A stretch of DNA of 41,292 nucleotides from a virus. Lineage: Duplodnaviria; Heunggongvirae; Uroviricota; Caudoviricetes. The notes under the pieces were generated by a model. The model searched no databases. It was not told the origin of the DNA and saw only the letters and a program-made list of their open reading frames with translations. Made by a program: the position numbers and the translations under genes. How positions within the stretch are numbered: the first letter of the stretch is position 1; every line of letters starts with the position of its first letter. Below are positions 1-41,292 of this stretch, piece by piece. The DNA lies in IMG/VR virus record IMGVR_UViG_2718217795_000002, positions 1-41,292 of that record, one strand, 5' to 3'.

Positions 1-1248
1 ATGGCACTGAATATTCCATTCAGAAATGCGTACTATCGTTTTGCATCCAGTTACTCATTTCTCTTTTTTATTTCCTGGTCGCTGTGGTGGTCGTTATACG
101 CTATTTGGCTGAAAGGACATCTAGGATTAACAGGGACGGAATTAGGTACACTTTATTCGGTCAACCAGTTTACCAGCATTCTATTTATGATGTTCTACGG
201 CATCGTTCAGGATAAACTCGGTCTGAAGAAACCGCTCATCTGGTGTATGAGTTTCATTCTGGTCTTGACCGGACCGTTTATGATTTACGTTTATGAACCG
301 TTACTGCAAAGCAATTTTTCTGTAGGTCTAATTCTGGGGGCGCTCTTTTTTGGCCTGGGGTATCTGGCGGGATGCGGTTTGCTTGACAGCTTCACCGAAA
401 AAATGGCGCGAAATTTTCATTTCGAATATGGAACAGCGCGCGCCTGGGGATCTTTTGGCTATGCTATTGGCGCGTTCTTTGCCGGTATATTTTTTAGTAT
501 CAGTCCCCATATCAACTTCTGGTTGGTCTCGCTATTTGGCGCTGTATTTATGATGATCAACATGCGTTTTAAAGATAAGGATCACCAGTGCATAGCGGCG
601 GATGCGGGAGGGGTAAAAAAAGAGGATTTTATCGCAGTTTTCAAGGATCGAAACTTCTGGGTTTTTGTCATATTTATTGTGGGGACGTGGTCTTTCTATA
701 ACATTTTTGATCAACAACTCTTTCCTGTCTTTTATGCAGGTTTATTCGAATCACACGATGTAGGAACGCGCCTGTATGGTTATCTCAACTCATTCCAGGT
801 GGTACTCGAAGCGCTGTGCATGGCGATTATTCCTTTCTTTGTGAATCGGGTAGGGCCAAAAAATGCATTACTTATCGGTGTTGTGATTATGGCGTTGCGT
901 ATCCTTTCCTGCGCGTTGTTCGTTAACCCCTGGATTATTTCATTAGTGAAGCTGTTACATGCCATTGAGGTTCCACTTTGTGTCATATCCGTCTTCAAAT
1001 ACAGCGTGGCAAACTTTGATAAGCGCCTGTCGTCGACGATCTTTCTGATTGGTTTTCAAATTGCCAGTTCGCTTGGGATTGTGCTGCTTTCAACGCCGAC
1101 TGGGATACTCTTTGACCACGCAGGCTACCAGACAGTTTTCTTCGCAATTTCGGGTATTGTCTGCCTGATGTTGCTATTTGGCATTTTCTTCCTGAGTAAA
1201 AAACGCGAGCAAATAGTTATGGAAACGCCTATACCTTCAGCAATATAG
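1..1248 (+). CDS. cscB: Sucrose:H+ symporter, MFS/LacY family (CscB-like), 415 aa
   Basis: Full-length ORF; multi-TM hydrophobic profile; N-terminus MALNIPFRNAYYRFASSYSFLFF matches my recollection of E. coli CscB; csc locus is known to lie next to argW/dsd. Confidence 0.8.
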   Translation: MALNIPFRNAYYRFASSYSFLFFISWSLWWSLYAIWLKGHLGLTGTELGTLYSVNQFTSILFMMFYGIVQDKLGLKKPLIWCMSFILVLTGPFMIYVYEPLLQSNFSVGLILGALFFGLGYLAGCGLLDSFTEKMARNFHFEYGTARAWGSFGYAIGAFFAGIFFSISPHINFWLVSLFGAVFMMINMRFKDKDHQCIAADAGGVKKEDFIAVFKDRNFWVFVIFIVGTWSFYNIFDQQLFPVFYAGLFESHDVGTRLYGYLNSFQVVLEALCMAIIPFFVNRVGPKNALLIGVVIMALRILSCALFVNPWIISLVKLLHAIEVPLCVISVFKYSVANFDKRLSSTIFLIGFQIASSLGIVLLSTPTGILFDHAGYQTVFFAISGIVCLMLLFGIFFLSKKREQIVMETPIPSAI

Positions 1249-1327
1249 ACGTAAACTTTTTCCGGTTGTTGTCGATATCTCCATATCCCTCAACCGGAAA
1301 ATAATAATACAAAAATGCTTAGCCCAA

Positions 1328-1564
1328 CTAATAATCACCTAATCCAAACGCCTCATTCATGTTCTGGTACAGTCGCTCAAATGTACTCCGGATACGCGGT
1401 TCGCTGATTTCCAGGACATTGTCGTCATTCAGCGACCTGTCCCGAGTATCACGGGCCTGCGAATTCATCAAGGAATGCATTGCAGAGTGAAGTATCGAGT
1501 CACGCCATATTTCGCTATCAGGATTCTGTATGATGGTTACATCGCCCGGCCCAGGGCTGTTTAG
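1328..1564 (-). pseudogene. Open reading frame of about 78 codons with no start codon; likely 3' fragment of a truncated chromosomal gene between cscB and the prophage junction
   Basis: Minus-strand frame open from 1564 to stop at 1328-1330 (ends ...ERLYQNMNEAFGLGDY*), no in-frame start of adequate length. Confidence 0.3.
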
Positions 1565-1689
1565 TCATCAGCGCTTTCTGACAGTGCTGAGATTTCAACC
1601 TGTTGCAGTAAAAATGAGTAGATATAGGGCAAGTGTGCTGCCAAACCCATCTTTTACGGGGTGAAGGTAGATATTGTTAGAAGGGTATC

Positions 1690-1704
1690 TGGTGTCCCCT
1701 GCAG
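1690..1704. repeat. attR core: 15-bp copy (tggtgtcccctgcag) of the argW 3' end
   Basis: Exact 15-bp match to 40210-40224; flanking bases differ on both sides. Confidence 0.8.
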
Positions 1705-1777
1705 ACATCTACTTGAAGCGGCAGGGGGTTGATTGGAATGGTGTTTTTTAGATGTGATAAATATTTTACCCGCTATT

Positions 1778-1978
1778 TTACCCATTGGCGCGGCTTAAGA
1801 GCTTATTTTTGAATTCACAATGGTCACGATATAACCATCTTGCTCGACCGTGGATAACTTTGGCTTTTGGCAGGTCGCCGGACTTAATCCGGTCATAGAT
1901 GAAGGTTTTACCAAAGCCAGTATCGGCCATGATGAATTTCAAATCAACCAGTGAATCAGGCTGTAGTTCGTGTTGCAT
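1778..1978 (-). CDS. torI: Excisionase-like / AlpA-family DNA-binding protein TorI, 66 aa
   Basis: 66-aa ORF immediately inside attR; sequence MQHELQPDSLVDLKFIMADTGFGKTF... recalled as E. coli KplE1 TorI. Confidence 0.8.
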   Translation of the reverse strand: MQHELQPDSLVDLKFIMADTGFGKTFIYDRIKSGDLPKAKVIHGRARWLYRDHCEFKNKLLSRANG

Positions 1979-2021
1979 GAGTGCTATCTCCGAATAGGGA
2001 ATCGAACCTGCAAATCAGGCA

Positions 2022-2043
2022 ATAAAAAACCGCATTGATGCGG
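2022..2043 (-). terminator. Rho-independent terminator of the leftward early operon (stem ccgca/tgcgg, T-run on minus strand)
   Basis: Plus strand aaaaaaccgcattgatgcgg; on the minus strand a hairpin followed by TTTTTT, downstream of the ORF ending at 2103. Confidence 0.5.
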
Positions 2044-2102
2044 CGATGTTATGTCTGGATATATTGAGAAATGAACAGGCCTCATCGAGTGTGAGGCTGT
2101 GG

Positions 2103-2474
2103 TTAGTCATTGCGTAACTCGCTAATTCTTTTGTAAGTCTCTGGTGCTTTGTTTCCGTGTATCTTCATTTCTGACTTCAACAGAGCAACGAGGGAATCCC
2201 ATTCGTTGAGGATGCCTTTGAATGCCGGAACGCGCTTTGCAACCTTGTCGAATGAATCTCTGATTTCTGGAATCTGCTCGACAAGCGCAACGCATCGTCG
2301 GAAATCGGCTGCGTCATGTGGAGCGCCGAAGTGATGACCATAGATATTCTTTTTCAGTCCACATGCGATTGAGGCAAGAGTTGCGCTACTGATGCCGACA
2401 TCGCCAGTCGATTGCCATTTCAAAACCTTCATAGCCAAATCTGACATTTCTTGTCTCCAATAAAAAACCGCCAT
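2103..2474 (-). CDS. Hypothetical phage protein, 123 aa
   Basis: ORF in the co-directional minus-strand operon; start overlaps stop of the upstream small ORF (TGATG); alternative start at Met10 with a GGAG SD. Confidence 0.6.
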   Translation of the reverse strand: MAVFYWRQEMSDLAMKVLKWQSTGDVGISSATLASIACGLKKNIYGHHFGAPHDAADFRRCVALVEQIPEIRDSFDKVAKRVPAFKGILNEWDSLVALLKSEMKIHGNKAPETYKRISELRND

Positions 2475-2641
2475 CAGGCGGCATGGTGTTCTTTCAGTTC
2501 TTCAATTCGAATATTGGTTACGTCTGCATGCGCTATCTGCGCCCATATCATCCAGTGGTCATAGCAGTCGTTGATGTTCTCTGCTTCGATAACTCTGTTG
2601 AATGGCTCTCCATTCCATTCACCTGTCACCCGGAAGTGCAT
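2474..2641 (-). CDS. Small hypothetical protein, 55 aa (below ORF-track cutoff)
   Basis: ATG at 2641 preceded by GGAG with 7-nt spacer; stop overlaps next start; fills the gap between flanking genes. Confidence 0.3.
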   Translation of the reverse strand: MHFRVTGEWNGEPFNRVIEAENINDCYDHWMIWAQIAHADVTNIRIEELKEHHAA

Positions 2642-2713
2642 TTATCATCTCCATAAAACAAAACTCGCCGTAGCGAGTTCAGATAAAAGAAATCCCCGCG
2701 AATGCGAGGATTG

Positions 2714-2998
2714 TTATTCAGTGCCGATATTCACCTTTATCGCGAACACCTTTACCGGTTTATCGCCGAAGTGGGGATGTGTGATTGTCTTGATTTCATA
2801 TCCGTCATACGGAATATCAATTCTGCGGCTGGAATCGTCGCGCTTCGGATATCCCTTTGTGATAATCAGACGGTCATACTTTCGGAACATAATTCGCTTA
2901 TTCCAATAGTCATTACACAGGCGATACTCTTCCGTTTTCTCTCCGCGAATCATGGCATCGAAGTATTCACCTTTAACGGCAAGTTGCAGGTTAGCCAC
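2714..2998 (-). CDS. Hypothetical protein, possibly ASCH/PUA-like fold, 94 aa
   Basis: ORF in operon; family assignment is from weak recollection only. Confidence 0.6.
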   Translation of the reverse strand: MANLQLAVKGEYFDAMIRGEKTEEYRLCNDYWNKRIMFRKYDRLIITKGYPKRDDSSRRIDIPYDGYEIKTITHPHFGDKPVKVFAIKVNIGTE

Positions 2999-3611
2999 GG
3001 TTAACCTCCTGCGGCGGCTCCGGTAGCGGCATCCAGTGAGTTATTTCATCGGCAAAGATATCTGAGTTAAGTTCCGTCCAACTATTCCAATACCCAGATT
3101 CATCCCACCATTTAACCTCGACATGCTCGCCGTCGGTCACTAACACATCAGCATACCCTTTCGGCATTCGCTCACTACAGCTTATCCAACTATCCGGAGT
3201 TACCGGAGAGTTGCCAGATAGCTCGTTCAACTTGTAAGTTTGGCTTACAGGTTCGGCACCATGAAGCATGGCGGCGCGGCAGGCATTCCAGCCTCTCACC
3301 TCTGCAATAGCGGCAACAGCATCGACCGCGTACATGCTAAGAGGGTTAGGCATTGTTTTTTCTTCAGGTACTACTGGCACTGGAGGGGCGGCATAAACAG
3401 GAATAACGTCCGCTTGCTCTTTATTGCTTTCATCCGTTAAAGCCCAGAATAATTTCCCGGCCGGATGTTTGAAAATATAAGCAACTGGATCTGCTTCCAG
3501 CGATGCCAGAGCAATTTCATAAGCACGGCGCTCAATATTGTCTCGAACGTCCAAGCTGCCTATGCGCTCTTTGATTTCTTTAATCAGTTCTTTGTCGGTA
3601 AAAGTGGTCAT
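2991..3611 (-). CDS. DUF551-domain phage protein, about 206 aa
   Basis: C-terminal WISCSERMPKGY...WMPLPEPP motif typical of DUF551; start moved to ATG at 3611 with AAGGAG SD (track ORF extends to 3641). Confidence 0.7.
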   Translation of the reverse strand: MTTFTDKELIKEIKERIGSLDVRDNIERRAYEIALASLEADPVAYIFKHPAGKLFWALTDESNKEQADVIPVYAAPPVPVVPEEKTMPNPLSMYAVDAVAAIAEVRGWNACRAAMLHGAEPVSQTYKLNELSGNSPVTPDSWISCSERMPKGYADVLVTDGEHVEVKWWDESGYWNSWTELNSDIFADEITHWMPLPEPPQEVNRG

Positions 3612-3612
3612 A

Positions 3613-4320
3613 TCACTCTCCTTTGATGCGAATGCCAGCAAGCCAGTTTCTTATGCCGATATATTCAGCGTTCCTGAAACCGCTTTTTACATATATAAAT
3701 GGCAAGCGAAGATTGTGACCATTGACTGCCAGGTAGTCTTTACAACCCTGTTCGGTGAAACAGCAGGTAACGAATTCATCAATATCTTTCACAGCAACGC
3801 GCCGCCATTTTTCTGGTGGCTCTCGAAAGTTTTCGTGAAGTAGTTCGAGACGACGACTTTGGCGTTTATTGGCTTCATTGCCATCTTCATCAACCCAGAC
3901 AATCCGGTCATAGTCATAATCAGCATCAACAACGATTTCGCGCTTTTGATACACACAAAACATAGGGTCTGACGTTATTCGATTATCCTGTGTTCGAATA
4001 TTTTCACCGATGATGCCAAACGAATCTGGTGCAGAGTTTGTCTGCAACTCTTCGATACGTTCAGCCATAGCAGCACACTCTTCAAAGTTGCTTAATTCTT
4101 TTCGCTCCCATTCGGCGCATTGTTTTTCCAGTTCTGCTATGCGCTTACTCCCATCCGAGATAACGCCCTCGTAATACTCACGCTGCTCGTTGAGTTTTGA
4201 TTCAAGTTCACCGAACTTACGGACAAGATATTCAGCGTTTGTTTCGTTAACCTTTAAATCTCGTGGGATGCATTGACCTTTCAGAAATCCATCCATCTCA
4301 ATTAGTGACATTTGTTTCAT
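3613..4320 (-). CDS. Ea22-like coiled-coil protein, about 235 aa
   Basis: Coiled-coil N-terminal region plus C-terminal domain as in lambdoid Ea22 proteins; track start at 4338 is GTG; ATG at 4320 forms an ATGA overlap with the upstream small ORF. Confidence 0.6.
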
Positions 4321-4481
4321 TTCTTCCCACTCCGCCACATCGCATTCAGATATTTGTTTTGATTTACTGATGGAAAAGAATTTCTCTTAAGCAATTCCTC
4401 TCTCGATGGCATTGGCTTTACGCGTTGGCGAATAATCATTTCTGCCGGAAGAATGCCGGGATTGTATGCAAGTCCTCTCAT
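4317..4481 (-). CDS. Small hypothetical protein, 54 aa (below ORF-track cutoff)
   Basis: ATGA start/stop overlaps with both neighbours (4478-4481 and 4317-4320). Confidence 0.3.
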
Positions 4482-4759
4482 GATTTACTCTCCACGAACT
4501 GGTCAACGGCCATGCTAAGTGACACACCTAAAGTTTCGATATGCTGCTGAATATCCTGTAGCGTCTGCGCCTGAGATAACAGTATTTCACGGTTGCATAA
4601 CTCTTTAACCAGATGCTCAAACTTGCTGTAATAACCGATACGGCTTAGTGTTTCTTTCCCTGCATTCTCGCCTTCTTTGATAATTCCTCTTTCGCTAAGA
4701 ATCAGGTCGTGTTTGGTGCCGGTAATAACGTATTTTCCGAGGTCGATGTTTAGCTTCAT
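4478..4759 (-). CDS. Hypothetical protein, 93 aa
   Basis: ORF in the co-directional operon; no family recognised. Confidence 0.55.
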
Positions 4760-4775
4760 TGTTAATTACTCCATG

Positions 4776-5090
4776 TTAATTTATTCGTATGCCTGCTCTT
4801 TCTTCATCGAGTTTTTTTAGCTTGTATCGCATAGCTCTTACTGAATAAATTGAGCGGCAGGTTGCAATTGCTATTTCTTCTGCGGAGAACTTACCGAAAA
4901 GTGATACTTCGGCTCTTGTCCATCGTCTTCCACGAAGTCGGCTAACAATGTCAGCGCCAATCCTTGTTGCTTTCGCCATTACTGCTTTTTCAGTCCTTTC
5001 CAGTTTTTCAGCGATAACTTCAACTGGCATTGTCGCCGCTACTTCGCGCAAGAAATCGACTTCCCATTTCTCCCATGGAGTCTTTTTCAT
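4776..5090 (-). CDS. Hypothetical protein with two Trp-containing SANT/Myb-like helix repeats (putative DNA-binding), 104 aa
   Basis: Two internal repeats (WEKWEVDFLREVAA... and WTRAEVSLFGKFSAEEIA...) read by eye. Confidence 0.55.
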   Translation of the reverse strand: MKKTPWEKWEVDFLREVAATMPVEVIAEKLERTEKAVMAKATRIGADIVSRLRGRRWTRAEVSLFGKFSAEEIAIATCRSIYSVRAMRYKLKKLDEERAGIRIN

Positions 5091-5101
5091 AGGCGATACC
5101 G

Positions 5102-5590
5102 TTATTTGATAAGAAGTGAAGGTTTCCCAACTTTGAGTTGAGCACCGGGGATATTTATTCCTGCTTTTAGTTGTTGTTTGATTGCCAGTTTGTCGGCTTT
5201 AATTGTCGTTTCGAACTCAACGTATTCAGGAGGAAGGGCGCTTGAGTCGAAGATTTCTACAGTTTCTGACGGTTTGCGGATTGTTACCTGGTGAATACCT
5301 GCTCGAATCTTTTTCTTGCCAACCATTTCAAGCGATGACGCTATATACGCCATAATGCTGTTAATCTTATTTTGAATTACTGCGGCTCGCTCATTTAGTG
5401 ACTTTGCCTCTTCCTTGAGGCGTTCAGCATAACCAGATTCATTTTTAATAATGGCAAGAAGTTGCTCTATTTTATCGGTAAATTCTCCTTCCATGCCTTC
5501 TATTGTGTCAGCAATCATCTCTGGTTCTAAATCTGAATCCATCAATTTTGCGTATTCATTGGCAATTTCATACAGTTTGCTCACTAGCAA
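5102..5590 (-). CDS. Gp157-like coiled-coil protein (recombination-module accessory), 162 aa
   Basis: Directly downstream of recT; family assignment from recollection, moderate. Confidence 0.6.
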   Translation of the reverse strand: MLVSKLYEIANEYAKLMDSDLEPEMIADTIEGMEGEFTDKIEQLLAIIKNESGYAERLKEEAKSLNERAAVIQNKINSIMAYIASSLEMVGKKKIRAGIHQVTIRKPSETVEIFDSSALPPEYVEFETTIKADKLAIKQQLKAGINIPGAQLKVGKPSLLIK

Positions 5591-6470
5591 CCTCCAGTTT
5601 CGCTTTGCATTCTATGTAAATGGCTTGTACGTTCTGCTGCAATTTCATTCCAGATGTCAGGCGATATGCTTCTGCAAAATATCGCTTCAAATCATCCATG
5701 TTTTCTGCCTGAGCCATTTCATCACAAAGAAGTTGTGCTTTATCCATTATTTCCTGCTGGCGTTTCCGTTCATCTTCGCGGATATCTTCCTCTGATTTGT
5801 GCGGCATAACTGGTTCCTGATGCATACCTTCATCTTCGTTAAGCAGGTGAATGGCATTATCCAGTCGCTGGGCTTTAGGCCAGTATTTGCTGGCACGTTT
5901 AACTATTGTTTTACGCGCCATCTCTTCCCAGAATGTTTTCCACGGTCCATTCTTTGCCTTGCTCGTTGCTTCCACAGCTTTAATTTCTGCCAGACTCATT
6001 TCTTCAGTCAGGTAGTCACCATCTGCTGTTTTAACCGTGCAATAACCTCCAACAATAGAGCCTCGCTCACCAAATGCGTTGTATTTGTGGGTTGGTGCTG
6101 AATCAAGGCCATTTGATTCATAGGTGTCGTTTGAGTACACCAGTTTGCATTGCCCCCACTTAATTGATCCTGTCGATTGCGCAAGATGAAGTAATCCCAT
6201 GTAACTGATATCAAGGCACACCATGCCGTCGCGCGGAACCAGATAAGCAAGTTTGCTGGCCGGGTTTAAGGTGATGCCGATCGCCGCAACATTGATGATG
6301 GCGTTCTGTGCGCTGGTTGGATTTGCCAGTGCCGTTTTAGCCAGGTAATCATTTTTCTGGAAATACTGAATTGCAAACTGGCTTTCCTTAGCCCATGTCA
6401 CCGTCTGTTCAGTCAATGCTCCGCAGAATAACTGCTCTTGCTGTTTAACGAATTCAACGATATTGCTCAT
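5568..6470 (-). CDS. recT: RecT-family single-strand annealing recombinase, 300 aa
   Basis: Motifs such as GITLNP...AYLVPR and overall similarity to RecT; sits in the lambda bet position. Confidence 0.85.
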   Translation of the reverse strand: MSNIVEFVKQQEQLFCGALTEQTVTWAKESQFAIQYFQKNDYLAKTALANPTSAQNAIINVAAIGITLNPASKLAYLVPRDGMVCLDISYMGLLHLAQSTGSIKWGQCKLVYSNDTYESNGLDSAPTHKYNAFGERGSIVGGYCTVKTADGDYLTEEMSLAEIKAVEATSKAKNGPWKTFWEEMARKTIVKRASKYWPKAQRLDNAIHLLNEDEGMHQEPVMPHKSEEDIREDERKRQQEIMDKAQLLCDEMAQAENMDDLKRYFAEAYRLTSGMKLQQNVQAIYIECKAKLEVASEQTV

Positions 6471-6778
6471 GCTGCTTCTCCAAAAATGTGTCTGCGTTTG
6501 AATATTGCGAAGGCATATTCAGCCTTAACTCTTTCTGTTATTGCATCCCAGAACCATTCAGCGGCTTTTTCCTGATAGTTACAGTCATCATCTTCCAGCC
6601 AGTCGATAGCGTCCTTAGTGTGTTCATCTGGCTTATATGAGCGAAGCATTTCGCTTATTGGGTCGCAACGTTTGCAGAGGCGATCAACTTCACTGTTGAT
6701 TCGTTCGTAATCTTCATCAGTAAAACTTGCGATTATTTGCGATATTTCACGCTTATCATTCAGAGTCAGAATCATCAT
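6467..6778 (-). CDS. Hypothetical protein, 103 aa
   Basis: ORF whose stop overlaps the recT start; in the lambda gam position but no Gam similarity recognised. Confidence 0.55.
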   Translation of the reverse strand: MMILTLNDKREISQIIASFTDEDYERINSEVDRLCKRCDPISEMLRSYKPDEHTKDAIDWLEDDDCNYQEKAAEWFWDAITERVKAEYAFAIFKRRHIFGEAA

Positions 6779-6859
6779 CTTTCTCCTGTTCTTTGTGCTG
6801 ATTGAGCATTTTGTTCATCTGACGAATGAATTCTTCGTCTGACCAGTTATCTGTAAAAC

Positions 6860-7012
6860 TCATTTCCTGCGATACCACGGAATGTTGATCGCTGATTTCA
6901 TCGCTTTATTTGCTTCAAGCCACATTTTGGAATCACCAATAAATCTGGCTATTACTGCTTTGTTTTGTGCTGCACGAAGCATCTGGTGATTGATGGCTAT
7001 TTCATTGCGCAT
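6860..7012 (-). CDS. kil: Kil-like host cell-division inhibitor, 50 aa (below ORF-track cutoff)
   Basis: GGAGG SD 4 nt upstream of ATG; segment IARFIGDSKMWLEANKA resembles recalled lambda Kil (IATFIGDEKMFREA); located between cIII-like ORF and the recombination genes as in lambda. Confidence 0.4.
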   Translation of the reverse strand: MRNEIAINHQMLRAAQNKAVIARFIGDSKMWLEANKAMKSAINIPWYRRK

Positions 7013-7131
7013 AACGCCTCCAGTTGTTTCTTTGCTGCTCTGATTAATTGTTTAACTCGGCGTGATAATTCAGATTCGTGCGGGTAGAAAGCGGACATGA
7101 CGCCGCTACCCGCGAGCTGAAAGTGCATCAT
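6997..7131 (-). CDS. cIII: cIII-like FtsH inhibitor, 44 aa (below ORF-track cutoff)
   Basis: GGAG SD; pattern ..AG..V......ES.L..R...L.. resembles recalled lambda CIII; position leftward of N as in lambda. Confidence 0.4.
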   Translation of the reverse strand: MMHFQLAGSGVMSAFYPHESELSRRVKQLIRAAKKQLEALCAMK

Positions 7132-7214
7132 GGGTAACTCCTTATATTTGATTGCATAACGAAAACGCCTCGAGTGAAGCGTTATTGGTATGCGGTAAAG
7201 CCGCGCTCAGGCGG

Positions 7215-7463
7215 CTACTCTATTTCTTCTTCGAATGATTTTATTAGTCGGTCAATAACATCATCCGTTTCAATATCATTTCCGTCTGATTGCTTTAATA
7301 CATCTATTGATTCTGCAGCGGTGAATTCCATCGCTGTGAGAAACTCGACAATTGCACACTCAACGACATATCGTTCTTCATCTGTACGACATGAGATAAA
7401 AGAGCATTTAATTGCTGTTATTACTTTTTGTTTAAGCTCTGCAGGGTAATCAGTTTTTATCAT
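7215..7463 (-). CDS. Hypothetical acidic protein, 82 aa
   Basis: ORF immediately downstream of a terminator hairpin; occupies the lambda ea10 position. Confidence 0.55.
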   Translation of the reverse strand: MIKTDYPAELKQKVITAIKCSFISCRTDEERYVVECAIVEFLTAMEFTAAESIDVLKQSDGNDIETDDVIDRLIKSFEEEIE

Positions 7464-7476
7464 CGTTTACTCCGTC

Positions 7477-7505
7477 AAAAAAATTGCCCTCACATTAGAG
7501 GGCAA
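7477..7505 (-). terminator. Rho-independent terminator within the pL operon (8-bp stem ttgccctc/gagggcaa plus T7 run on minus strand)
   Basis: Perfect 8-bp inverted repeat with 6-nt loop followed by TTTTTTT on the transcribed strand. Confidence 0.65.
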
Positions 7506-7660
7506 AGAAGATTTCCAATAATCAGAACAAGTCGGCTCCTGTTTAGTTACGAGCGACATTGCTCCGTGTATTCACTCGTTGGAATGAATACACAGTGCTG
7601 TGTTTATTCTGTTATTTATGCCAAAAATAAAGGCCACTATCAGGCAGCTTTGTTGTTCTA

Positions 7661-7807
7661 TTAACCAAGTTCTCTGGCAATCATTGCCGTCGTTCGTATT
7701 GCCCACACCATTGATTCTTATCAATAGTCGTAGTCATACGGATAGTCCTGGTATTGTTCCATCACATCCTGCGGATGCTCTTCGAACTCTTCAAATTCTT
7801 CTTCCAT
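7661..7807 (-). pseudogene. ral: ral-like (restriction alleviation) reading frame interrupted by tandem in-frame stops (TGA TAA)
   Basis: 28-aa acidic ORF with GAGGTGA SD (7721-7807), then TGA TAA, then the same frame encodes ...MVWAIRTTAMIARELG*, matching the recalled C-terminus of lambda Ral. Confidence 0.4.
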
Positions 7808-7861
7808 ATCTCACCTCAAATAAGTGGTTTGCTGCGAAAGTAAATACGCTTAAGTTACCTG

Positions 7862-7999
7862 TTATTTATCCCACCAAGTTCCGTATCTATCTATCCAGTT
7901 ACACCAATCATCGACACTCCATTTTGTTGTGTCGCATTTTGGCAACTGGCATGAATATCTACCTTCTTTGTAAAGTCGGCGCTTGACTTTCTTGAGCAT
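7862..7999 (-). CDS. Small Cys/Trp-rich hypothetical protein, 45 aa (below ORF-track cutoff)
   Basis: ATG preceded by GAGGTGA SD; just downstream of N stop. Confidence 0.3.
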   Translation of the reverse strand: MLKKVKRRLYKEGRYSCQLPKCDTTKWSVDDWCNWIDRYGTWWDK

Positions 8000-8007
8000 G
8001 GCTCACC

Positions 8008-8340
8008 TCAATCGTAATAAGCTGGAATTGATTTTCCGCGTTGCTTCTGGCGGCCTGAGCAAGTCACACCTATTTCACTGCGTGGCTTGCTGTACCATGT
8101 GCGCTGATTCTTGCGCTCAATACGCTGCAGGTTGCTTTCAATCTGTTCGTGGTATTCAGCCAGCACCGTAAGGTCTATCGGATTCAGTGCGCTTTCTACT
8201 CGTGAATTCGGTTTGCGATTCAGCGAGAGAATAGGGCGGTTAACTGGTTTTGCGCTTACCCCAACCAACAGGGGATTTGCTGCTTTCCATTGAGCCTGTT
8301 TCTCTGCGCGACGTTCGCGGCGGCGTGTTTGTGCATCCAT
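8008..8340 (-). CDS. N: Antitermination protein N (lambda type), 110 aa
   Basis: N-terminal arginine-rich motif MDAQTRRRERRAEKQAQWKAAN identical to lambda N; track ORF trimmed to the ATG at 8340. Confidence 0.9.
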   Translation of the reverse strand: MDAQTRRRERRAEKQAQWKAANPLLVGVSAKPVNRPILSLNRKPNSRVESALNPIDLTVLAEYHEQIESNLQRIERKNQRTWYSKPRSEIGVTCSGRQKQRGKSIPAYYD

Positions 8341-8450
8341 CTGGATTCTCCTGTCAGTTAGCTTTGAGTAACGCGCCGTGATGCTTATCTCCACGGTTGC
8401 TGTCTTGCAGCTGCATTTCGCGCTACTCAAAGCTTTCTGCTTTGAATGCT

Positions 8451-8481
8451 GCCCTTCTTCAGGGCTTAATTTTTAAGAGCC
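8451..8481 (-). promoter_or_regulatory. nutL site: boxB (8451-8465, reads GCCCTGAAGAAGGGC on minus strand) and boxA-like GCTCTTAAA (8472-8480)
   Basis: Reverse complement matches recalled lambda nutL almost base for base; located between pL region and N. Confidence 0.8.
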
Positions 8482-8522
8482 TCACCTTCATGGTGGTCAG
8501 TGCGTCCTGCTGATGGCTAAAT

Positions 8523-8562
8523 AGTACGATTTGTACTTTATCGAGTCAATACAAAATGTTCT
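8523..8562. promoter_or_regulatory. Putative OL operators / pL region: perfect dyad agtac-N5-gtact (8523-8537) and a degenerate copy (8548-8562)
   Basis: Palindromes read by eye; related half-sites recur in the cI-cro intergenic region. Confidence 0.35.
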
Positions 8563-8612
8563 AAATATAGTTGGTTTTTTATAACGCTTTGTATTTAATG
8601 GGTTTATATTTT

Positions 8613-8642
8613 GGAAAAAGAAAACCCGACACTAAGGTCGGG
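8613..8642 (-). terminator. Putative rho-independent terminator downstream of cI (stem cccgac/gtcggg, T-rich tail on minus strand)
   Basis: 6-bp stem with 6-nt loop; A-rich run 8613-8624 on plus strand equals T-rich tail for the minus-strand transcript. Confidence 0.45.
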
Positions 8643-8674
8643 TTATTGTTGTGTGCTTTAGAGTGGTGAGGTTG

Positions 8675-9328
8675 TTAACTAAATGTCTCTTCAGGCCACT
8701 GGCTGGCGATAACTTTCCCTACAACGGAACAGCTATCATTGCATGGGATCATTGGATATTGCGGGTTTAGTGGTTGTAGGAACACCTGACCGCTATCCCT
8801 GATCAGTTTCTTGAAGGTAAACTCGTCACCACCAAGTCTGGCTATGCAGAAATCACCTGGCTCAACAGCCTGCTCAGGGTCAACGAGAATTAACATCCCG
8901 TCAGGAAAGCTTGGCTTGGATCCTGTTGGTGCGGTCATGGAATTACCTTCAACTTCAAGCCAGAACGCACAATCACTGGCTTTTTTGGTTGTGCTGACCC
9001 ATCTCTCCGCATCACCTTTGGTAAAGGTTCTAAGCTCAGGCGAGAACATCCCGGCCTGAACATGAGAAAAAACAGGGTACTCATATTGTTTTTTAACGGG
9101 GGCAGATGAGTATTCGCCAACAGGTGAAAATGTACCGTCGTGGTTGAATGAGACGTTATCAATACCAAGGTATTTAAACACCACACCAATCTCGTCAAGA
9201 GATGGATGACGAGATCCGCGCAACCAGTGACCAATTCCACCCTGCGTCATACCAAGCTCTTCAGCTAACTTCTCTTGAGTTATGCCGAGCTCTTTCATTC
9301 TGGATCTAGCCAGTTCATACCATTTCAT
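8675..9328 (-). CDS. cI: CI-type repressor, chimeric: non-lambda HTH N-terminal domain fused to a lambda-CI-like C-terminal S24 autocleavage/dimerisation domain
   Basis: C-terminal region from [14 protein letters not shown] to ...[12 protein letters not shown] is near-identical to recalled lambda CI; N-terminal HTH differs; start chosen at ATG 9328 (9 nt after the purine-rich AAGGG, which abuts the ATG at 9334). Confidence 0.9.
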
Positions 9329-9445
9329 TTTCATACCCTTATTATTACGCTCTGTACTAAAACCATCCATGCACAAGATGTATTTTTTGTTTGCATTCTA
9401 AAAGTACATATCGTATTATTGTTTCATGGTTACTATGGAGGGCAT
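9329..9445. promoter_or_regulatory. Divergent cI-cro control region (OR operators, pRM and pR)
   Basis: 117-bp intergenic region between divergent cI and cro with dyad-like elements (9344-9358, 9369-9396, 9403-9417). Confidence 0.5.
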
Positions 9446-9661
9446 ATGAGCAACCTACGAAAATATCGAGAGTCACTGAATATCTCTCAAACAACACTTG
9501 CTAAGGCAGTTGGATGCACACAGGGAGCTATCGGACATTGGGAATCTGGTCGTCGCTTCCCAGACCTTAAAACATGCCGTGCTCTTGTTGAGTGCCTAAA
9601 CAAGTTAGGCGCAAAAGTCAGTCTTGATGACGTGTTCCCGCCGGAACACAAAGCCGCTTAA
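9446..9661 (+). CDS. cro: Cro-like HTH repressor, 71 aa
   Basis: ATG with GGAGG SD; short HTH protein divergent from cI; track ORF 9275-9661 trimmed. Confidence 0.8.
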   Translation: MSNLRKYRESLNISQTTLAKAVGCTQGAIGHWESGRRFPDLKTCRALVECLNKLGAKVSLDDVFPPEHKAA

Positions 9662-9670
9662 GACATTCTA

Positions 9671-9701
9671 GCTCTTACACATCACAGCCCTGAAAAAGGG
9701 C
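9671..9701 (+). promoter_or_regulatory. nutR site: boxA GCTCTTACA (9671-9679) and boxB GCCCTGAAAAAGGGC (9687-9701)
   Basis: Matches recalled lambda nutR; located between cro and cII. Confidence 0.8.
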
Positions 9702-9777
9702 ATTACCAGAAACAAATCTCTATGGTTTTGCGTTTCTTTGCGAAGCCAACTCTATCTAATTATTAAGGAAATTATCT

Positions 9778-10059
9778 ATGGGTACTATTGCAACTAAAAG
9801 CAAGAAAGCGGCTCGCATCGAGTCAGCCTTGCTGAACAAACTGGCACTGATGGGGCAGAAGACATTCGCTCGAGCGATGGGGGTTCCTGAATATCAGGTA
9901 AGCCGATGGAAGAATGGTTTCTTCTCGCAGGTAAGCATGATGCTGGCTGTTCTGGAATACGGAATCGAAGACGATGAAATGGCTGAATTGACTAAGCGGC
10001 TTGCCGATTACCTGACAAAAGAAAAAGCCCCGAAGAACGGCGAATTCTTCGAGGCCTGA
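9778..10059 (+). CDS. cII: CII transcriptional activator, 93 aa
   Basis: RIESALLNKLA...SRWK...MLAVLEYG motif strongly resembles lambda CII. Confidence 0.85.
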   Translation: MGTIATKSKKAARIESALLNKLALMGQKTFARAMGVPEYQVSRWKNGFFSQVSMMLAVLEYGIEDDEMAELTKRLADYLTKEKAPKNGEFFEA

Positions 10060-10094
10060 TTGTAGAAAGACTGGATCAATCCACAGGAGTAATT

Positions 10095-10259
10095 ATGACA
10101 AAACGTCGTAAGAAATACCAGGAAAAAGAAGAGATTCGACACCCTGATTCACCTGAGGGATTAGTGGTAGCCGCAGCAAATAACAGGGCGTTCGCAGAGC
10201 GCCTTGTTGGTGTTTACAGACTAGCCAAAGCAGGAGTGAAACATGGGCGTCGTTAAGTT
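10095..10259 (+). CDS. Small basic hypothetical protein, 54 aa (below ORF-track cutoff)
   Basis: ATG at 10095 with AGGAG SD at 5-nt spacing; overlaps the O start by 17 nt. Confidence 0.3.
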
Positions 10260-11064
10260 AGCTGATTACAGGCCTCAACTGGAGGTCGTGGAGCATCGCG
10301 TGGCAGATACCGAAGATGGTTTCATGCGCGTTGCTAACGAGATTACCGACAGTCTGCTGATGGCTGATTTAACCGTCCGGCAGCTGAAGGTGATGCTCGC
10401 TATCATGCGCAAGACATACGGATTCAATAAGCCGATGGATCGACTCACAAACACGCAGATAGCAGCCATGACAGGTATTCATCACACTCATGTTTGCGCT
10501 GCCAAGCGCCAGCTTATTGAGCGTAAATTCCTCATTGCTGATGGCGTGAAAATCGGAGTGAACAAGGTGGTTTCTCAGTGGATTAGCCAGGACAGCTTAA
10601 CATTAGCTAAAACAGCTAATAAAACATTAGCCAAGTCGGCTAATGGGTATAAGCCAAGTCAGCTAAACACAAAAGACAATATACAAAAGACAATAAATAC
10701 AAATACCCCCTTACCCCCTAACGGGGGCGGCGATGGGCAGGTTAAACCTGAACGTCGCAAGGCAGAACGAATCGACTACGAATCCTTCCTGAACGCTTAC
10801 AACACCGAAGTCGGTGACAGACTGCCACACGCTGTTGCGGTCAACGAGAAACGCAAACGCCGCCTGAAGAAAATCATCCCGCAACTGAAAACGCCAAACG
10901 TGGACGGTTTCAGAGCGTATGTCAGGGCGTTTGTGCATCAGGCCAAGCCGTTTTACTTCGGAGACAACGACACGGGCTGGACGGCTGATTTTGATTACCT
11001 GCTGAGAGAAGACTCGTTAACGGGAGTTCGGGAAGGGAAGTTTGCAGACAGGGGGATTGCATGA
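10243..11064 (+). CDS. O: Replication initiation protein O, 273 aa
   Basis: N-terminal [28 protein letters not shown] resembles lambda O; ori iterons inside the gene. Confidence 0.85.
10583..10705. repeat. Origin of replication: four ~17-bp dyad iterons (10583, 10604, 10627, 10650) followed by an AT-rich stretch
   Basis: Repeats ttagccaggacagcttaa / ttagctaaaacagctaa / ttagccaagtcggctaa / taagccaagtcagctaa spaced 21-23 bp, then AT-rich 10667-10705, inside O as in lambda ori. Confidence 0.6.
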
Positions 11065-12437
11065 GACAGGATATCGAAGCGAGCGTTATCGGTGGCCTGC
11101 TGATTGGTGGATTAACACCAACCGCCAGTGACGTTCTGGCAACGCTGGAGCCGGAAGCGTTTTCAATTCCGCTCTACCGGAAAGCCTTCGAGGTTATCCG
11201 CAAGCAGGCGCGAAACAGAAACCTAATCGACGCACTGATGGTTGCCGAGGCGTGCGGAGAGGAGCATTTCACGTCAATCCTGATGACCAGCAAAAACTGC
11301 CCGAGTGCCGCAAACCTGAAGGGATATGCCGGAATGGTCGCGGATAACTATCACCGCCGTCTGGTGCTGGAAATCATGGATGAAATGCGTGAACCAATTC
11401 AGAGCGGAACCATCGACGCATCGAGTCAGGCGATGGATGAACTTGTAAAACGTCTCTCAGCTATCAGAAAGCCCCGTGACGAGGTTAAACCTGTACGGTT
11501 AGGGGAAATCATCACTGACTACACTGACACGCTTGACAGGCGTCTGAGGAACGGAGAAGAGTCAGATACCCTGAAGACCGGAATCGAAGAACTTGACGCT
11601 ATCACCGGAGGGATGAACGCAGAAGACCTGGTGATTATCGCCGCTCGTCCTGGTATGGGGAAAACCGAACTGGCGCTGAAGATTGCCGAAGGCGTTGCAA
11701 GCCGCGCTATTCCTGGTTCTGACGTCCGGCGCGGAGTGTTGATTTTCTCGATGGAAATGAGCGCATTGCAGATTGCAGAGCGAAGCATTGCCAACGCCGG
11801 GAGGATGTCGGTTAGCGTGCTGCGAAATCCTGCATCGATGGATGACGAAGGCTGGGCGCGTGTTGCTAACGGCATGAGTCAGCTTGCAGATTTGGATGTA
11901 TGGGTAGTCGATGCCTCGCGGTTATCGGTCGAAGAAATACGCTCAATCGCAGAACGGCACAAGCAGGAAAATCCAAACCTGTCACTCATCATGGCGGATT
12001 ATCTTGGCCTGATTGAGAAGCCGAAAGCAGACCGCAACGACCTCGCAATTGCTCACATCTCCGGAAGCCTGAAGGCGATGGCGAAAGACCTGAAAACGCC
12101 TGTTATCTCCCTGAGTCAGCTTTCGCGCGATGTTGAGAAGCGACCAAACAAACGCCCGACAAACGCAGATTTGCGTGATTCAGGAAGCATTGAACAGGAC
12201 GCAGACTCAATCATCATGCTCTATCGGGAAGCGGTATATGACGAGAACAGTAGCGCCGCACCATTTGCTGAAATCATTGTGACAAAAAACCGTTTTGGCT
12301 CGCTTGGTACGGTTTACCAGCGGTTCTGCAACGGACACTTTGTTGCATGTGACCAGGATGAAGCCAGACAGATTTGCACAGCATCAAATGCGCCCGCTGC
12401 GCGTGGCAGACGATATGCACAAGGGGCTGACGTATGA
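11061..12437 (+). CDS. Replicative DNA helicase, DnaB family (phage-encoded), 458 aa
   Basis: Walker A motif ARPGMGKT and DnaB-like architecture; ATGA overlap with O. Confidence 0.9.
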
Positions 12438-12462
12438 CCATCTACATCACTGAGCTAATAAC

Positions 12463-12491
12463 AGGCCTGCTGGTAATCGCAGGCCTTTTTA
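12463..12491 (+). terminator. Rho-independent terminator (tR2-like): 8-bp stem aggcctgc/gcaggcct plus T-run
   Basis: Perfect stem with 8-nt loop followed by TTTTT, between helicase gene and ninB. Confidence 0.6.
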
Positions 12492-12510
12492 TTTGGGGGA
12501 GAGGGAAGTC

Positions 12511-12951
12511 ATGAAAAAACTAACCTTTGAAATTCGATCTCCAGCACATCAGCAAAACGCTATCCACGCAGTACAGCAAATCCTTCCAGACCCAACCAAA
12601 CCAATCGTAGTAACCATTCAGGAACGCAACCGCAGCTTAGACCAGAATCGAAAGCTTTGGGCTTGCCTTGGTGACGTCTCTCGTCAGGTTGAATGGCATG
12701 GTCGCTGGCTGGATGCAGAAAGCTGGAAGTGTGTGTTTACCGCAGCATTAAAGCAGCAGGACGTTGTTCCTAACCTTGCCGGGAATGGCTTTGTGGTAAT
12801 AGGCCAGTCAACCAGCAGGATGCGTGTAAGCGAATTTGCGGAGCTATTAGAGCTTATACAGGCATTTGGTACAGAACATGGCGTTAAGTGGTCAGACGAA
12901 GCGCGACTGGCTCTGGAATGGAAAGCGAGATGGGGAGACAGGGCTGCATGA
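12511..12951 (+). CDS. ninB: NinB recombination protein, 146 aa
   Basis: Near-identical to recalled lambda NinB from [21 protein letters not shown]; track start (TTG 12493) trimmed to ATG 12511. Confidence 0.9.
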
Positions 12952-13130
12952 GGCGACAGCGACGAAGTATCACCGACATAATCTGCGAAAACTGCAAATA
13001 CCTTCCAACGAAACGCTCCAGAAATAAACGCAAGCCAATCCCAAAAGAATCTGACGTAAAAACCTTCAACTACACGGCTCACCTGTGGGATATCCGGTGG
13101 CTTAGAGAACGTGCGAGGAAAACAAGGTGA
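12948..13130 (+). CDS. ninE: NinE, 60 aa
   Basis: [20 protein letters not shown]... matches recalled lambda NinE; ATGA overlap with ninB stop. Confidence 0.8.
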
Positions 13131-13297
13131 TTGACCAAAATCGAAGTTACGAACAAGAAAGCGTCGAGCGGGCTTTAACGTGCGCTAACTGCGGTAAGAA
13201 GCTGCATGTGCTGGAAGTTCACGTGTGTGAGCACTGCTGCGCAGAACTGATGAGCGATCCGAATAGCTCAATGTACGAGGAAGAAGACGATGAGTGA
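13127..13297 (+). CDS. ninF: NinF, 56 aa, GTG start (below ORF-track cutoff)
   Basis: GTG overlapping ninE stop (GTGA); translation (M)[22 protein letters not shown]... matches recalled lambda NinF. Confidence 0.7.
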
Positions 13298-14012
13298 GTT
13301 AATGAATGGCAATGCCATCAAAATGACAAGCATTGAAATCGCTGAGTTGGTGGGTAAGCGTCATGACAATGTGAAACGTACCATCGAAACGCTGGCTAAA
13401 AATGGTGTTATCCGGCTTCCTCAAATTGAGGTTTCCGAAAGAATCAATAACTTAGGGTTCAATGTTCAGTACGAGCATTACGTCTTCGAGGGCGAACAAG
13501 GTAAGCGAGACAGTATTGTCGTTGTTGCCCAGTTGTCGCCAGAGTTCACCGCTCGCCTTGTTGACCGCTGGCGAGAGCTTGAAGAAGCTGCGGTTAATAT
13601 CCCCAAAACGCTACCAGAAGCGTTGCGCCTTGCTGCTGATCTTGCTGAGCAGAAAATGCAACTGGAAAACCAGCTCGCAATTGCCGCACCTAAAGTTGAG
13701 TTTGCCGATCGCGTTGGCGAGGCCAGCGGAATTTTGATTGGAAACTTTGCAAAGGTTGTCGGTATTGGTCAAAACAAACTGTTTGCATGGATGCGCGATC
13801 ACAAAATCCTTATTGCTTCAGGTTCCCGGCGAAATGTGCCAATGCAGGAATATATGGATCGCGGCTATTTCACAGTGAAAGAAACAGCGGTCAACACAAA
13901 TCACGGAATACAGATATCGTTCACCACAAAAATCACCGGGCGTGGTCAACAGTGGCTGACCAGAAAGCTGCTCGATAACGGAATGCTGAAAGTAACAGGG
14001 GAGGCTGCTTAA
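13290..14012 (+). CDS. Rha-family phage regulatory protein / antirepressor, 240 aa
   Basis: N-terminal Rha-like motif (IEIAELVGKRHDNVKRTIETL) and antirepressor-like C-terminal domain. Confidence 0.8.
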   Translation: MSELMNGNAIKMTSIEIAELVGKRHDNVKRTIETLAKNGVIRLPQIEVSERINNLGFNVQYEHYVFEGEQGKRDSIVVVAQLSPEFTARLVDRWRELEEAAVNIPKTLPEALRLAADLAEQKMQLENQLAIAAPKVEFADRVGEASGILIGNFAKVVGIGQNKLFAWMRDHKILIASGSRRNVPMQEYMDRGYFTVKETAVNTNHGIQISFTTKITGRGQQWLTRKLLDNGMLKVTGEAA

Positions 14013-14302
14013 TGGCTAACCTACGCAAAGAAGCGCGCGGCAGAGAATGCCAGGTACGTATTTACGGCGTATGCAATGGCAACCCTGAAACTACAGTTCT
14101 GGCACATTACCGGATGGCTGGAATTTGCGGAACGGGAATGAAGCCTGACGACCTGATCGGCGCATGGGCTTGTAGTGACTGCCACGCGGAGATCGACCGA
14201 CGCACCCATAATCTCGACAACAAAGACGCCAGACTTTACCACCTCGAAGGCGTAATCAGGACGCAGGCGATACTGCTGAAGGAGGGGAAGATTAAGTCAT
14301 GA
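14012..14302 (+). CDS. YbcO-like DUF1364 protein (putative Zn-binding nuclease), 96 aa
   Basis: CQVRIYGVCNGNPETTVLAHYR...CSDCHAEIDRRTH pattern recalled from E. coli YbcO. Confidence 0.75.
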   Translation: MANLRKEARGRECQVRIYGVCNGNPETTVLAHYRMAGICGTGMKPDDLIGAWACSDCHAEIDRRTHNLDNKDARLYHLEGVIRTQAILLKEGKIKS

Positions 14303-14661
14303 ACGAATATCAGTTTGTGCTTCCATACCCGCCGTCGGTGAACACCTACTGGCGAAGACGGGGAAGCCAATATTACATAAGCGATAAAGGCCAGAAATAC
14401 CGAAAAGACGTTCAGCAAATCATCCGCCAACTTAAGTTAGACATTTTCACCAAATCACGACTCCGCATCAAAGTAATCGCAGACGTTCCAGACTCCCGCC
14501 GCCGCGACCTCGACAACATCCTGAAAGGTTTACTCGACTCCCTTATCCACGCCGGATTTGCGGAAGACGACGAGCAATTCGATGACATTCGCGTAATTCG
14601 TGGCGTGAAAGTACCAGGCGGAAGGCTTGGAATAAAAATCACCGAACTGGAGAACGTATGA
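14299..14661 (+). CDS. rusA: RusA-family Holliday junction resolvase, 120 aa
   Basis: Conserved PDSRRRDLDN motif and overall RusA similarity. Confidence 0.9.
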   Translation: MNEYQFVLPYPPSVNTYWRRRGSQYYISDKGQKYRKDVQQIIRQLKLDIFTKSRLRIKVIADVPDSRRRDLDNILKGLLDSLIHAGFAEDDEQFDDIRVIRGVKVPGGRLGIKITELENV

Positions 14662-14846
14662 ACGCCACAATTCAAACGATACCAGAGCTTCTTATCCAGA
14701 CGCGAGGCAATCAGACCGAAGTGGCGAGGATGCTTTCCTGCGCAAGAGGAACAGTGCTCAAGTACAACCGAGACAGAAAAGGCGAGCGTCACGTAATAGT
14801 TAACGGCGTCCTGATGGTCAAACAGGGCAAGAGGGGAAGACGATGA
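14658..14846 (+). CDS. ninH: NinH, 62 aa
   Basis: TIPELLIQTRGNQTEVARML... resembles lambda NinH. Confidence 0.75.
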   Translation: MNATIQTIPELLIQTRGNQTEVARMLSCARGTVLKYNRDRKGERHVIVNGVLMVKQGKRGRR

Positions 14847-15466
14847 GACTCGAAAGCGTAGCTAAATTTCATTCGCCAAAAAGCCCGATGATGAGCGACT
14901 CACCACGGGCCACGGCTTCTGACTCTCTTTCCGGTACTGATGTGATGGCTGCTATGGGGATGGCGCAATCACAAGCCGGATTCGGAATGGCTGCATTCTG
15001 CGGTAAGCATGAACTCAGCCAGAACGACAAACAAAAGGCTATCAACTATCTGATGCAATTTGCACACAAGGTATCGGGGAAATACCGTGGTGTGGCAAAG
15101 CTCGAAGGAAATACTAAGGCAAAGGTACTGCAAGTGCTCGCAACATTCGCTTATGCGGATTATTGCCGTAGTGCCGCGACGCCGGGCGCAAGATGCAGAG
15201 ATTGCCACGGTACAGGCCGTGCGGTTGATATAGCAAAAACAGAGCAGTGGGGGAGAGTTGTTGAGAAAGAGTGCGGAAGATGCAAAGGTGTCGGCTATTC
15301 AAGGATGCCAGCAAGCGCCGCATATCGCGCTGTGACGATGCTAATCCCAAACCTTACTCAACCCACCTGGTCACGCACTGTTAAACCACTGTATGACGCT
15401 CTGGTGGTGCAATGCCACAAAGAAGAGTCAATCGCAGACAACATTTTGAATGCGGTCACACGTTAG
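14843..15466 (+). CDS. Q: Late antiterminator Q (lambda type), 207 aa
   Basis: Essentially identical to recalled lambda Q along its length. Confidence 0.95.
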   Translation: MRLESVAKFHSPKSPMMSDSPRATASDSLSGTDVMAAMGMAQSQAGFGMAAFCGKHELSQNDKQKAINYLMQFAHKVSGKYRGVAKLEGNTKAKVLQVLATFAYADYCRSAATPGARCRDCHGTGRAVDIAKTEQWGRVVEKECGRCKGVGYSRMPASAAYRAVTMLIPNLTQPTWSRTVKPLYDALVVQCHKEESIADNILNAVTR

Positions 15467-15508
15467 CGTCATGATTGCCACGGATGGCAACATATTAACG
15501 GCATAATA

Positions 15509-15544
15509 TTGACTTTTTGAATAAAGTTGGGTAAATTTGACTCA
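15509..15544 (+). promoter_or_regulatory. Late promoter pR' (-35 TTGACT 15509-15514, -10 TAAATT 15532-15537) with overlapping qut region
   Basis: Hexamers with 17-bp spacer; sequence matches recalled lambda pR'. Confidence 0.7.
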
Positions 15545-15572
15545 ACGATGGATAAATGCACTCGTTAAATAA

Positions 15573-15605
15573 AGCCCTGAGTTAATAGCTCGGGGCTTTT
15601 TGCGT
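15573..15605 (+). terminator. tR'-like rho-independent terminator (9-bp stem, T-run)
   Basis: Stem agccctgag/ctcggggct (one G-U) with 7-nt loop followed by TTTTT; about 30 nt downstream of predicted pR' start. Confidence 0.65.
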
Positions 15606-15899
15606 TTTAATCACGACCTTTCTGAAAGCACATCAAACCAAATACCAGACAGACAAAAATAATCACCTTATCCGCTGTGGCTACGGTGCGGTGTGCTTTG
15701 CATAAAAGAAAACCAGCGCAATGGCTGGCTTCGTGAAAGCGGGTGGCAAGAGGTTGCGCTAACAACCTCCTGCCGTTTTGCCCGTGCATATCGGTCACGA
15801 ACAAATCTGATTACTAAACACAGTAGCCTGGATTTGTTCTATCAGTAATCGACCTTATTCCTAATTAAATAGAGCAAATCCCCTTATTGGGGGTAAGAC

Positions 15900-16223
15900 A
15901 TGAAGATGCCAGAAAAACATGACCTGTTAGCCGCCATTCTCGCGGCAAAGGAACAAGGCATCGGGGCAATCCTTGCGTTTGCAATGGCGTACCTTCGCGG
16001 CAGATATAATGGCGGTGCGTTTACAAAAACAGTAATCGACGCAACGATGTGCGCCATTATCGCCTGGTTCATTCGTGACCTTCTCGACTTCGCCGGACTA
16101 AGTAGCAATCTCGCTTATATAACGAGCGTGTTTATCGGCTACATCGGTACTGACTCGATAGGTTCGCTTATCAAACGCTTCGCTGCTAAAAAAGCCGGAG
16201 TAGAAGATGGTGGAAATCAATAA
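15900..16223 (+). CDS. S: Holin S (lambda type, dual start Met1/Met3), 107 aa
   Basis: [34 protein letters not shown]... matches lambda S. Confidence 0.95.
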
Positions 16224-16683
16224 TCAACGTAAGGCGTTCCTCGATATGCTGGCATGGTCAGAGGGAACTGATAACGGACGTCAGAAAACCAGAAATCATG
16301 GTTATGACGTCATTGTAGGAGGAGAGCTATTCACTGATTACTCCGATCACCCTCGCAAACTTGTCACGCTAAACCCCAAACTCAAATCAACAGCCGCCGG
16401 ACGCTACCAGCTTCTTTCCCGTTGGTGGGATGCCTACCGCAAGCAGCTTGGCCTGAAAGACTTCTCTCCCAAAAGCCAGGACGCTGTGGCACTGCAGCAG
16501 ATTAAGGAGCGTGGCGCTTTACCGATGATTGATCGCGGTGATATTCGTCAGGCTATTGATCGTTGCAGCAATATTTGGGCTTCATTGCCCGGTGCTGGCT
16601 ACGGTCAGTATGAACACAAGATCGATAGTCTGATTGCCAAATTCAAAGAAGCTGGCGGGGTGGTTAATGAAACTTCGCTATAA
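16207..16683 (+). CDS. R: Endolysin R (lambda-type lytic transglycosylase), 158 aa
   Basis: [35 protein letters not shown]... matches lambda R. Confidence 0.95.
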
Positions 16684-17059
16684 GCTGGTTATTTCTGCTT
16701 TCCTCCTGACTTTATTCGGTTCTCTCGTCTGGTCAGCTAACCACTACCACAGCAAATACCAGCGCGAAAAGAAACGTGCTGATGAGGCTGTACAAAATGC
16801 CGAATCGGCAACCGCTATTACCAATAACGTCCTGCAATCACTGCAAATCGTCAATACAGTTCTGGAGGCTAACCAGCATGCAAAACAGCAGATCGCACTG
16901 GAGTCACAGAGAACCCAGGCTGATATCAAAGTGGCTGTTGCGGATGATGATTGTGCTGTACGCCCTGTGCCTGCTGCCGCTGCTGACCGGTTGCGGAAGT
17001 ACGCGAACAGTTTACGTACCGATTCCGGCGGTACCGTTGCCAGCAAGCCTGACTACTGA
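16667..17059 (+). CDS. i-spanin (Rz-like), 130 aa
   Basis: Start at ATG 16667 overlapping R end; N-terminal TM helix then coiled-coil region; track ORF 16634-17059 trimmed. Confidence 0.7.
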   Translation: MKLRYKLVISAFLLTLFGSLVWSANHYHSKYQREKKRADEAVQNAESATAITNNVLQSLQIVNTVLEANQHAKQQIALESQRTQADIKVAVADDDCAVRPVPAAAADRLRKYANSLRTDSGGTVASKPDY

Positions 17060-17216
17060 AACTCCCCAGCCAGTCATTCCCGAGCCGCTGACCTATGGGG
17101 CCAGTCTGGATCTGAATGTGAGCCTGCTTTCGGCGTTGGGACAATGCAATATTGACAAAGCGGGGATTCGAAGTATCGAGATGCGCCGTAACGCTTTGCT
17201 GGCAGCAGTCAAATAG
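16944..17216 (+). CDS. o-spanin (Rz1-like lipoprotein), 90 aa, +1 frame, overlapping the 3' part of the Rz gene
   Basis: Signal peptide MMIVLYALCLLPLLTGC with lipobox LLTGC; Pro-rich mature region; starts inside Rz and runs past its stop. Confidence 0.5.
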   Translation: MMIVLYALCLLPLLTGCGSTRTVYVPIPAVPLPASLTTETPQPVIPEPLTYGASLDLNVSLLSALGQCNIDKAGIRSIEMRRNALLAAVK

Positions 17217-17242
17217 TCCGAACAAAGAACAGGAATATATTT

Positions 17243-17593
17243 ATGCCCCCTCGAACTCCAAAAGCCTGCCGCGTTCGCGGCTGCCGTAATACCACGACAG
17301 ACCCGTCAGGCTACTGCGAAAGCCACAAAAGCGAAGGCTGGAAGCAATACAAGCCAGGACAATCCCGTCATCAGCGCGGCTACGGTTCGAAGTGGGACGT
17401 TATCCGTGCGCGTGTGCTGAAACGTGACAAAGGCCTGTGTCAGTTATGTCTGCGTGCCGGTGTGGTGCGTGAAGCGAAAACCGTTGACCACATCATCCCT
17501 AAAGCGCATGGCGGCACCGATGCAGACAGTAATCTGCAGAGCCTGTGCTGGCCGTGCCATAAGGCGAAGACGGCCCGTGAACGGCTGAAGTGA
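17243..17593 (+). CDS. HNH endonuclease (packaging-associated), 116 aa
   Basis: Cys-rich N-terminus, HNH motif (DHIIPKAHGG ... CHKAK); immediately upstream of terminase. Confidence 0.85.
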   Translation: MPPRTPKACRVRGCRNTTTDPSGYCESHKSEGWKQYKPGQSRHQRGYGSKWDVIRARVLKRDKGLCQLCLRAGVVREAKTVDHIIPKAHGGTDADSNLQSLCWPCHKAKTARERLK

Positions 17594-17619
17594 TAATGAT
17601 TCTCAACTGCCTGAGGGGA

Positions 17620-17680
17620 GGGGCGGGTCAAATCCCTGTGACCTGACGTCTTCCGGACTGCCCGCCCCATCGTTTTTTTA
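17620..17680 (+). other. GC-rich inverted repeat (ggggcggg ... cccgcccc) followed by T7 run; putative terminator or cos-proximal structure
   Basis: 8-bp perfect arms 17620-17627 and 17661-17668 with 33-nt spacer, then TTTTTTT 17673-17679. Confidence 0.35.
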
Positions 17681-17718
17681 TACCCGCGAAAAATGAAATT
17701 TAACCAGGAGTGCCGCAT

Positions 17719-18213
17719 ATGGCTGGAACGGCGGGGCGTTCCGGGCGTCGCCCCAAGCCAACGGCGCGCAAGGCGCTGGCCGGAAACCCCGGCAAGCGAG
17801 CCCTGAACAAAGATGAACCTGTTTTTACGCCCATCAAAGGCGTTGAACCACCGGAGTGGTTCGCAGAAGAAAATCTCCCTCTCGCCACGATCATGTGGCA
17901 ACTGACAACCAAAGAACTCTGCGGTCAGGGCCTGCTGTGCGTGACTGACCTCGCGGTGCTTGAGCGGTGGTGCGTAGCCTATGAGTTCTGGCGACGTGCC
18001 GTGAAAAATATTGCCATACAGGGCAACACCATCACCGGTGCAATGGGCGGCATGGTCAAAAATCCGGAGCTGACCGCCAAAAAAGAACAGGAGTCCGAGA
18101 TGAGCAGCACGGGTGCAATGCTCGGACTTGACCCCAGCAGCCGCCAGCGTCTGATTGGCCTGGCGGGGCAGAAGAAAGCTACTAACCCGTTTCTGAAAAT
18201 CATCGAATCATGA
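17719..18213 (+). CDS. Terminase small subunit (P27-like), 164 aa
   Basis: ATG at 17719 with AGGAG SD (track start is GTG 17710); position before terL. Confidence 0.8.
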
Positions 18214-19943
18214 GCCGGAAATCTTACCCCAACGTAAATGCTGCAAATCAGTATGCCCGGGATGTCGTGCGCGGAAAGATTGTGGCCTGCCAGTTTGTGA
18301 TTCAGGCCTGCCAGCGCCATCTTGATGACCTGATGGAGGAAAAAAGTAAGTCGTTTCGTTACCGCTTCGACAAGGACCTGGCTGAACGGGCCGCGAAATT
18401 TATTCAGCTGTTGCCGCACACCAAGGGTGAGTGGGCATTTAAGAGGATGCCCATCACGCTGGAGCCGTGGCAGCTCTTTGTGATCTGCTGCGCGTTTGGC
18501 TGGGTCAATAAAGGCTCCCGGCTGCGCCGCTTCCGTGAGGTGTATACCGAAATCCCCCGTAAGAACGGCAAATCGGCAATCTCTGCCGGTGTCGCCCTGT
18601 ATTGTTTTGCCTGTGATAACGAGTTCGGCGCGGAAGTGTATTCCGGTGCCACGACGGAGAAACAGGCATGGGAAGTCTTTCGTCCGGCAAGACTGATGTG
18701 TAAACGCACACCCATGCTGACGGAAGCGTTCGGGATTGAGGTTAACGCCTCAAACATGAACCGTCCGGAGGATGGTGCGCGTTTTGAACCGCTGATCGGT
18801 AACCCCGGTGATGGTTCATCACCCCACTGTGCGGTGGTGGATGAATATCACGAGCACGCCACCGATGCGCTTTACACCACGATGCTTACCGGGATGGGGG
18901 CGCGACGTCAGCCACTGATGTGGGCCATTACTACTGCCGGGTACAACATTGAGGGGCCGTGCTACGACAAGCGACGGGAAGTTATCGAGATGCTCAACGG
19001 GTCGGTACCCAACGATGAACTGTTCGGGATCATCTATACCGTTGACGAAGGCGATGACTGGACCGACCCGCAGGTGCTGGAAAAAGCTAACCCGAATATT
19101 GGCGTGTCGGTTTATCGCGAATTTTTGTTAAGTCAGCAGCAGCGTGCGAAAAATAACGCCCGTCAGGCAAACGTCTTTAAAACAAAACACCTCAATATCT
19201 GGGTGTCGGCGCGTTCGGCGTATTTCAACCTGGTGAGCTGGCAGAGCTGCGAGGATAAATCACTGACCCTTGAGCAGTTCGAGGGGCAGCCGTGCATTCT
19301 GGCCTTTGACCTGGCGCGTAAGCTGGATATGAACAGCATGGCGCGACTTTATACCCGCGAGATTGACGGTAAAACGCATTACTACAGTGTGGCCCCGCGT
19401 TTCTGGGTACCGTATGACACGGTGTACAGCGTCGAGAAAAATGAAGATCGCCGGACAGCCGAACGCTTTCAGAAATGGGTGGAAATGGGCGTCCTGACCG
19501 TTACCGATGGTGCGGAGGTGGATTATCGCTACATCCTCGAAGAGGCCAAAGCGGCGAACAAAATCAGCCCGGTCAGCGAGTCACCCATCGACCCCTTCGG
19601 GGCGACCGGGCTGTCACATGACCTTGCTGATGAAGACCTGAATCCCATCACCATCATTCAGAACTACACCAACATGTCCGACCCGATGAAAGAGCTGGAA
19701 GCGGCAATTGAATCGGGGCGCTTTCATCATGATGGCAATCCCATCATGACCTGGTGTATCGGTAACGTGGTCGGCAAAACCATTCCGGGTAACGATGATG
19801 TGGTGAAGCCCGTCAAAGAGCAGGCGGAAAACAAAATCGATGGTGCAGTTGCGCTGATTATGGCGGTTGGCAGAGCCATGCTGTATGAGAAAGAAGACAC
19901 GCTGTCCGACCACATTGAGTCCTACGGGATCCGCTCGCTTTAA
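18210..19943 (+). CDS. Terminase large subunit (HK97-like Terminase_1 family), 577 aa
   Basis: ATPase and nuclease domain signatures; ATGA overlap with terS. Confidence 0.95.
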
Positions 19944-19954
19944 CTGAGGTAATT

Positions 19955-20137
19955 ATGATCATGCTGATTCTCGCGCCTCTGGTGGGCGTGCTGGGGGCGC
20001 TTTTGCTGGCGTATGGCGCCTGGCTGATTTATCCCCCGGCGGGGTTTGTTGTTGCCGGGGCGTTGTGCCTGTTCTGGTCGTGGCTGGTAGCGCGATATCT
20101 CGACCGTACACAGATGTCTGTTGGTGGAGGTAAATAG
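19955..20137 (+). CDS. Small membrane protein (two predicted TM helices), 60 aa
   Basis: ATG with GAGG SD; hydrophobic; fills the terL-portal gap. Confidence 0.45.
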
Positions 20138-21378
20138 TGTTCTTTTCGGGATTATTTCAACGAAAAAGTGACGCACCGGTGACCACGCCAGCAGAGCTGG
20201 TGGATGCTATCGGGCTGTCATACGACACCTATACCGGAAAGCAGATCAGCAGCCAGAGGGCCATGCGACTGACGGCGGTTTTTTCCTGCGTCAGGGTGCT
20301 GGCGGAGTCGGTCGGGATGTTGCCCTGCAACCTGTATCACCTGAACGGCAGCCTGAAGCAGAGAGCCACTGGCGAACGTCTGCATAAGCTGATCTCCACG
20401 CATCCCAATGGCTATATGACGCCGCAGGAGTTCTGGGAGCTGGTGGTCACCTGTCTGTGCCTGCGGGGAAACTTTTACGCCTACAAAGTGAAAACATTTG
20501 GCGAAGTGGCTGAACTGCTGCCCGTCGATCCCGGCTGTGTGGTACCGAAGCTTAACAGTAGCTGGGAGCCGGTCTATCAGGTCACATTCCCGGATGGCTC
20601 CACGGATGTACTGAGCCAGGAGGATATCTGGCATGTGCGCACGCTGACGCTGGACGGACTGGTGGGGCTGAATCCCATCGCCTATGCCCGCGAGGCAATA
20701 TCGCTGGCGGCAGCGACCGAAGAGCACGGGGCCAGACTGTTCAGCAATGGCGCGGTGACGTCGGGTGTGTTGCGTACAGAGCAGACGCTGTCAGATCAGG
20801 CTTACGAGCGCCTGAAGAAAGATTTTGAGGAGCGTCACACCGGGCTTGGCAATGCTCACCGCCCGATGATCCTTGAGATGGGGCTGGACTGGAAGTCGAT
20901 GGCGCTGAACGCCGAGGACAGCCAGTTCCTGGAAACCCGCAAGTTTCAGCTTGAAGAAATCTGTCGTCTGTTCCGGGTGCCGTTGCACATGGTGCAGAAC
21001 ACCGATCGCGCCACCTTCAACAATATCGAAGAGCTGGGGCTGGGATTTATCAACTATTCACTGGTGCCGTATCTGACCCGCATCGAACAGCGGATCAACA
21101 CCGGACTGGTACGAAAAAGTAAGCAGGGCGTTTATTACGCCAAATTTAACGCCGGGGCGTTACTGCGCGGGGATATGAAGTCCCGTTTTGAAGCCTACGC
21201 CACCGGGATCAACTGGGGAATTTACTCTCCCAATGACTGCCGCGACCTGGAAGATATGAATCCGCGTCCCGGTGGTGATGTCTATCTCACACCGATGAAC
21301 ATGACCACGAAACCCTCCGATGGCAGTAAAGCCGGTAAGCAGAAGGATAACGCCAATGCAGACGAAACAACGTCTTGA
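20137..21378 (+). CDS. Portal protein (HK97 family), 413 aa, GTG start
   Basis: Portal family similarity; GTG preceded by GGTGGAGG SD. Confidence 0.9.
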   Translation: MFFSGLFQRKSDAPVTTPAELVDAIGLSYDTYTGKQISSQRAMRLTAVFSCVRVLAESVGMLPCNLYHLNGSLKQRATGERLHKLISTHPNGYMTPQEFWELVVTCLCLRGNFYAYKVKTFGEVAELLPVDPGCVVPKLNSSWEPVYQVTFPDGSTDVLSQEDIWHVRTLTLDGLVGLNPIAYAREAISLAAATEEHGARLFSNGAVTSGVLRTEQTLSDQAYERLKKDFEERHTGLGNAHRPMILEMGLDWKSMALNAEDSQFLETRKFQLEEICRLFRVPLHMVQNTDRATFNNIEELGLGFINYSLVPYLTRIEQRINTGLVRKSKQGVYYAKFNAGALLRGDMKSRFEAYATGINWGIYSPNDCRDLEDMNPRPGGDVYLTPMNMTTKPSDGSKAGKQKDNANADETTS

Positions 21379-22006
21379 TGTACCGCTGAGTCTGAAATCT
21401 GTCAGTGACTCCGGTGAGTTTGAAGGGTATGGCTCCGTCTTTGGTGTAAAGGACAGCCACGATGATGTGGTGATGTCCGGGGCATTTGCTGCTTCCCTGC
21501 GGGCGTGGAGTGACAGAAAAGCGTTACCTGCGCTGCTCTGGCAGCACCGCATGGATGAACCCATCGGTGTTTACACCGAAATGAAGGAAGACGATGTCGG
21601 GCTTTACGTCAGGGGACGGTTGCTTATTGATGATGATCCCCTCGCAAAACGCGCACATGCACACATGAAGGCCGGTTCGTTAACCGGCCTTTCTATTGGG
21701 TACGTCCTGAAAGACTGGGAATACGACCGGAGCAAAGAAGCCTTTCTGCTGAAAGAAATCGACCTATGGGAAGTCAGCCTGGTGACGTTCCCGTCTAACG
21801 ACGAGGCGCGGATCAGCGACGTCAAGAACGCACTGGCCCGCGGGGAAATCCCCGAACAGAAAAAAATCGAAAGAGTCCTGCGTGATGTCGGACTCTCCCG
21901 TACCCAGGCCAAAGCATTCATGGCCGGGGGCTATGGCGCACTGTCCCTGCGCGACGCTGAGGATGTGGGCTCTGCACTGAATGCACTGAAAAATCTGAAC
22001 TTCTAA
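21356..22006 (+). CDS. Prohead maturation protease (HK97 family), about 216 aa
   Basis: HK97-type protease similarity; start set at ATG 21356 (AAGGA SD) rather than track 21320. Confidence 0.85.
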   Translation: MQTKQRLDVPLSLKSVSDSGEFEGYGSVFGVKDSHDDVVMSGAFAASLRAWSDRKALPALLWQHRMDEPIGVYTEMKEDDVGLYVRGRLLIDDDPLAKRAHAHMKAGSLTGLSIGYVLKDWEYDRSKEAFLLKEIDLWEVSLVTFPSNDEARISDVKNALARGEIPEQKKIERVLRDVGLSRTQAKAFMAGGYGALSLRDAEDVGSALNALKNLNF

Positions 22007-22020
22007 TCAGGAGAAATACG

Positions 22021-23226
22021 ATGGCGGTTGATATTAAAGATGTCGAACAGGTCGCGCAGGAGCTGCAGCAGAAGTTTGACGACTTCAAAGCAAAGAACGA
22101 CAAGCGCGTGGATGCGATTGAGCAGGAAAAAGGCAAGCTTGCCGGGCAGGTGGAAACCCTGAACGGGAAACTCAGCGAGCTGGAAAATCTCAAAAGCGAT
22201 CTTGAAAAAGAGCTGCTTGAGCTGAAACGTCCGGCAGGTGGCGCGCAAAATAAACTGGCCACCGAGCATAAAGAAGCGTTTGTGGGCTTTTTGCGTAAAG
22301 GCCGTGAAGACGGTCTGCGCGATCTGGAGCGTAAGGCATTGCAGGTGGGCACCGATGAAGACGGTGGCTATGCCGTGCCGGAAGCACTGGATCGCAACAT
22401 TCTCACCCTGCTGAAAGATGAAGTGGTGATGCGCCAGGAAGCCACGGTAATCACTGTTGGCGGTTCCGACTACAAAAAACTGGTGAATCTGGGCGGCACG
22501 GCTTCCGGATGGGTTGGCGAGACTGACGCGCGCTCCCAGACCGCCACCTCAAAACTGGGACTGATTGAACCTTTCATGGGGGAAATCTACGGTAACCCGC
22601 AGGCCACCCAGAAAATGCTGGATGATGCCTTCTTCAACGTAGAGGCCTGGATCAACAGCGAGCTGGCAACCGAATTTGCCGAACAGGAAGAAATTGCCTT
22701 TACCACTGGTGATGGCACCAAGAAGCCGAAAGGGTTCCTGGCGTATGAGTCCACGGATGAAACCGATAAGGTACGTGCGTTCGGCAAACTTCAGCATATT
22801 GTATCCGGTGAAGCGACGGCAGTGACCGCTGATGCCATTATCAAACTGATTTACACGCTGCGTAAGGCACATCGCACCGGTGCGAAGTTCATGATGAACA
22901 ACAACAGCCTGTTTGCCATTCGTCTGCTGAAAGACACCGAGGGTAACTATCTGTGGCGTCCGGGGCTGGAACTGGGGCAGCCGTCCTCTCTGGCGGGTTA
23001 CGGTATCGCTGAAAACGAGCAGATGCCGGATATCGCCGCGGATGCGAAAGCCATTGCATTTGGTAACTTCAAACGGGGTTACACCATCGTTGACCGTATC
23101 GGTACCCGCATTTTGCGCGATCCGTACACCAATAAACCGTTTGTCGGTTTTTATACCACCAAGCGCACCGGCGGCATGCTGGTCGATTCGCAGGCCATCA
23201 AACTGCTGAAGATTGCTGCGGCGTAA
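22021..23226 (+). CDS. Major capsid protein (HK97 fold, with N-terminal coiled-coil delta domain), 401 aa
   Basis: AGGAG SD; HK97-like MCP similarity; coiled-coil N-terminal 100 aa. Confidence 0.95.
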   Translation: MAVDIKDVEQVAQELQQKFDDFKAKNDKRVDAIEQEKGKLAGQVETLNGKLSELENLKSDLEKELLELKRPAGGAQNKLATEHKEAFVGFLRKGREDGLRDLERKALQVGTDEDGGYAVPEALDRNILTLLKDEVVMRQEATVITVGGSDYKKLVNLGGTASGWVGETDARSQTATSKLGLIEPFMGEIYGNPQATQKMLDDAFFNVEAWINSELATEFAEQEEIAFTTGDGTKKPKGFLAYESTDETDKVRAFGKLQHIVSGEATAVTADAIIKLIYTLRKAHRTGAKFMMNNNSLFAIRLLKDTEGNYLWRPGLELGQPSSLAGYGIAENEQMPDIAADAKAIAFGNFKRGYTIVDRIGTRILRDPYTNKPFVGFYTTKRTGGMLVDSQAIKLLKIAAA

Positions 23227-23274
23227 TCACTCAGGGGCGCTGAACTGCGCCCCTGTTCTGATGGGTGAAGAATC

Positions 23275-23475
23275 ATGATCCTGAAACAAGATCTGAAATG
23301 GTCACCGGACGGTATGCGTGTTGAGGTCATTCAGGCCGGTGAGTATGACGACGGAGCGCTTCCTGCCCGGGTGCAGGAGATTGCACTTCAGGCCGGGTTA
23401 GCAGAGCGCGGAATCAGTGCAAAAAGCAGTAAAGCGGCAAAAGAAAAAAAAGCCACGACCAGTAAAGAGGGCTGA
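23275..23475 (+). CDS. Hypothetical head-associated protein, 66 aa
   Basis: ORF between capsid and connector genes; Lys-rich C-terminus. Confidence 0.5.
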   Translation: MILKQDLKWSPDGMRVEVIQAGEYDDGALPARVQEIALQAGLAERGISAKSSKAAKEKKATTSKEG

Positions 23476-23477
23476 GT

Positions 23478-23801
23478 ATGCTTCTGACAATGGAAGAGAT
23501 TAAAGCCCAACTCCGGCTGGATGAGGATTTCGATACTGATGACCGCCATCTGCAACTGCTGGCATGTGCGGCACAAAAGCGGACGGAAACGTATCTGAAC
23601 CGGAAGCTCTATGCACCGGATGAAACCATTCCGGACAGCGATCCGGACGGGCTGCACCTGCCGGATGATATTCGTCTGGGGATGCTGATGCTTATCAGCC
23701 ATTTTTACGAAAACCGCTCGTCGGTTACGGAAGTGGAGAAACTCGACATGCCGCAGAGTTTTGGCTGGCTTGTCGGCCCGTACAGGTACTTTCCGCAATG
23801 A
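23478..23801 (+). CDS. Head-tail connector (gp6-like), 107 aa
   Basis: Position and similarity to phage head-tail connector family. Confidence 0.8.
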   Translation: MLLTMEEIKAQLRLDEDFDTDDRHLQLLACAAQKRTETYLNRKLYAPDETIPDSDPDGLHLPDDIRLGMLMLISHFYENRSSVTEVEKLDMPQSFGWLVGPYRYFPQ

Positions 23802-24208
23802 AAATTAGTCAGGCGCAGACCAGCGCAACCTACATTCTGCCGGACCCCGGTGAACTGAATAAACGCGTCCTGATCCGCCAGCGGGTGGATATGCCCGCGG
23901 ATAACTTTGGCGTGGAGCCTCAATACCCGGTTACGTTCCGGGCATGGGCGAAGGTTATCCAGACCAGTGCCACCACCTGGCAGGAAACCGCACAGACCGG
24001 GGACGCCATCACCCATTACATCACCATTCGTTACCGCCGGGGGATCACTGCTGATTATGAGGTGGTCTGTGATGACAGTGTGTACCGGGTGAAACGTCAG
24101 CGTGATCTGAACGGGGCGCGGCGCTTTCTGCTGCTGGAGTGTACGGAACTGGGCGAATTTACGCAGAGTCACGGAGGCAGCAATGGCGACTCCATTTTTT
24201 CACGTTGA
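23798..24208 (+). CDS. Head closure / head-tail adaptor protein, 136 aa
   Basis: ATGA coupling; head-tail joining family similarity. Confidence 0.8.
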   Translation: MKISQAQTSATYILPDPGELNKRVLIRQRVDMPADNFGVEPQYPVTFRAWAKVIQTSATTWQETAQTGDAITHYITIRYRRGITADYEVVCDDSVYRVKRQRDLNGARRFLLLECTELGEFTQSHGGSNGDSIFSR

Positions 24209-24689
24209 TGTTCAGCAGCCCGCGGAGATGCGCTTTAACCGCGCCCGTGTCAGGCGGGCGTTTGTCACGATTGGGCAGCGTCATATGCGTGATGCCCGTC
24301 GGCTGGTGATGCGCCGTGCGCGGTCGGCACCGGGTGAAAACCCCGGTTATCAGACCGGACGCCTGGCTCGTTCGATTGGTTACATGGTGCCGAGAGCCAG
24401 TAAAAAGCGAGCCGGTTTTATGACACGCATTGCCCCTAACCAGCGCAACGGGAAGGGGAACCGGATGATCTCTGGTGACTTCTATCCGGCGTTTCTGTTT
24501 TTTGGTGTCCGGGGAGGAGCAAAGCGTCGTCGCAGCCATCATCGTGGTGCATCCGGTGGCAGCGGCTGGCGACTGGCTCCACGTAATAACTTCATGGTGG
24601 AAACGCTTGAAAAGAACCGCAGCTGGACACGCTATTTTCTGGCGCGGGAATTGCGTAAATCACTGAAGCCGGAGCGACGACACAGATGA
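24183..24689 (+). CDS. Tail component (HK97 gp10-like), 168 aa
   Basis: GGAGG SD; conserved position in SfV-like phages. Confidence 0.7.
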   Translation: MATPFFHVDVQQPAEMRFNRARVRRAFVTIGQRHMRDARRLVMRRARSAPGENPGYQTGRLARSIGYMVPRASKKRAGFMTRIAPNQRNGKGNRMISGDFYPAFLFFGVRGGAKRRRSHHRGASGGSGWRLAPRNNFMVETLEKNRSWTRYFLARELRKSLKPERRHR

Positions 24690-25246
24690 AACTGACGCCT
24701 GTTATTGCTGCGCTGCGTGCCCGCTGCCCGTATTTTGAAAACCGGGTGGCAGGCGCGGCACAGTTCAAAAATCTGCCGGAGGTCGGAAAGCTGAGACTCC
24801 CGGCGGCGTATGTGGTACCGGGTGATGACTCTCCGGGAGAAAACAAAAGCCAGACCGACTACTGGCAGGAGCTGAAAGAGGGCTTCTCCGTGGTTGTCAT
24901 ACTGAGTAACGGGCGTGATGAGCGCGGTCAGTTTGCCTCGTATGATGTGGTGGACGATGTCCGGCAGATGCTCTTTAAGGCCCTGCTGGGCTGGAACCCG
25001 GAAGCGTGCGGTAACCCGATTACCTATGACGGCGGCACGCTGCTGGATCTGAATCGTCATGAGCTGATTTATCAGTTCGATTTTTCGGTCATCAGCGAGC
25101 TGACTGAAGACGATACCCGCCAGCAGGATGATCTGAACAGTCTGGATGAACTGCAAACGCTGGCGATTGATGTTGATTATCTCGAGCCCGGTAACGGGCC
25201 TGACGGCGATATCGAACATCACACCGAAATAACCCTTCCTTCCTGA
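24686..25246 (+). CDS. Tail completion / sheath terminator-like protein (Mu gp37-like), 186 aa
   Basis: ATGA coupling; position before sheath gene. Confidence 0.7.
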   Translation: MKLTPVIAALRARCPYFENRVAGAAQFKNLPEVGKLRLPAAYVVPGDDSPGENKSQTDYWQELKEGFSVVVILSNGRDERGQFASYDVVDDVRQMLFKALLGWNPEACGNPITYDGGTLLDLNRHELIYQFDFSVISELTEDDTRQQDDLNSLDELQTLAIDVDYLEPGNGPDGDIEHHTEITLPS

Positions 25247-25254
25247 GGATCCTC

Positions 25255-25425
25255 ATGTTTGTCAAACCTGTTAAAGGGCGGTCAGTGCCTGACCCTGCCC
25301 GCGGCGACCTTTTGCCCGCCGAAGGGCGAAATGTTGACGAGAACAACTACTGGCTGCGCCGTGAAGCAGCGGGTGATATCCGGCGCGTGAATAAAAAGGT
25401 GAACACCGATGACGATAAGCTTTAA
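25255..25425 (+). CDS. Small conserved tail-module protein (DUF2635-like), 56 aa (below ORF-track cutoff)
   Basis: ATG 25255 with GAGGA SD; fills the gap before the sheath gene and overlaps its start; MFVKP...GRSVPDPARGD recalled as conserved in Mu-like tail modules. Confidence 0.5.
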   Translation: MFVKPVKGRSVPDPARGDLLPAEGRNVDENNYWLRREAAGDIRRVNKKVNTDDDKL

Positions 25426-26905
25426 CACCATTCCATCGAATACGCTGGTTCCGCTGTTTTATGCGGAAATGGATAACCAGGCGGCGAATACTGCACAGGA
25501 CAGCGGAGCATCGCTGCTGATTGGTCATGCCAGTAACGGTGCAGAGATTGTTGCCAACAGTCTGGTGTTGATGCCGTCGGCAGACTATGCACGCCAGATT
25601 TGTGGTGCGGGAAGTCAGCTGGCGCGTATGGTCGAGGCTTATCGCCAGACCGACCCGTTTGGTGAGCTGTATGTGATTGCCGTTCCGGAAGCCACAGGCG
25701 CGGCGGCAACGGTTACGCTGACGGTGACCGGGGAAGCAACCGAAAGCGGCGCGGTGAATGTCTATGTGGGACGTACCCGCGTGCAGGCTCCGGTGACCAA
25801 CGGCGATAACGTCACGACGATTGCCAGCAGTATCAAAGATGCCATCAATGCCGTTCCGACTCTGCCGTTTACGGCTTCATCTTCGGCAGGCGTGGTCACA
25901 CTGACCGCGCGTCATAAGGGGCTTTGCGGGAATGAAATTCCTGTCAGCCTCAATTACTACGGCTTTGGTGGGGGCGAAGTGCTGCCAGCGGGCGTACAGA
26001 TTGCCGTGGCGACGGGTACCGCCGGAACGGGTGCTCCGGTTCTCACCGGCGCGGTGGCTGCAATGGCGGATGAGCCGTTTGATTATATCGGCCTGCCGTT
26101 CAACGACACGGCCTCCGTTAACACGCTGGTGACCGAGATGAACGATACCAGCGGTCGCTGGAGCTATGCGCGTCAGCTGTATGGTCATGTGTATACGGCA
26201 AAGATCGGCACGCTGTCAGAACTGGTGACCGCAGGTGACCAGTTTAACCAGCAGCACATTACCCTGGCAGGGTACGAAAAAGAGACCCAGACGCCTGCCG
26301 ACGAGCTGGCGGCAAGCCGTACCGCCCGCGCAGCGGTGTTTATCCGCAACGATCCGGCACGTCCCACGCAGACCGGTGAGCTGGTGGGTATGCTGCCTGC
26401 GCCGAAGGGGAAACGGTTCACGATGACCGAACAACAGACCCTGCTGTCTCATGGCGTGGCAACGGCGTATGTCGAAAGCGGGGTGCTGCGCATTCAGCGT
26501 GATGTCACCACGTACAGGAAAAACGCTTACGGGGTTGCGGATAACAGCTACCTCGACAGCGAGACGCTGCATACCAGTGCCTATGTACTGCGCAAACTGA
26601 AATCCGTCATTACCAGTAAGTACGGGCGTCACAAGCTTGCCAGTGACGGTACCCGCTTTGGTCCCGGTCAGGCGATTGTCACCCCGGCGGTGATCAAAGG
26701 GGAACTGCTGGCAACCTACCGTCAGCTTGAGCGTGCGGGGATCGTGGAAAACTACGAACTGTTTAAGCAGTACCTGGTTGTGGAGCGTGATGCCAGCGAT
26801 CCGAACCGCCTGAACACGCTGTTCCCGCCTGACTATGTTAACCAGTTGCGTGTCTTTGCCGTGGTTAACCAGTTCCGTCTTCAGTATTCAGAGGAGTCCG
26901 CATAA
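25409..26905 (+). CDS. Contractile tail sheath protein (Mu gpL-like), 498 aa
   Basis: Tail sheath family similarity and size. Confidence 0.9.
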   Translation: MTISFNTIPSNTLVPLFYAEMDNQAANTAQDSGASLLIGHASNGAEIVANSLVLMPSADYARQICGAGSQLARMVEAYRQTDPFGELYVIAVPEATGAAATVTLTVTGEATESGAVNVYVGRTRVQAPVTNGDNVTTIASSIKDAINAVPTLPFTASSSAGVVTLTARHKGLCGNEIPVSLNYYGFGGGEVLPAGVQIAVATGTAGTGAPVLTGAVAAMADEPFDYIGLPFNDTASVNTLVTEMNDTSGRWSYARQLYGHVYTAKIGTLSELVTAGDQFNQQHITLAGYEKETQTPADELAASRTARAAVFIRNDPARPTQTGELVGMLPAPKGKRFTMTEQQTLLSHGVATAYVESGVLRIQRDVTTYRKNAYGVADNSYLDSETLHTSAYVLRKLKSVITSKYGRHKLASDGTRFGPGQAIVTPAVIKGELLATYRQLERAGIVENYELFKQYLVVERDASDPNRLNTLFPPDYVNQLRVFAVVNQFRLQYSEESA

Positions 26906-27261
26906 TGGCCCGTATCGGGGGAACCTGTTATTTCAAAATTGACGGTCAGCAGCTATCGCTGACCGGCGGCATTGAGGTGCCCATGAACAGGACGGTCAAT
27001 GATGACATCATCGGCCTGGACGGTTCAGTGGACCGCAAGGAAACTCACCGTGCGCCTTATGTCAAAGGGACCTTCAAGGTGCCGAAGAATTTTCCGGTGA
27101 ACAAAATCACCTCGTCTGATGAGATGACCATCACTGCCGAGCTGGCGAACGGTCAGGTCTATGTACTGTCGTCTGCCTGGCTGCACGGCGAAGCGAACCA
27201 TAATGCCGAAGAAGGCACGGTCGATCTTGAATTCCACGGTGAAGAAGGGGATTACCAGTAA
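26905..27261 (+). CDS. Tail tube protein (Mu gpM-like), 118 aa
   Basis: Position after sheath and family similarity. Confidence 0.85.
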   Translation: MARIGGTCYFKIDGQQLSLTGGIEVPMNRTVNDDIIGLDGSVDRKETHRAPYVKGTFKVPKNFPVNKITSSDEMTITAELANGQVYVLSSAWLHGEANHNAEEGTVDLEFHGEEGDYQ

Positions 27262-27530
27262 TGAAAGAGCTTGAGTTAAAGAAACCGATTACCGCTCATG
27301 GCGAGACACTCTCCGTACTGGAGTTTGATGAGCCCACCGGGAAAGATGTCCGCGAGCTGGGGTATCCCTACCAGATGAATCAGGATGAGTCCGTCAGACT
27401 TCTGGCGCATGTGGTGTCGAAATACATTGTGCGGCTGGCGAAAGTGCCGCAAAGCTCTGTCGACCAGATGTCTCCGGCAGACCTGAATGCAGCGGCGTGG
27501 CTTGTGGCCGGTTTTTTCCTCCAGGCCTGA
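27261..27530 (+). CDS. Tail assembly chaperone (short, zero-frame product), 89 aa
   Basis: Position between tube and tape measure; slippery TTTTTTC near its 3' end. Confidence 0.8.
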   Translation: MKELELKKPITAHGETLSVLEFDEPTGKDVRELGYPYQMNQDESVRLLAHVVSKYIVRLAKVPQSSVDQMSPADLNAAAWLVAGFFLQA

Positions 27531-27679
27531 CGGCTGAATACCTCACTGATCGCTTCTTTGACTGCGCCAGCTACTGGCGCATTAATCCCTTCGAATTGCT
27601 GAATATGCCGATCAGTGAAATTCCCTTGCTGGTCAGTCAGGCAAACAGGATAGAGCAGGAGAAACGCACACATGGCTGA
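27261..27679 (+). CDS. Tail assembly chaperone long form produced by programmed -1 frameshift at T_TTT_TTC (27512-27518), about 139 aa
   Basis: The -1 frame is open from the slip site to 27679 and overlaps the tape-measure start; canonical X_XXY_YYZ heptamer. Confidence 0.55.
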
Positions 27680-29507
27680 ATTTGAGCTTAAGGCGTTGAT
27701 CACCGGTGTCGACAGGCTTTCTCCCGCGCTGTCGAAAATGCAAAAGAAAATCCGGGGATTTAAACGCCAGGCGGAAGAAGCGTCACAGGGTGGGCTGGCG
27801 CTTGGTGGCGGACTGGCTGCGGGTCTGACGCTTTCCCTGAAATCTTATGCCGATCAGGAAAACGCCGCCACCGGGCTGAAAGTCGCCATGATGGATGCGA
27901 ACGGCGAGGTTGGAAAGAGCTTTCAGGACATCAATAAACTGGCTATTGGCCTGGGTAACCAGCTACCCGGTACAACGGCTGATTTCCAGAACATGATGCA
28001 GATGCTGGTGCGTCAGGGGATCCCGGCAGAAAACATTCTTGGTGGTGTGGGTAAAGCGACAGCTTATCTTGCGGTACAACTGAAAAAAACACCGGAAGCG
28101 GCTGCTGAGTTTGCCGCAAAGATGCAGGATGCTACCGGAACGGCCTCAGAAGACATGATGGGGCTGTTCGACACAATTCAGAAGGCGTTTTATCTGGGCG
28201 TGGACGATACCAACATGTTGTCCTTCTTCACTAAAACCAGCTCTGTTCTGAAGATGGTGAACAAGGACGGTCTTCAGGCTGCACAGAGCCTTGCCCCCAT
28301 CAGCGTCATGATGGATCAGATGGGGATGAACGGGGAGTCGGCAGGTAACGCCCTGCGAAAAGTTATCCAGTCCGGATTAAGCGTTAAGAAAATCAGGGAC
28401 GTCAATAAAATCATGGCCCGCCAGAAACTCGGGGTACAGCTCGATTTTACTGACGGCAAAGGGAGTTTTGGCGGTCTTGATAACATGTTCAGGCAACTGG
28501 CAAAGCTGCGAAAACTGACCGACGTTAAACGAACTGGTGTACTTAAGGCAATATTTGGTGATGATGCCGAAACCCTTCAGGTGGTCAATGCACTAATCGA
28601 TAAAGGAAAGGATGGCTACGATCAGATCCAGCAGAAGATGAATAAACAGGCCAGCCTGAATAAACGTGTTCAGGCACAGCTTGGTACGCTGTCCAACCTG
28701 TGGGAGGCAATGACGGGGACCGCAACTAACGGCCTTGCGGCTATTGGCGGCGCATTTTCTGGTGACGCTAAAAATATCACGCAATGGCTGGGGGAGTTAG
28801 GGGAAAAATTCACGAAGTTTGCGGATGAAAATCCCCGGGTTATTCGCGGCGTCGTCGGGCTTGCTGCCGGTCTTGCGATTCTGAAACTGGGATTGATGGG
28901 CGTGGGCAGTGCCATCAGTATTGTCAGCAGGATCATGTCGATGACGCCGATTGGCATGATTGCGACGGCGATAGCCCTGGCTGCGGGATTAATTATCACT
29001 AACTGGGATGTTGTCGGACCTTATTTTAAGAAACTCTGGGAAACCATTGGTCCTTATTTTGAGGCTGGCTGGGAACTCCTTAAGAAAGTTTTTGCCTGGT
29101 CGCCGCTGGGGATGGTGATCAATAACTGGGGGCCGGTTGTAAAGTGGTTTCAGGATATGTGGGATAAGCTGAAGCCAATTATTGAGTGGCTTACCGACAG
29201 TTCCGGTGACACGGTCGATGCCATTAACTCGGCGCAGTGGGGTGCGGGTGCTTATGATGCTTATGGGACGGGAATACCGGCGCGGGGATACACACCTTAT
29301 CCGGCGGTGGATCCGGCTCAGTCAAACAACGCCTCTAATGCCACAGGCCCGAATCCCTTCATGATTAACAAAGCTTCTGCGCCAAAAGTTGATGGTGAGA
29401 TCAAGGTATCTTTTGTGAATTCGCCTCCGGGTATGCGGGTTATGGAAACGCGATCCAGCGGTTTTGATGTCAGCCATGATGTTGGCTATACGCGCTTTGG
29501 CAGGTAA
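27672..29507 (+). CDS. Tail tape measure protein, 611 aa
   Basis: AGGAG SD; long alpha-helical protein with a hydrophobic internal segment; position. Confidence 0.9.
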   Translation: MAEFELKALITGVDRLSPALSKMQKKIRGFKRQAEEASQGGLALGGGLAAGLTLSLKSYADQENAATGLKVAMMDANGEVGKSFQDINKLAIGLGNQLPGTTADFQNMMQMLVRQGIPAENILGGVGKATAYLAVQLKKTPEAAAEFAAKMQDATGTASEDMMGLFDTIQKAFYLGVDDTNMLSFFTKTSSVLKMVNKDGLQAAQSLAPISVMMDQMGMNGESAGNALRKVIQSGLSVKKIRDVNKIMARQKLGVQLDFTDGKGSFGGLDNMFRQLAKLRKLTDVKRTGVLKAIFGDDAETLQVVNALIDKGKDGYDQIQQKMNKQASLNKRVQAQLGTLSNLWEAMTGTATNGLAAIGGAFSGDAKNITQWLGELGEKFTKFADENPRVIRGVVGLAAGLAILKLGLMGVGSAISIVSRIMSMTPIGMIATAIALAAGLIITNWDVVGPYFKKLWETIGPYFEAGWELLKKVFAWSPLGMVINNWGPVVKWFQDMWDKLKPIIEWLTDSSGDTVDAINSAQWGAGAYDAYGTGIPARGYTPYPAVDPAQSNNASNATGPNPFMINKASAPKVDGEIKVSFVNSPPGMRVMETRSSGFDVSHDVGYTRFGR

Positions 29508-29567
29508 TGAAAAATTAATCTGTTAATGAGTCCCACTCCGGTGGGATTTTTTATGTACGGAGTTTAT

Positions 29568-30896
29568 ATGACGTGGAAAGACAGACTTCAGGACGCGTCA
29601 TTTCGCGGTGTGCCGTTTAAGGTTGAAGAAGAAAGTGCGGGAACCGGCCGTCGTGTGGAAACGCACGAATACCCGAACCGCGACAAACCCTATACCGAGG
29701 ACCTGGGGAAAATCACTTTCCGCCCGTCCATCACGGCTTATGTGGTGGGAGATGACTGCTTTGACCAGCGCGATCGCCTGATTGACGCGCTGAATAAACC
29801 CGGTCCCGGCACGCTTGTCCATCCGACTTACGGTGAGCTGAAAGTCTGTGTTGACGGGGAAGTTCGGGTCAGCACATCGAAGAGTGAAGGGCGTATTGTC
29901 CGTTTTGACCTGAAGTTTGTCGAAGCAGGAGAACTCTCTTACCCCACATCAGGTGCGGCGACGGCGCAGACGCTGATGTCATCCTGTTCTGCACTGGATG
30001 ACTGCATCAGTGACAGCTTCAGCGGTTTCAGTATCGATGGCGTGGCGGATTTCGTGCAGAACGACGTCGTTGGTAATGTCAGCACAATGCTTGGGTATGT
30101 TTCTGATGCGATGAAAGTGGTGGATTCTGCCGTATCGGATGCCGCCAGGCTGTTGCAGGGGGATATCTCGGTACTTCTGCCGCCGCCATCGTCAGGCAAA
30201 AATTTCGTTGAGCAGGTGCAGAAAATGTGGCGTACCGGGAAACGCCTTTATGGTAACGCCAGCGACCTGGTCACCATGATCAAAACGCTTTCCGGTGTCA
30301 GCCTCGGCAGCGATCTGCAACCGCGCGGCGTCTGGAAAACGGACAGTAAAACCACCGCCACGGCGACGCAGCAGCGTAACGTGGTTGCCAGCACCCTTCG
30401 TACGACCGCAATCAGCGAAGCGGCGTATGCCGTCACCCGATTGCCTGCGCCAACAACTTCCGCGGTGATGCAGAATTCCTCAGTGGGGCAGGCTACAACA
30501 CCTGCGCAGAGCACTGGCTGGCCTTCCGTCACGCATCCGGCACTGAACAATGCACCGGCGGTGAAAAACAAGGTTGACCTGCCGACGTGGGAAGAACTGA
30601 CTGACATTCGCGACACACTGAATACGGCAATTGATAAGGAGTTGTCCCGTACAACCAGTGATGCGCTGTTTCTGGCGCTGCGCCGGGTGAAAGCAGATCT
30701 GAATGCGGATATCAACACGCGCCTTGAACAGTCTGCACGGATCATTCAGCGCACACCGGATGAGGTTTTACCCGCGCTGGTGCTGGCGGCGACCTGGTTT
30801 GATAACGCGGCGCGTGACGCGGACATTATCCGGCGTAATGCCATTACGCATCCCGGCTTTGTGCCGGTGATCCCTCTGAAGGTGCCAGTGCAATGA
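29568..30896 (+). CDS. DNA circularisation protein N-like tail protein (Mu gp43-like), about 442 aa
   Basis: Mu gp43-family N-terminus (MTWKDRLQDASFRGVPF); start set at ATG 29568 with GGAG SD (track 29526). Confidence 0.8.
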   Translation: MTWKDRLQDASFRGVPFKVEEESAGTGRRVETHEYPNRDKPYTEDLGKITFRPSITAYVVGDDCFDQRDRLIDALNKPGPGTLVHPTYGELKVCVDGEVRVSTSKSEGRIVRFDLKFVEAGELSYPTSGAATAQTLMSSCSALDDCISDSFSGFSIDGVADFVQNDVVGNVSTMLGYVSDAMKVVDSAVSDAARLLQGDISVLLPPPSSGKNFVEQVQKMWRTGKRLYGNASDLVTMIKTLSGVSLGSDLQPRGVWKTDSKTTATATQQRNVVASTLRTTAISEAAYAVTRLPAPTTSAVMQNSSVGQATTPAQSTGWPSVTHPALNNAPAVKNKVDLPTWEELTDIRDTLNTAIDKELSRTTSDALFLALRRVKADLNADINTRLEQSARIIQRTPDEVLPALVLAATWFDNAARDADIIRRNAITHPGFVPVIPLKVPVQ

Positions 30897-31972
30897 ACGA
30901 CAATGTCACGCTACGGGTAAATGGCCGGGAGTGGAATGGCTGGACATCGGTGCGCATCGGTGCCGGTATTGAACGGCTGGCGCGGGATTTCAGTGTGGAG
31001 ATCACCCGCCAGTGGCCGGGAGATGAGGGTATCACCACGCTTCAGCCGCGCATTAAAAACGGTTCAAAAGTGGAAGTGCTGATTGGTGATGAGCTGGTGA
31101 TCACCGGCTGGGTGGAGGCGACGCCCGTTCGTTACGATGCCCGTTCGGTCAGCACCGGTATTGCCGGACGTAGTCTGACGGCTGACCTGATTGACTGTGC
31201 AGCCGAACCGACACAGTTTAACGGACGCTCGCTGGTGCAGATTGCGCAGGCGCTTGCTGCGCCTTTCGGCATTGAGGTGGTGAACAGCGGTGCGCCGTCG
31301 GGTGTTATTCCTGATGTTCAGCCTGATCACGGTGAAACGGTGATTGAGGTAATCAACAAAATACTCGGTCAGCAGCAGGCACTGGCTTACGACGACCCGC
31401 ACGGCAGGCTGGTGATTGGCGGTATTGGCTCAACGCGGGCACATACTGCGCTGGTACTCGGGGAAAACATCCTTTCCTGCGATACGGAGAAGAGTATCCG
31501 GGAGCGGTTTTCTGTTTACCAGGTGGCGGGGCAGCGTGCCGGAAACGACGATGATTTCGGTGAGGCCACCACCACCGCGCTGCGGGCCCGCACAGAGGAC
31601 GCATTTATTGCCCGTTACCGTCCGATGTATATCAGGCAGACAGGGCAGGCTACGGGGGCAGGCTGTATTGCGCGTGCTGACTTTGAAGCCCGGCAACGGG
31701 CGGCGCGGACGGATGAAACCACCTATGTGGTGCAGGGCTGGCGACAGGGTAACGGTACGCTGTGGCAGCCCAACCAGCGGGTGATTGTCTTTGATCCGGT
31801 CTGTGGTTTCGACAATACCGAACTGCTTGTTTCGGAAGTCACGTTTACTCAGGACCAGAACGGCACCCTGACGGAAATCCGTGTCGGCCCACCTGATGCT
31901 TATCTGCCTGAACCCGAAGCCCCCGGCGCGCGGAAAAAGAAAAAAGCCAGAGTACAGGAGGACCCGTTCTGA
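30893..31972 (+). CDS. Baseplate hub / tail protein P (Mu gp44-like), 359 aa
   Basis: ATGA coupling; Mu P-like similarity. Confidence 0.8.
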   Translation: MNDNVTLRVNGREWNGWTSVRIGAGIERLARDFSVEITRQWPGDEGITTLQPRIKNGSKVEVLIGDELVITGWVEATPVRYDARSVSTGIAGRSLTADLIDCAAEPTQFNGRSLVQIAQALAAPFGIEVVNSGAPSGVIPDVQPDHGETVIEVINKILGQQQALAYDDPHGRLVIGGIGSTRAHTALVLGENILSCDTEKSIRERFSVYQVAGQRAGNDDDFGEATTTALRARTEDAFIARYRPMYIRQTGQATGAGCIARADFEARQRAARTDETTYVVQGWRQGNGTLWQPNQRVIVFDPVCGFDNTELLVSEVTFTQDQNGTLTEIRVGPPDAYLPEPEAPGARKKKKARVQEDPF

Positions 31973-32520
31973 TGAGGACGATTGAAGCCATGCAGCGACA
32001 ACTCCTCGGCCTGATTGGGCGGGCAGTGGTGAAAAGCATCAGTGCCGCCACGAAATGTCAGACCGTGGATGTGTCCCTGATTGCCGGTGAACCCAAAGCC
32101 GGGGTTGAACATCTTGAACCCTACGGTTTTACCGCAAGGGCAAACAGCGGTGCGGAAGCGGTGGTGTTGTTTCCGGATGGCGACCGTTCTCATGCGGTGG
32201 TTGTTACGGTGTCGGACCGGCGCTACCGCCTGAAAGGGCTGCAGACGGGTGAGGTGGCTGTCTATGACGATCAGGGGCAGTCTGTGACGCTGACCCGGGA
32301 GGGGATCGTGGTGGACGGTGCAGGTAAAACGATCACGTTTCGCAATGCGCCCAGAGCACGTTTTGAAATGGACCTGGAAGTGACCGGACAGGTGAAAGAC
32401 CTGTGCGACTCCGGCGGTACCACCATGTCAGCGATGCGGCTTGCCTATAACGGGCATCGTCACAGAGAGAACGGTCAGGGCAGTAACACCGACAAACCGG
32501 ATAAAGCGATGGAGGCATGA
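31972..32520 (+). CDS. Baseplate assembly protein V / spike (Mu gp45-like), 182 aa
   Basis: Position and family similarity. Confidence 0.8.
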   Translation: MRTIEAMQRQLLGLIGRAVVKSISAATKCQTVDVSLIAGEPKAGVEHLEPYGFTARANSGAEAVVLFPDGDRSHAVVVTVSDRRYRLKGLQTGEVAVYDDQGQSVTLTREGIVVDGAGKTITFRNAPRARFEMDLEVTGQVKDLCDSGGTTMSAMRLAYNGHRHRENGQGSNTDKPDKAMEA

Positions 32521-32945
32521 TGGAACTGTGGCTGACGGTGAACGGTAAACGCACCTGCGCCAGCGCACCGCTGGATCCGCTGACCCGCGCCGTGGTGATT
32601 TCCCTGTTTACCTGGCGGCGGGCGGAGCCTGATGACAACGCCGACGTCCCGATGGGATGGTGGGGGGATACCTGGCCTGCGGTACAGAATGACCGTTACG
32701 GCTCCCGACTGTGGCTGCTTCAGCGCAGCAAACTGACCAATCAGCTGGTGCAGACGGTAAGGGGATATATCCGCGAATGCCTGCAATGGATGATTGATGA
32801 CGGCGTGGTGTCCCGTATTGATCTGGATATCCGCCGCACCGGGATTAATGAGCTGGGTAACAGTATCACCCTCTGGCGTCGTGATGGACCAGTAATGATT
32901 TCTTTTGATGATCTGTGGAGTGCGATAACGCATGGCGGACAGTGA
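32517..32945 (+). CDS. Baseplate protein (Mu gp46-like), 142 aa
   Basis: ATGA coupling; conserved position. Confidence 0.75.
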   Translation: MMELWLTVNGKRTCASAPLDPLTRAVVISLFTWRRAEPDDNADVPMGWWGDTWPAVQNDRYGSRLWLLQRSKLTNQLVQTVRGYIRECLQWMIDDGVVSRIDLDIRRTGINELGNSITLWRRDGPVMISFDDLWSAITHGGQ

Positions 32946-33990
32946 ATTTCAGCGCCCGACGCTGGCAGAAAATATCAGTATGCTCCGTAACGATTTATTC
33001 GCCAGGCTGGACGTCAGCGACACGCTCCGGCGCATGGATGAAGACGTGCGGGCAAAGGTGTATGCGGCGGCGCTGCATACGGTTTACGGGTACATCGATT
33101 ATCTGGCAATGAATATGCTGCCTGACCTGTGCGATGAGTCCTGGCTGGCGCGACATGCTGCGATGAAACGGTGTCCGCGCAAGGGGGCCACGGCTGCCAG
33201 CGGGTATATGCGCTGGGAAGGTGTCAGCGATGGCCTGAAGGTGACTGCCGGGAGCGTGATTCAGCGCGATGACCTGGTTCAGTACACGGCAACTGCCGAT
33301 GCAACCAGCTCCGGTGGTGTCCTGCGTGTGCCGATCACTTGCTCAACTACAGGCGCGGTCGGTAACGCTGACGACGGTACGGCATTAATCCTGGTCACGC
33401 CGGTGAATGGTCTGCCGTCTTCCGGTGTTGCAGATACCCTGACTGGCGGATTCGATACTGAAGATCTGGAAACGTGGCGCGCCCGCGTCATTGAGCGGTA
33501 TTACTGGACGCCGCAGGGCGGGGCTGACGGGGACTATGTCGTCTGGGCTAAAGAAGTGCCCGGCATTACCCGCGCATGGACATACCGTCACTGGATGGGA
33601 ACGGGAACTGTCGGTGTGATGATTGCCAGCAGTGACCTGATTAATCCCATTCCGGAAGAATCAACGGAAACGGCGGCAAGACAACATATCGGGCCACTGG
33701 CCCCGGTGGCAGGCTCTGATTTGTATGTGTTCAGGCCGGTGGCGCATAAAGTGGATTTTCATATCCGCGTGACGCCGGACACACCGGAAATACGGGCTGC
33801 CATCACCGCGGAGTTGCGTTCGTTCCTGCTGCGTGATGGTTATCCGCAGGGAGAACTGAAGGTGTCGCGTATCAGTGAGGCGATTTCCGGTGCGAACGGG
33901 GAATACAGCCATCAGTTGCTTGCACCGGCAGACAATATCTCCATTGCAAAAAATGAACTGGCGGTTCTGGGGACGATTTCATGGACGTGA
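32932..33990 (+). CDS. Baseplate J-like protein (Mu gp47-like), 352 aa
   Basis: Baseplate J family similarity. Confidence 0.85.
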
Positions 33991-34565
33991 CAAACGATGA
34001 TTACATCCGTCTGTTGTCGGCACTGTTGCCACCCGGTCCGGCGTGGTCAGCCAGAGATCCGGCGATTGCCGGTGCGGCACCGTCATTAACCCGCGTTCAT
34101 CAGCGTGCGGATGCCCTGATGCGGGAGCTGGATCCGCGCACCACCACTGAACTGATAAACCGCTGGGAGCGTCTGTGCGGTCTGCCGGATGAATGTATTC
34201 CCGCAGGGACACAGACCCTTCGCCAGCGTCAGCAACGGCTGGATGCGAAGGTTAATCTGGCGGGCGGCATCAATGAGGATTTTTACCTTGCACAGCTTGC
34301 TGCCATGGGCAGACCAGACGCCACTATCACGCGATACGATAAAAGCACGTTCACCTGCTCATCGGCCTGTACTGACGCGGTGAATGCGCCGGAATGGCGG
34401 TATTACTGGCAGGTCAACATGCCAGCCGCCACCAACACCACCTGGATGACATGTGGCGATCCCTGTGATTCCGCACTGCGTATCTGGGGCGACACCGTTG
34501 TCGAGTGCGTGCTTAACAAACTCTGCCCGTCGCATACCTACGTAATTTTTAAATATCCGGAGTAA
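33981..34565 (+). CDS. Tail protein (Mu gp48-like, DUF2313), 194 aa
   Basis: Position and family similarity. Confidence 0.75.
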
Positions 34566-34568
34566 TCC

Positions 34569-35540
34569 ATGCATCGTATAGACACGAAAACCGCGCAGAA
34601 GGATAAGTTCGGCGCGGGTAAGAACGGTTTTACCCGTGGTAACCCCCAGACCGGCACACCTGCCACCGATCTGGATGATGACTACTTTGACATGTTGCAG
34701 GAGGAGCTTTGCAGCGTTGTGGAGGCCTCCGGTGCCAGCCTGGAGAAAGGGCGGCACGACCAGTTGCTTACCGCGCTTCGTGCGCTGCTGTTAAGCCGCA
34801 AAAATCCGTTTGGCGATATCAAATCGGATGGCACGGTGAAAACGGCTCTCGAAAACCTTGATTTGGGAGATGAGAGCGGATACGTTGGCCGCCTGCTGAA
34901 CGTGCAGACTTTCTACACAAGCGGAACCTACACGCCTACAGCCGGCACGAAAAAAGTAATCGTTGAAATGGTTGGCGGCGGCGGTGGCGGCGCTGGAGCG
35001 CGCGCCGCAGGACCTGGCCAGGTAGCCGTTGGTGGTGCCGGAGGTGCTGGCTCGTATGCAAAAGCTCAGTTTACTTCTGGTTTTAGCGGCGTAAACGTAA
35101 TTGTTGGCTCAGGAGGGATGGGTGGCACTACATCTAATCCTTACGCAAGCAGCGGTGGCACTTCGTCTTTCGGCAATCTTGTTTCAGCTGCTGGGGGAGA
35201 TTCTGGCAAACCAGCCGGGCCGTCAGGCTCTTTCCCCTTCTCAACTGTGGCGGCAACTGTTTCAGCTTCGCCTTCAGGATCGGGTGTAATTGTCGGAACT
35301 CCCGGTGAAGGCGCAGCATCGTCCATTGCTTTGAGTGCTGGAGTTTCGATTTCTTCTCCCGGTGGATCGTCACGCTTTGGCGCGGGAGGATTCATTACTG
35401 CTTATGGTGCCAATGGTATTGATGGTGCAGGTTATGGCGCTGGCGGTGGACCTGTTGCGACGTCAACAGGCACGCCTAATACTGCTCTGGCAGGTGGTAA
35501 CGGATCTATGGGTATTGTGATTGTTTGGGAGTATGCATAA
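34569..35540 (+). CDS. Tail fibre protein with glycine-rich C-terminal region, 323 aa
   Basis: Conserved N-terminus [22 protein letters not shown]; Gly-rich C-terminal half; followed by tfa. Confidence 0.8.
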
Positions 35541-35941
35541 TGGAAGCTGAAGACTACGCAGTAATTGATGGTGATGGAAATATTGTGAATGTTATCGTTT
35601 GGGATGGCGTCACAGAATGGGAACCACCTGAAGGTACTCAGGCAGTAAGGTGCGGTGATAACCTTTACGGGATTGGCGGAACATATAAAGACGGGGTATT
35701 CACCTTTCCTCCGGCGCCAGAGGTACCAAAAGAGGATTTAATTAATCAGGCAGAACAGCAAAAGGCCAACCTGATAGCCGAAGCAAGCCAGACGATCTCC
35801 ATACTTCAGGATGCGATCGACCTAGACATGGCGACAGATGAAGAAAGAACACAGTTAACTACACTGAAAAAATATCGCGTGCTTTTAAGCCGGGTTGATA
35901 CTTCCAAGGCGCCTGATATTGACTGGCCGACAGCCATATAA
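35540..35941 (+). CDS. Tail fibre assembly protein, about 133 aa
   Basis: Start ATG 35540 overlapping tail-fibre stop; Tfa-like C-terminal region. Confidence 0.75.
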   Translation: MEAEDYAVIDGDGNIVNVIVWDGVTEWEPPEGTQAVRCGDNLYGIGGTYKDGVFTFPPAPEVPKEDLINQAEQQKANLIAEASQTISILQDAIDLDMATDEERTQLTTLKKYRVLLSRVDTSKAPDIDWPTAI

Positions 35942-35947
35942 ATTTCA

Positions 35948-35965
35948 CCCCGGCTTAAGCCGGGG
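35948..35965. terminator. 18-bp perfect palindrome ccccggcttaagccgggg between convergent tfa and gtrC; possible bidirectional terminator
   Basis: Perfect palindrome at the convergence point; no clear T-run on either strand. Confidence 0.35.
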
Positions 35966-35970
35966 CATCC

Positions 35971-37443
35971 TCAGCACTTAGTTCTTAGAAAATCAATGAT
36001 CAGAATATCATTGAATGAGTAAAGTGAGTAAATGCTTCCCTTGGTGATCAGGGTGCTTTTACATATCATATTTTTCTTTTCACTTCCTAATACTTTGAAC
36101 TCTAAATTCATTCCATAGTGATTTAGAAGTTCCGCTCCCCAAACCCAGTCATAACTCAAGTAAACAGGAACGAGCTTTGACATAAGCGGTAGTTTATTTT
36201 CCGCCATGAGCAATTGCCTTGACTTAGGCATTTCTCCATTAACAGTAACGTATTTGAGGCTAAATTCATGGTGAGATGTTTCCTGAAATACGGAGGTGGC
36301 TATTATCTCATCAGTTATGGACTGGCTCTTGGACGCATTGGAAAAAGAGTAACTGTAAACAAAGCTAATCCAAACTAACGGAGCGAAAATAAAAGTCAAA
36401 ATTACAGGGCTTTTTATATTTCGCAGCATCAGGAAAGCATAAAACATAGCTGCACCAGAAAAAGAGAGAAGAACCCTTGGTGCAAAAACTGGGCTTTTAA
36501 GTATTGCCATAGGTGCTATTGAAAATACCAGAACTAAAAAGGGTGATAATATCAGGATTAAAAGAGCTATAGCATTATCTTTTGAGCCTATCTTATAGAT
36601 TTCATAAGCCATTTTAATTGTTGAATATGCAATTGCTGAGGGGATTAAAACCCTTAATGCGACAGGCATGCTATGAAAATAGCTATTCAAAAACCATAGG
36701 AAGCTTTTGATGTTCTCAATAAGCACCGATAAGGATTCATGGCTTAACTTAATAACTTCAGAGTGAGTTATGTTATAGTAATCCTTAACGAAGTAAGAAG
36801 ATATAAATGTCTTATATATCAGGAAGGCTATAAACAGCTGCATTACCCTTCTTGCTATCATTGAAGCAATATGTTTGTTGCCTTTGTTCGAAGCCGTAAT
36901 AGATTCAATCAAAGCCAGAATAGCAAACAGACCTATTGATGCCTGATAAAGAGAAAGAGATCCTATAATCATAAGAATAGAAAATAGGTCGCTTATGTAT
37001 CGCCTGCTGGCAACTGAGTATGGAATTAGCAGTAACACCATGCTCAAAGCCATTGTTAAAGAGTCAAATCTGTATGAAAGGTTCTCAATGTAGAATGGAT
37101 TTGCTATGAACAGAAAGCATATAACAAGCGATCCTATAAAGCTAATTTCGCCAAAAAATTTTGCAGCATAATAATACAGGGCAATGCAAAGTATCAAAAC
37201 ACTTAATATTTGATTGAGTGGTGACAAGTCTAGCAGTTCACCGCCTAAGCTCATAGACTGCATTATTGCATCACTTAACGGCCTGCCGTTTAACCCCCAT
37301 CCGGAATATCCATACAGAGTCCGACCCAAGTCATCAATGTAGAGCCTGCCCGTTAAGATTATAGGCATCACATAAAGTGCAATCAAAGCACAGAAAAACA
37401 TGAAAGAGAATGTGCGCGGTTGCTTTTTAAAAATTGAAATCAT
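35971..37443 (-). CDS. Serotype-specific O-antigen glucosyltransferase (GtrC/Gtr-type-specific, polytopic membrane protein), about 490 aa
   Basis: Third gene of gtr cassette; many predicted TM helices; start set at ATG 37443, 7 nt after gtrB stop (track ORF extends to 37533 and overlaps gtrB). Confidence 0.8.
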   Translation of the reverse strand: MISIFKKQPRTFSFMFFCALIALYVMPIILTGRLYIDDLGRTLYGYSGWGLNGRPLSDAIMQSMSLGGELLDLSPLNQILSVLILCIALYYYAAKFFGEISFIGSLVICFLFIANPFYIENLSYRFDSLTMALSMVLLLIPYSVASRRYISDLFSILMIIGSLSLYQASIGLFAILALIESITASNKGNKHIASMIARRVMQLFIAFLIYKTFISSYFVKDYYNITHSEVIKLSHESLSVLIENIKSFLWFLNSYFHSMPVALRVLIPSAIAYSTIKMAYEIYKIGSKDNAIALLILILSPFLVLVFSIAPMAILKSPVFAPRVLLSFSGAAMFYAFLMLRNIKSPVILTFIFAPLVWISFVYSYSFSNASKSQSITDEIIATSVFQETSHHEFSLKYVTVNGEMPKSRQLLMAENKLPLMSKLVPVYLSYDWVWGAELLNHYGMNLEFKVLGSEKKNMICKSTLITKGSIYSLYSFNDILIIDFLRTKC

Positions 37444-37450
37444 ATAGATG

Positions 37451-38368
37451 TCATTCCTTTGACTTAGTAATGTATCTTGGTCTGTTCTTTGTTTCGATGT
37501 AAATGCGGCCAATGTATTCGCCGAGCACTCCAATACCTATCAGCTGAACGCCGCCAAGGAATAGCATCGATACCATTATCGATGTATATCCCTTCACCGG
37601 ATTGCCAAAACAAAGGGTATCCACAATCATGTATGCCCCATAAAAAAATGAGCAACCGGCTACGAAGAGACCGATATACGTCCACATTCTCAGCGGGAAG
37701 GTAGAAAAACTCGTTATCCCTTCAAGCGCCAGATTCCAAAGTTTCCAGCCATTAAACTTACTTTTTCCTGCGGCTCTTTCGGCTCTAACGTATTCAACCA
37801 CATCTGTCTTACCACCTACCCAGGATAGTATCCCCTTCATAAAAAGGTTTCTCTCAGGCAGCAGTTTGATGTGTTCGACAACTTCTCGGGACATAAGACG
37901 AAAATCGCCGACGTTCTCTTCAATTTGAGGATTACTGATTAAGTTGTGAAGATGGTAGAACCATTCAGCGCTTTTTCTCTTGAGGTAGCTATCGCAAGAC
38001 CTATCCATGCGCTTTGCCAGAACAACATCAGCCCCTTCTCGCCATTTCTCAATCATGCGCGGAATGACTTCCAGCGGGTCCTGAAGGTCCACGTCTATAG
38101 GTATTACCACCTCGCCGCTGGCCTCTGCTAGCCCAGCAAATAACGCAGCTTCTTTACCAAAGTTGCGAGTAAAGAATATGTTTTTGACCAGACTATCTTC
38201 CTGCGCCATCTCTTTCATCAGAACAGCAGTGAAGTCAGTGCTACCGTCATCTACAAAGACAATTTCAACCTCTTCCCCCTGGAAGGGCTGAAAATGACGG
38301 ATTTCCCTATAGAAAATGGTTATGGCGTCTTCTTCATTAAATACCGGAACGACAAGGGATATTTTCAT
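37451..38368 (-). CDS. gtrB: Bactoprenol glucosyltransferase GtrB (GT2 family), 305 aa
   Basis: [13 protein letters not shown]..., DDGSTD motif, two C-terminal TM helices. Confidence 0.95.
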
Positions 38369-38727
38369 CCTCTATCCTTGAAAACAATGTACTTTGAATA
38401 AATGAATCCACACACCATGCTGATGGCGGAGAAGGTGACAAGAGTGACAATTGGAGGAAGTGAACATCTATCAGCAGCCCATCCAACAGTAGCACTCAGT
38501 GTTCCCATGAACCCGACATATAACATGTAGCGCATCGTTGTAGTTGATGCTTTGAATGTGAATTTTGCATTCGCAAAGAAGCTAAAACTCACAGCCACAA
38601 CGAAACCTGCGAAGTTTGCCATAGCCTGATTGGTATGCGCGGCATAGATACATACACCAAAAACCACCCAGTGTATAAGTGTGTTCAGCACGCCAATCAA
38701 GGTGTACTTTGCAAATAGCTTTAACAT
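38365..38727 (-). CDS. gtrA: GtrA flippase-like membrane protein, 120 aa
   Basis: Small 4-TM protein upstream of and overlapping gtrB. Confidence 0.9.
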
Positions 38728-38890
38728 TTCTTCTATCAGCTAATAATCAAAAGCATGAAGTCTATCATCTAAGTCTCAATCGATCGATACTTGCTGTAGT
38801 TGATGAGACAAAACTCTGGCACACAAAGCTTTGCACTGGATTACAAGGCCATGTGTCAGATCAAGTCGCGACTAATACAGTTAAGGCGGA

Positions 38891-40084
38891 TCACTCCACC
38901 TTTTCATCAAGCCAGTCCGCCCACCATTGCATCATTTCTCTGCGCTTATCGAGATACTGAGCATGGTTGTAAATTCCACGTACAGATCCGCCGTTGGCAT
39001 GTGCCAGTTGCACTTCAATGGCGTCGGCAGGCCATTCGTGCTCGTTCATAATCGTGCTGAATTCATGCCTGAATCCGTGACCGCTTTCCAGACCTTCATA
39101 GCCGATTTGTTTGATCACAAGCAATACCGCGTTCTCGCAGATTGGCTTCTTCTTATCGTTGCGCCCGGCAAAAACAAACTCTGATACTGGTTTGGTGATT
39201 GAGCTTAGCGTAGTGAGAAGTTCAACCACCTGGTCTGACATCGGGACCACATGAATTTTGCGTCCCTTCATCACATTGGCGTCAATGGTGATAATCCTGT
39301 TTTCAAAATCGACGTTCTTCCATTGCATGGAACGAAGCTCTTTTGTTCTTAGGGCTGTGTAGCGTAAAACCTTGGTGGCAATGAGCGATACGATACTTCC
39401 TGAAAATGTTGCCAGTGCTTTATTGAATGCCGGGATCTGGTCTGCAGGAAGAAACGGGAAGTTCTTCTTGCGGTATCCCTTCATGGCGTCAGCAAGGTCA
39501 GGTGCTGGGTTATATTTAGCCCTTCCGGTGACAATAGCGTAACGGAAAACCTCGCCGCATCTTCTGCGGGCTTTGTTGGCTCGCTCCATTGCACCGCGAT
39601 CTTCAAATCTGCGGATTACTTCCAGCAGTTGCATCGGCTCAATATCCTGAATCTCAAGACCGCCGATGATAGGTAAAATGTCGTCGTCAAACATTTTGGC
39701 AAGTTCAGTCGCATACCCTACAGACCATACTTGCTTCTTGTGCTCGTACCATTCTTTGTAAATCGCACTAAAGGAATTGTTGTTAGACGAAGCCTTTTTC
39801 GCCTTTACCGGATCGATGCCAACCGAGATGTCTTTCCTCGCAGTCCATGCCTTATCCCTTGCCTCCTGCAAAGTCATTAGCGGATATTTTCCTACGGTCA
39901 GGACTTTCTCCTTACCGTCAATCTTGTAGCGAAGCTGCCATACCTTTTTCCCTGATACAGGGACATAAAGGTACAGGCCATTACCATCGAGTAGGCGGTA
40001 TGGTTTTTCTTTCGGCTTAGCTGCTTCAATCTGCTTAACGGTGAGCATGGGTAAAAATCCGGTGGGTAAAATTATTTTATCCAC
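38891..40084 (-). CDS. intS: Tyrosine integrase, P4-like family (IntS-type, argW-specific), 397 aa
   Basis: N-terminal MLTVKQIEAAKPKEKPYRLLDGNGLYLYV...; C-terminal catalytic R..HxxR..Y region; adjacent to argW. Confidence 0.95.
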   Translation of the reverse strand: MDKIILPTGFLPMLTVKQIEAAKPKEKPYRLLDGNGLYLYVPVSGKKVWQLRYKIDGKEKVLTVGKYPLMTLQEARDKAWTARKDISVGIDPVKAKKASSNNNSFSAIYKEWYEHKKQVWSVGYATELAKMFDDDILPIIGGLEIQDIEPMQLLEVIRRFEDRGAMERANKARRRCGEVFRYAIVTGRAKYNPAPDLADAMKGYRKKNFPFLPADQIPAFNKALATFSGSIVSLIATKVLRYTALRTKELRSMQWKNVDFENRIITIDANVMKGRKIHVVPMSDQVVELLTTLSSITKPVSEFVFAGRNDKKKPICENAVLLVIKQIGYEGLESGHGFRHEFSTIMNEHEWPADAIEVQLAHANGGSVRGIYNHAQYLDKRREMMQWWADWLDEKVE

Positions 40085-40209
40085 TTTTTACCCGTCATGG
40101 AGTGCGGCTGTCAACGATCTGACGCGAACCATGACGAACCGTGAATATACGGAAGGCTTGATATTCAGGGGATTTTGCGGACTGGTACGGATGGGAGCGA
40201 ACTGATAAA

Positions 40210-40224
40210 TGGTGTCCCCTGCAG
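40210..40224. repeat. attL core: 15 bp of the argW 3' end duplicated at 1690-1704
   Basis: Exact direct repeat. Confidence 0.8.
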
Positions 40225-40284
40225 GAATCGAACCTGCAATTAGCCCTTAGGAGGGGCTCGTTATATCCATTTAACTAAGAGGAC
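40210..40284 (-). tRNA. argW: tRNA-Arg (anticodon CCU), 75 nt including CCA
   Basis: Reverse complement reads GTCCTCTTAGTTAAATGGATATAACGAGCCCCTCCTAAGGGCTAATTGCAGGTTCGATTCCTGCAGGGGACACCA; cloverleaf-consistent, CCT anticodon in loop. Confidence 0.95.
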
Positions 40285-40359
40285 AATGCGGCATGAGTAT
40301 ACCCGCTAATGGACTGCGGGGTAAGTACGCTGCCGCTCGATTGCTTAAACCCTCGCCAT

Positions 40360-41292
40360 TTATGCCGGGTTTTTATCATTTTTCTTAATGTTTTCCGCAC
40401 GTTCTGCTTTTTGGCGTGCTTCTGCTTTGCGCTTGTTGCTCATGTCGTTACGAATCTGTGCATGACTCATTAACGCGAAGATAAAGGTGCCGCCGCAGAT
40501 GTTCCCCGCTAAAGTAGGTAGTGCGAAGGGCCAGATGAAATCGCTCCAGTGCAGCGTGCCGTTAAACACCAGATAGAGGATTTCTACAGAACCGACAACG
40601 ATGTGAGTGGTGTCACCCAGTGCAATAAGCCAGGTCATCAATATAATCACCACAATCTTTGCCGCACCCGCTGCAGGAAACATCCATACCATAGTGGCGA
40701 TCAGCCAGCCGGAAATGATCGCGTTGGCAAACATCTCGCTGGGGGTGTTCTTCATCACATCCATGCCGATTTTGACAAATGCATCGCGAGTTTCTTCATT
40801 GAAGATTGGCATATATTCAAATGCCCACGCCGCAATACCTGTCCCGAGAATATTACCCAGCAGCACGACGCCCCATAACCGCATAAGTAAGCCAACGTTG
40901 CTCATTGTCGGTTTTTGCATGACGGGTAGTACCGCAGTCACGGTGTTTTCGGTAAATAATTGCTGGCGGGCCATAATGACGATAATAAAACCAAAGGTAT
41001 AACCGAGATTCTCCAGCAAGAAGCTGCCCGGCACGCCTTCCAGTTCGACATGAAATATCCCTTTTGCCAGTAGCGAAGCGCCCATCGACAGACCCGCCGC
41101 AATGGCTGACCACAGTAGCGCCATTGCGTCGCGTTCCAGCTCTTTTTCACCATCCTGGCGGATATGCTCATGAATTGCCATCGCCCGGGAGGGGAGTCGA
41201 TCTTCATCTATTTCTATTTTTTTGCCGCGCTCTTTTTCTTCGCTCTCAACTTCAATTTCGTCGCTGTGTTGATCAATTTTGTCGTTGTCCAT
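40360..41292 (-). CDS. yfdC: Formate/nitrite transporter family inner-membrane protein YfdC, 310 aa
   Basis: Full ORF ending exactly at window edge; FNT-like TM pattern; known neighbour of argW in E. coli. Confidence 0.85.
   Translation of the reverse strand: MDNDKIDQHSDEIEVESEEKERGKKIEIDEDRLPSRAMAIHEHIRQDGEKELERDAMALLWSAIAAGLSMGASLLAKGIFHVELEGVPGSFLLENLGYTFGFIIVIMARQQLFTENTVTAVLPVMQKPTMSNVGLLMRLWGVVLLGNILGTGIAAWAFEYMPIFNEETRDAFVKIGMDVMKNTPSEMFANAIISGWLIATMVWMFPAAGAAKIVVIILMTWLIALGDTTHIVVGSVEILYLVFNGTLHWSDFIWPFALPTLAGNICGGTFIFALMSHAQIRNDMSNKRKAEARQKAERAENIKKNDKNPA

Follow-up and report, generated by a model that had tools for sequence, protein, structure and literature searches.

A predicted structurally intact lambdoid/SfV-type hybrid prophage at the 3' end of Escherichia coli argW, with near-identical copies in Klebsiella

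We have analysed a stretch of 41,292 nucleotides of DNA (hereafter, the window). Judged from its sequence, the interval between two copies of the argW 3' end would be a temperate phage, 38,520 bp long and structurally intact (we put the probability at roughly 0.7), namely a lambdoid/SfV-type hybrid myovirus carrying an IntS-type integrase and inserted at the 3' end of the E. coli argW gene. Four parts make up this mosaic, namely a recombination module of the KplE1/Kapi1 type, a lambdoid set of immunity, replication, nin and lysis genes, an SfII/SfV-type late region, and gtrABC. The initial annotation had described an apparently intact mosaic prophage with lambda-type regulation and lysis, P22/lambdoid nin genes, an HK97-like head, a Mu/SfV-like contractile tail, a gtr cassette and a P4-type integrase. 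Every listed module was found, with minor corrections on the endolysin, the helicase and ral (see below). The hybrid architecture as such is already known from EAEC 042p1, the E. coli MB30 argW prophage and SfV.

The insertion site and the recombination module comprised the following features:

1690 to 1704, no strand: left att core at the junction on the torI side, duplicating 15 bp of the argW 3' end (the K-12 equivalent is annotated as the pseudogene pawZ)
1705 to 1800, no strand: torI-side att arm, with two exact ATTTTACCC arm-type-like repeats (1763-1771 and 1775-1783)
1778 to 1978, minus strand: torI/xis recombination directionality factor, 66 aa, with 100% identity to both K-12 TorI and the Kapi1 excisionase
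38891 to 40048, minus strand: intS tyrosine integrase, 385 aa (Arm-DNA-bind_3, Phage_int_M and Phage_integrase), 99.2% identical to K-12 IntS and 98.7% to Kapi1 Int
40049 to 40209, minus strand: intS-side att arm, with the PintS promoter (-35 TTGACA, -10 TAAAAA) and arm-type-like repeats, from a K-12/Kapi1/MB30 alignment
40210 to 40284, minus strand: argW tRNA-Arg(CCU) (ARAGORN; Rfam tRNA, 63.4 bits), whose first 15 bases (40210-40224) are the right att core

The sequence TGGTGTCCCCTGCAG is an exact 15-bp repeat with just two copies in the window (1690-1704 and 40210-40224; 0 of 100 shuffles had two matches), the right one being the 3' end of argW. Beyond this core, identity between the two copies goes on imperfectly for 5 further bases. 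Deleting the insert in silico, by joining 1090-1689 to 40210-40809, gave a 1200-bp sequence that was 100% identical to E. coli MLI108K3 in a single ungapped piece and that was matched at ≥80% coverage in 1,412 of the 5,426 complete E. coli genomes. Since the empty site is 100% identical to a real genome, the boundaries are exact and the insert measures 38,520 bp, one core copy counted. The argW site with precise 15-bp att repeats, proposed in the initial annotation, was thereby confirmed by the tRNA call, the repeat and the reconstruction, and the attP junction that it had predicted (40209 via the core to 1705) was correct. The att identity spans 16 nt in K-12 (PMC2951348) and 17 bp in the Kapi1 host (PMC8787464); here the core has only 15 bp because the csc-type left flank carries TC, not AA/A, immediately before it.

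This arrangement is that of the KplE1/HK620/Sf6/Kapi1-type argW module. Integration is at the argW 3' end with duplication of the core CTGCAGGGGACACCA(T), described for this module type (PMC2951348, PMC8787464), and IntS lies beside the tRNA, with the TorI-type directionality factor at the other prophage end and separately transcribed. Xis and Int of Kapi1 are likewise encoded at opposite prophage ends (PMC8787464). The arm-type-like repeats cluster in both att arms, which are themselves conserved. The intS promoter lies inside its arm and overlaps TAAA arm-type sites, as reported for K-12 (-35 TTGACA, -10 TAAAAA, overlapping TAAA-containing arm-type sites; PMC2951348), and its -35/-10 positions were invariant in the alignment with K-12. 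The same arm overlaps a small 52-aa ORF identical to Kapi1_070. At the torI side, CCATTGGCGCGGCTTAAGAG, the primer site of the K-12 attR substrate (PMC3509656), was found at 1782-1801. The integrase has the arm-binding, central and catalytic domains of the P4 type (PF13356, PF22022 and PF00589, the Arm-DNA-bind_3 architecture) and a tRNA 3'-end target, and the catalytic R..K..HxxR..H..Y residues could be read in its translation (ALRTKEL, KGRK, HGFRHE, LAHA, GIYNH).

Two relatives give this module a functional background: K-12 TorI and IntS excise KplE1 in vivo and in vitro (PMC2951348, PMC3509656), and Kapi1 is a viable phage that integrates at argW (PMC8787464). The relation to K-12 CPS-53/KplE1 suggested in the initial annotation held; the two share the tRNA site, the core and the gene order argW-intS-gtrABC-tfa-fibre. 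Besides the IntS and TorI identities given above, GtrA is 90% identical and the yfdL pseudogene matches the 5' part of the tail-fibre gene (34631-34870, 95.8%), whereas KplE1 GtrS/YfdI is only 20% identical to GtrC of the window. KplE1 is a 10.2-kb remnant without repressor, replication, lysis and morphogenesis genes and is not SOS-inducible (PMC2951348). Kapi1, a P22-like podovirus of Escherichia, has the same attP, and much of its early-left operon, its helicase, nin genes, Q and holin are 94-100% identical to those of the window. Unlike the window, it has P22-type morphogenesis genes and a tailspike, no gtr and another immunity region (cI 36.5% identical).

The early, replication and lysis genes were organised as follows:

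2103 to 4481, minus strand: accessory early-left genes (ORF123 [phrog_1229], a 55-aa ORF, a 94-aa ORF [phrog_625], DUF551, Ead/Ea22-like and DUF2737-like proteins)
4478 to 7463, minus strand: early-left operon (DUF5405, Kapi1_010-like, Sipho_Gp157/Gam-like, RecT, two small ORFs, Kil, CIII and anti-restriction [phrog_14587])
7643 to 7722, minus strand: remnant of ral, a dispensable gene, with an internal deletion and a frame change vs. HK544 ral
8008 to 8340, minus strand: N antiterminator, 110 aa, with the lambda N36 arginine-rich motif (PF11438, E=2.6e-26; 92.5% identical to HK544 N)
8451 to 8465, minus strand: nutL boxB GCCCTGAAGAAGGGC, an exact lambda match (0 of 100 shuffles)
8521 to 8562, minus strand: PL-like promoter and OL, overlapping two AGTAC-N5-GTACT operator-like palindromes
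8675 to 9334, minus strand: cI repressor, 219 aa (HTH_3 and S24 peptidase by Pfam), 97.2% identical to cI of Stx2c phage 2851
9335 to 9445, no strand: OR region, with a PR-like promoter (9390-9419) and operator-like palindromes (9344-9358 and 9403-9417)
9446 to 10256, plus strand: cro (9446-9661), nutR boxB (9687-9701), cII (9778-10059) and a 53-aa ORF
10243 to 12437, plus strand: replication genes, encoding a 273-aa O protein that shares 99.6% identity with its phage 2851 counterpart and a 458-aa DnaB-like helicase that shares 99.6% with that of Kapi1
12511 to 15466, plus strand: nin region and late regulator (NinB, NinE, NinF, Roi/antirepressor, YbcO, RusA, NinH; Q of 207 aa, 100% identical to Kapi1)
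15900 to 17216, plus strand: lysis cassette (holin, GH24 endolysin, Rz [16667-17059] and an overlapping Rz1/LysC with lipobox [LLTGC])

The regulatory circuit is lambdoid: cI and cro diverge from OR, N is accompanied by exact nutL and nutR boxB sequences, and CII, CIII, Kil, an O-type initiator, nin genes, Q and a late operon that begins with lysis are all present. The early-left operon shares 88-100% amino acid identity with Kapi1, and cI, Cro and O are 97-99.6% identical to those of phage 2851. The repressor retains the Ala-Gly site (VQAGMF), the serine (GNSM) and the lysine (FKKL), as read in its sequence. At two mismatches the operator palindromes were not enriched window-wide (12 found vs. 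7.8 expected), and only their clustering at OL and OR is suggestive. The helicase is of the DnaB-like type and not a lambda P. Of the lambda-type lysis initially annotated, the lysis genes are present, but the endolysin is a GH24 lysozyme (MB30 annotation) and not the lambda R transglycosylase.

Downstream, the late region and the gtr cassette occupied the remainder of the prophage:

17243 to 19943, plus strand: packaging genes (HNH endonuclease, cos region, TerS, TerL)
19955 to 24689, plus strand: head and neck genes (small membrane protein, portal, S78 prohead protease, HK97-family major capsid, 66-aa ORF, connector, head-closure, neck)
24686 to 34565, plus strand: contractile tail and Mu-like baseplate (terminator, DUF2635, sheath, tube, assembly chaperone, tape measure, DNA_circ_N, and gp44-, gp45-, gp46-, gp47/J- and gp48-like proteins)
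34569 to 35941, plus strand: tail fibre (323 aa) and tail-fibre assembly protein (133 aa)
35971 to 38727, minus strand: gtrC (490 aa, PF14264), gtrB (305 aa, GT2) and gtrA (120 aa), an O-antigen glucosylation cassette

From 17243 to 34870, this region is about 97% identical at the DNA level to the Shigella flexneri phages SfII, SfI, SfIV and SfV, with full-length structural proteins (91-100%). In common with them it has HNH/cos packaging, an HK97-type head (PF05065 capsid, S78 protease, PF04860 portal, HNH and TerS/TerL), a Mu-like contractile tail and baseplate in the SfV gene order, and gtrA-gtrB-gtrC between the tail genes and int/att. The end of the SfII genome maps between 17593 and 17594, and conservation across the cos region reaches 97%. 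From TerS to gp48, each of the 22 morphogenesis proteins of SfII aligned end to end and uninterrupted at 91-100% identity. Amino acid identity to SfII was 91-100% for the head and neck proteins (full length; also Pfam and phrogs) and 98-100% for the tail and baseplate proteins (full length; also Pfam), the sheath, tube, DNA_circ_N and Mu gp44/45/46/47/48 homologues lying at 98-99%. The tail assembly chaperone is followed by its downstream frameshift ORF, which runs to 27679.

The SfI, SfII, SfIV and SfV phages integrate at thrW, whereas the site in the window is argW, and SfII Int and Xis had no tblastn match in the window at E≤1e-5, so that an int-xis pair of the SfV/SfII type was not found. 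The early region also differs, GtrB is only 76% identical, GtrC gave no tblastn match to gtrII, and neither the fibre C-terminus nor the fibre assembly protein is shared. The fibre gene is a continuous 323-aa ORF in which the first 101 aa are SfII-like and are followed by a glycine-rich C-terminal domain; its phage homologues match to the last residue, and an identical protein occurs in 138 blocks of the sequence collection. The gtr cassette, where the prophage is low in GC (36% at 36-37 kb), was identified by domains and is predicted to encode a GtrA flippase (PF04138), a GT2 bactoprenol glucosyltransferase (GtrB) and a serotype-specific, polytopic GtrC (PF14264), whose sugar specificity is likewise a prediction. 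The same hybrid plan, with a lambda/P22-like early region, an SfV-like late region and a terminal gtr, is found in EAEC 042p1 and in the E. coli MB30 argW prophage (PMC2808357). The MB30 prophage has intS and is about 97.7% identical over 20 kb (GtrC, 99.2%), but its immunity and replication genes, part of its nin region and its fibre C-terminus are different, and it carries an IS5. The 042p1 prophage lies elsewhere in its chromosome, with a different 15-bp repeat.

Repressor, excision, replication, lysis, packaging, head and tail genes were all found without truncation. The initial annotation had named frameshifts or stops in essential genes as evidence against an intact prophage; none was found, and the dispensable ral is the sole remnant. 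Among the 50,697 records of a phage collection, no isolated phage matched the whole genome, so the collection offers no plaque-forming representative of this exact lineage. An unlikely alternative is a recently immobilised prophage, in which the ORFs look intact while induction or particle formation is blocked by point mutation at one or more sites (for instance a promoter mutation, an ind- cI, or an inactive terminase or portal), the element persisting as a still excisable gtr island. Missense and regulatory defects of this kind are invisible to sequence alone, K-12 CPS-53 is a decayed but excising relative at argW (PMC2951348), and the accessory gene ral has already decayed. Against this, some 60 genes are free of truncation, and the prophage has no indels and only 0-15 substitutions relative to its counterparts in several Klebsiella hosts, so that there was little time for decay. 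The lesion in ral is itself common to those copies (L055 also has an 18-aa Ral fragment called) and thus predates the spread.

These Klebsiella copies support the reading as an intact temperate phage and, indirectly, its predicted capacity to release infectious particles. Over 36 kb of its 38.5 kb, the prophage shows 99.9-100% identity to argW prophages of K. pneumoniae and of a K. oxytoca-complex genome. Window positions 4193-40209 were 99.92-100% identical, ungapped, to argW prophages on long Klebsiella contigs, with 15 mismatches in 19,820 bp, 4 in 15,641 bp and 0 in 15,641 bp. For K. pneumoniae DAZXNW010000002.1 and JBGMUY010000010.1 and K. oxytoca-complex JAQSKO010000004.1, DNA identity over 4193-40209, or the available part, was 99.78-100%. 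Gene lengths are equal, and integration site and orientation are as in the window. The contigs have Klebsiella flanking genes and host-specific tRNA SNPs just past the core. In the Klebsiella copies the left-end accessory genes (2152-4192) are replaced, this being the only stretch of the early-left block that differs, and the torI region is 95.4% identical. The Klebsiella prophages are unannotated and no description of them was found. None of the 5,426 complete E. coli genomes matched better than about 97%.

Such a pattern could also come from an assembly chimera, in which, in a sample that was mixed or contaminated, E. coli flanks were fused to a Klebsiella prophage contig via the shared intS/att module and homologous early-left genes. 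The near-complete identity of 4193-40209 to the Klebsiella copies, set against at most about 97% in complete E. coli genomes, would fit this, as would the right-hand change to E. coli sequence within a 31-bp stretch common to both hosts and the fact that the left-end proteins of the window were not found together with this phage in the public collection. We nevertheless regard it as highly improbable: two separate mis-joins would be required, and both junctions are structured exactly as IntS integration predicts. The left 2.5 kb are typical of E. coli argW prophages and would be explained more simply by ordinary recombination with a lambdoid prophage already resident. Moreover, the presence of the same phage in at least two Klebsiella species indicates that host switching occurs.

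The near-identity across genera suggests, indirectly, a recent cross-genus spread. Tentatively, and at slightly under even odds, we propose a live temperate myovirus in current circulation between E. coli and two groups of Klebsiella, K. pneumoniae and the K. oxytoca complex, which would use the conserved argW core as landing site in each genus and remodel the O-antigen of the genus entered through gtr. The window would then be an E. coli lysogen of a mainly Klebsiella prophage lineage, with its left end re-assorted with E. coli argW prophages. As pure speculation, the receptor might be an O-antigen common to both genera.

By analogy with its relatives, we infer that the prophage would be expressed, excise and produce particles. 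In the lysogen, cI would keep PL and PR shut, intS would be autoregulated from its own promoter within the att arm, and gtrABC would probably be expressed, leading to glucosylation of the host O-antigen. Upon DNA damage, cI would undergo RecA-stimulated self-cleavage, and N would antiterminate at the lambda-type nutL and nutR, such that leftward transcripts pass terminators and reach torI at the far prophage end. TorI, IntS and IHF would then recombine the two 15-bp cores, releasing the attP circle and restoring argW. The circle would be replicated by O and the DnaB-like helicase, and Q would switch on the late operon for lysis, HNH/TerS/TerL cos packaging, the HK97-type head and the Mu-like contractile tail.

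The prophage itself is routine, as good descriptions exist of lambdoid/SfV gtr hybrids and of the argW IntS/TorI module alike. Being intact where K-12 CPS-53/KplE1 is decayed, it would let IntS/TorI excision control be studied with the repressor, N and lytic genes present. The more interesting point is epidemiological, namely that the same genome (≥99.9% over 36 kb) is found in argW of Klebsiella and E. coli. If real, this would be a concrete, testable case of a temperate phage crossing genera while carrying surface-antigen-modifying genes, and would bear on phage host range, on the stability of serotypes and vaccine targets, and on how phages move genes between two major nosocomial pathogens.

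The window contains just two copies of the 15-mer TGGTGTCCCCTGCAG, at 1690-1704 and 40210-40224; none of 100 shuffles contained two matches. The right copy belongs to a tRNA gene, and no Rfam family other than tRNA was matched anywhere in the window at gathering thresholds.

40210-40284, minus strand: tRNA-Arg(CCU) gene argW, its 3' end being the right copy of TGGTGTCCCCTGCAG

To test the boundaries, 1090-1689 was joined to 40210-40809. This 1200-bp reconstructed empty site was 100% identical to E. coli MLI108K3 in a single ungapped piece and was matched at a coverage of at least 80% in 1,412 of 5,426 complete E. coli genomes. Thus, the interval is a precise 38,520-bp insertion in the argW gene of a csc-carrying E. 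coli, bounded by the 15-bp att repeats proposed in the initial annotation. The prophage is flanked on the left by a CscB-like MFS transporter of the csc sucrose genes and on the right by yfdC. The published core measures 16 nt in K-12 (PMC2951348) and 17 bp in Kapi1, an Escherichia podovirus that uses argW (PMC8787464); here core identity is only 15 bp because the base pair before the core differs on the csc-type flank. The attP junction is expected, from the sequence, to read ...GAACTGATAAA-TGGTGTCCCCTGCAG-ACATCTACTTG.... Exact ATTTTACCC repeats in the window were confined to the two att arms, and the intS-side arm was almost identical to that of K-12; it preserves the -35 box (TTGACA) and the -10 box (TAAAAA) of PintS, a promoter mapped experimentally in K-12 (PMC2951348).

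The sequence at 1249-1689, which separates cscB from the att core, is called in E. coli genomes with an empty argW site as a short protein with a DUF4942 domain and may be the relic of an older island at the hypervariable argW locus. The 16-nt argW T-arm sequence next to the core (GGAATCGAACCTGCAA, 40224-40239) has an exact second copy inside the prophage (1998-2013), 20 nt upstream of the start codon of the excision gene torI, so that the tRNA 3' half appears split by a 293-bp torI segment. This copy, which falls outside the published 135-bp att substrate, is kept in Kapi1, in CPS-53 (KplE1, the cryptic argW prophage of K-12) and in 19 of the 20 torI-bearing loci fetched. It may have been left over from an ancestral attP that was longer.

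The genes were mapped by tblastn of the annotated proteins of Kapi1 and of the Shigella myovirus SfII against the window. Next to the left att core, on the minus strand, lies torI/xis, whose product is 100% identical to the Kapi1 excisionase, and small accessory genes come after it on the same strand. Two terminator-like hairpins, 84% alike, lie in this region:

2020-2044: terminator-like hairpin
2458-2482: terminator-like hairpin

They bracket an ORF of 123 aa (2103-2474, phrog_1229) that has no counterpart at the same place in Kapi1, in a layout resembling a moron insertion; PADLOC returned no match for it. None of 10 accessory ORFs was recognised by PADLOC as a defence-system protein, and PHROGs classed the accessory ORFs mostly as "unknown function."

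The early-left operon encodes a Gam-like protein, RecT, Kil, CIII and an anti-restriction protein, each 88-100% identical to its Kapi1 counterpart. The N protein is of lambda type (PF11438, E=2.6e-26) and 92.5% identical to that of HK544. The 219-aa cI combines an HTH_3 domain with an S24 peptidase domain, shares 97.2% identity with the repressor of the Stx2c phage 2851, and keeps the Ala-Gly site (in VQAGMF), the Ser (in GNSM) and the Lys (in FKKL). Cro and the O initiator are 98.6% and 99.6% identical to those of 2851, with CII among the other rightward early genes, and a DnaB-like helicase is 99.6% identical to that of Kapi1. NinB/E/F, a Roi-type antirepressor, YbcO, RusA and NinH are followed by a Q identical (100%) to that of Kapi1, and the lysis genes specify a lambda-family holin, a GH24 endolysin and overlapping Rz/Rz1 with a lipobox. 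Exact copies of the lambda boxB sequences occupy the positions expected of nutL (GCCCTGAAGAAGGGC at 8451-8465 on the minus strand) and nutR (GCCCTGAAAAAGGGC at 9687-9701 on the plus strand). The lambda-type regulation and lysis and the P22/lambdoid nin genes first recognized by eye are all present. When up to one mismatch was allowed, matches to AGTAC-N5-GTACT were found only beside the PL-like and PR-like promoters, and this clustering is suggestive of an operator role; at two mismatches, their count across the window was not significant.

From 17243 onwards, the window switches to an SfII-type genome, with genes for an HNH endonuclease, TerS, TerL, portal, S78 protease, HK97-family capsid, connectors, sheath, tube, chaperone, tape measure and a baseplate of Mu gp43-48-like proteins. 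Each late protein aligned from first to last residue with its SfII counterpart (91-100% identity, tblastn) and the expected Pfam families were found, in agreement with the HK97-like head and Mu/SfV-like tail of the initial annotation. The SfII genome ends correspond to 17593/17594, which places the putative cos in a well-conserved stretch. A 60-aa ORF in another frame (27497-27679) runs over the end of the tail assembly chaperone gene right up to the tape-measure gene; such an arrangement is the usual layout of a programmed frameshift product (gpG/GT-like). The tail fibre is a single continuous 323-aa ORF that joins the SfII N-terminal 101 aa to a differing glycine-rich C-terminal domain; its phage homologues reach the final residue, and a Caudo_TAP assembly protein adjoins it downstream. 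In E. coli LR4, RefSeq/PGAP called the homologous fibre gene an incomplete pseudogene (stfP, locus L007 4510-5480). We have rejected this call as an annotation artefact because the 323-aa ORF is continuous there as in the window; it likely arose because the reference protein is shared only over the first 101 residues. The domain matches at the right end identified the gtr cassette and the P4-type integrase that had been proposed:

right end, minus strand: gtrC (PF14264)
right end, minus strand: gtrB (GT2)
right end, minus strand: gtrA (PF04138)
right end, minus strand: intS (Arm-DNA-bind_3, Phage_int_M and Phage_integrase)

The GC content falls to 36% within gtrC.

Judging by homology, lysogeny would be held by cI while gtrABC and an autoregulated intS are expressed. 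The SOS response would lead to cI cleavage, N would antiterminate at nutL and nutR, and leftward transcription would then reach torI past both hairpins. TorI, IntS and IHF would recombine the cores, the circle would be replicated by O and the helicase, and Q would turn on the late genes for lysis, HNH/terminase cos packaging, the HK97-type head and the Mu-like contractile tail. By analogy, GtrA, GtrB and GtrC would glucosylate the O-antigen. In Shigella phages, Gtr glucosylation both converts the serotype and blocks superinfection.

The genes for the repressor, excision, replication, lysis, packaging, head and tail yielded no frameshift or premature stop, as anticipated from the apparent intactness of the modules. 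The only decayed gene is the dispensable ral (7643-7722), in which residues 6-16 and 46-66 of HK544 Ral match in two different frames, implying an internal deletion. An 18-aa Ral fragment is called in the Klebsiella locus L055, the same kind of lesion. Point mutations could disable a prophage in ways invisible to sequence alone, and we consider a cryptic element of this sort unlikely. The element is an ordinary temperate phage, apparently intact, that is serotype-converting and belongs to a hybrid type already known; the initial observation was confirmed and its interpretation supported.

The IntS/TorI module is a documented conserved cassette of KplE1, HK620, Sf6, CUS-3 and Kapi1 (PMC2951348, PMC3509656, PMC8787464), and the overall hybrid plan has been described for prophage 042p1 of EAEC 042 (PMC2808357). 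The argW prophage of E. coli MB30 shares this plan, with ~97.7% identity over 20 kb and a common GtrC. CPS-53, rightly named at the outset as a decayed relative, occupies the same site with the same order (argW-intS-gtr-tfa-fibre) and corresponding proteins (IntS 99.2%, TorI 100%, GtrA 90%). Its tail-fibre pseudogene yfdL (K-12 locus L003, 7885-8124) is 95.8% identical to 34631-34870, the conserved 5' part of the fibre gene in the window, and lies in the same order relative to gtr/intS. These likenesses make the window a good model for the ancestor of CPS-53, and the sequences suggest that CPS-53 descends from an SfV-type myovirus.

In the collections searched, the whole mosaic was absent from every phage record and every complete E. 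coli genome. Scanning the GTDB species-representative genomes with the fibre protein gave only N-terminal (SfV-type) relatives, and scanning IMG/VR with GtrC recovered the 2.7-kb gtr cassette alone, set in phages of other backgrounds, and never the whole phage. In three such contigs (L008, L009, L011), the gtrC-gtrB segment (35708-38427) was 98.9% identical to the window, which was matched nowhere else within the fetched 13-kb loci. Hence, the gtr cassette travels as a unit from one phage backbone to another.

When three proteins (tail fibre, head-closure protein and Roi) were looked up by exact sequence, long contigs emerged that carry a prophage nearly base-identical to the window:

L055 (GCA_043986885.1, DAZXNW010000002.1), window 4193-24012: 15 mismatches in 19,820 bp (0 gaps)
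L013 (same contig as L055), window 24569-40209: 4 mismatches in 15,641 bp
L045 (GCA_041448235.1, JBGMUY010000010.1), window 13798-34208: 4 mismatches in 20,411 bp
L012 (same contig as L045), window 24569-40209: 1 mismatch in 15,641 bp
L014 (GCA_041419495.1), window 24569-40209: 0 mismatches in 15,641 bp

Past the att core, these contigs carry yfdC, mlaA and fadL, 74-79% identical to those of E. coli, and the exact sequences of the flanking proteins are named Klebsiella pneumoniae in public records. In a further locus, L015, the prophage shares 99.78% identity with the window, and the records for the flanking proteins give K. michiganensis/K. grimontii. An apparent 98.5% identity of Klebsiella loci right through yfdC was rejected, megablast having absorbed a flank only ~78% identical. 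Five of the six fibre-bearing loci share a common K. pneumoniae-type flank (99.3-99.9% identity), and in all six the tRNA directly past the core carries the host's own SNPs, as expected of independent integrations rather than co-transferred flanking DNA.

L055 is the K. pneumoniae copy for which a left end was obtained; compared with it, only 2152-4192 differs, a segment whose accessory early-left genes resemble those found in argW prophages of E. coli. In the torI region, identity is 95.4%. Over the late, fibre and gtr regions, the best complete E. coli genomes reached only ~97%. Exact look-ups of left-end proteins found no second E. coli copy: the DUF551 and Ead-like proteins had no record in the public collection, and the 123-aa ORF led to one unrelated contig only. 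RecT and a 94-aa ORF led to many unrelated E. coli argW mosaics. A literature search for Klebsiella argW or gtr prophages of this type returned nothing relevant.

An assembly chimera, with a Klebsiella prophage joined to E. coli flanks through shared sequence, might be suspected from the right-hand switch, which falls within a 31-bp stretch common to both hosts; it would require two mis-joins, however, and both junctions show the exact structure of IntS integration, making it highly improbable. The simplest reading of the sequences is that one lineage very recently lysogenised both genera, its left end being re-assorted in E. coli. The interest of the element rests mainly on the near-clonal Klebsiella copies, which provide the strongest, if indirect, evidence for an infectious phage, either now or in the very recent past.

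Follow-up and report, generated by a model that had tools for sequence, protein, structure and literature searches.

A common lambdoid accessory gene block between the recombination genes and the torI excisionase of an argW prophage

The eight small genes at 2103-5090 of the window (the whole stretch of DNA that was analysed, 41,292 nt in length) are very common lambdoid accessory genes of unknown function, located between the recombination genes and the excisionase. They are co-directional on the minus strand, and all of them are under purifying selection. We read the region, with moderate confidence, as the exo-xis or 'ea' early-left (pL) segment of an argW lambdoid prophage, made up of exchangeable cassettes and not of one system. 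As the outcome of a genome scan this is a negative result, since the block consists of known genes of unknown function that occur in most E. coli genomes, not of a new system.

Location and identity of the block

The prophage is 38.5 kb in length and is integrated at argW, with its two att cores as given in Table 1. The tRNA-Arg(CCT) gene lies at 40210-40284, and a 15-nt feature of K-12, pawZ, supports the att core. The minus-strand order is RecT, Gp157, the eight ORFs, torI and the att core, so that the block is found between the recombination genes and xis and is co-directional with both, as in an exo-xis region. The accessory block that an earlier note had described in the early-left (pL) operon, adjoining torI, was borne out, and it is a mosaic. 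Its placement at the lambda b region was rejected, as the block corresponds to the exo-xis ('bin') region of lambda, on which a series of genetic and structural studies has been published (PMC10789677, PMC7093339, PMC10834534). The 31-aa excisionase remnant listed beside torI shares 79% identity with the N-terminus of P22 Xis (19 aa aligned) and 80% with K-12 YpdJ (15 aa aligned), and matches TIGR01764 'excise' weakly.

The same note had considered the region the most likely place for an undescribed function. Public sources indeed name no function for any of the eight products, and not every ORF has a confident homologue among characterised proteins. The families themselves are not undescribed, given that public databases already contain all eight protein sequences in exact form, each on between 1 and at least 1000 contigs. 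HK022 gp32-gp38 correspond to six of the eight genes in the same order, with 92-100% amino-acid identity, and identity to the whole set of HK022 gp32-38, the lambda 55-aa gene, Stx phage 1717 and 683R2 spans the same range. Named counterparts are HK022 gp32-38, lambda lambdap35, P22 orf56, the P22 EaA-like protein and Ea22 variant V3. Four complete E. coli genomes have seven of the eight genes in collinear order, at 99.5% identity and at the same csc/argW locus. Matches to the region or its immediate surroundings occur in 4206 of 5426 complete E. coli genomes (78% match part of the block) and in 593 phage records, and mosaic breakpoints coincide with gene or domain boundaries. The block is well known and common among lambdoid phages and is therefore an ordinary mosaic, not an undescribed system.

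Table 1. Features of the block and of its surroundings in the window
Position	Strand	Feature	Evidence
1690-1704	.	att core copy, left prophage end; repeated at 40210-40224, the argW 3' end	exact 15-nt repeat
1778-1978	-	torI excisionase	100% identical to K-12 TorI
2015-2110	-	31-aa remnant of a P22-type excisionase N-terminus (ypdJ-like)	
2020-2044	-	terminator-like hairpin; copy 2 of the 25-nt repeat bracketing the 114-aa cassette	
2103-2447	-	114-aa all-alpha protein (ORF114 of phage 434/HK022 gp32 family)	
2458-2482	-	terminator-like hairpin and T-run; copy 1 of the 25-nt direct repeat (family D1)	
2474-2641	-	55-aa acidic protein, the lambda 55-aa gene lambdap35	phrog_676 at 6e-39
2661-2712	-	two tandem intrinsic-terminator-like hairpins (2712-2691, 2680-2661), upstream of the 55-aa cassette	terminator scan
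2714-2998	-	94-aa ASCH-like (PUA-like) small basic protein, GTG start, HK022 gp34 family	
2991-3611	-	206-aa EaA-like protein: YfdT/HK022 gp36-type N-terminal part and C-terminal DUF551 domain	
3613-4320	-	235-aa Ea22-family protein: YfdS-like N-terminal 40 aa, coiled coil, 'V3' C-terminal domain	
4317-4481	-	54-aa DUF2737 protein, basic (pI 11), P22 orf56/HK022 gp38 family	
4478-4759	-	93-aa DUF5405 protein	Pfam DUF5405 (PF17399), 25.5 bits against a cut-off of 21.6
4776-5090	-	104-aa tandem three-helix HTH protein (GcrA-DBD/Myb-like repeats), Abc1-like	
5102-6470	-	Gp157 (Mu Gam-like; 5102-5590) and RecT (5568-6470) genes	Sipho_Gp157 E=7e-37, phrog_253, RecT annotation in related phages
8451-8549	-	pL-like promoter (8549-8521) and lambda-type nutL boxA/boxB (boxB 8465-8451)	promoter scan, GCCCTGAAGAAGGGC hairpin

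Genes and their products

The eight ORFs claimed earlier were all found, on the minus strand, and every one of them matches a PHROG family with E-values of 1e-20 to 1e-57. The ORFs and domain calls of the earlier observation stood; three gene starts and the coupling across the whole block did not. The three starts were revised from their RBS context and from RefSeq annotation at a locus with 99.6% identity, giving products of 114, 206 and 235 aa. The supposed 123-aa ORF is more likely to encode 114 aa, with GGAG 8 nt upstream, the DUF551 gene begins with ATG, and the start of the Ea22-like gene overlaps the stop of the 54-aa gene as ATGA. Translational coupling was retained only for the run of the 93-, 54-, 235-, 206- and 94-aa genes, in which the first two junctions are of the ATGA type, the third is a 1-nt gap and the fourth an 8-nt overlap. 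Elsewhere, the 104-aa gene is flanked by gaps of 11 and 16 nt, and a 72-nt gap that holds two terminator-like hairpins separates the 94-aa and 55-aa genes. In the informative comparisons (HK022, lambda, P22, Stx phage 1717, 683R2 and Gally), pN/pS was 0-0.27. The domain calls upheld were DUF551 (56.8 bits, cut-off 22), DUF2737 (107.7, cut-off 25) and DUF5405, with sub-threshold Pfam matches to Ead_Ea22 (25.6 bits, cut-off 27) and ASCH (E=0.063).

It is scarcely credible that the 54- and 55-aa ORFs are not genes. Both are short, and one is annotated in lambda solely by GeneMark prediction, but the 55-aa product shares 98% identity with that of lambda 29118-29285, with synonymous changes dominating (pN/pS 0.04), and the 54-aa ORF has a pN/pS of 0-0.27, including 0.19 relative to P22 at 74% DNA identity. 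The two also have Pfam and PHROG matches with E-values of 1e-31 to 1e-39 and, in each case, a plausible RBS or ATGA coupling.

The 235-aa protein has the Ead/Ea22 architecture of a short N-terminal segment, a central coiled coil and a variable C-terminal domain, with a match to Pfam Ead_Ea22 (E=2e-5) slightly below the cut-off. It is 99% identical to HK022 gp37 overall. Its N-terminal 40 aa are 72% identical to K-12 YfdS, 26 residues of its coil are 92% identical to lambda Ea22, and its residues 40-235 are 96% identical to gp07 of Stx phage 1717, a phage placed in Ea22 class V3 (PMC10834534). Ea22 promotes lysogeny, is tetrameric and has C-terminal domains that vary and include V3 and DUF551, the tetrameric state and lysogeny bias being known for lambda and P27/Phi24B Ea22 only (PMC7093339; PMC10834534). 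The 235-aa protein may likewise be an oligomeric coiled-coil scaffold that displays a swappable C-terminal domain and, by analogy with Ea22 of lambda and Phi24B, may tip the phage toward lysogeny.

In the 206-aa protein, DUF551 (PF04448) was matched at E=4e-15 by residues 151-211 of the 216-aa reading, and this C-terminus is 45% identical to HK022 gp35. HK022 gp36 matches the protein with 99% identity over residues 1-118, and K-12 YfdT with 83% over residues 1-42. The protein would display DUF551 on an EaA/YfdT-type N-terminal part. Over-supplied yfdQRS or yfdQRT inhibits initiation (PMC4776307), and relatives of this kind (YfdS and YfdT) contribute to inhibiting DnaA-dependent initiation; what they have in common with the 235- and 206-aa proteins is only the N-terminal ~40 aa and a weak DUF551 match.

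Among the smaller proteins, the 93-aa product matches phrog_154 at 2.6e-31, has a pN/pS of 0.03-0.06 and is found as an exact sequence on at least 999 contigs. The 54-aa protein (PF10930, E=2.6e-31) matches the HK022 gp38 locus with 100% identity and P22 orf56 with 75%, and its gene is the most widely phage-shared piece within the queried 4300-6470 stretch. The 94-aa protein matches phrog_625 at 4e-51 and has 669 homologous clusters. Its Pfam ASCH match (PF04266, 14.4 bits, cut-off 21.2) covers residues 6-28 only, 12 of 30 relatives also match ASCH below threshold (best E 0.013), and a profile search of the PDB gave no match. The family is named 'ASCH domain-containing' or 'RNA-binding protein' in RefSeq and UniRef, and the protein probably binds nucleic acid. 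The ORF114 domain of the 114-aa protein has a confident fold model and belongs to a very large phage family adjoining xis/int; it has no Pfam model, no solved structure and no PDB relative, and is the only mildly novel item in the block. The products of 54, 55, 93 and 114 aa probably act as small binders of proteins, whether of the host or of the phage.

The double Myb-like repeat noted earlier in the 104-aa protein was confirmed as a tandem GcrA/Myb-like HTH, and the protein was reassigned from the accessory block to the recombination module. Its gene starts 11 nt past the Gp157 stop and co-travels with Gp157-RecT. The protein has the GcrA-type N-terminal DNA-binding fold, with no Pfam GcrA match (E<=0.1) and no C-terminal sigma-70-interacting domain, and consists entirely of two HTH repeats; its 152-aa relatives have three DBD-type repeats. 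The 104-aa protein and P22 Abc1 are both strong matches to phrog_323 (2.8e-20 and 1.3e-23) at overlapping profile positions (145-269 and 93-190). BLASTP gave no alignment between the two, and hhalign gave a probability of 24-31%, which is weak at the profile level. As expected of an Abc1-like protein, it is an HTH protein of ~100 aa encoded beside phage recombinase genes. P22 Abc1 is an HTH protein that helps recombination (PMC12315714; bioRxiv 10.1101/2023.04.06.535777), and by analogy the 104-aa protein may assist the adjacent Gp157-RecT module as a DNA-binding accessory factor.

Transcription and proposed role

The block lies 3.4-6.4 kb downstream of a lambda-type pL/nutL/N arrangement, in which an N-like ORF is located downstream of the pL-like promoter and nutL and upstream of the block. 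The GCCCTGAAGAAGGGC hairpin sequence is that of lambda nutL boxB. A promoter scan found no internal promoter-like site in 2103-5090. Terminator-like sites are over-represented in 1200-9500 (19 seen, 8.0 expected), and four terminator-like hairpins are located in, or just past, the promoter-distal part of the block. The tandem pair upstream of the 55-aa cassette is unchanged at every base in lambda, HK022 and 683R2. The hairpin at 2482-2467, with its T-run, covers the 55-aa gene stop codon and ends ~20 nt before the 114-aa start, and phage 683R2 is without the 114-aa cassette and has one copy of the 25-nt repeat. The hairpins bracketing the 55- and 114-aa cassettes are consistent with recombination at those sites. 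We infer that the block genes would not be expressed in the lysogen, that induction or infection would be needed for their products to be made, and that N-modified RNA polymerase would then read through the hairpins, so that the most distal cassettes (55 and 114 aa) would be the most N-dependent.

Exo-xis/bin genes are pL-transcribed and dispensable, block host replication initiation and affect lysogenisation (PMC10789677), dispensability and lysis-lysogeny modulation being known only for lambda and Phi24B (PMC10789677, PMC7093339). By analogy with these homologous regions, the block products may be dispensable and may modulate both the lysis-lysogeny decision and host DNA replication.

An anti-defence, superinfection-exclusion or host-takeover role had been proposed earlier, and PADLOC, PHROG, transmembrane and promoter checks gave no signal of one. 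PADLOC defence models had no match among the ten proteins scanned, no PHROG match of a block protein fell in the host-takeover or anti-restriction category, characterised inhibitors (Ral/Lar, Gam, Abc2, Ocr, ArdA and others) gave no PHROG, Pfam or NCBIfam match, and tblastn against the lambda and P22 loci containing ral, gam and abc2 gave no match to those genes. Nor was a transmembrane segment found in the block products (maximum 19-residue Kyte-Doolittle mean at most 1.02 in all), which are all predicted to be soluble. It is unlikely that the block is a counter-defence island, with at least one of the eight proteins inhibiting host immunity (restriction, RecBCD-linked or abortive) early in infection. 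This explanation would suit a block in a variable early region adjoining recombination/anti-RecBCD genes, related prophages with abc2 in the slot held here by the 104-aa gene, and relatives of the 206-aa protein that bear a dATP/dGTP pyrophosphohydrolase domain. In addition, P22 abc1 shares its PHROG with the 104-aa protein, and in a screen it made several wild E. coli strains sensitive to phages and set off P4-dependent cell death. The Abc1 screen phenotype was, however, attributed to barrier (O-antigen/capsule) effects without a clear target, and the missing anti-restriction and host-takeover PHROG matches and lack of similarity to Abc2, Gam, Ral and Lar in the compared loci argue against such an island. 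So do the strong conservation of the genes (pN/pS as above) and their presence in 78% of E. coli genomes whatever the strain, a pattern unlike a fast arms race.

Prophage ends often bear defence or exclusion genes, and gtrABC O-antigen modification genes are located at the opposite end of this prophage. Even so, there is only a very slim chance that the block comprises prophage-expressed genes of this kind protecting the lysogen, when the PADLOC and membrane-segment searches were negative for every product, the block has no promoter-like site and the orientation of a repressed pL operon, and terminator-like hairpins stand upstream of the distal cassettes. A quite improbable explanation is that the whole block extends the homologous-recombination module, with all eight proteins assisting Gp157-RecT. 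The co-travelling of the 104-aa gene is in its favour, as is the finding that DUF2737/DUF5405 adjoin differing recombination modules (Erf, Rad52, RecT) in relatives. The other seven genes, however, are not tied to one recombinase, because they are neighbours of at least four unrelated recombinase types and adjoin Exo/Bet in lambda and Stx phages, and a Genome Research 2025 survey handled the recombination module as a separate contiguous cluster.

For the exo-xis segment of exchangeable cassettes that we favour, this analysis adds the revised gene starts and junctions, the hairpins around the 55- and 114-aa cassettes, the reassignment of the 104-aa gene to the RecT-Gp157 module as a putative Abc1-like factor, and the recognition of the ORF114 domain as a very large, structurally unassigned phage family. 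Since prophages of both pathogenic and commensal E. coli, Stx phages among them, so often have these genes, a function found for any of them would apply widely, which favours work on the families over work on the single locus 2103-5090.

Comparison with known systems

The block has the position of the lambda/Stx exo-xis region, which lies between the recombination genes and xis, at the distal end of a pL operon under N antitermination. Both have an Ea22-family protein (coil segment 92% identical to lambda Ea22, C-terminal domain 96% to V3), and the 55-aa gene with its flanking hairpins is the same in lambda (98%). The lambda/Stx genes ea8.5, orf60a, orf61, orf63 and orf73 are absent here, where the 114-aa, ASCH-like, DUF551, DUF2737 and DUF5405 genes are present instead, and the recombination module is RecT/Gp157 in place of the Exo/Bet/Gam of lambda. 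The published phenotypes are those of lambda and Phi24B, whose regions have only Ea22 and the 55-aa gene in common with the block.

In HK022 (AF069308), gp35 and gp36 are separate genes, whereas here the gp36-like N-terminal part is fused to another DUF551 C-terminus; next in HK022 are abc2, an Abc1 analogue and erf, and here DUF5405, the 104-aa gene, Gp157 and RecT. The K-12 CPS-53/KplE1 prophage (yfdQ-yfdR-yfdS-yfdT-ypdJ-torI) has the same argW site, 15-nt att core, TorI and ypdJ-like remnant. The N-terminal ~40 aa of its YfdS and YfdT match the 235- and 206-aa proteins (72% and 83%), whereas the C-terminal parts differ. It is without the 114-, 55-, 94-, 54-, 93- and 104-aa genes, and has YfdQ and YfdR (the latter being the DnaA-binding component of the published phenotype), which are absent here.

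P22 is without counterpart here for abc2, which is absent from the window, and for the central dATP/dGTP pyrophosphohydrolase of EaA, the N- and C-terminal parts of which match the 206-aa protein. Its EaA N-terminal part with DUF551 and its orf56, the DUF2737 gene (75%), are both matched in the block. P22 Abc1 is a two-repeat HTH protein of ~94 aa that belongs to phrog_323 and adjoins a recombinase, as does the 104-aa protein, which has two repeats of the type of the GcrA DNA-binding domain (Caulobacter, PDB 5yiu) and Myb/SANT.

Prophage setting and gene calls

The block under study (2103-5090, minus strand) lies within a complete prophage of ~38.5 kb, which is flanked by an exact att core repeat and has a tRNA-Arg(CCT) gene, argW, at its right att. 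The cryptic prophage CPS-53/KplE1 of K-12 occupies this argW position too. A gene with 100% identity to K-12 torI is found at the left prophage end, and the integrase, together with gtrABC-like genes, at the right; after excision, attP would thus have xis on one side and int on the other, as in KplE1. Outside the prophage, between cscB and the att core, a 50-aa ORF (1328-1480, minus) is probably a gene fragment, and its position is annotated in a near-identical genome as a short DUF4942 domain protein. The late region (25409-35941, plus; 35971-38727, minus) has a contractile-tail (myovirus-type) look, judged from ORF sizes only (a 498-aa sheath-sized ORF and baseplate-sized ORFs), and apparently goes together with a lambda/P22-type early region and gtrABC-like genes for O-antigen modification.

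A pL-like promoter, a lambda-type nutL and an N-like ORF lie upstream on the minus strand, which gives the block a promoter-distal position in the early-left operon, downstream of RecT and Gp157. The boxB element has the sequence of lambda nutL boxB. Between RecT and N (6467-7463, minus), comparison with the annotation of phage vB_EcoP-683R2 (683R2) reveals a Kil-like gene (6860-7012) and a CIII-like gene (6997-7131), both on the minus strand, and the same stretch codes for 103-aa and 82-aa proteins without an assigned role.

Features of the prophage ends and the early-left operon
Feature	Position	Strand	Remarks
cscB (sucrose permease), partial	1-1248		window starts inside gene
att core TGGTGTCCCCTGCAG	1690-1704 and 40210-40224		exact 15-nt repeat; second copy inside 3' end of argW
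Fourth terminator-like hairpin		minus	2044-2029; after 31-aa remnant ORF
31-aa ORF	2015-2110	minus	overlaps stop of 114-aa gene
114-aa gene	2103-2447	minus	GGAG 8 nt upstream; replaces 123-aa reading
Hairpin with T-run		minus	2482-2467; spans stop of 55-aa gene, just ahead of 114-aa start
DUF551 gene, 206 aa	2991-3611	minus	ATG start
Ea22-like gene, 235 aa	3613-4320	minus	ATG overlaps stop of 54-aa gene as ATGA
N-like ORF	8008-8430	minus	downstream of pL-like promoter and nutL
nutL, boxA GCTCTTA and boxB hairpin GCCCTGAAGAAGGGC	8465-8451 (boxB)	minus	lambda-type
pL-like promoter TTGACT-17-TACTAT	8549-8521	minus	upstream of block
Integrase	38891-40084		right prophage end

All eight co-directional ORFs described in the earlier note were found on the minus strand, and three of their starts were revised, guided by ribosome-binding-site context and by how RefSeq annotates a locus 99.6% identical to this one. 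Translational coupling, claimed for the entire series, holds for the run of 93-, 54-, 235-, 206- and 94-aa genes (junctions, in that order: ATGA, ATGA, 1-nt gap, 8-nt overlap) but not for the other junctions: the 104-aa gene is flanked by gaps of 11 and 16 nt, and the 72-nt gap between the 94- and 55-aa genes contains two terminator-like hairpins (2712-2661). Synonymous changes dominated (pN/pS mostly 0-0.27) when the ORFs were compared with their counterparts in HK022, lambda, P22, Stx phage 1717, 683R2 and Gally, so the ORFs are real genes and a spurious-ORF reading is excluded.

Protein families of the block

Each of the eight products matched a PHROG family (E between 1e-20 and 1e-57), almost all labelled 'unknown function'; PHROG calls the DUF5405 family (93 aa) a 'replication initiation protein', a name that had no other support and was not adopted. 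Pfam identified DUF551, DUF2737 and DUF5405 above threshold and Ead_Ea22 and ASCH just below it, leaving three products without a family; the sub-threshold ASCH assignment concerns the 94-aa protein, whose family is large (669 clusters). The small 54- and 55-aa proteins are very basic and acidic, respectively. An NCBIfam scan gave noise only, PDB sequence searches with the 114-, 94-, 206-, 235-, 93- and 104-aa proteins returned nothing below E=0.1, and PDB profile searches with the 114- and 94-aa families found no match. The accessory-gene screen of Silas et al. 2025 was checked for peptides of six of the proteins, and its supplements contain none of them. Each of the eight proteins has an exact match in public collections (1 to at least 1000 contigs apiece), under hypothetical, DUF, ASCH or Ea22-like names.

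The 104-aa tandem helix-turn-helix (HTH) protein matches phrog_323, as does P22 Abc1, which is likewise a two-repeat HTH protein (~94 aa) whose gene neighbours that of the recombinase, and an identical gene in phage Gally is annotated Abc1-like. Direct similarity to Abc1 is weak, with no BLASTP alignment and an hhalign probability of 24-31%. The gene accompanies Gp157 and RecT in 12 phage records, and prophages identical up to ~4763 carry abc2 and other recombination genes in its place; on these grounds we place it in the recombination module. Assignment to GcrA was rejected, as the protein has neither the sigma-interacting domain nor the Pfam signature, and the HK022 'Abc1 analogue' gp40 is an unrelated SSB-type protein (phrog_44).

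The 114-aa family is the sole part of the finding with some novelty. Relatives were sought in IMG/VR with a 7-sequence alignment and found to be encoded on 398 stretches. In 69 of the 80 best loci, the contig ends no more than 4 kb from the gene on its 3' side, and in one distant locus one short ORF separates it from an excisionase-like gene that is followed by an integrase; related enterobacterial prophages make up most of this sample. Ten longer proteins with the 114-aa domain were scanned with Pfam, which revealed no informative partner domain.

Hairpins as possible cassette joints, and proposed role

Terminator-like sites are enriched in 1200-9500 (19 observed vs 8.0 expected from shuffles), and promoter-like sites are not (8 vs 15.4). 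A 25-nt hairpin with a T-run occurs in two copies (2020-2044 and 2458-2482; 84% identical) that bracket the 114-aa gene and the 31-aa ORF. The latter is what remains of the N-terminal end of a P22-type excisionase (79% over 19 aa) and the counterpart of K-12 ypdJ; the functional excisionase here is torI, immediately downstream. Phage 683R2 has neither the 114-aa cassette nor a second hairpin copy, which suggests that the cassette is gained or lost through recombination at the hairpins. The 55-aa gene, two upstream hairpins (2642-2713) and one downstream (2458-2482) form a single conserved block, nearly base for base the same in lambda (29086-29373), HK022, 683R2 and the window. The hairpins look like joints where cassettes swap. 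The region has no Rfam match at gathering thresholds, and a Leu-leader match at the hairpins (E=0.28) was dismissed as chance.

In lambda and Stx phages the homologous region is transcribed from pL and dispensable, and it blocks host replication initiation and shifts the lysis-lysogeny balance (PMC10789677). Ea22 promotes lysogeny; it is tetrameric, and its C-terminal domain varies (PMC7093339, PMC10834534). In K-12 an excess of yfdQRS or yfdQRT inhibits DnaA-dependent initiation (PMC4776307). P22 Abc1 helps recombination without being essential for it (PMC12315714); in an accessory-gene screen it acted as an HTH protein, caused P4-dependent cell death and made hosts sensitive to phages (bioRxiv 10.1101/2023.04.06.535777, PMC12373910). 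By analogy, the block would be silent in the lysogen and, after induction or infection, would be expressed by N-dependent read-through of the hairpins; its soluble products may modulate the developmental decision and host replication, and the 104-aa protein may modulate recombination. As to gene identity, this explanation is firm; as to function, it is purely analogical, and Ea8.5, Orf60a/61/63 and YfdR, which figure in the published phenotypes, are absent here.

The Abc1 screen data lean towards a counter-defence role for the block proteins, but we consider such a role less likely than the explanation above, given that PHROG, Pfam and NCBIfam scans and tblastn against the lambda and P22 loci showed no homology to known inhibitors and that the genes are strongly conserved and near-ubiquitous in E. 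coli. It is unlikely that the prophage expresses these genes for defence or superinfection exclusion: a PADLOC scan gave zero matches, none of the products has a transmembrane segment that would mark a membrane protein, and a promoter scan found zero promoter-like sites inside 2103-5090.

Distribution and relation to known phages

Part of 2103-5090 was matched by megablast in 4206 of 5426 complete E. coli genomes, at a median of two and a maximum of twelve places per genome, and 593 phage records matched the surrounding 4 kb. Plasmid records hold 629 of the 10,694 megablast places and are possibly phage-plasmids. Four genomes have seven of the eight genes in collinear order, 99.5% identical, at this csc/argW site; the whole block was not found in a single record. 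The observation in the earlier note was largely correct. Its proposal of a likely place for undescribed function is only partly supported. The locus is a mosaic of genes of unknown function that was known before and is very common. Family-level study of the ORF114 domain and the Abc1-like tandem HTH protein would be reasonable.

Breakpoints of similarity coincide with gene or domain boundaries. The 235-aa protein consists of an N-terminal 40 aa (72% to K-12 YfdS), a coil that is 92% identical to lambda Ea22, and a C-terminal domain that matches gp07 of Stx phage 1717 at 96% identity; Donaldson and colleagues list this phage as a carrier of Ea22 variant V3 (PMC10834534). In E. coli Ecol_545, RefSeq shows a 195-nt pseudogene fragment at 5927-6121 ('DUF551 ... 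missing C-terminus'), and tblastn recovers an intact ORF (5417-6121) 99% identical to the 235-aa protein; the pseudogene call is probably an annotation artefact of that record. The 206-aa protein joins an N-terminal part as in K-12 YfdT and HK022 gp36 to a DUF551 domain, and in P22 EaA the same two parts enclose a dATP/dGTP pyrophosphohydrolase domain, which the 206-aa protein lacks. The 206- and 235-aa proteins gave no significant BLASTP alignment and were rejected as paralogues.

Among known phages, HK022 genes 32-38 are 92-100% identical to the 114-, 55-, 94-, 235- and 54-aa proteins and to residues 1-118 of the 206-aa protein. The 114-aa protein corresponds to ORF114 of phage 434, so called in an Stx-phage record, and the product of an unnamed lambda gene (29118-29285) is 98% identical to the 55-aa protein. 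P22 orf56 shares 75% identity with the 54-aa protein, and 683R2 encodes proteins 98-100% identical to the 93- and 104-aa proteins.

Follow-up and report, generated by a model that had tools for sequence, protein, structure and literature searches.

The minus-strand reading frame from 7807 to 7601 of the window (the whole 41,292-nucleotide stretch of viral DNA analyzed here) raises the question of what kind of gene it represents. It translates as MEEEFEEFEEHPQDVMEQYQDYPYDYDY, two stops, ESMVWAIRTTAMIARELG, two further stops, NNKAA and two more stops. The first segment is a strikingly acidic peptide of 28 amino acids, and the second resembles the end of the phage lambda protein Ral. An earlier note on this DNA regarded the frame as a single ral-like gene split by tandem stop codons, and offered either a decaying ral or a remodelled locus that now expresses only an acidic peptide. 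The locus is very probably explained in another way, as a lambdoid early-left operon carrying the orf28-ral module, with a ral gene that a deletion has destroyed.

Setting in the Early-Left Operon

The whole feature is located on the minus strand, within a lambdoid early-left (pL) operon whose members are all encoded on that strand. The order of genes around it is cI, N, a DUF5484 gene, orf28, the ral remnant, an 82-amino acid ORF, cIII and kil. The assignment to the pL operon follows from the antiterminator gene N at 8008–8340 (−), the translation of which starts MDAQTRRRERRAEKQ (MDAQTRRRERR...) and which occupies the same place in SfI and lambda. The genes for cIII and kil are found at 6997–7131 (−) and 6860–7012 (−), respectively, and a cI-type repressor is encoded at 8675–9376 (−). 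The carboxy-terminal half of this repressor (...QWPEETF) is presumably lambda cI-like. Its amino-terminal DNA-binding part appears unlike that of lambda cI, in which case the immunity region would be a hybrid.

The interval between N and orf28 differs from that of lambda. In lambda it contains sieB on the opposite strand, whereas in the window it holds a 45-amino acid DUF5484 gene similar to Sf6 gp36 (7862–7999 (−); Pfam PF17583, E = 2.6e-12; PHROG 1871), which is also annotated in SfI and Sf6. No sieB-like gene was found in this interval of the window.

Downstream of the feature, a consensus scan for terminators returned two hairpins, both of them pattern matches. The weaker, with its T-run, is positioned at 7633–7648 (−), directly 3′ of the old ral stop, in sequence that the alignment places in both lambda and SfI. 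The stronger, TTGCCCTC..GAGGGCAA followed by seven T residues, is found at 7484–7505 (−), between the ral remnant and the 82-amino acid gene (7215–7463 (−)). Upstream of this second hairpin there is a 9-bp inverted repeat, GTGTATTCA...TGAATACAC, at 7566–7593 (−). The module formed by the inverted repeat and the T7 hairpin is present in the Escherichia phage ECP1 (KY979108) and in several IMG/VR loci, and is not found in lambda. Searches of 6000–10,000 against Rfam yielded zero matches. Antisense ORFs at 7600–7986 (+) and 7428–7664 (+), as well as a 50-amino acid ORF at 7572–7724 (−), had no family match and were dismissed as spurious.

Identity of the Acidic ORF

The acidic ORF is a separate gene, long annotated in lambda as orf28 (lambdap47), and is no part of ral. 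In the window, the intact microgene spans 7721–7807 (−). Its protein is 100% identical to lambda NP_040623, and its 87 nucleotides of DNA are one synonymous base apart from those of lambda orf28. It also matches PHROG 16060 (“unknown function”) over 28 of 28 profile positions (E = 7.1e-19). The peptide contains eight glutamates, four aspartates and five tyrosines with neither lysine nor arginine, giving a net charge of about −12. The acidic residues are concentrated in an amino-terminal run, MEEEFEEFEE, in which about eight of the first ten residues are glutamate. The Shine–Dalgarno sequence GAGGTGA (7811–7817 (−)) is situated 3 nt 5′ of the ATG, and its position is kept in the alignment of lambda (AAGGTGA), SfI and ECP1. 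An acidic ORF with a strong Shine–Dalgarno sequence and a TGA TAA ending had been reported for this locus without mention of its strand, and this description is borne out.

The tandem stops consist of the orf28 TGA (7721–7723 (−)) and an adjoining in-frame TAA (7718–7720 (−)). Both are native to intact phages, with TTGATAA present in all four aligned sequences (the window, lambda, SfI and ECP1). The stops are thus conserved among relatives, as the ending of orf28. The same bases are ral codons 5–7 (ATT GAT AAA; GAT AAR) seen in the orf28 frame. In the lambda reference record, orf28 (34271–34357) is located directly upstream of ral (34087–34287), with a 17-nt overlap. In intact phages, the ral ATG falls within the last 17 nt of orf28, 14 nt before its stop (ATGACTACGACTATTGA) and in a different frame.

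The window retains each of the features examined for membership of the orf28 family: the profile match, an orf28-specific Shine–Dalgarno sequence, a place downstream of N and the overlap with the ral ATG. With lambda it shares the 28-amino acid sequence and the TGA TAA as well. It departs from lambda in the one synonymous base, in having the DUF5484 gene rather than sieB as upstream neighbor, and in the broken state of its partner ral.

The Deletion in ral

The lesion is a deletion. The window and ECP1 share a clean 103-bp gap relative to lambda and SfI (alignment A1, columns 156–258), which removes ral nt 36–138, corresponding to codons 12–45 of lambda Ral. The sequence at the left of the gap reads ...AATCAATGGTGTGG / ACAATTC... 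and that at the right ...GATAAATGG / GCAATACG..., where the slash denotes the edge. The end points of the deletion are imperfect 8-bp direct repeats, TGGACAAT and TGGGCAAT. The junction is placed at 7702–7705 (−), its exact point being ambiguous within the TGG common to both repeats.

A local, unmasked tblastn search of the whole window with lambda Ral returned significant similarity in two pieces and in different frames: residues 1–16 at 7737–7690 and residues 46–66 at 7705–7643. Residues 17–45 had no match, and the same query found no second copy of ral in the window. The 5′ remnant begins at the original ral ATG (7735–7737 (−)), inside the 3′ end of orf28, and forms a frameshifted ORF of 18 amino acids, MTTTIDKNQWCGQYERRQ and a stop (7681–7737 (−)). 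The same peptide is encoded in other deletion loci. By translation and tblastn, the 3′ remnant (7640–7705 (−)) comprises Ral residues 46–66 and the old stop, and is out of the ral frame.

The claim that the frame of the acidic ORF continues into the Ral carboxy terminus is correct to the letter, as WAIRTTAMIARELG exactly matches lambda Ral residues 46–59 (lambda Ral ends ...DKWAIRTTAMIARELGKQNNKAA). This is an arithmetic accident. The Ral carboxy terminus falls in the orf28 frame because the two genes are one frame apart and 103 equals 3 × 34 + 1. The TAA that follows ...ELG also occurs in the intact 59-amino acid Ral of SfI.

A single ral-like gene carrying two nonsense codons, possibly read through to fuse an acidic amino terminus to the Ral carboxy terminus, would fit the presence of both segments in one frame with TGA TAA and three codons between them. 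The acidic segment, however, has no similarity to Ral, and it is annotated in lambda as a gene of its own that closes with the same two stops. In six genera, the intact Ral protein begins at the internal ATG and is never extended by an acidic stretch. Readthrough of two different stop codons in a row would be very unlikely in any case. The alignment with lambda and SfI already refutes this explanation, and its probability is negligible. For the window, this corrects a misreading: there are two genes and a deletion in place of one gene with stops. What stands of the two earlier alternatives is that ral has decayed and that the acidic peptide can be expressed in the absence of Ral; the notion of one split gene does not.

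The extent of the loss can be judged against the Ral family. Lambda Ral itself matches Pfam PF11058 over positions 1–66 with 162 bits, and an uninterrupted ORF of approximately 59–67 amino acids is expected of a member. The ral frame of the window ends after 18 codons. Four cysteines (C11, C17, C20 and C26) are invariant in a 20-sequence alignment of Ral proteins (A2) from Escherichia, Salmonella, Citrobacter, Kluyvera, Cronobacter, Providencia, Proteus, Pantoea and Erwinia. Of these, C17, C20 and C26 are within the deleted 103 bp, leaving C11 as the only one still encoded. An AF2 model of Ral, of low confidence (pLDDT 60.6), has a small hairpin at residues 36–43 and a helix at residues 45–64. 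All parts of Ral other than the segment of the carboxy-terminal helix are gone or frameshifted in the window. The DNA for the conserved W-A-I-R-T-T-A-M-I-A-R-E-L stretch is kept at 7705–7664 (−), in a +1 frame relative to the ral ATG.

What remains in common with lambda Ral (PF11058, PHROG 1055) is the start with the first 11 codons, the last 21 codons and the position in the operon. The differences are the missing 103 bp, the broken frame, a product of 18 amino acids and the absence of three of the four invariant cysteines. From its sequence, the ral of the window is a dead gene, an ordinary prophage pseudogene that is predicted to be functionally outside the Ral family.

Distribution of the Deletion Allele

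The deletion is not private to the window. An exact 30-mer spanning the junction was found in six IMG/VR contigs. A junction-centered 45-mer was found in 43 of 5426 complete E. coli genomes, at chromosomal sites in every case; this was a megablast search with a 28-nt word, which intact ral cannot match. Among the same 5426 genomes, the intact lambda orf28-ral stretch was matched in 887, with at least 80% cover in 786. An unselected scan of IMG/VR for loci with the orf28/ral overlap gave 118 that were usable: 100 intact, 12 with this deletion, four with other lesions and two truncated at contig ends. The orf28 loci were gathered by DNA pattern scans. The 103-bp deletion is the commonest ral lesion in this set, accounting for 12 of the 16 defective loci.

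Among deposited phages, the 45-mer matches ECP1 alone. This phage shares the junction TGTGGGCAAT with the window and is 99.8% identical to it over 440 bp in one piece, including the downstream 82-amino acid gene. In a separate comparison, ECP1 (two records) was the sole carrier of the deletion out of 387 phage records matching a 651-bp region. Other carriers differ from the window in their flanking modules, in a lambda-type ...GKQNNKAA tail or in their junctions (TGTGGACAAT or TGTAGACAAT). The allele appears to be commoner in resident prophages (43/887 in E. coli, 12/118 in IMG/VR) than in isolated phages. Approximately 5–10% of E. coli prophage orf28-ral modules have exactly this 103-bp deletion.

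These counts also bear on whether the 103 bp are present in the true genome and were lost during sequencing or assembly. The identical junction recurs in a cultured phage, in 43 genomes that were finished independently and in several viral contigs from metagenomes. It occurs on varied flanking backgrounds, and the deletion exists in three junction variants. An artefact has next to no probability, and there is no sequencing error here whose correction would restore one ORF.

The allele is already known in the sense that public annotation by PGAP recognizes a Ral pseudogene, under the name “antirestriction Ral family protein” (E. coli chromosomal loci L010, L036, L037, L038 and L039), and orf28 has long been annotated. 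The labels that PGAP gives the deleted ral disagree with one another. Three are in use: a “frameshifted” pseudogene, “incomplete, missing N-terminus”, and a 23-amino acid CDS (WP_353654437.1). What is mildly new is the conservation of the orf28 microgene across genera, along with how often the 103-bp deletion occurs and the possibility that it has recurred.

The deletion would have arisen through slipped mispairing or short-homology recombination at the TGGACAAT/TGGGCAAT repeat. Three junction forms are found, TGTGGGCAAT (the window), TGTGGACAAT and TGTAGACAAT, the first two of which are the products expected from a crossover in one or the other half of the repeat, TGG or CAAT. The deletion is carried on many flanking backgrounds. 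It also occurs on a variant with a 6-nt-shorter amino-terminal sequence, MTIDTNQW (L086), for which an intact counterpart exists (L084). The junction variants and the MTIDTNQW background suggest that slippage has recurred. The same picture could come from one old deletion that was later altered by point mutation and short-homology recombination. No sign of a DNA secondary-structure hotspot was obtained, as the deleted segment folds no better than its shuffles (z = −0.64).

A Possible Short Ral-Like Peptide

The deletion leaves a second, accidental mini-ORF behind. It begins ATG GTG TGG, 9 nt after the orf28 TGA, and encodes the 16-amino acid peptide MVWAIRTTAMIARELG before a stop (7661–7711 (−)). 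In other deletion loci a 23-amino acid form, MVWAIRTTAMIARELGKQNNKAA, matches PHROG 1055 (“restriction alleviation ral”) at profile positions 46–66. Reinitiation at this ATG after TGA TAA could thus release a peptide of the carboxy-terminal helix, of 16 residues here and 23 elsewhere, with some residual activity. Such a product would account for the frequency of this one deletion, which is the commonest ral lesion in the IMG/VR scan. The ORF (ATG GTG TGG GCA...) does exist close to the stop codon. The peptide corresponds to the most conserved segment of Ral, W46–L58, within the modelled helix of residues 45–64, and the 23-amino acid product has been called as a CDS by PGAP on one occasion.

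Nonetheless, the ATG has no Shine–Dalgarno sequence in front of it, the hairpin is lost together with three of the four invariant cysteines, and the allele is found in one cultured phage only. The variation between loci also resembles decay rather than selection. In four deletion loci the third codon of the mini-ORF is TAG, and others carry A47T, A52T, A55V/S or L58P/F at near-invariant Ral positions. Changes in the core residues 48–58 affect 14 of 23 deletion loci and 14 of 118 intact loci, which are not independent samples. With that proviso on sampling, the pattern is suggestive of relaxed constraint on the ral remnant. A functional peptide from this ORF is highly improbable, and the remnant is better read as part of the pseudogene.

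Conservation of orf28

The fate of orf28 is different from that of ral. It is intact in 22 of the 23 deletion loci, the remaining one having a frameshift. Amino acid changes were seen in seven of the 23, compared with 12 of 118 intact loci, in small samples of loci that are not independent.

The gene is also conserved beyond Escherichia. In other genera, every locus retrieved through Ral rather than orf28 has an ORF upstream whose end covers the ral ATG, with an overlap of 11 or 17 nt. The encoded peptides are MEEDIEEFDEHPDDDMRQYQDYPYEYDY in Providencia, MEDDIEEFDEHPDDDMSQYQDYPYEHDY in Proteus, MDEEEFDEHPADDMSQYQDYPYEFDY in Pantoea, MEEFDQHPDDDMSQYQDYRYEY in Erwinia and, from a GTG start, EDEFDEHPDDDMSRYQDYPYDH in Kluyvera. 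When genome contigs were searched with the Ral profile, most matches were lambda contamination, and the Providencia and Kluyvera loci alone were useful. In the P22-like Ral loci of Salmonella (L156 and L157, about 760–815), the upstream ORF is cut to 13 codons, MNKYQEYPYGYDY, with the 17-nt overlap kept. The acidic amino-terminal half is therefore dispensable there, and the geometry of the overlap is maintained.

The pattern of substitution is that of a coding sequence. Across 12 divergent loci, a 16-codon block free of the ral overlap has three, four and 13 variable sites at codon positions 1, 2 and 3, respectively. The pooled pS is 0.89 and the pooled pN 0.10 (pN/pS 0.12), for a set in which some loci were collected with a DNA pattern whose YQDYPY codons are fixed, a bias from which the five Ral-retrieved loci are free. 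In the +1 frame of the block, most pairs contain stops. Judged by these substitutions, orf28 is a genuine protein-coding microgene under purifying selection and tied to ral. The conserved ending ...CAGGAYTATCCRTATG provides an SD-like AGGA 8 nt 5′ of the ral ATG. As this AGGA is supplied within the end of orf28, the carboxy-terminal YQDYPY is doubly constrained. Although labelled “hypothetical” everywhere, orf28 seems to be a selected microgene inseparable from ral and may offer a handle on the control of Ral expression.

Expression and Possible Function

In lambda, CRISPRi shows both ral and orf28 to be non-essential, and ral makes a difference only when the host has type I restriction (PMC10695390). 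The target of Ral is type IA modification (PMC12707154). A literature search found no paper on the function of orf28, and no expression data were found in the literature searched, which did not extend to the lambda ribosome-profiling study.

Upon derepression or induction of pL, an N-antiterminated transcript would be made and ribosomes would load at the strong Shine–Dalgarno sequence of orf28. Translation would end at TGA TAA, yielding the acidic peptide of 28 amino acids. In phages with an intact ral, the ribosome would cross the AGGA and ATG of ral and stop 14 nt beyond, which would favor initiation at ral through translational coupling. Ral would then accelerate de novo methylation by the type IA (EcoKI-family) HsdM enzymes (PMC12707154). 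In the window, the orf28 peptide and the 18-amino acid stub are the products that could be made, with no Ral. The unmodified progeny of this prophage should then be fully exposed to EcoKI-type restriction. Since ral is non-essential, the phage would otherwise be viable, and ECP1, with the same allele, forms plaques.

The most likely role for orf28 would be to serve the expression of ral or the action of Ral. A consensus RNA structure that would hide the ral start, and would make coupling obligatory, was weak and unsupported, with a covariation term of zero and compensatory changes in two of 24 pairs, so that the proposed coupling of orf28 and ral draws on the geometry of the overlap. In addition, a weak SD-like AGGA is found 8 nt before the ral start itself, and Ral may therefore not need the translation of orf28. 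The strong conservation of the orf28 amino acid sequence argues for more than a passive leader.

A more specific proposal can be made, in which orf28 is a conserved microprotein that regulates the Ral system or works as its partner. It builds on the ral start being overlapped in every case and on the strong purifying selection seen in six or more enterobacterial genera. Separately, the 103-bp deletion may be a recurrent hotspot event, with two or three junction variants on many backgrounds. Both ideas are speculative and rather unlikely. Acidic runs early in a protein can destabilize or pause ribosomes, as described for MgtL and for the EttA-dependent co-translation of aceB-aceA (PMC9718836, PMC11282234). 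With these leaders orf28 shares a short upstream ORF, an acidic amino-terminal run, a proline and an overlapped downstream start; the likeness is one of architecture, and orf28 is not homologous to them. By analogy, the acidic run could make translation of orf28 sensitive to ribosome destabilization or EttA. If this were true, the supply of ribosomes to ral, and hence the synthesis of Ral, would be gated on the Mg2+ or energy state of the host. Alternatively, as a partner microprotein, the orf28 peptide could act together with Ral on HsdM.

It could also be postulated that orf28 is an independent effector, such as an acidic mimic of DNA or protein that targets restriction enzymes or another host component, and that it is kept for a function of its own. 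The strong purifying selection on the peptide, its charge of about −12 with five tyrosines and its integrity in 22 of 23 deletion loci are consistent with this. Yet in every lineage examined orf28 has been seen only in overlap with ral and never alone, and Salmonella keeps only the 13 carboxy-terminal codons that overlap the ral ribosome binding site. It is also somewhat more changed where ral is deleted (the small, non-independent comparison given above, with its one frameshift), and it is non-essential in lambda (PMC10695390). An independent effector is accordingly improbable, and a role in the service of ral remains the preferred reading.

The 82-Amino Acid Gene and Database Labels

The ORF at 7215–7463 (−), which has an acidic tail, is named “antirestriction protein ral” in ECP1 and falls in PHROG 14587 (“anti-restriction protein”). 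It was considered as a replacement for Ral and rejected: it has no Pfam Ral match, its few homologues are confined to Escherichia and all labelled “hypothetical”, and it is unlinked to the deletion in other genomes. The “Ral/anti-restriction” label was probably mis-transferred from the adjoining ral remnant and then propagated. A further protein of related activity is Lar/RalR of the Rac prophage, a small product reported to relieve restriction by EcoKI and to enhance modification. It is not known to be related in sequence to lambda Ral, and it is not present at the window locus.

Lambda-type ral and orf28, with Ral 98–100% identical, were also met on low-coverage contigs, some of about 48.5 kb (L011–L026, L029, L031, L032 and L034). 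The assemblies concerned are labelled Pseudoxanthomonas, Nocardioides, Shewanella, Paenibacillus, Bradyrhizobium, Kitasatospora and others. The presence of these genes in such assemblies is almost certainly due to contamination of public genomes with lambda control DNA.

Follow-up and report, generated by a model that had tools for sequence, protein, structure and literature searches.

A lambdoid prophage cI gene joining a lambda-type cleavage and oligomerization domain to a non-lambda DNA-binding domain

What immunity does a lambdoid prophage confer when its CI repressor resembles lambda CI in one part of the protein only, and how did such a gene arise? The question is raised by the cI locus of the window, the whole stretch of 41,292 nucleotides analyzed here, for which the original prediction proposed that a recombination joint inside cI unites the C-terminal part of lambda CI with a different DNA-binding domain. 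We consider it very likely that the cI of this resident lambdoid prophage is of a common non-lambda (Nil2-like) immunity type and encodes a two-module mosaic protein moved by recombination. The specificity module would comprise CI residues 1-83 (HTH and linker), cro, and six operators, and would recognize a 15-bp palindrome. The second would comprise the lambda-type cleavage-site region and the S24 autopeptidase/oligomerization domain (lambda residues 101-236) and would be exchanged among heteroimmune E. coli phages by homologous recombination, one joint coinciding exactly with the beginning of the conserved cleavage-site region and parts of the domain itself having been exchanged as well.

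The cI gene and its joint with lambda CI

Located on the minus strand (8675..9334), cI encodes 219 aa from the ATG at 9334, the likelier starts being this codon or the ATG at 9328; translated from 9334, the product opens MKMKWYEL. The longest ORF (8675..9376, minus strand) runs to 233 aa from a TTG at 9376, and public annotation places the start at 9370. Pfam assigned residues 25-72 to HTH_3 (PF01381, E = 8e-11), an N-terminal HTH DNA-binding domain, and residues 101-223 to Peptidase_S24 (PF00717, E = 1e-28, 99.8 bits versus a cut-off of 23.3). As in other LexA/CI-type autocleaving repressors, the HTH is accompanied by the Ser-Lys catalytic dyad of S24 repressors (lambda Ser149 and Lys192, both conserved) and by the Ala-Gly scissile bond, lambda Ala111-Gly112 being identical within a VQAG motif. 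Proteins 99 to 100% identical to CI are annotated as CI or LexA-family in phages and E. coli.

Defective prophages are numerous in E. coli, and because the window is itself a prophage in a chromosome, cI might be a decayed remnant in a cryptic element, no longer a working immunity repressor. However, the ORF is intact, both domains score well over the Pfam cut-offs, the catalytic and cleavage residues are retained, and cro, cII, N, O, P, and Q are intact. Furthermore, a 98 to 99% identical cassette occurs in the isolated, plaque-forming phages Dewey, Louie, phi458, and vB_EcoP-720R6, and the 90%-identity protein cluster of CI holds 1686 member sequences, so that decay has scarcely any likelihood.

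Aligned by BLASTP with lambda CI (sequence taken from NC_001416), the protein is 71% identical in the alignment (E = 5e-111), and this identity is distributed as a step: 0 to 50% per 10-residue bin up to lambda residue 100 and 90 to 100% from residue 101 on. The last 136 residues, starting at Tyr101, agree at 133 positions, the changes being S139C, E217D, and G236S, none of which is known to fall at a cooperativity-mutant position. DNA homology to lambda within cI begins at 9085 and stops at the stop codon, with 94.8% identity over 405 nt between window positions 8681-9085 and lambda 37233-37637. Lambda DNA similarity was undetectable in 9086-9670 (N-terminal domain, OR, and cro) and in 8516-8616 (OL). 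The gene is thus divided into a lambda-type block (8675..9085, minus strand) holding the cleavage-site region, C-terminal domain (CTD; lambda residues 101-236), and stop codon, which matches PDB 3BDN, 8GMU, 2HO0, and 1F39 and is 94.9% identical to HK97 at the DNA level, and a non-lambda block (9086..9334, minus strand) of 83 aa, whose HTH DNA-binding domain (NTD) and linker belong to the Nil2/epsilon34/L family and found only remote PDB matches. All three elements of the predicted chimera, namely a C-terminal part nearly identical to lambda CI, an NTD unrelated to it, and a joint inside cI, placed here at lambda codon 101 (nt 9085), were borne out by this alignment, and BLASTP, DNA comparison, and the per-bin profile rule out that the NTD is a lambda variant. 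As an example, the case is clean and quantifiable: two modules meet inside one gene, at the border between structural domains.

Could such a profile arise by vertical inheritance of cI with lambda, with a CTD preserved by strong purifying selection and an NTD diversified beyond recognition for a new immunity? The CTD family is broadly conserved across Enterobacterales repressors (60 to 100% identity), in which the NTD has invariably diverged further than the CTD. However, at 9085 a few nucleotides suffice for similarity to drop to background, both flanks of the lambda-type block are nonhomologous to lambda, and the CTD is internally mosaic. The 408-nt CTD segment differs from lambda by 23 nt and only three amino acids, so at 94 to 95% DNA identity the synonymous sites are conserved too, and their divergence does not equal that of the NTD. 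The two domains are also discordant in their relatives: the nearest NTD relatives of the window's CI (81 to 87% identical) have CTDs only 80 to 85% identical, and for relatives of lambda's NTD the CTD figure is 76 to 87%, versus 98% between window and lambda; for the closest NTD relatives the CTD range is 80 to 87%. Vertical descent fails because CTD synonymous sites are conserved and the relatives of NTD and CTD disagree, and we regard it as barely credible. The comparisons instead support cI as a probable recombinant gene whose two parts meet abruptly at lambda codon 101. To name lambda as the donor is arbitrary, because the CTD is a pool module common to lambda/HK97, Nil2-type, and VT1-Sakai/mEpX1-type repressors; transfer may have run from lambda to this type, in reverse, or to both from a third source.

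The position of the joint bears on induction. Lambda CI fragment 101-229 alone binds RecA*, the NTD being dispensable for binding (PMC6363387), and the shared block (residues 101-236) corresponds to this experimental fragment (PDB 2HO0/8GMU). In structural studies this fragment serves as an autonomous RecA-binding/cleavage unit, and the joint falls at its first residue. Given 98% identity to lambda residues 101-236, we infer by homology that RecA* stimulates self-cleavage of CI: upon DNA damage, RecA* would bind the lambda-type module, leading to Ala-Gly self-cleavage and prophage induction. Induction in vivo might instead proceed mainly via an antirepressor, with the CTD serving chiefly for oligomerization. 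HK97-like and P22-like phages matching the window's early region do carry annotated antirepressor genes (roi/ant), and lambdoid prophages are known to be inducible by antirepressors (PMC3121763). Nevertheless, purifying selection has evidently preserved the cleavage site together with Ser149 and Lys192, none of the genes identified here in the window is an antirepressor gene, and we judge this route very unlikely relative to RecA-stimulated cleavage.

Operators, promoters, and Cro

We scrutinized the regions flanking cI for the sites at which the repressor would act. OL and OR together hold six operators that share the consensus A-R-T-A-C-R-nnn-Y-G-T-A-Y-T, a 15-bp palindrome. On the left are OL1 (AGTACGATTTGTACT, a perfect palindrome; 8523..8537), OL2 (AATACAAAATGTTCT; 8548..8562), and OL3 (ATAACGCTTTGTATT; 8581..8595), and on the right OR3 (ATTACGCTCTGTACT; 9344..9358), OR2 (TGCACAAGATGTATT; 9370..9384), and OR1 (AGTACATATCGTATT; 9403..9417). 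The operator positions named earlier (8523-8562 and 9344-9417) are hence real. Sites equivalent to OL3, OR2, and OR3 are annotated as putative operators in AP005153. OR2 is the weakest match to the palindrome (three mismatches), and OL3 is also weak, with three. Allowing at most one mismatch, AGTACnnnnnGTACT was matched three times in 41 kb, versus 0.39 expected, with all three matches in OL/OR and 0 of 100 shuffles reaching three. At up to two mismatches, enrichment of the operator palindrome across the whole window was not significant (12 versus 7.8 expected), and the case for the operators is made only by the stringent test, combined with their clustering and their conservation in AP005153. 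As a negative control, the off-register pattern TAC-N6-GTA gave chance-level matches, none in the immunity region.

In agreement with the expectation that the operators are unrelated to those of lambda, the best lambda operator match in OL/OR still had at least 6 mismatches in 17, and 17-bp sites of the lambda group (TATCACCGC...GGTGATA type) occurred at neither OL nor OR. Centre spacings (O1-O2/O2-O3) also depart from lambda, being 25/33 bp in OL and 33/26 bp in OR versus 24/20 and 24/23, respectively, and inspection between OR1 and OR2 found no fourth operator that would give a lambda-like 24-bp spacing.

A consensus scan returned candidate promoters for both early operons. PL (TTGACT-17-TACTAT; 8521..8549, minus strand) is overlapped by OL1 at its -10 and by OL2 at its -35, and lambda homology resumes at 8515, the position of lambda PL +1. 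PR (TTTGCA-18-TATTAT; 9390..9419, plus strand) lies upstream of cro and is overlapped by OR1 across its spacer and -10; OR2 does not overlap its -35. PRM was not called by the scan, its -35 being weak. Read from the sequence, a putative PRM -10 (AATAAT; 9341..9346, minus strand) would place the start at or near the ATG at 9334, giving a leaderless transcript as in lambda. OR3 overlaps this presumptive core, and OR2 is centred at about -43 from the presumptive start, a geometry that matches lambda (OR2 at about -42). CI dimers at OR1 and OL1 would be expected to switch PR and PL off; CI at OR2 (about -43) would probably activate the weak, possibly leaderless PRM; and CI at OR3 would switch PRM off. 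We infer lambda-type cooperativity for this CI, as well as looping, from homology, and lambda's pairwise OR1-OR2 cooperativity may not carry over unchanged because the spacings differ and OR2 is off the PR -35.

The product of cro (9446..9661, plus strand; 71 aa) is an all-alpha protein of the HTH_3 type (Pfam) that does not resemble lambda Cro, for which tblastn found no match in the window. Cro is 35% identical to the CI NTD, and both share the recognition-helix motif TQG(G/A)IGHW. Because NTD, Cro, and operators are all non-lambda, a predicted immunity specificity differing from that of lambda is well founded.

The remainder of the switch retains the lambdoid layout, with divergent cI and cro, a tripartite OR plus OL, N/nut, CII/PRE, and Q. 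Consistent with the claim that N, nutL, nutR, and Q remained lambda-like, N (8008..8340, minus strand; Pfam N36) is 98% identical to lambda N at the DNA level, and the Q antiterminator (14843..15466, plus strand) is 99.5% identical to lambda Q in protein. The boxB elements of nutL (GCCCTGAAGAAGGGC; 8451..8465, minus strand, inside a 97.7% identical block at 8428-8515) and nutR (GCCCTGAAAAAGGGC; 9687..9701, plus strand) are identical to those of lambda. The cII gene (9778..10059, plus strand; Pfam Phage_CII, tblastn) encodes a protein 49% identical to lambda CII, and within the opening codons of cII, read along the cI-sense strand, is TTGC-N6-TTGC (9789-9802). Directly 3' of cI lies an intrinsic terminator resembling lambda t_imm (8623..8644, minus strand), 86% identical to lambda 35799-35834. 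rexA and rexB are absent.

Immunity relatives and distribution

The chimera is already known: it belongs to an immunity type that is common, had been sequenced and annotated before, and extends beyond this window, and lambda-type CTDs joined to Nil2-like NTDs were described in the epsilon34 genome paper of 2008 (PMC2629481). The same cI-cro cassette is found in Nil2, Stx1-converting phage, Stx2-II, 2851, and CP-933H, and an identical cassette also sits in a different prophage backbone. The region is matched by 122 phage records, in about 63 of which the NTD is 95% identical or more; across 5426 complete E. coli genomes, the NTD-OR-cro block is present in 775 and the CTD block in 1206. As an instance of modular phage evolution this is a textbook case that matters little beyond correct annotation. 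Experimental work on the Nil2-type repressor was not found in the searchable literature.

CI architecture, joint, and Cro type in the Stx phages Nil2 (CAC95084), AP005153 (BAC77937), Stx2 phage-II, 2851/1717, and CP-933H are as in the window. Their NTDs are 95 to 96% identical to that of the window (96.3% for many), with 93.4% DNA identity across cI-OR-cro, and the six putative operators of AP005153 align with ours (spacings 25/33 and 26/32 versus 25/33 and 26/33 here). An identity of about 92% or more in both NTD and Cro predicts shared specificity (PMC2629481), and the window reaches this level with the Nil2/Stx1-converting-phage/CP-933H type, with which its operator arrangement also agrees. 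Because NTD, operators, and Cro type all match, the prophage would be expected to share the immunity specificity of the Nil2/Stx-phage group. It should hence be labeled as putatively heteroimmune to lambda/HK97, despite 71% CI identity, and homoimmune with a widespread group to which Stx1-, Stx2a-, and Stx2c-converting phages belong. DNA divergence from these phages is nonetheless about 5 to 8%, and their N is of the HK97 type, with about 1.5 kb of additional ORFs, whereas in the window N is of the lambda type and no gene separates OL from cI. The Nil2-type group is probably the 'Clade I' of Stx-phage CI, because that clade is given 61% overall identity to lambda CI and assigned to Stx2c/Eru2-3 phages (PMC8951638).

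Lambda/HK97 CI (P03034) is 98% identical to the window across residues 101-236, including cleavage site, dyad, and oligomerization surfaces, and the switch layout is alike. In contrast, its NTD and linker have only the HTH fold in common with those of the window, Cro is of a different fold family, the operators differ in sequence and spacing, the rex genes are missing here, and the OL-OR distance is 880 bp in the window versus 2.4 kb in lambda. HK97 CI, considered as a distinct type with a lambda-like CTD, was rejected as such, being 99% identical to lambda CI and hence a true member of the lambda immunity group, to which the window's NTD does not belong.

The repressors of Salmonella phage epsilon34 (gp46), g341c, and SPN9CC share the NTD family (52 to 54% identity to epsilon34/g341c; 54% to phage L) and a lambda-family CTD, and the epsilon34 operator consensus, WTACRAWWTGTAT, is similar to that of the window (PMC2629481). 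The epsilon34 CTD, however, is only about 80% identical in protein and 73% in DNA to the CTDs of the window and lambda. It represents an older, co-diverged state, not a recent exchange, and its immunity is predicted to differ from that of the window. The laboratory hybrids lambda imm434 and lambda imm21 follow the same principle, in that specificity in NTD, operators, and cro can be exchanged independently. In those hybrids the whole of cI was exchanged, with crossovers outside the gene; unlike them, the window's cI has one crossover inside the gene, at the boundary of linker and cleavage-site region. Domain swapping has also been engineered, as in a lambda NTD-186 CTD hybrid repressor (PMC8053113).

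The C-terminal domain as a shared, mosaic module

The lambda-type CTD was found fused to at least five to seven NTD clusters. It is common to heteroimmune E. coli phages, including lambda/HK97, the type described here, and the VT1-Sakai/mEpX1-type chimera (a CI cluster of 214 to 215 aa), at 92 to 97% DNA identity, making it a common currency among E. coli lambdoid phages. The window's own CTD is mosaic. Its 5' two-thirds group with lambda, being nearer to lambda/HK97 (94.4 to 94.9%) than to the Stx-phage CTD (92.4%), and its 3' third groups with that of the Stx1 phage, which is homoimmune (p about 0.001 by maximal chi-square permutation).

The lambda-type CTD block occupied 1427 places in the 1206 E. 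coli genomes that carry it, often two or three per genome. Given near-identical dimerization and tetramerization surfaces and several copies per genome, co-resident heteroimmune prophages may form mixed CI dimers or oligomers, mutually titrating repressor and coupling their stability and induction thresholds, a suggestion that we hold to be tentative and rather doubtful. If true, heterodimers with two different DNA-binding domains should bind neither operator set well, and the patchy CTD mosaic would be a genetic trace of prophage co-residence. The shared CTD could also bear on induction cross-talk in polylysogens, for example EHEC, whose Shiga-toxin release is controlled by repressor cleavage. 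The CI of Lambdavirus PDP110P1 (P0038) has a second joint at a different place, around residue 141.

Structure of the repressor locus and the joint within cI

Two divergent repressor genes make up the locus in the window, a cI ORF on the minus strand (longest ORF 8675-9376, starting at TTG) and a 71-codon cro ORF on the plus strand (from 9446; Pfam HTH_3). According to Pfam, the cI product has an N-terminal HTH_3 and a C-terminal Peptidase_S24 domain, and the pair is flanked on the left by a lambda-type N (PF11438) and on the right by a CII-family gene. The stretch 8675-9445, comprising cI and the OR region as far as the cro start codon, was originally predicted to encode a chimeric CI in which a lambda C-terminal domain (CTD) is joined to an unrelated N-terminal DNA-binding domain (NTD). 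BLASTP aligned the product to lambda CI (reference sequence checked against NC_001416) with E = 5e-111, and identity was bimodal, with 10-residue bins scoring 0-50% through lambda residue 100 and 90-100% thereafter. The joint lies at Tyr101, beyond which 133 of 136 residues are identical to lambda CI. The three changes are S139C, E217D, and G236S, and none of them affects the Ala111-Gly112 scissile bond, Ser149, or Lys192. In the DNA, window 8681-9085 was 94.8% identical to lambda 37233-37637, with similarity in cI ending at the stop codon on the 3' side. No DNA similarity to lambda was detectable 5' of the joint (9086 onward), including the linker, HTH domain, OR, and cro, in agreement with the predicted unrelated NTD.

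The joint is a recombination joint, since synonymous sites are conserved in the common block, the domain similarities are discordant, and the block is itself mosaic. Only 23 nucleotide differences and three amino acid changes occur in the 408-nt segment, and at 9085 DNA similarity to lambda drops to background over just a few nucleotides. For discordance, we searched the database with the C-terminal block and split the matches at the joint. The four database repressors with NTDs closest to the window's (P0006, P0026, P0032, and P0062; 81-87%) had CTDs just 80-85% identical, and proteins with NTDs closest to lambda's (64-77%) had CTDs 76-87% identical, while the window and lambda CTDs were 98% identical. 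Across 24 informative sites in the CTD block (8678-9085), the 5' two-thirds grouped the window with lambda/HK97 and the 3' third grouped it with the homoimmune Stx1 phage, with a breakpoint near 8831-8855 (maximal chi-square, permutation p ~0.001). Pairwise DNA identities of this block among lambda, HK97, the window, and the Stx1 phage were 92-97% and did not sort by immunity type.

The conserved cleavage-site region, in which the motif YPxFSxVQAG shows little or no variation among the repressor types compared, begins at the residue-101 joint. Residue 101 is also the first of lambda fragment 101-229, a self-contained RecA*-binding and cleavage unit (PMC6363387; PDB 2HO0/2HNF). A reasonable mechanism would be that two diverged cI genes crossed over where their nucleotide similarity first begins.

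Lambda-like sequence resumes around the locus, as the original prediction held for N, nutL, nutR, and Q. The N region (8084-8366) was 98% identical to lambda, the PL leader with nutL (8428-8515) was 97.7% identical and ended exactly at lambda PL +1, and Q was 99.5% identical at the protein level. On inspection of the sequence, the boxB elements of nutL and nutR were identical to those of lambda, and several nin genes were lambda-like. Directly after cI is a hairpin terminator (8623-8644), within a patch (8617-8652) that shows 86% identity to the lambda terminator downstream of rexB (35799-35834). As rexA and rexB are absent from the window, 8617-8680 represents the 'empty site' configuration of the lambda rex insertion, with both flanks recognisable.

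Operators, promoters, and predicted function

Six 15-bp sites in OL and OR fit the palindrome AGTACnnnnnGTACT, namely OL1 (8523-8537, a perfect match), OL2 (8548-8562), OL3 (8581-8595), OR3 (9344-9358), OR2 (9370-9384), and OR1 (9403-9417). Their symmetrised consensus is A-R-T-A-C-R-nnn-Y-G-T-A-Y-T, in which AC and GT are invariant. At one mismatch or fewer, the palindrome matched three times in 41 kb versus 0.39 expected, a count reached by none of 100 shuffles, and all three matches were inside OL or OR. At two mismatches the whole-window count was not significant, hence the weaker operators rest on position and conservation. The Stx1-converting phage (AP005153) has annotated putative operators at all six positions, and the operator proposed for epsilon34, a related phage, WTACRAWWTGTAT (PMC2629481), is close to the consensus. 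Every match of a lambda operator to OL/OR had at least 6 mismatches in 17 positions, bearing out the expectation that the operators differ from those of lambda. The CI NTD and Cro were 35% identical and have the motif TQG(G/A)IGHW in common in the predicted recognition helix, which fits two proteins reading the same operators.

Consensus promoter scans identified candidates for PR (TTTGCA-18-TATTAT, 9390-9419), overlapped by OR1, and PL (TTGACT-17-TACTAT, 8549-8521), overlapped by OL1 and OL2. From sequence alone, PRM may have the -10 element AATAAT (9341-9346) and a poor -35, with transcription starting at or next to ATG 9334. This arrangement would put OR2 at approximately -43 and OR3 over the core, as in lambda, and the cI message would possibly be leaderless. 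Public annotations start cI at ATG 9370. We infer that the real start is ATG 9334 (MKMKWYEL...) or ATG 9328, because predicted OR3 and the putative PRM core fall inside the longer N-terminal extension. A sigma-70-like match inside cro, facing cI (TTGAGA-17-GATATT, 9462-9490, minus strand), is probably due to chance, given three promoter-like matches in the region versus 2.5 expected. A TTGC-N6-TTGC motif was found on the cI-sense strand within the first cII codons (9789-9802, minus), as at lambda PRE, and a second on the opposite strand upstream of cII (9731-9744, plus).

By homology, the window CI would be an SOS-inducible prophage repressor whose specificity half, together with the operators, defines an immunity other than lambda's, and whose C-terminal half is expected to support lambda-like dimerisation and RecA*-stimulated Ala-Gly cleavage. 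Higher-order assembly via the lambda-type CTD should also occur, but is the least secure expectation because several features differ from lambda. Centre-to-centre spacings of O1-O2/O2-O3 were 25/33 bp in OL and 33/26 bp in OR, compared with 24/20 and 24/23 in lambda; there is no overlap between OR2 and the PR -35; the linker is different; and the distance from OL to OR is 880 bp instead of 2.4 kb. A candidate reading with some upside is that heteroimmune repressors with the same CTD could cross-talk via mixed oligomers in polylysogens.

Relatives of the repressor and distribution of its modules

The cI-OR-cro region was 98-99% identical to the isolated phages Dewey, Louie, phi458, and vB_EcoP-720R6/683R2, and 93.4% identical to Nil2, the Stx1-converting phage, Stx2 phage-II, 2851, the PA series, and others. 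Several of these records label it 'similar to phage lambda CI' or 'cI repressor for prophage CP-933H'. In a survey of Stx-phage repressors, Clade I (Eru2/Eru3) was closest to lambda CI, with 61% overall identity (PMC8951638), and the window's repressor family presumably belongs to this clade. The C-terminal protease domain of the epsilon34 repressor is ~80% identical to lambda and HK97 according to its genome paper, which concludes that epsilon34 shares the RecA mechanism but differs in operator specificity (PMC2629481). The kind of chimera, the window protein, and the conclusion originally drawn are therefore already on record; the exact joint position, a second joint type, and the intra-domain mosaic add detail at most, not a new phenomenon.

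Lambda-type CTDs (at least 60% identity) were fused to at least 5-7 NTD clusters, three of them large (lambda type, the window's type, and VT1-Sakai/mEpX1 type). Repressor P0038, identical to CI of Lambdavirus PDP110P1 (OZ035751.1 38085-38726), combines an NTD of the VT1-Sakai/mEpX1 type with a diverged cleavage-site region and a core CTD, and is 100% identical to lambda only from approximately residue 141. This is a second, independent joint inside cI at a different place. Phage L carries the window's NTD family on a more distant CTD, with ~46% identity overall and the NTD better conserved than the CTD. A search of 5426 complete E. coli genomes located the C-terminal block at 1427 places in 1206 of them, with up to three per genome, and the window-type NTD/OR/cro block in 775. 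More than half of the lambda-type-CTD copies (801 of 1427 places) were of the window's immunity type. The CTD module is a common pool of E. coli lambdoid phages in which lambda is no privileged donor. The chimera itself is confirmed and its recombinational interpretation supported, with caveats on donor identity and cooperativity.

E. coli 1008S13 (NZ_CP147053.1 3437528-3438788) carries the window's OL-cI-OR-cro cassette unchanged (1261 bp, 100% identity) within a prophage inserted next to sbcB that differs from the window in its integrase, recombination genes, replication genes, and Q. Hence, the immunity cassette moves between backbones as a unit.

Prophage context

The window is an integrated chromosomal prophage with host genes at both ends, encoding a LacY-family symporter (1-1248) and a formate/nitrite-transporter-family protein (40360-41292). 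The integrase gene (38891-40084) adjoins tRNA-Arg(CCT) (40210-40284), and a candidate att core is the 16-bp direct repeat GGAATCGAACCTGCAA (1998-2013 and 40224-40239). A serotype-converting cassette for O-antigen glucosylation, of the SfII/SfV type, adjoins the integrase on the minus strand (35971-38368) and encodes a 520-aa GtrII-family glucosyltransferase and a 305-aa GT2 bactoprenol glucosyltransferase-like protein. The virion module (16228-35900), which includes a contractile tail sheath (25409-26905), was 96-97% identical to the myovirus records vB_EcoM-720R4 and Shigella phage SfII. As its early region is lambda/HK97-like, the prophage combines early genes of lambdoid type with an SfII-like myovirus late region.

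Follow-up and report, generated by a model that had tools for sequence, protein, structure and literature searches.

A probable HK97-type theta-replication origin within gene O of a mosaic lambdoid phage or prophage

The DNA analysed in the present study, a window of 41,292 nucleotides, belongs to a lambdoid phage or prophage of mosaic composition whose early region resembles that of HK97; of its first 25 kb, at most 41% is covered by any one phage record. Gene O of this window (10243-11064, plus strand) encodes a replication initiator of 273 amino acids, whose sequence matches the full profile (1-95) of the Pfam family Phage_rep_O (PF04492) over residues 19-113 with an E-value of 5.8e-33. The N-terminal DNA-binding domain of O (residues 1-113; 10243-10581, plus strand) is predicted from AlphaFold2 and Foldseek to be a winged helix, and the whole candidate origin lies inside the gene. 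The gene P equivalent (11061-12437, plus strand) encodes a DnaB-family replicative helicase of 458 amino acids, the presumed partner of the initiator, with Pfam matches to DnaB_C (8.3e-78) and to the DnaB N-terminal domain (4.5e-13); the HK97 counterpart is annotated as "similar to DnaB". A loader of the lambda P type was ruled out as the partner of O, since the downstream gene, like its counterparts in P22 and HK97, encodes a helicase of the DnaB family. The cII gene and an S24/HTH repressor gene (cI) are located upstream of gene O, and NinB is located downstream. In addition, the 33-bp pO/oop block of lambdoid replication regions is present at 10070-10102 as an exact match to the published consensus (PMC3349717), and an Rfam scan of 9500-11500 returned no match.

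Four iterons of 18 bp, with the core TTAGCC-N5-RGCTAA, were observed in gene O. Iteron 1 (10582-10599, ATTAGCCAGGACAGCTTA) starts at the codon right after the conserved Trp113, and iterons directly after the O N-terminal domain were also found in lambda, in P22 and at roughly 90 further loci. Iterons 2 (10602-10619, ATTAGCTAAAACAGCTAA) and 3 (10626-10643, ATTAGCCAAGTCGGCTAA) are perfect 6+5+6 dyads, and iterons 1 and 4 (10649-10666, ATAAGCCAAGTCAGCTAA) are imperfect dyads. An earlier note, made from the sequence alone, had described four palindromes of about 17 bp with the consensus TTAGCC-N5-GGCTAA, spaced 21-23 bp apart. The four copies are indeed present, and a repeat finder also returned four, but the unit is 18 bp, copies 1 and 4 are imperfect, and the start-to-start spacing of 20, 24 and 23 bp, approximately two turns of the helix, differs slightly from the range given. 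Formal repeat analysis, which could have placed the repeats below chance, placed the array well above it. With at most one mismatch, the motif TTAGCYN5RGCTAA occurs four times in the 41,292 bases, each time inside the array, compared with an expectation of 0.23 by shuffling and a maximum of 2 in 100 shuffles. Consistently, in an unsupervised scan for arrays of dyads (any 6-nt arm, a gap of 3-8 nt and the reverse-complement arm) over 373 overlapping windows of 330 nt, the three windows over the array scored 8, and the next best score in the whole stretch was 4. No fifth iteron was found beside the array, even when up to three mismatches were allowed. In folding tests, iterons 2 and 3 formed stable hairpins (z -2.8 and -4.9, respectively), and no significant hairpin was obtained for iterons 1 and 4. 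The imperfect dyads at iterons 1 and 4 were counted against the reading of the region as an origin.

The array is followed by an A-rich, low-GC block of 39 bp (10667-10705), which is presumed to be the unwinding region. The GC content is 0.25 and the AT skew +0.67 over 10660-10699, with flanks of approximately 0.5 GC, in agreement with the AT-rich stretch noted earlier 3' of the iterons. A 14-nt tandem repeat (ACAAAAGACAATAT / ACAAAAGACAATAA) occupies 10669-10696 within this block. The next feature is a C5-TTA-C5-TAAC-G5 element (10706-10727), composed of C5 (10706-10710), TTA, C5 (10714-10718), TAAC and G5 (10723-10727), which forms the right end of the candidate origin by homology to the curated rep_origin of P22. 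The element of C and G runs previously placed at 10706-10730 is therefore real, but its right end lies at 10727. The pairing of C5 with G5 as a stable single-strand hairpin was rejected, as the element folds at -5.4 kcal/mol but with a z of only -0.51 against shuffles. Further to the right, an inverted-repeat search revealed an imperfect palindrome of 29 bp (10730-10758; core CAGGTT-A-AACCTG, 14-nt arms, 79% complementary). Its membership of the origin is uncertain; the palindrome lies in the sequence coding for the C-terminal part of O and could not be separated from constraint on the protein.

The homology of this region to the lambda origin is evident in an ungapped alignment of 10560-10760 with lambda 39012-39212 (J02459), in which 97 of 201 columns are identical. 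In lambda, the origin likewise lies in the initiator gene after the N-terminal domain and contains four 18-bp dyads (39034-39118), whose annotated start positions (39034, 39054, 39078 and 39101) are likewise 20/24/23 bp apart. The columns shared with lambda are those of the iteron centres (CAAAAC-like), the spacers (TAAAACAT) and the ACACAAAAGACA block at the start of the A-rich region, and the differences are concentrated in the dyad arms, which are TCCCTC/GAGGGA in lambda and TTAGCC/GGCTAA in this window. Both parts of the earlier suggestion, namely an organisation like that of ori-lambda and an iteron sequence other than that of lambda, were thus borne out. To the right of the A-rich region, lambda has a dyad and this window a candidate dyad; the right-hand dyad of lambda (39162-39189) has 12-nt arms, GTCAGAGAATTC/GAATCCTCTGAC, in contrast to C5..G5 in this window, and the C/G element sits in the equivalent position with an unrelated sequence. 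Both lambda and mEp237 carry another dyad at this place. At the protein level, O is 42% identical to lambda O over 134 aligned residues (17-149 versus lambda 19-152), and the C-terminal parts are unrelated. The partners also differ: lambda O acts with the P loader and the host DnaB, whereas this window encodes a DnaB-family helicase of the phage's own.

A much closer relationship was observed with HK97, whose gene O is 99.1% identical at the DNA level over 822 bp. The HK97 gene O (gp54) and gene P (gp55) region (AF069529, 29868-32062) has the same four repeats, A-rich block and C/G element (L001 is the HK97 locus, and its repeat region agrees with that of this window), the same 273-aa O, a DnaB-type P and the same upstream order of orf53, cII and oop, with essentially no difference within the module; outside the replication module, the window is a mosaic other than that of HK97. 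Gene O is also 98.7-99.4% identical in mEp213, HK446, HK544, Nil2, 2851, many Stx-converting phages and Salmonella phage BIS08P22. An origin annotation at this locus is absent from all close records inspected, including those of HK97 and Nil2. A curated annotation is available for P22 (NC_002371, gene 18 / gene 12), in which the rep_origin at 32840-32984 ("similar to phage lambda") spans the first repeat through the final G of C5..C5..G5, and the homologous span in this window is 10582-10727. P22 has the same number of iterons, the same spacing and a DnaB-type helicase as the partner, and the right half of its origin, including the A-rich block, is base-for-base identical from ACACAAAAGACAATATACAAAAGACAATAAATACAAATACCCCCTTACCCCCTAA, with a mosaic joint at the end of iteron 4. 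O is 51% identical to P22 gp18 over 259 aa, with C-terminal parts approximately 60% identical, and the two proteins are near-identical from a point onward. In contrast, the P22 arms are TTTACC/GGTAAA, its N-terminal domain is only 43% identical, and GMAPTKCS replaces the GIHHTHVC of this O in the putative recognition segment. Both the lambda and the P22 origins are homologous to this region, with different arms in each. On this comparison, the subtype is assigned to the P22 18/12 and HK97 O/P group, comprising an initiator with its own DnaB-type helicase, and not to lambda O/P, and, because the arms are TTAGCC/GGCTAA and not those of P22, the specificity would be that of HK97 and not that of P22.

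Several other systems show related designs. In the Stx phages 933W and P27, an origin of this family also lies within O, and O acts as a dimer (PMC7466680); these phages have six lambda-type iterons with lambda-type arms and P, in contrast to the four iterons of another sequence in this window. Theta plasmids such as P1, F, RK2, R6K and pSC101 likewise place initiator-binding repeats beside an A+T-rich unwinding region (PMC5043065), whereas the dyad form of the repeats in this window suits a dimer, and these repeats are located within the gene of the initiator itself.

The AlphaFold2 model of residues 1-118 of O, built on an alignment of 25 sequences, had pLDDT values of approximately 86-94 for residues 31-110 and contained helices at 32-40, 45-59, 70-77 and 81-93 and a beta-hairpin at 97-106. 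The top Foldseek matches in the PDB were all winged-helix regulators (MarR, CRP/FNR and IclR families), but these matches were weak (best E 4.5e-3, none at E of 1e-3 or below) and are to be read as fold class only; no PDB relative of O was found by sequence at E up to 1. The N-terminal domain models as a winged helix, and its type-specific segment, residues 79-90, would comprise a turn plus the first part of helix 81-93, where the recognition helix is expected. Two such predicted domains, as a dimer, fit a dyad with arms 11 bp apart, centre to centre.

The relationship between arms and initiator was examined in approximately 95 related loci, including 80 from viral contigs, collected with an alignment of six N-terminal domains, and 14 from annotated phage records; the dyad scan described above was then applied to every O gene, with anchoring based on open reading frames. 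Among 68 unique O proteins and six more distant proteins, the arms follow the type of the N-terminal domain and not the C-terminal part, and the 20/24/23 spacing recurs in P22, SEN22 and approximately 50 TTAGCC-type loci. At least ten distinct arm types were observed, each paired with its own N-terminal domain type. First, ATTAGCC-N5-AGCTAAT is found in this window, in HK97 and with approximately 50 proteins whose N-terminal domains are 53-100% identical to that of this O, and the putative recognition segment is GIHHTHVC or close to it. Second, TTAGCA..TGCTAA (L073-L083) is paired with the putative segment KHHTHCS, ATTTACC..GGTAAA (P22 and L087) with GMAPTKCS, and ATCCCTC..GAGGGAT (lambda and g341c) with KLPVKRCN. 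Third, TGTCACC..GGTGACA was found in SEN22 (putative segment RLPRQKVN), TGTCTCT..AGAGACA in Proteus Pm34 (GLSRQNVN) and TGTTACC..GGnAACA in Erwinia Midgardsormr38 (RISRSKAN). Finally, ACGGGAA..TTCCCGA, with 21-bp spacing, occurs in mEp237, PHB10 and Hafnia (putative segment GLSDTHVS), GTGCCG..CGGCAC in Pseudomonas Ab31 (GIRREHVS), and TCCCGA..TAGGGA in Mannheimia, for which the recognition segment is not reliably aligned.

The mosaic loci are the decisive cases for the tracking of the N-terminal domain by the arms. The O of L087 has a C-terminal part 100% identical to that of this O and an N-terminal domain, of the P22 type, only 50% identical, and its arms are those of P22 (TTTACC..GGTAAA). 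Conversely, four loci with unrelated C-terminal parts and N-terminal domains of the TTAGCC type, 59-65% identical (L005, L051, L069 and L081) still have TTAGCC..GCTAA arms. At the same level of divergence, with an N-terminal domain 53% identical to that of this O, L084 has the segment GIHHTHVC and keeps the TTAGCC arms, and Pm34, with the segment GLSRQNVN, has other arms. These results support the earlier proposal that iteron specificity co-varies with O. The arm distance correlated with the distance of the recognition-helix segment (rho 0.39, p 0.0015) and more strongly with that of the rest of the domain (rho 0.58). A candidate explanation pinning the co-variation to the recognition helix was rejected, since the partial Mantel test was null (r 0.09, p 0.22) and the effect is not separable from shared ancestry at the level of that helix; therefore, the claim of co-variation is limited to the whole N-terminal domain. 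Judged from these sequences, the N-terminal domain and the iterons are one specificity cassette whose parts appear to be inherited together, and the A-rich block, the C/G element, the C-terminal part of O and the helicase would form a second cassette, which in this window is common with P22.

Taken together, we conclude, with a probability of approximately 90%, that an HK97-type lambdoid replicon has its theta-replication origin at 10.6-10.7 kb, in the linker-coding middle of gene O. In lambda, O binds each iteron as a dimer, the resulting O-some distorts supercoiled DNA and opens a 40-bp A+T-rich region, and the N-terminal part of O binds DNA while the C-terminal part binds the partner (PMC5043065, PMC6022878, PMC7466680). 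By analogy, transcription from pR would lead to the synthesis of O, and O dimers would bind through their N-terminal winged-helix domains to the four dyad iterons, whose arms lie one helical turn apart, centre to centre. Four bound dimers would then assemble an O-some in which the DNA is bent and wrapped, and on supercoiled DNA this O-some would open the adjacent A-rich block at 10667-10705. The C-terminal part of O would subsequently recruit the DnaB-type helicase encoded by the phage (11061-12437), and origin activity would result from these steps.

It is conceivable, albeit improbable, that the array is a relic, i.e. the decayed origin of a prophage, or that the phage starts replication mainly elsewhere, for example by recombination-dependent or rolling-circle replication. 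The mosaic character of the window and its limited coverage by phage records are compatible with this alternative, as is the presence of the same segment as prophage in 443 E. coli genomes. However, both O (273 aa) and the helicase (458 aa) have their full length, with 99% matches to those of the plaque-forming phage HK97; moreover, the iterons conform to the consensus, and diverged relatives keep the array under selection at the DNA level.

A role of the dyads mainly in something other than initiation, such as the binding of another regulator, control of copy number or incompatibility through titration of O, or hairpin signals in host defence, seems still less probable than a relic. Such effects have precedents, since ectopic lambda iterons inhibit the replication of phages of the same type (PMC3349717), and a 2026 preprint described the binding of OLD at lambda iterons and proposed iteron hairpins in melted DNA as the trigger; the stable hairpins of iterons 2 and 3 would be consistent with the latter. 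Nevertheless, iterons 1 and 4 lack a significant hairpin, and the arms track the N-terminal domain of the initiator itself, as predicted for a cognate initiator site. Roles of this kind would be secondary consequences of initiator-binding sites and not alternatives to them.

Selection on the repeats as DNA also favours the reading as an origin. Iterons 1 to 4 begin at codon positions 1, 3, 3 and 2, respectively, and their encoded peptides are ISQDSL, LAKTAN, LAKSAN and KPSQLN. Among 31 unique DNA sequences of the TTAGCC family, the arms carried 1.79 bits at the first codon position, 1.84 at the second and 1.78 at the third, compared with averages of 1.22 bits in the iteron centres and 1.19 bits in the spacers. 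Since the third codon positions of the arms are as conserved as the first and second, selection acts on the DNA sequence of the arms. The least probable alternative, that the repeats are merely a peptide repeat (e.g. LAKxAN) in the flexible linker of O without a role as DNA sites, might draw on the LAK(T/S)AN encoded by both iterons 2 and 3 and on the low-complexity linker coded here between two domains, where model confidence is low beyond residue 110, but it was rejected on codon phase and third-position conservation, as copies in three phases yield unrelated peptides, dyad symmetry has no meaning in a peptide repeat, and the spacing is unchanged with wholly different arms in lambda, P22 and SEN22.

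The C/G element was evaluated in a similar manner. Among 84 unique O genes, 69 contain a C5..C5..G5 pattern located 37-40 nt 3' of the ACACAAAAGA block, and among O genes the C and G runs are read in six combinations of codon phase. The element is kept despite an unrelated downstream protein, with TPLPPNGG encoded in this O and PPKSPKGE in L005. Within the element, proline is encoded by CCC in 35 of 52 cases compared with 39 of 723 outside (p 2e-27), and glycine by GGG in 18 of 25 cases compared with 291 of 1,373 outside (p 1e-7); the sequences are related, and both p values overstate their independence. In one locus (L069), the variant CCTCCC-AA-GGGAGG is compensatory. The C/G element is probably a DNA-level element, a status that derives from codon bias and phase and not from folding energy. 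We further suggest, tentatively and with somewhat less than even confidence, that C5-N3..5-C5-N2..4-G5 might be a separate functional DNA module and not a mere Pro/Gly linker, acting either to restrict unwinding, in the manner of a GC clamp, or to mark where the helicase is loaded or enters. No stated role for this element was found in the literature searched, and the curated rep_origin of P22 simply ends there.

The origin itself is ordinary and already known, in that it is present in HK97, a phage sequenced in 2000, and in hundreds of E. coli prophages: of 5,426 complete E. coli genomes, 443 (approximately 8%) carry the 181-bp ori segment, and, among the E. coli matches listed, it lies under a coding sequence named "replication protein". 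The lambda-type design has been known since the late 1970s (Grosschedl & Hobom 1979; Moore et al. 1979; both cited in PMC5043065), and the principle that O-type proteins differ in the iterons they bind, each inside its own gene, is stated for lambda, P22 and L (PMC8022706). In the literature searched, no description of TTAGCC-type repeats or of an experiment on this iteron type was found. Several implications may be drawn from these results. First, a lambdoid origin can be correctly recognised by reading the raw sequence. Second, this type of origin, which also occurs in many Stx-converting phages, bears no label other than "replication protein" in such genomes and phages, and the coordinates and the consensus could be used for annotation. 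Third, at least ten natural types of N-terminal domain paired with arms on one fixed scaffold provide a resource for studying DNA recognition by winged-helix proteins, and the same pairings of arms and domains might be used to choose initiator/origin pairs that should not cross-react. In addition, lambdoid mosaicism is cleanly illustrated by this modular split, whose joint falls where iteron 4 ends. The number of sites is not the same in all relatives of this origin type, and expanded arrays with five sites (L042/L043) and six sites (L082/L083) were also observed.

In the origin-containing O gene, the C5..C5..G5 element (10706-10727), located to the right of the A-rich block, was also observed at related O-gene loci from viral contigs (L005, L048, L069 and L088, among others), and its conservation is at the level of DNA, spanning O genes whose downstream protein sequences are unrelated. 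Six codon phases are used by this element among the O genes, with a strong bias to CCC and GGG codons, and a compensatory form, CCTCCC-AA-GGGAGG, was found at L069 as the single such variant. Immediately to the right lies an imperfect 29-bp palindrome (10730-10758; GCGATGGGCAGGTT / AACCTGAACGTCGC; core CAGGTT-A-AACCTG), similar in size to the 28-bp dyad of lambda. This palindrome is also O C-terminal coding sequence (QVKPE), and the constraint could be on the DNA or on the protein. The A-rich block itself is made up of a 14-nt tandem repeat (10669-10696; ACAAAAGACAATAT / ACAAAAGACAATAA), and its ACAAAAGA motif was found again in the origins of lambda, P22 and even a Mannheimia phage.

The number of iterons varied among the relatives. 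The array was enlarged to five sites with one 39-bp gap at two loci (L042 and L043) and to six sites at two others (L082 and L083), and the O protein was longer where the array was enlarged; these enlarged arrays parallel the six-iteron origins described for the Stx phages 933W and P27. For the O homologue of IMGVR_UViG_3300006192_000033, which is 50% identical to the window protein in the N-terminal domain and 73% in the C-terminal part, no dyad array was detected downstream of the N-terminal domain, where the best score was 2, and the origin of this relative may lie elsewhere or be differently built. Many database proteins that have exactly the window's N-terminal domain (P0001-P0013 and P0018-P0025) are only 150-200 aa long and so end soon after the iteron region; in some of them, Pfam domains unrelated to O were found (PF05810, PF13333/PF13683 and PF11039). 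These short proteins may be an artefact of candidate selection, or the origin may often be a site of breaks or of recombination joints.

Upstream of O, an exact copy of the 33-bp conserved block of lambdoid pO/oop (10070-10102) extends into the first codons of a 53-aa ORF (10095-10256), the equivalent of HK97 gp53, and the last 14 bases of this ORF are shared with the beginning of O; no Rfam family was found across 10070-10256.

The 181-bp origin segment was present in 443 of 5,426 complete E. coli genomes. Two of these genomes carry two copies, and two origins of the same type per cell raise the question of incompatibility. Altogether the segment occupied 460 places, three of which were plasmid-borne.

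Follow-up and report, generated by a model that had tools for sequence, protein, structure and literature searches.

A probable SfV/Mu-type overlapped spanin pair behind a lambda-type holin and endolysin in a hybrid Escherichia coli prophage

Background

Which spanin system has been joined to the lambda-like S and R genes of this prophage, is the open reading frame in the +1 frame of Rz a genuine o-spanin gene, and where in the lysis cassette does the lambda-like DNA end? These questions are raised by the lysis region of IMG/VR virus record IMGVR_UViG_2718217795_000002, of which positions 1 to 41,292 (41,292 nt, hereafter the window) were analysed. A pair is called overlapped, in the definition of Summer 2007 and Kongari 2018, if the o-spanin gene, in a different frame, has its start within the i-spanin gene and its stop past that of the i-spanin. 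A first-pass annotation made from the sequence had proposed such a pair here.

The holin and endolysin genes

The genes run in the order S-R-Rz-Rz1, all on the + strand, with Rz and Rz1 adjoining the holin and endolysin genes (Table 1). In profile searches the holin scored 105 bits on PF05106 and 127 bits on TIGR01594, and it is identical to lambda S at 106 of 107 residues (99%). Endolysin R is identical to lambda R at 150 of 158 residues (95%), the final 8 residues being unlike those of lambda, so that the first-pass description of both genes as essentially lambda stands. Pfam-A and NCBIfam scans of R found no family at E<0.01, and its identity was taken from PHROGs (phrog_90, endolysin) together with the identity to lambda R. 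RefSeq labels for identical and near-identical R proteins are inconsistent, reading "glycoside hydrolase family 24" in some records and "family 104" in others. The dual-start motif M-K-M, which gives the S107/S105 antiholin/holin of lambda, is kept in the window holin at 15900-15908; the motif is absent from the different holin that accompanies the same spanins in SfV-type phages. The R and Rz genes overlap by 17 nt, as they do in SfV and HK106.

Table 1 Features of the lysis region and its right flank, in window coordinates
Feature	Position	Strand	Remarks
Holin S	15900-16223	+	107 aa, lambda family
Endolysin R	16207-16683	+	158 aa, lambda-type transglycosylase
End of nucleotide homology to lambda/HK022	16654-16662		blastn; mismatch density up from 16545
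i-spanin Rz	16667-17059	+	130 aa; ATG 16667, stop codon 17057-17059
Rz transmembrane segment (predicted)	16685-16741	+	residues 7-25; best 19-residue Kyte-Doolittle window, mean 1.75
Mosaic joint relative to HK106/HK633	16745-16752		Rz codons 27-29
Shine-Dalgarno-like GGAGG	16864-16868	+	9 nt upstream of ATG 16878; read from sequence
o-spanin Rz1 (Rz1/LysC-like lipoprotein precursor)	16878-17216	+	+1 frame relative to Rz; PF23793, phrog_456
Lipobox L-L-T-G-C	16980-16994	+	Cys codon 16992-16994; PROSITE PS51257 core pattern
HNH endonuclease	17243-17593	+	PF01844, 60 bits; SfV-type right-end module

An i-spanin outside the lambda family

Rz has the make-up of an i-spanin, with one predicted N-terminal transmembrane domain and a periplasmic domain that is largely helical in the model. 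The transmembrane segment is preceded by MKLRYK, whose three basic residues fit the predicted N-in topology. A single-sequence AlphaFold2 model (mean pLDDT 82) places helices at residues 2-93 and 103-118, giving a predicted layout of an N-terminal transmembrane helix, a long periplasmic helix, a linker that holds Cys96 and a second helix; this modelled helix-linker-helix arrangement is the usual i-spanin layout.

The protein falls in phrog_214 ("Rz-like spanin", E=2e-48) and is identical to SfV Rz at 112 of 130 residues (86%), which places it in the (SfIV, SfV) i-spanin family of Kongari et al., for which at least 40% identity over at least 40% of the periplasmic domain is required. It is also 28% identical to Mu gp23 (E=9e-12), with which it has the block DxC(A/S)xRPVPAxAADRLR in common. 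The lambda Rz profile PF03245 did not match window Rz at E<0.01, whereas the control proteins lambda Rz and HK106 Rz scored 183 and 133 bits, and the likeness of window Rz to lambda Rz is limited to the transmembrane segment (BLASTP, residues 4-35). The lambda Rz1 profile PF06085 likewise matched no window protein at E<0.01, and membership of the lambda Rz/Rz1 families was rejected on these searches and on the overlapped, not embedded, arrangement. An i-spanin of a family other than that of lambda had been suspected from the sequence, and the searches bear this out.

On PF10828 (DUF2570, the name RefSeq uses for the SfV-type i-spanin), window Rz scored 20.5 bits, below the gathering threshold of 26.6, whereas SfV Rz passes at 28.0; by HMM score window Rz would thus be a borderline member of the family, though 86% identical to a member. 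An NCBIfam scan of Rz and Rz1 gave no meaningful match.

The +1 frame encodes a conserved, predicted lipoprotein

The candidate o-spanin gene lies in the +1 frame relative to Rz. Its possible start codons (ATG 16878, TTG 16938 and ATG 16944) are all within Rz and its stop codon, 17214-17216, lies 157 nt past that of Rz, and the first-pass reading of the pair as overlapped, with a start inside Rz and the same overhang, is therefore correct. Depending on the start, the precursor is 90-112 aa long (112 aa from 16878), of which 74 aa would make up the mature part. The frame encodes the LLTGC lipobox that had been noted, and the PS51257 core pattern is matched by ALCLLPLLTGC; around the predicted cleavage site the protein reads MMIVLYALCLLPLLTGC followed by GSTRTV. 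The description of Rz1 as Pro-rich fits one segment and not the protein overall: the mature part has 8 prolines among 74 residues (11%), every one of them in residues 10-32. A second lipobox-like motif in the same frame, ITSC at 16833, was dismissed; no hydrophobic core precedes it, and it lies upstream of the point at which the +1 frame becomes open in SfV and the E. coli phage vB_EcoM-720R4 (720R4).

A lipobox is weak evidence by itself: the six-frame translation of the whole window contains 51 matches to the PROSITE core pattern, and the motif was dropped as stand-alone evidence. Together with the frequency of open +1 frames in genes of such composition, this count is what speaks for a chance open frame, in a phage that would then have an i-spanin only or some other disruptor of the outer membrane. 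Against such a reading stands, to begin with, family membership. Rz1 scored 64.4 bits (E=9e-18) on Pfam PF23793 LysC over residues 13-79 of the 90-aa form, 37 bits over the cut-off of 27 and close to P2 LysC (64.9 bits) and the Mu o-spanin (52.7 bits) in the same family, and it falls in phrog_456 ("Rz-like spanin", E=3e-27). A tblastn search with Rz1 found 124 phage records, including SfV, SfIV, SfII, Mu, D108, the APSE phages and phages of Klebsiella, Yersinia and Erwinia.

Eight relatives (SfV, 720R4, SfIV, SfII, Mu, APSE-2, Klebsiella RAH1 and Erwinia Ehr49) were compared in detail. All eight keep the +1 frame relative to the upstream i-spanin gene, the lipobox Cys and the C-terminal core motif LLxAL(G/A/E)xCNxD(K/R), and in each of them the o-spanin frame runs past the i-spanin stop, by 136-202 nt. 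Rz1 is 96% identical to SfV Rz1 over the full-length precursor, and its mature part is 73% identical to that of SfIV, 50% to Mu and 46% to APSE-2, within the "Mu" o-spanin family of Kongari et al. (again at least 40% over at least 40% of the periplasmic domain). The frame, the Cys and the C-terminal motif persist down to 43-50% amino acid identity in Mu, APSE-2 and Erwinia phages.

Selection in the Rz1 frame was measured beyond the Rz stop. Since dS was saturated against Mu, APSE-2, RAH1 and Ehr49, dN/dS was taken from the SfIV and SfII comparisons only; in this Rz-free part pS (0.70-0.73) is far above pN (0.20-0.31), and dN/dS of 0.12-0.14 indicates purifying selection. The +1 ORF thus appears well above chance by its LysC score, its spread in tblastn and selection in its own frame, and the chance reading is so improbable as to be effectively refuted. 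The first-pass annotation had said that lack of conservation of the +1 ORF in relatives would count against an o-spanin; as the ORF encodes a conserved LysC-family lipoprotein, that objection fails.

The start of Rz1

The three candidate starts give signal peptides of different length. From ATG 16878, the start used for SfV Rz1 and for RefSeq lysC, Rz1 overlaps Rz by 182 nt and has a predicted signal peptide of 38 residues, which puts the Cys at position 39, beyond the 15-35 range of the PROSITE lipoprotein rule. Only the form read from TTG 16938 agrees with PS51257 in all three respects, its Cys being residue 19 and one of its first seven residues basic; from ATG 16944 the n-region has no basic residue. 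Translation from one of these proximal codons would leave a signal peptide of 16-18 residues and make the 5' 60 nt of the SfV-style ORF noncoding in that frame, and the genes would still overlap, by 116-122 nt. A proximal start is also in keeping with the possible signal peptides of 18-28 residues in Mu and Ehr49 and with the listing of the SfIV o-spanin by Kongari et al. (PMC6139136) at 93 aa with a 139-nt overlap, from a shorter start than that of RefSeq.

Neither proximal codon has a recognisable Shine-Dalgarno sequence, however, whereas GGAGG stands 9 nt before ATG 16878 and is kept as ggagg in SfIV and SfII (agagg in SfV, cgagg in Klebsiella phage RAH1). In APSE-2 the sole start codon in frame gives the same 38-residue leader, behind an annotated RBS. 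ATG 16878 is therefore the more likely start as judged from sequence, and use of a proximal codon is possible but doubtful.

A probable two-component spanin and its proposed action

Taken together, Rz and Rz1 very probably make up an overlapped two-component spanin, SfV/Mu in type, which completes the four-gene lysis cassette S-R-Rz-Rz1. Its topology and action we infer from the two protein sequences, the Rz model and the lambda Rz-Rz1 system, and the searched literature yielded no experiments on the window allele or on SfV Rz/Rz1. Rz would be a type II inner-membrane protein: a transmembrane helix at the N-terminus would be followed by a periplasmic domain, mostly helical, that contains a single Cys. 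Rz1, translated in the +1 frame and most likely from ATG 16878, is predicted to be exported and acylated at the Cys of LLTGC, and to be sorted to the outer membrane because its +2 residue is Gly rather than Asp. By analogy with lambda, the two proteins would bind through their C-terminal periplasmic parts and so span the periplasm, and after S has triggered and R has degraded the murein the complex would fuse the inner and outer membranes. The single periplasmic Cys of each protein (C96 of Rz, C52 of mature Rz1) may be available for intermolecular disulfides, which Kongari et al. 2018 (PMC6139136) proposed as general for spanins.

Prior description, distribution and annotation

This SfV/Mu-type pair is already known, catalogued and common. 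Kongari et al. 2018 (PMC6139136), in their spanin census, list SfV as "ovl", with the i-spanin at 36089-36482, the o-spanin at 36300-36639 and an overlap of 182 nt, which corresponds to window positions 16878-17059; its i-spanin family is given as (SfIV, SfV) and its o-spanin family as Mu. The SfIV genome paper described a holin-lysin-Rz-Rz1 cassette common to SfII, SfIV and SfV (PMC3851460). SfV Rz and Rz1 carry GenBank and RefSeq annotation, and in E. coli genomes RefSeq names the second gene "lysC: Rz1-like lysis system protein LysC". The whole 1.4-kb cassette is present at 99% identity or more in five E. coli genomes, at least 80% of it in 55, and the junction of R with a DUF2570-type Rz in 513 of 5426 complete E. 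coli genomes.

Annotation of the two genes is uneven. In E. coli MB30 (our locus L001), the closest RefSeq relative at 99%, a lysC CDS is annotated at the same coordinates and an intact 130-aa Rz ORF at 3818-4210 has no CDS. Many E. coli records carry either "DUF2570" or "lysC" under the junction and not both, and in phage 720R4 the Rz1 CDS is 5'-truncated to 59 aa, starting past the lipobox. Such gaps look systematic for overlapped spanins, and automated pipelines often annotate just one of two overlapping spanin genes. The window pair should be labelled i-spanin and o-spanin, SfV/Mu type, overlapped, and the label has little import beyond annotation.

A mosaic joint at the R/Rz boundary and inside Rz

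The first-pass annotation had also suspected a mosaic joint within the cassette, and nucleotide alignments locate it. Lambda and HK022 are 96% identical to the window up to 16658, where their blastn alignments break off about 25 nt short of the R stop codon. HK106 matches the window without exception over 16537-16740 and differs at 16741 and 16744; from 16752 onwards the two sequences are unrelated, which puts the sharpest joint at Rz codons 26-29, directly after N-H-Y, a conserved motif that closes the transmembrane segment on its periplasmic side. The SfV alignment begins within R, at 16225; SfV identity is about 62-80% at 16650-16750 and 86-96% up to 17000, and over 16966-17211 there is no mismatch. 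By these alignments the cassette is recombinant: S and R are lambda/HK97-like except for the 3' end of R, which together with the first 28 Rz codons is HK106-like (two nucleotide mismatches, 28 identical residues), and SfV/SfII-like DNA makes up the remainder of Rz as well as Rz1, the HNH gene and the structural genes.

Which of the two Rz proteins is the composite one is a separate matter. The Rz proteins of HK106, HK633 and E. coli PI24 are identical to window Rz in their first 28 residues, with two synonymous nucleotide differences between the window and HK106 in those codons, and from residue 29 they have an HK97-type PF03245 domain with an embedded Rz1 whose lipobox is VSAC. These genes lie at 2318-2779 of the HK106 locus (L003) and at 1528-1989 of the E. 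coli PI24 locus (L015), and the crossover in them falls at the conserved AAT-CAT-TAC (N-H-Y) codons. Window Rz could itself be the recombinant, a lambda-family transmembrane segment fused to an SfV-type periplasmic domain, given that from the 3' end of R through nt 85 of Rz the window is near-identical to HK106 (two mismatches) and only 62-80% identical to SfV in the same stretch. The N-terminus in question, however, resembles those of SfV-type proteins and not the one common to lambda and HK97, and the 5' Rz allele is joined to a DUF2570-type gene in 513 E. coli genomes and to a "lysis protein" of the PF03245 type only among 26 genomes with partial matches. This SfV-like N-terminus and its usual DUF2570-type partner make the HK106-type protein, rather than window Rz, the more likely chimera as far as sequence can tell; a recombinant origin of window Rz is unlikely.

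If the HK106-type protein is the composite one, the HK106, HK633 and PI24 proteins may each consist of a membrane anchor from the SfV family and a periplasmic domain of HK97 type. We lean, with some reserve, towards the view that the W-x-x-N-H-Y sequence at the periplasmic end of the transmembrane segment may be a recurrent crossover point, at which entire periplasmic spanin modules would pass between lambdoid phages and yield viable chimeric i-spanins such as these three. In such an exchange an overlapped DUF2570/LysC module may take the place of an embedded PF03245/Rz1 module. If such swaps do occur, nature would have shown that one anchor can replace another and that the o-spanin travels with the periplasmic domain alone. 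As an instance of lambdoid mosaicism at a domain boundary, the breakpoint within Rz is a tidy one, and it fits the published view that the membrane anchor of i-spanins is functionally generic.

The right flank and the prophage as a whole

An HNH gene follows the spanin genes likewise in SfV (orf53, at the same position), SfIV and SfII, and in the window it sits between Rz1 and cos/small terminase. HNH proteins of the HK97 gp74 type assist terminase cleavage. The SfIV paper speculated on a role of the HNH gene in lysis timing (PMC3851460). The SfV genome record ends at window position 17651 and begins at 17652, so that the packaging module of SfV type has its cos cleavage site between these two positions; in the cos region, 17626-17680, this site lies between the inverted-repeat arms GGGGCGGG and CCCGCCCC, followed by a T-run. 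The lysis and HNH genes would therefore lie at the far right of the chromosome in the virion.

The left half of the window is HK97/HK022-like early DNA and the right half SfII/SfI/SfV-like morphogenesis DNA, and as the two meet at R/Rz, this joint is the main module boundary of the prophage. Positions 1-15899 hold an HK97/HK022/P22-like early region with nin genes and Q. Positions 17217-41292 hold an SfII/SfI/SfV-type late region with a P27-family small terminase, an HK97-like head and a Mu-like contractile tail, and the late-region match reaches the O-antigen glucosyltransferase (gtr) genes of Shigella serotype-converting phages.

Because the sequence occurs as a prophage in E. coli chromosomes, the spanin genes could be intact remnants in a decaying element that no longer expresses or needs them. 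This is very unlikely, as none of the four lysis ORFs is broken, nor are Q, the HNH gene, the terminase or the late genes; their identity to the corresponding genes of isolated phages is 96-99%, and near-identical copies are found in several unrelated strains.

Comparison with known spanin systems

The closest known system is that of SfV (Rz NP_599083, Rz1 NP_599084), which with SfIV, SfII and E. coli phage vB_EcoM-720R4 has the same gene order of R, Rz, Rz1, HNH and cos. The SfV pair has the same 17-nt R/Rz and 182-nt Rz/Rz1 overlaps and the same 157-nt overhang. It differs in its upstream genes, with another holin and an R gene about 66-100% identical by 50-nt block, and most in the transmembrane region of Rz, at 62-80% nucleotide identity. 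Mu has the overlapped +1 arrangement, the LLTGC lipobox and the C-terminal motif ALGQCNxDKA in common with the window, but its o-spanin extends 202 nt past the i-spanin, other lysis genes flank it and identity is much lower.

P2 LysB/LysC, the textbook overlapped pair, is alike in architecture, and the two o-spanins both score about 65 bits on the PF23793 LysC profile. BLASTP gave no significant similarity between window Rz and LysB (E=14) or between Rz1 and LysC (E=1.3), and a P2 LysB-type i-spanin was rejected for window Rz on the former value; "P2-like" can therefore refer only to the architecture and the Pfam LysC profile.

HK106, HK633 and E. coli PI24 are alike in the upstream S and R genes, at 97%. 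Lambda Rz/Rz1 resemble the window pair in their position after S and R, in inferred function, in a similar transmembrane segment with W-x-x-N-H-Y and in the one periplasmic Cys of Rz1; they differ in that lambda Rz1, of 60 aa, is fully embedded in Rz and in that the periplasmic domains are unrelated to those of the window proteins.

What the first reader, a model, noticed from the sequence alone, without database searches (positions are those of the whole stretch)
27497..27679. Programmed -1 ribosomal frameshift in the tail assembly chaperone
A canonical slippery heptamer T_TTT_TTC (27512-27518) lies 10 nt before the chaperone stop. The -1 frame stays open for a further 54 codons and ends overlapping the tape-measure start, the conserved G/GT arrangement of tailed phages.
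Basis: partly seen in the sequence, partly recalled or inferred. Interest (0 to 1): 0.45.

Follow-up and report, generated by a model that had tools for sequence, protein, structure and literature searches.

The report
Tail chaperone −1 frameshift, P2 E/E+E′ type
This is the standard "slip back one base" signal that tailed phages use to make a short and a long version of their tail-assembly chaperone; it is real and strongly conserved, but it is an ordinary feature that public annotations of this phage group have left out.

Summary
T_TTT_TTC (27512-27518) is in X_XXY_YYZ register with the 89-aa chaperone ORF (27261-27530). The −1 frame then runs for 53 codons and stops at 27677-27679, 8 nt into the tape-measure gene (ATG 27672).

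The window is an SfV/SfI/SfII-type phage with a Mu-like contractile tail. The gene order is sheath, tube, chaperone (PF10109), tape measure.

Comparative evidence is strong:
- All 26 distinct relatives (chaperone identity down to about 36%, including Derxia and a Methylococcales MAG) keep T_TTT_TT(C/T) at the same Gly/Arg/Asn-Phe-Phe codons.
- All have a homologous 50-59 aa −1 ORF ending at the tape-measure start.
- Their 0-frame tails differ in sequence and in length (9-63 nt).
- The −1 frame is under purifying selection (pN/pS 0.14/0.83). It has no conserved start codon and no Shine-Dalgarno.
- A profile of the fusion aligns end to end with P2 gpE+E′, slip site on slip site.

No stimulatory RNA structure sits at canonical spacing. 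A clade-specific 8-bp hairpin 45 nt downstream is unexplained.

Verdict: an unannotated member of the well-known G/GT (P2 E/E+E′) frameshift. Interest is low, apart from correcting annotation in about 17% of complete E. coli genomes.

The parts
26905..27261 (+). Tail tube gene (118 aa). It is the upstream neighbour and the inferred binding partner of the T part.
   Evidence: PF10618 Tail_tube, E=3.3e-33. Annotated as tail tube protein / Mup40-like in relatives.
27261..27530 (+). 0-frame tail assembly chaperone ORF, the 'G'/gpE equivalent. 89 aa, 9.9 kDa.
   Evidence: PF10109 Phage_TAC_7, E=1.9e-16. phrog_166 'tail protein', E=7e-24. Mass.
27512..27518 (+). Slippery heptamer T_TTT_TTC. It covers the third base of Gly84 GGT, then Phe85 TTT and Phe86 TTC.
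   Evidence: Register verified. Conserved as T_TTT_TTC or T_TTT_TTT in 26/26 distinct relatives. The preceding codon is GGT, CGT or AAT, so its third base is always T. GGT-TTT-TTC-CCT are 4 of only 12 codon-invariant columns among 55. The site aligns on P2's GGT TTT TTG slip site.
27518..27679 (+). -1 frame extension, the 'T'/E' equivalent. 53 codons plus TGA, reached only by shifting.
   Evidence: Translation. pN/pS 0.139/0.827 against EPP-1 and dN/dS 0.26 against AH07; the other two frames give about 1-2. Invariant residues A103, P110, A128, R130 and near-invariant W106 across 16 diverged fusions. No conserved start codon or SD. phrog_32181, E=4e-40.
27261..27679 (+). Predicted fusion product: 27261-27518 joined to 27518-27679. 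139 aa, 15.8 kDa, junction ...WLVAGFF|PPGLTAEY...
   Evidence: hhalign against P2 gpE+E' gives prob 86.5%, E=4.5e-6, residues 4-131 against 7-136. The identical 139-aa protein is encoded directly in four assemblies that carry a 1-nt insertion at the slip site.
27657..27661 (+). AGGAG Shine-Dalgarno for the tape-measure gene. It lies inside the 3' end of the -1 ORF, 10 nt before the ATG at 27672.
   Evidence: Read directly from the sequence. The assignment as an SD is inference.
27672..29507 (+). Tape measure protein gene (611 aa). Its start overlaps the -1 ORF stop by 8 nt (ATGGCTGA).
   Evidence: PF10145 PhageMin_Tail, E=1.3e-26. The same 8-nt overlap occurs between P2 E' and T.
27563..27581 (+). 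8-bp GC-rich hairpin or palindrome TGCGCCAG-CTA-CTGGCGCA inside the T ORF, starting 45 nt after the heptamer. Clade-specific. Whether it has any role in the frameshift is unproven.
   Evidence: Part of a fold with z=-4.6. Stem synonymous positions are invariant in 15 distinct SfV-like sequences while loop and flanks vary. Absent from more distant clades. Single copy in the window.
27524..27535 (+). Weak 4-bp hairpin GGCC-UGAC-GGCU starting 5 nt after the heptamer, with the 0-frame stop in its loop. Probably insignificant.
   Evidence: The +3..+45 segment has z=-0.16 in the window and a mean z of -0.48 over 20 lineages.

Best explanation
Gene 27261-27530 encodes the tail assembly chaperone of an SfV-type phage with a Mu-like contractile tail.

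Most ribosomes read GGU UUU UUC CUC CAG GCC UGA and release an 89-aa protein. A minority slip back one base while tRNA-Phe occupies both the P site (UUU) and the A site (UUC). Both tRNAs re-pair with UUU codons in the -1 frame. Translation then continues as CCU CCA GGC... for 53 more codons and ends at the UGA that overlaps the tape-measure start codon. The result is a 139-aa fusion.

By homology with P2 gpE/gpE+E' and analogy with lambda gpG/gpGT, the shared N-terminal part would coat the tape-measure protein. The -1-encoded C-terminal part would recruit tail-tube subunits so that the tube polymerises around the tape measure. Neither protein would end up in the virion.

What is shown here: the anatomy, the conservation, coding selection on the -1 frame, the lack of independent initiation signals, and homology to P2 E+E'.

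What is inferred: that the shift happens on the ribosome, its efficiency, and the binding partners.
For: - Register and ORF geometry.
- Family and gene order sheath-tube-chaperone-tape measure.
- Ten phage loci and 25 genome loci give 26 distinct sequences with chaperone identity from 100% down to about 36%. They include Derxia gummosa and a Methylococcales MAG. All keep T_TTT_TTC/T at the G/R/N-F-F codons, and all have a homologous 50-59 aa -1 ORF that ends at the tape-measure start, from 1 nt before its first base to 13 nt into the gene. The 0-frame tail after the heptamer varies from 9 to 63 nt and is not conserved.
- The -1 frame has pN 0.139 against pS 0.827 (window vs EPP-1). The other two frames give ratios of about 1-2.
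- The T part has invariant residues across 16 diverged fusions.
- 17 of 26 sequences have no ATG/GTG/TTG in the -1 frame ahead of the conserved part, and none has an SD.
- Synonymous sites of GGT-TTT-TTC are invariant, although only 12 of 55 comparable codon columns are.
- hhalign of the fusion profile against P2 gpE+E' gives E=4.5e-6 over both parts, with VAGFF on VVGFL. The P2 RefSeq record annotates E+E' as a joined CDS with a -1 frameshift at that site, and shows the same 8-nt overlap with the tape-measure gene.
- In E. coli reporter assays U_UU.Y is the second most shift-prone A-site motif, and U_UU.U_UU.C reaches 7.6% with a strong stimulator (PMC4066793).
- The conserved tail-gene frameshift is established for lambda, P2, FluMu and others (PMC5009743, PMC2628397, PMC3091744).
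Against: - There is no protein-level evidence for this phage.
- The bare heptamer is weak in reporter assays: UUUUUUC gives 0.12% without a stimulator.
- I found no conserved stimulatory structure at 5-9 nt spacing and no conserved upstream SD-like element. The native efficiency therefore cannot be predicted.
- The homology to P2 E+E' has moderate statistical support only (probability 86.5%, single-sequence template).
- A run of six or seven T could in principle also yield the same protein through RNA polymerase slippage.
Confidence: 0.88

Rival explanations
1. The same G-T fusion is made by transcriptional slippage. RNA polymerase adds one extra U in the T6 run (T7 in relatives), and ribosomes then read the edited mRNA without shifting.
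For: The site is a homopolymer run. U7 and A7 are under-represented in E. coli genes in all three frames, which PMC4066793 attributes partly to transcriptional slippage. Genomic 1-nt insertions at this exact run (T7, or GGG before T6) occur in public assemblies and encode the identical fusion, so the run is indel-prone at some level. The protein product would be indistinguishable from a ribosomal frameshift product.
Against: The run is only 6 T here and 7 T in other clades. From general knowledge, efficient RNA polymerase slippage in E. coli needs longer runs. The homologous P2 site is TTTTTTG, and its record annotates a translational -1 frameshift. The motif is always in exact X_XXY_YYZ register with cognate re-pairing. 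That register is also forced by the conserved Phe-Phe, so it is weak discrimination.
Confidence: 0.07
2. The -1 ORF is an independent small gene (60 aa from GTG 27497). One phage record, NCBI 'hypothetical protein' entries and PHROG 32181 all treat it this way.
For: A GTG at 27497 opens a 60-aa ORF. vB_EcoM-689R6 annotates it as a separate CDS. The 60-aa protein is called on about 1000 contigs. phrog_32181 matches at E=4e-40.
Against: No SD precedes the GTG. 17 of 26 distinct relatives have no ATG/GTG/TTG in that frame between the upstream stop and 60 nt past the heptamer, and none of the candidate starts has an SD. Conservation in the -1 frame begins right at the heptamer. The ORF aligns with the E' part of P2 gpE+E'.
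Confidence: 0.02
3. The open -1 frame and the T run are coincidental, and the stretch 27531-27671 is a non-coding intergenic spacer, as PGAP/RefSeq implicitly treats it.
For: RefSeq and most GenBank records leave a 141-nt unannotated gap.
Against: There is strong purifying selection in the -1 frame only. The protein motifs are conserved down to about 36% chaperone identity. Synonymous positions of the heptamer are invariant.
Confidence: 0.01

Closest known systems
Phage P2 gpE / gpE+E' (programmed -1 frameshift in the FETUD tail operon; NC_001895 P2p25/P2p26)
   Same: - The gene lies between the tail tube gene and the tape-measure gene.
- Product sizes are 91/142 aa in P2 and 89/139 aa here.
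- The slip site is GGT TTT TTG in P2 and GGT TTT TTC here, at codons 84-86 of both.
- The -1 ORF stop overlaps the tape-measure ATG by 8 nt in both.
- The fusion proteins align over both parts (hhalign E=4.5e-6).
- Neither has a significant downstream structure: P2 z=+0.24, window z=-0.16.
(PMC3091744)
   Different: - The last base of the heptamer differs (C rather than G), so the A-site codon is Phe UUC rather than Leu UUG.
- The 0-frame tail after the slip site is 3 codons here and 5 in P2.
- Sequence identity is very low; pairwise BLAST is not significant.
- The rest of the tail is Mu-like, not P2-like.
- The P2 case is annotated as a frameshift in its reference record and cited as such in the literature. 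This one is not demonstrated.
Phage lambda gpG / gpGT
   Same: The logic is the same. A chaperone ORF sits upstream of the tape-measure gene, low-level -1 slippage occurs near its 3' end, and the fusion carries a domain that recruits the major tail or tube protein. Neither product is in the virion (PMC5009743).
   Different: - The slippery sequence is different (G_GGA_AAG).
- Lambda has a non-contractile tail.
- I detected no sequence similarity.
- Lambda T is longer.
- Lambda's functional details (G binds gpH, T binds gpV, ratio about 30:1) are experimentally shown for lambda only.
Mu gp41 / FluMu gp41 (Mu-like tail assembly chaperone)
   Same: The tail module is the same: sheath, tube, gp41 position, tape measure, DNA circularisation protein, gp44-like hub. 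The Pfam family name covers 'E, or 41 or 14'. NCBI names the fused form 'mu-like prophage FluMu gp41 family protein'. Mu gp41 is not resolved in virion cryo-EM (PMC11915804).
   Different: Mu itself is reported to use a -2 shift (PMC2628397, PMC5009743), and its gp41 is 144 aa with no detectable pairwise similarity here. The second ORF in this window is in the -1 frame.

Membership tests
G/GT-type tail assembly chaperone frameshift (lambda G/GT, P2 E/E+E') | Two overlapping ORFs located between the major tail/tube gene and the tape-measure gene | tested here: met
   Tube 26905-27261, chaperone 27261-27530, -1 ORF to 27679, tape measure from 27672.
G/GT-type tail assembly chaperone frameshift (lambda G/GT, P2 E/E+E') | The upstream ORF is a recognised tail assembly chaperone | tested here: met
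   PF10109 Phage_TAC_7, 60.3 bits against a cut-off of 25.
G/GT-type tail assembly chaperone frameshift (lambda G/GT, P2 E/E+E') | [quoted passage not shown] | tested here: met
   T_TTT_TTC in register. Present in 26/26 distinct relatives. Synonymous sites are invariant.
G/GT-type tail assembly chaperone frameshift (lambda G/GT, P2 E/E+E') | The second ORF is coding, conserved, and lacks its own translation start | tested here: met
   pN/pS 0.14/0.83 in the -1 frame only. Conserved motifs. No start codon in 17/26 sequences and no SD in any.
G/GT-type tail assembly chaperone frameshift (lambda G/GT, P2 E/E+E') | Both the short and the fused protein are made in a fixed ratio, and the fusion is required for tail assembly | not testable with these tools
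   Needs western blot or mass spectrometry, and genetics.
G/GT-type tail assembly chaperone frameshift (lambda G/GT, P2 E/E+E') | The chaperone binds the tape measure, the T part binds the tube protein, and both are absent from virions | not testable with these tools
   Only analogy is available: lambda (PMC5009743), and Mu gp41 not resolved in virions.
P2 gpE+E' homologues | Sequence homology over both the E and the E' parts, with the slip site at the equivalent position | tested here: met
   hhalign prob 86.5%, E=4.5e-6, 119 columns, residues 4-131 against 7-136, VAGFF on VVGFL. Support is moderate because the template is a single sequence. Pfam has no model that detects the T part.
Mu-type -2 frameshift | The second ORF lies in the +1/-2 frame relative to the chaperone | tested here: not met
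   The conserved downstream ORF is in the -1 frame. The +1 frame is full of stops.
Stimulated -1 PRF signals (dnaX / IS3 type) | A stable hairpin or pseudoknot 5-9 nt downstream, and/or an SD-like element 6-17 nt upstream of the heptamer | tested here: not met
   Window +3..+45 has z=-0.16, and the mean z is -0.48 over 20 lineages. There is no consensus structure in the SfIV/ST64B clade. No SD-like motif upstream, from the sequence. Rfam finds nothing. The only strong hairpin starts 45 nt downstream.
Transcriptional slippage sites | A long homopolymer run, typically 8-9 or more A/T in E. coli (general knowledge) | tested here: not met
   The run is 6 T in the window and 7 T in the SfIV/ST64B clade. 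This is not formally excluded.

The most novel reading that the evidence does not exclude
In the SfV-like subclade, the strictly conserved 8-bp GC hairpin at 27563-27581 is a functional RNA element. It starts 45 nt past the slip site, inside the -1 ORF, so only shifted ribosomes ever reach it.

It could be an unusually distant modulator of frameshift efficiency. It could also be a pause or stability element that sets the level of the fusion protein, or the coupling of its termination to tape-measure initiation. Either would be a kind of control not described for G/GT-type frameshifts.
Probability: 0.1. Interest if true: 0.4.

Novelty: new member of a known kind. Interest (0 to 1): 0.17.

Why it matters
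The main value is annotation hygiene.

- This prophage module is present in 918 of 5,426 complete E. coli genomes, and in the Shigella serotype-converting phages SfI, SfII and SfV.
- None of the 11 annotated records inspected shows the fusion: ten phage records and one RefSeq E. coli chromosome. None of the 26 phage records under the T-part match lists it either.
- The −1 ORF is either left as a 141-nt "intergenic" gap or called a stand-alone hypothetical protein, with its own PHROG of unknown function.
- Recognising it as the E′/T part of a frameshifted chaperone removes a false orphan family. It also gives the correct gene product for anyone engineering these tails or building frameshift predictors.

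The family also provides a clean comparative dataset. One slip site is conserved from Enterobacteriaceae to Betaproteobacteria with no canonical stimulator. That bears on an open question: how P2-type U6N sites reach useful efficiencies when the bare heptamers give about 0.1% in reporters.

Biologically it adds nothing unexpected.

Tried and rejected
- **Downstream stimulator.** The 102 nt after the heptamer fold with z=-4.6. The 10-bp outer stem is not kept in EPP-1 or AH07. The SfIV/P27/ST64B/YeP1 clade has no consensus structure. The canonical +3..+45 segment is unremarkable across 20 lineages. I reject it as a general stimulator.
- **Terminator-like hairpin plus T run at 27498-27518.** This is at chance level (1 found against a mean of 1.0 in shuffles). 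Its stem depends on an Ala codon third base that varies among relatives.
- **Antisense ORF 27380-27703 (107 aa).** It is interrupted by stops in most relatives, so it is spurious.
- **Independent initiation at GTG 27497.** Rejected.
- **Viral-contig scan.** It returned 80 identical copies and gave no comparative information.
- **Pfam and NCBIfam on the T part.** No family matched. A profile search of PDB sequences found no solved relative.
- **Rfam.** Only a sub-threshold chance hit.
- **Palindrome as a repeated binding site.** It is a single copy.
- **Literature.** Xu, Hendrix and Duda 2004 is not held, so I could not check whether SfV was already in their list. The SfI and SfIV genome papers do not contain the word "frameshift".
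- **Structure prediction.** I did not run it. The useful alignment consists of sequences from other loci, which the tool would not accept. The result would not have changed the verdict.

Full report
**1. Observation**

The ORF 27261-27530 (89 aa) ends ...GCC GGT TTT TTC CTC CAG GCC TGA. TTTTTTC occupies 27512-27518 and is split T|TTT|TTC by the 0 frame, which is a true X_XXY_YYZ heptamer.

The 0-frame stop is at 27528-27530, with 9 nt between heptamer and stop. Reading from 27518 in the −1 frame gives PPGLTAEYLTDRFFDCASYWRINPFELLNMPISEIPLLVSQANRIEQEKRTHG* (53 codons plus stop). The TGA at 27677-27679 lies 8 nt inside the next gene, whose ATG is at 27672 (ATGGCTGA).

The start coordinate of the finding (27497) is only the first GTG in that frame. 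On the coding strand this is the only in-register heptamer in the window whose −1 ORF runs past the 0-frame stop. The minus-strand look-alikes sit in antisense ORFs within real genes.

**2. Context**

The window is 98-99% identical over this stretch to the Shigella/E. coli phages SfV, SfI, SfII, SKA5 and vB_EcoM-689R6. These phages have a Mu-like contractile tail. Pfam gives this gene order:
- sheath, 25409-26905
- tube, 26905-27261 (PF10618)
- tail assembly chaperone, 27261-27530 (PF10109, "E, or 41 or 14")
- tape measure, 27672-29507 (PF10145)
- DNA-circularisation protein
- gp44-like hub

So the ORF pair sits exactly where the conserved tail-chaperone frameshift is expected.

**3. Comparative test**

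I collected ten phage loci and 25 loci from a one-genome-per-species collection. Together they give 26 distinct sequences. Chaperone identity to the window falls from 100% to about 36%. Hosts range from Enterobacteriaceae to Derxia gummosa (Betaproteobacteria) and a Methylococcales MAG.

- **Slip site.** Every sequence has T_TTT_TTC or T_TTT_TTT, in register, at the same conserved Phe-Phe.
- **Preceding codon.** It encodes Gly, Arg or Asn but always ends in T: GGT 20, CGT 3, AAT 3.
- **−1 ORF.** Every sequence has one of 50-59 codons, clearly homologous (motif F/Y-D/N-x-A-x-Y/F-W-R/K-x-N/A-P … A-x-R-I). It ends at the tape-measure start, from 1 nt before its first base to 13 nt into the gene.
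- **0-frame tail.** After the heptamer it varies from 9 to 63 nt and shows no conservation.
- **Selection.** Nei-Gojobori counts over the stretch beyond the 0-frame stop give pN 0.139 and pS 0.827 in the −1 frame (window vs EPP-1), and dN/dS 0.26 against AH07. The other two frames give ratios of about 1-2.
- **Synonymous constraint.** Among 15 distinct SfV-like sequences, 55 codon columns have an invariant, degenerate amino acid. Only 12 never change codon. Four of these are the consecutive GGT-TTT-TTC-CCT of the slip site. The heptamer is therefore selected at nucleotide level, not only as Phe-Phe.

**4. Rivals**

*Independent translation of the −1 ORF.* One phage record, many NCBI "hypothetical protein" entries and PHROG 32181 treat it this way. 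The evidence does not support it. 17 of 26 sequences have no ATG/GTG/TTG in that frame ahead of the conserved part, and no candidate start has a Shine-Dalgarno.

*Other features on or around the site.* The antisense 107-aa ORF is broken in relatives. A terminator-like hit just upstream of the T run is at chance level. Rfam finds nothing.

*Transcriptional slippage at the T run.* This would give the same protein and cannot be excluded by sequence. However, the run is only six T here and seven in other clades, and the homologous P2 site is annotated as a translational −1 shift.

**5. Comparison with known systems**

The P2 reference record annotates E (91 aa) and E+E′ (142 aa) as a joined CDS with a −1 frameshift. 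The P2 sequence there reads GTC GGT TTT TTG, and the E′ stop overlaps the tape-measure gene T by 8 nt.

The window has 89 and 139 aa, GCC GGT TTT TTC at the same codon numbers (84-86), and the same 8-nt overlap.

Pairwise BLAST is not significant. A profile of 16 diverged fusion proteins aligns with P2 gpE+E′ over residues 4-131 against 7-136 (hhalign probability 86.5%, E=4.5e-6), and places VAGFF on VVGFL.

The literature held here describes the frameshift as conserved in long-tailed dsDNA phages, including lambda, P2 and FluMu, with Mu itself using −2 (PMC2628397, PMC5009743, PMC3091744). This locus is the −1 type, so it is like P2 and FluMu rather than Mu. Mu gp41 is not seen in virion cryo-EM (PMC11915804), which fits a chaperone role.

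**6. Mechanism**

*Shown:* the geometry, and cognate re-pairing. tRNA-Phe on UUU and on UUC can both re-pair with UUU after a 1-nt backward slip.

*From the literature:* in E. coli reporters U_UU.Y is the second most shift-prone A-site motif. UUUUUUC gives 0.12% without a stimulator, 0.89% with the IS911 stimulator and 7.6% with the IS3 pseudoknot. UUUUUUG, P2's heptamer, gives 0.118% without a stimulator (PMC4066793). P2 efficiency is stated to be 2- to 3-fold higher than lambda's (PMC5009743). Native context must therefore matter.

*Stimulator search:* I found no stimulator at canonical spacing. The +3..+45 segment has z=−0.16 in the window, a mean z of −0.48 over 20 lineages, and +0.24 in P2. 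The efficiency here is unknown.

*Inferred, by analogy with lambda:* the shared N-terminal part coats the tape measure, and the −1-encoded part recruits tube subunits.

*Read from the sequence:* the 3′ end of the −1 ORF carries the AGGAG (27657-27661) that serves the tape-measure ATG. Its assignment as an SD is inference.

**7. An unexplained detail**

TGCGCCAG-CTA-CTGGCGCA (27563-27581) forms an 8-bp hairpin of about −13.7 kcal/mol inside the T ORF, starting 45 nt after the heptamer.

In the 15 distinct SfV-like sequences, the stem's synonymous positions (TGC, GCC, the C of TAC/TTC, CGC) never change. The loop third position and the flanking codons vary freely. More distant clades lack the hairpin, and it occurs only once in the window.

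It is too far downstream to be a canonical stimulator, and only shifted ribosomes traverse it. I cannot say what it does.

**8. Novelty and verdict**

The kind of element is textbook. This member appears to be unannotated:
- None of the ten phage records whose annotation I inspected, and none of the 26 phage records under the T-part match, lists a joined CDS.
- RefSeq/PGAP gives "phage tail assembly protein" followed by a 141-nt gap.
- The module is present in 918 of 5,426 complete E. coli genomes.
- The SfI and SfIV genome papers do not mention a frameshift.
- I could not read Xu et al. 2004 to see whether SfV was already listed.

The exact fusion protein does exist in NCBI (KDU22203.1). It is there only because four assemblies carry a 1-nt insertion at the slip site.

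Noticed in passing
window 27563-27581: Perfect 8-bp palindrome/hairpin TGCGCCAG-CTA-CTGGCGCA inside the -1 ORF. In 15 distinct SfV-like sequences the stem's synonymous sites are invariant while the loop and flanking codons vary. It is absent from the SfIV/ST64B/P27/Yersinia/Mixta clades. Function unknown.
   Followed up: partly
L120 851-860; L122 and L123 851-860 (equivalent to window 27510-27518): Four public assemblies carry a 1-nt insertion exactly at the slip site: GGG TTTTTT in L120, and T7 in L122 and L123. L121 (same 139-aa gene call) was not read. In all four the 139-aa fusion is called as an ordinary gene (NCBI KDU22203.1, 'mu-like prophage FluMu gp41 family protein'). These are either homopolymer sequencing errors or genuine indel mutants that would make only the fusion.
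   Followed up: yes
window 27518-27526: The first three codons after the shift encode Pro-Pro-Gly. From general knowledge this is a strong EF-P-dependent stalling motif. It is present only in the closest relatives (PPG); others have PQG, PSG, PAG or PRD, so it is probably incidental.
   Followed up: partly
window 27497-27679: Databases hold this -1 ORF as a free-standing 60-63 aa 'hypothetical protein' on about 1000 contigs, with its own PHROG (32181, unknown function). That family is almost certainly an annotation artefact of the unrecognised frameshift.
   Followed up: yes
L009 (Salmonella phage 118970_sal3, NC_031940) 1172-5199: In this record the sheath, chaperone and tape-measure genes are each split into several CDS, and the chaperone region has indels that scramble the G/T frames. 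The record is 77 kb with a second copy of the module. This looks like sequencing or assembly errors, or a degraded prophage.
   Followed up: no
window 27657-27661: The AGGAG Shine-Dalgarno for the tape-measure gene lies within the last codons of the -1 ORF (…EQEKRTHG). Part of the conservation of the Glu-rich C-terminus may therefore reflect the downstream gene's ribosome-binding site.
   Followed up: no
L024 1750-1770; L029 1750-1790; L035 1768-1790: Some distant relatives (an uncultured proteobacterium, Derxia, a Methylococcales MAG) do have GC-rich hairpins starting 3-7 nt after the heptamer; L029 gives -21.6 kcal/mol, z=-2.7. A stimulatory hairpin may therefore exist in some lineages of the family although not in this one.
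   Followed up: partly
window 27380-27703 (- strand): A 107-aa antisense ORF spans the frameshift region. It is interrupted by stop codons in most relatives and is spurious.
   Followed up: yes
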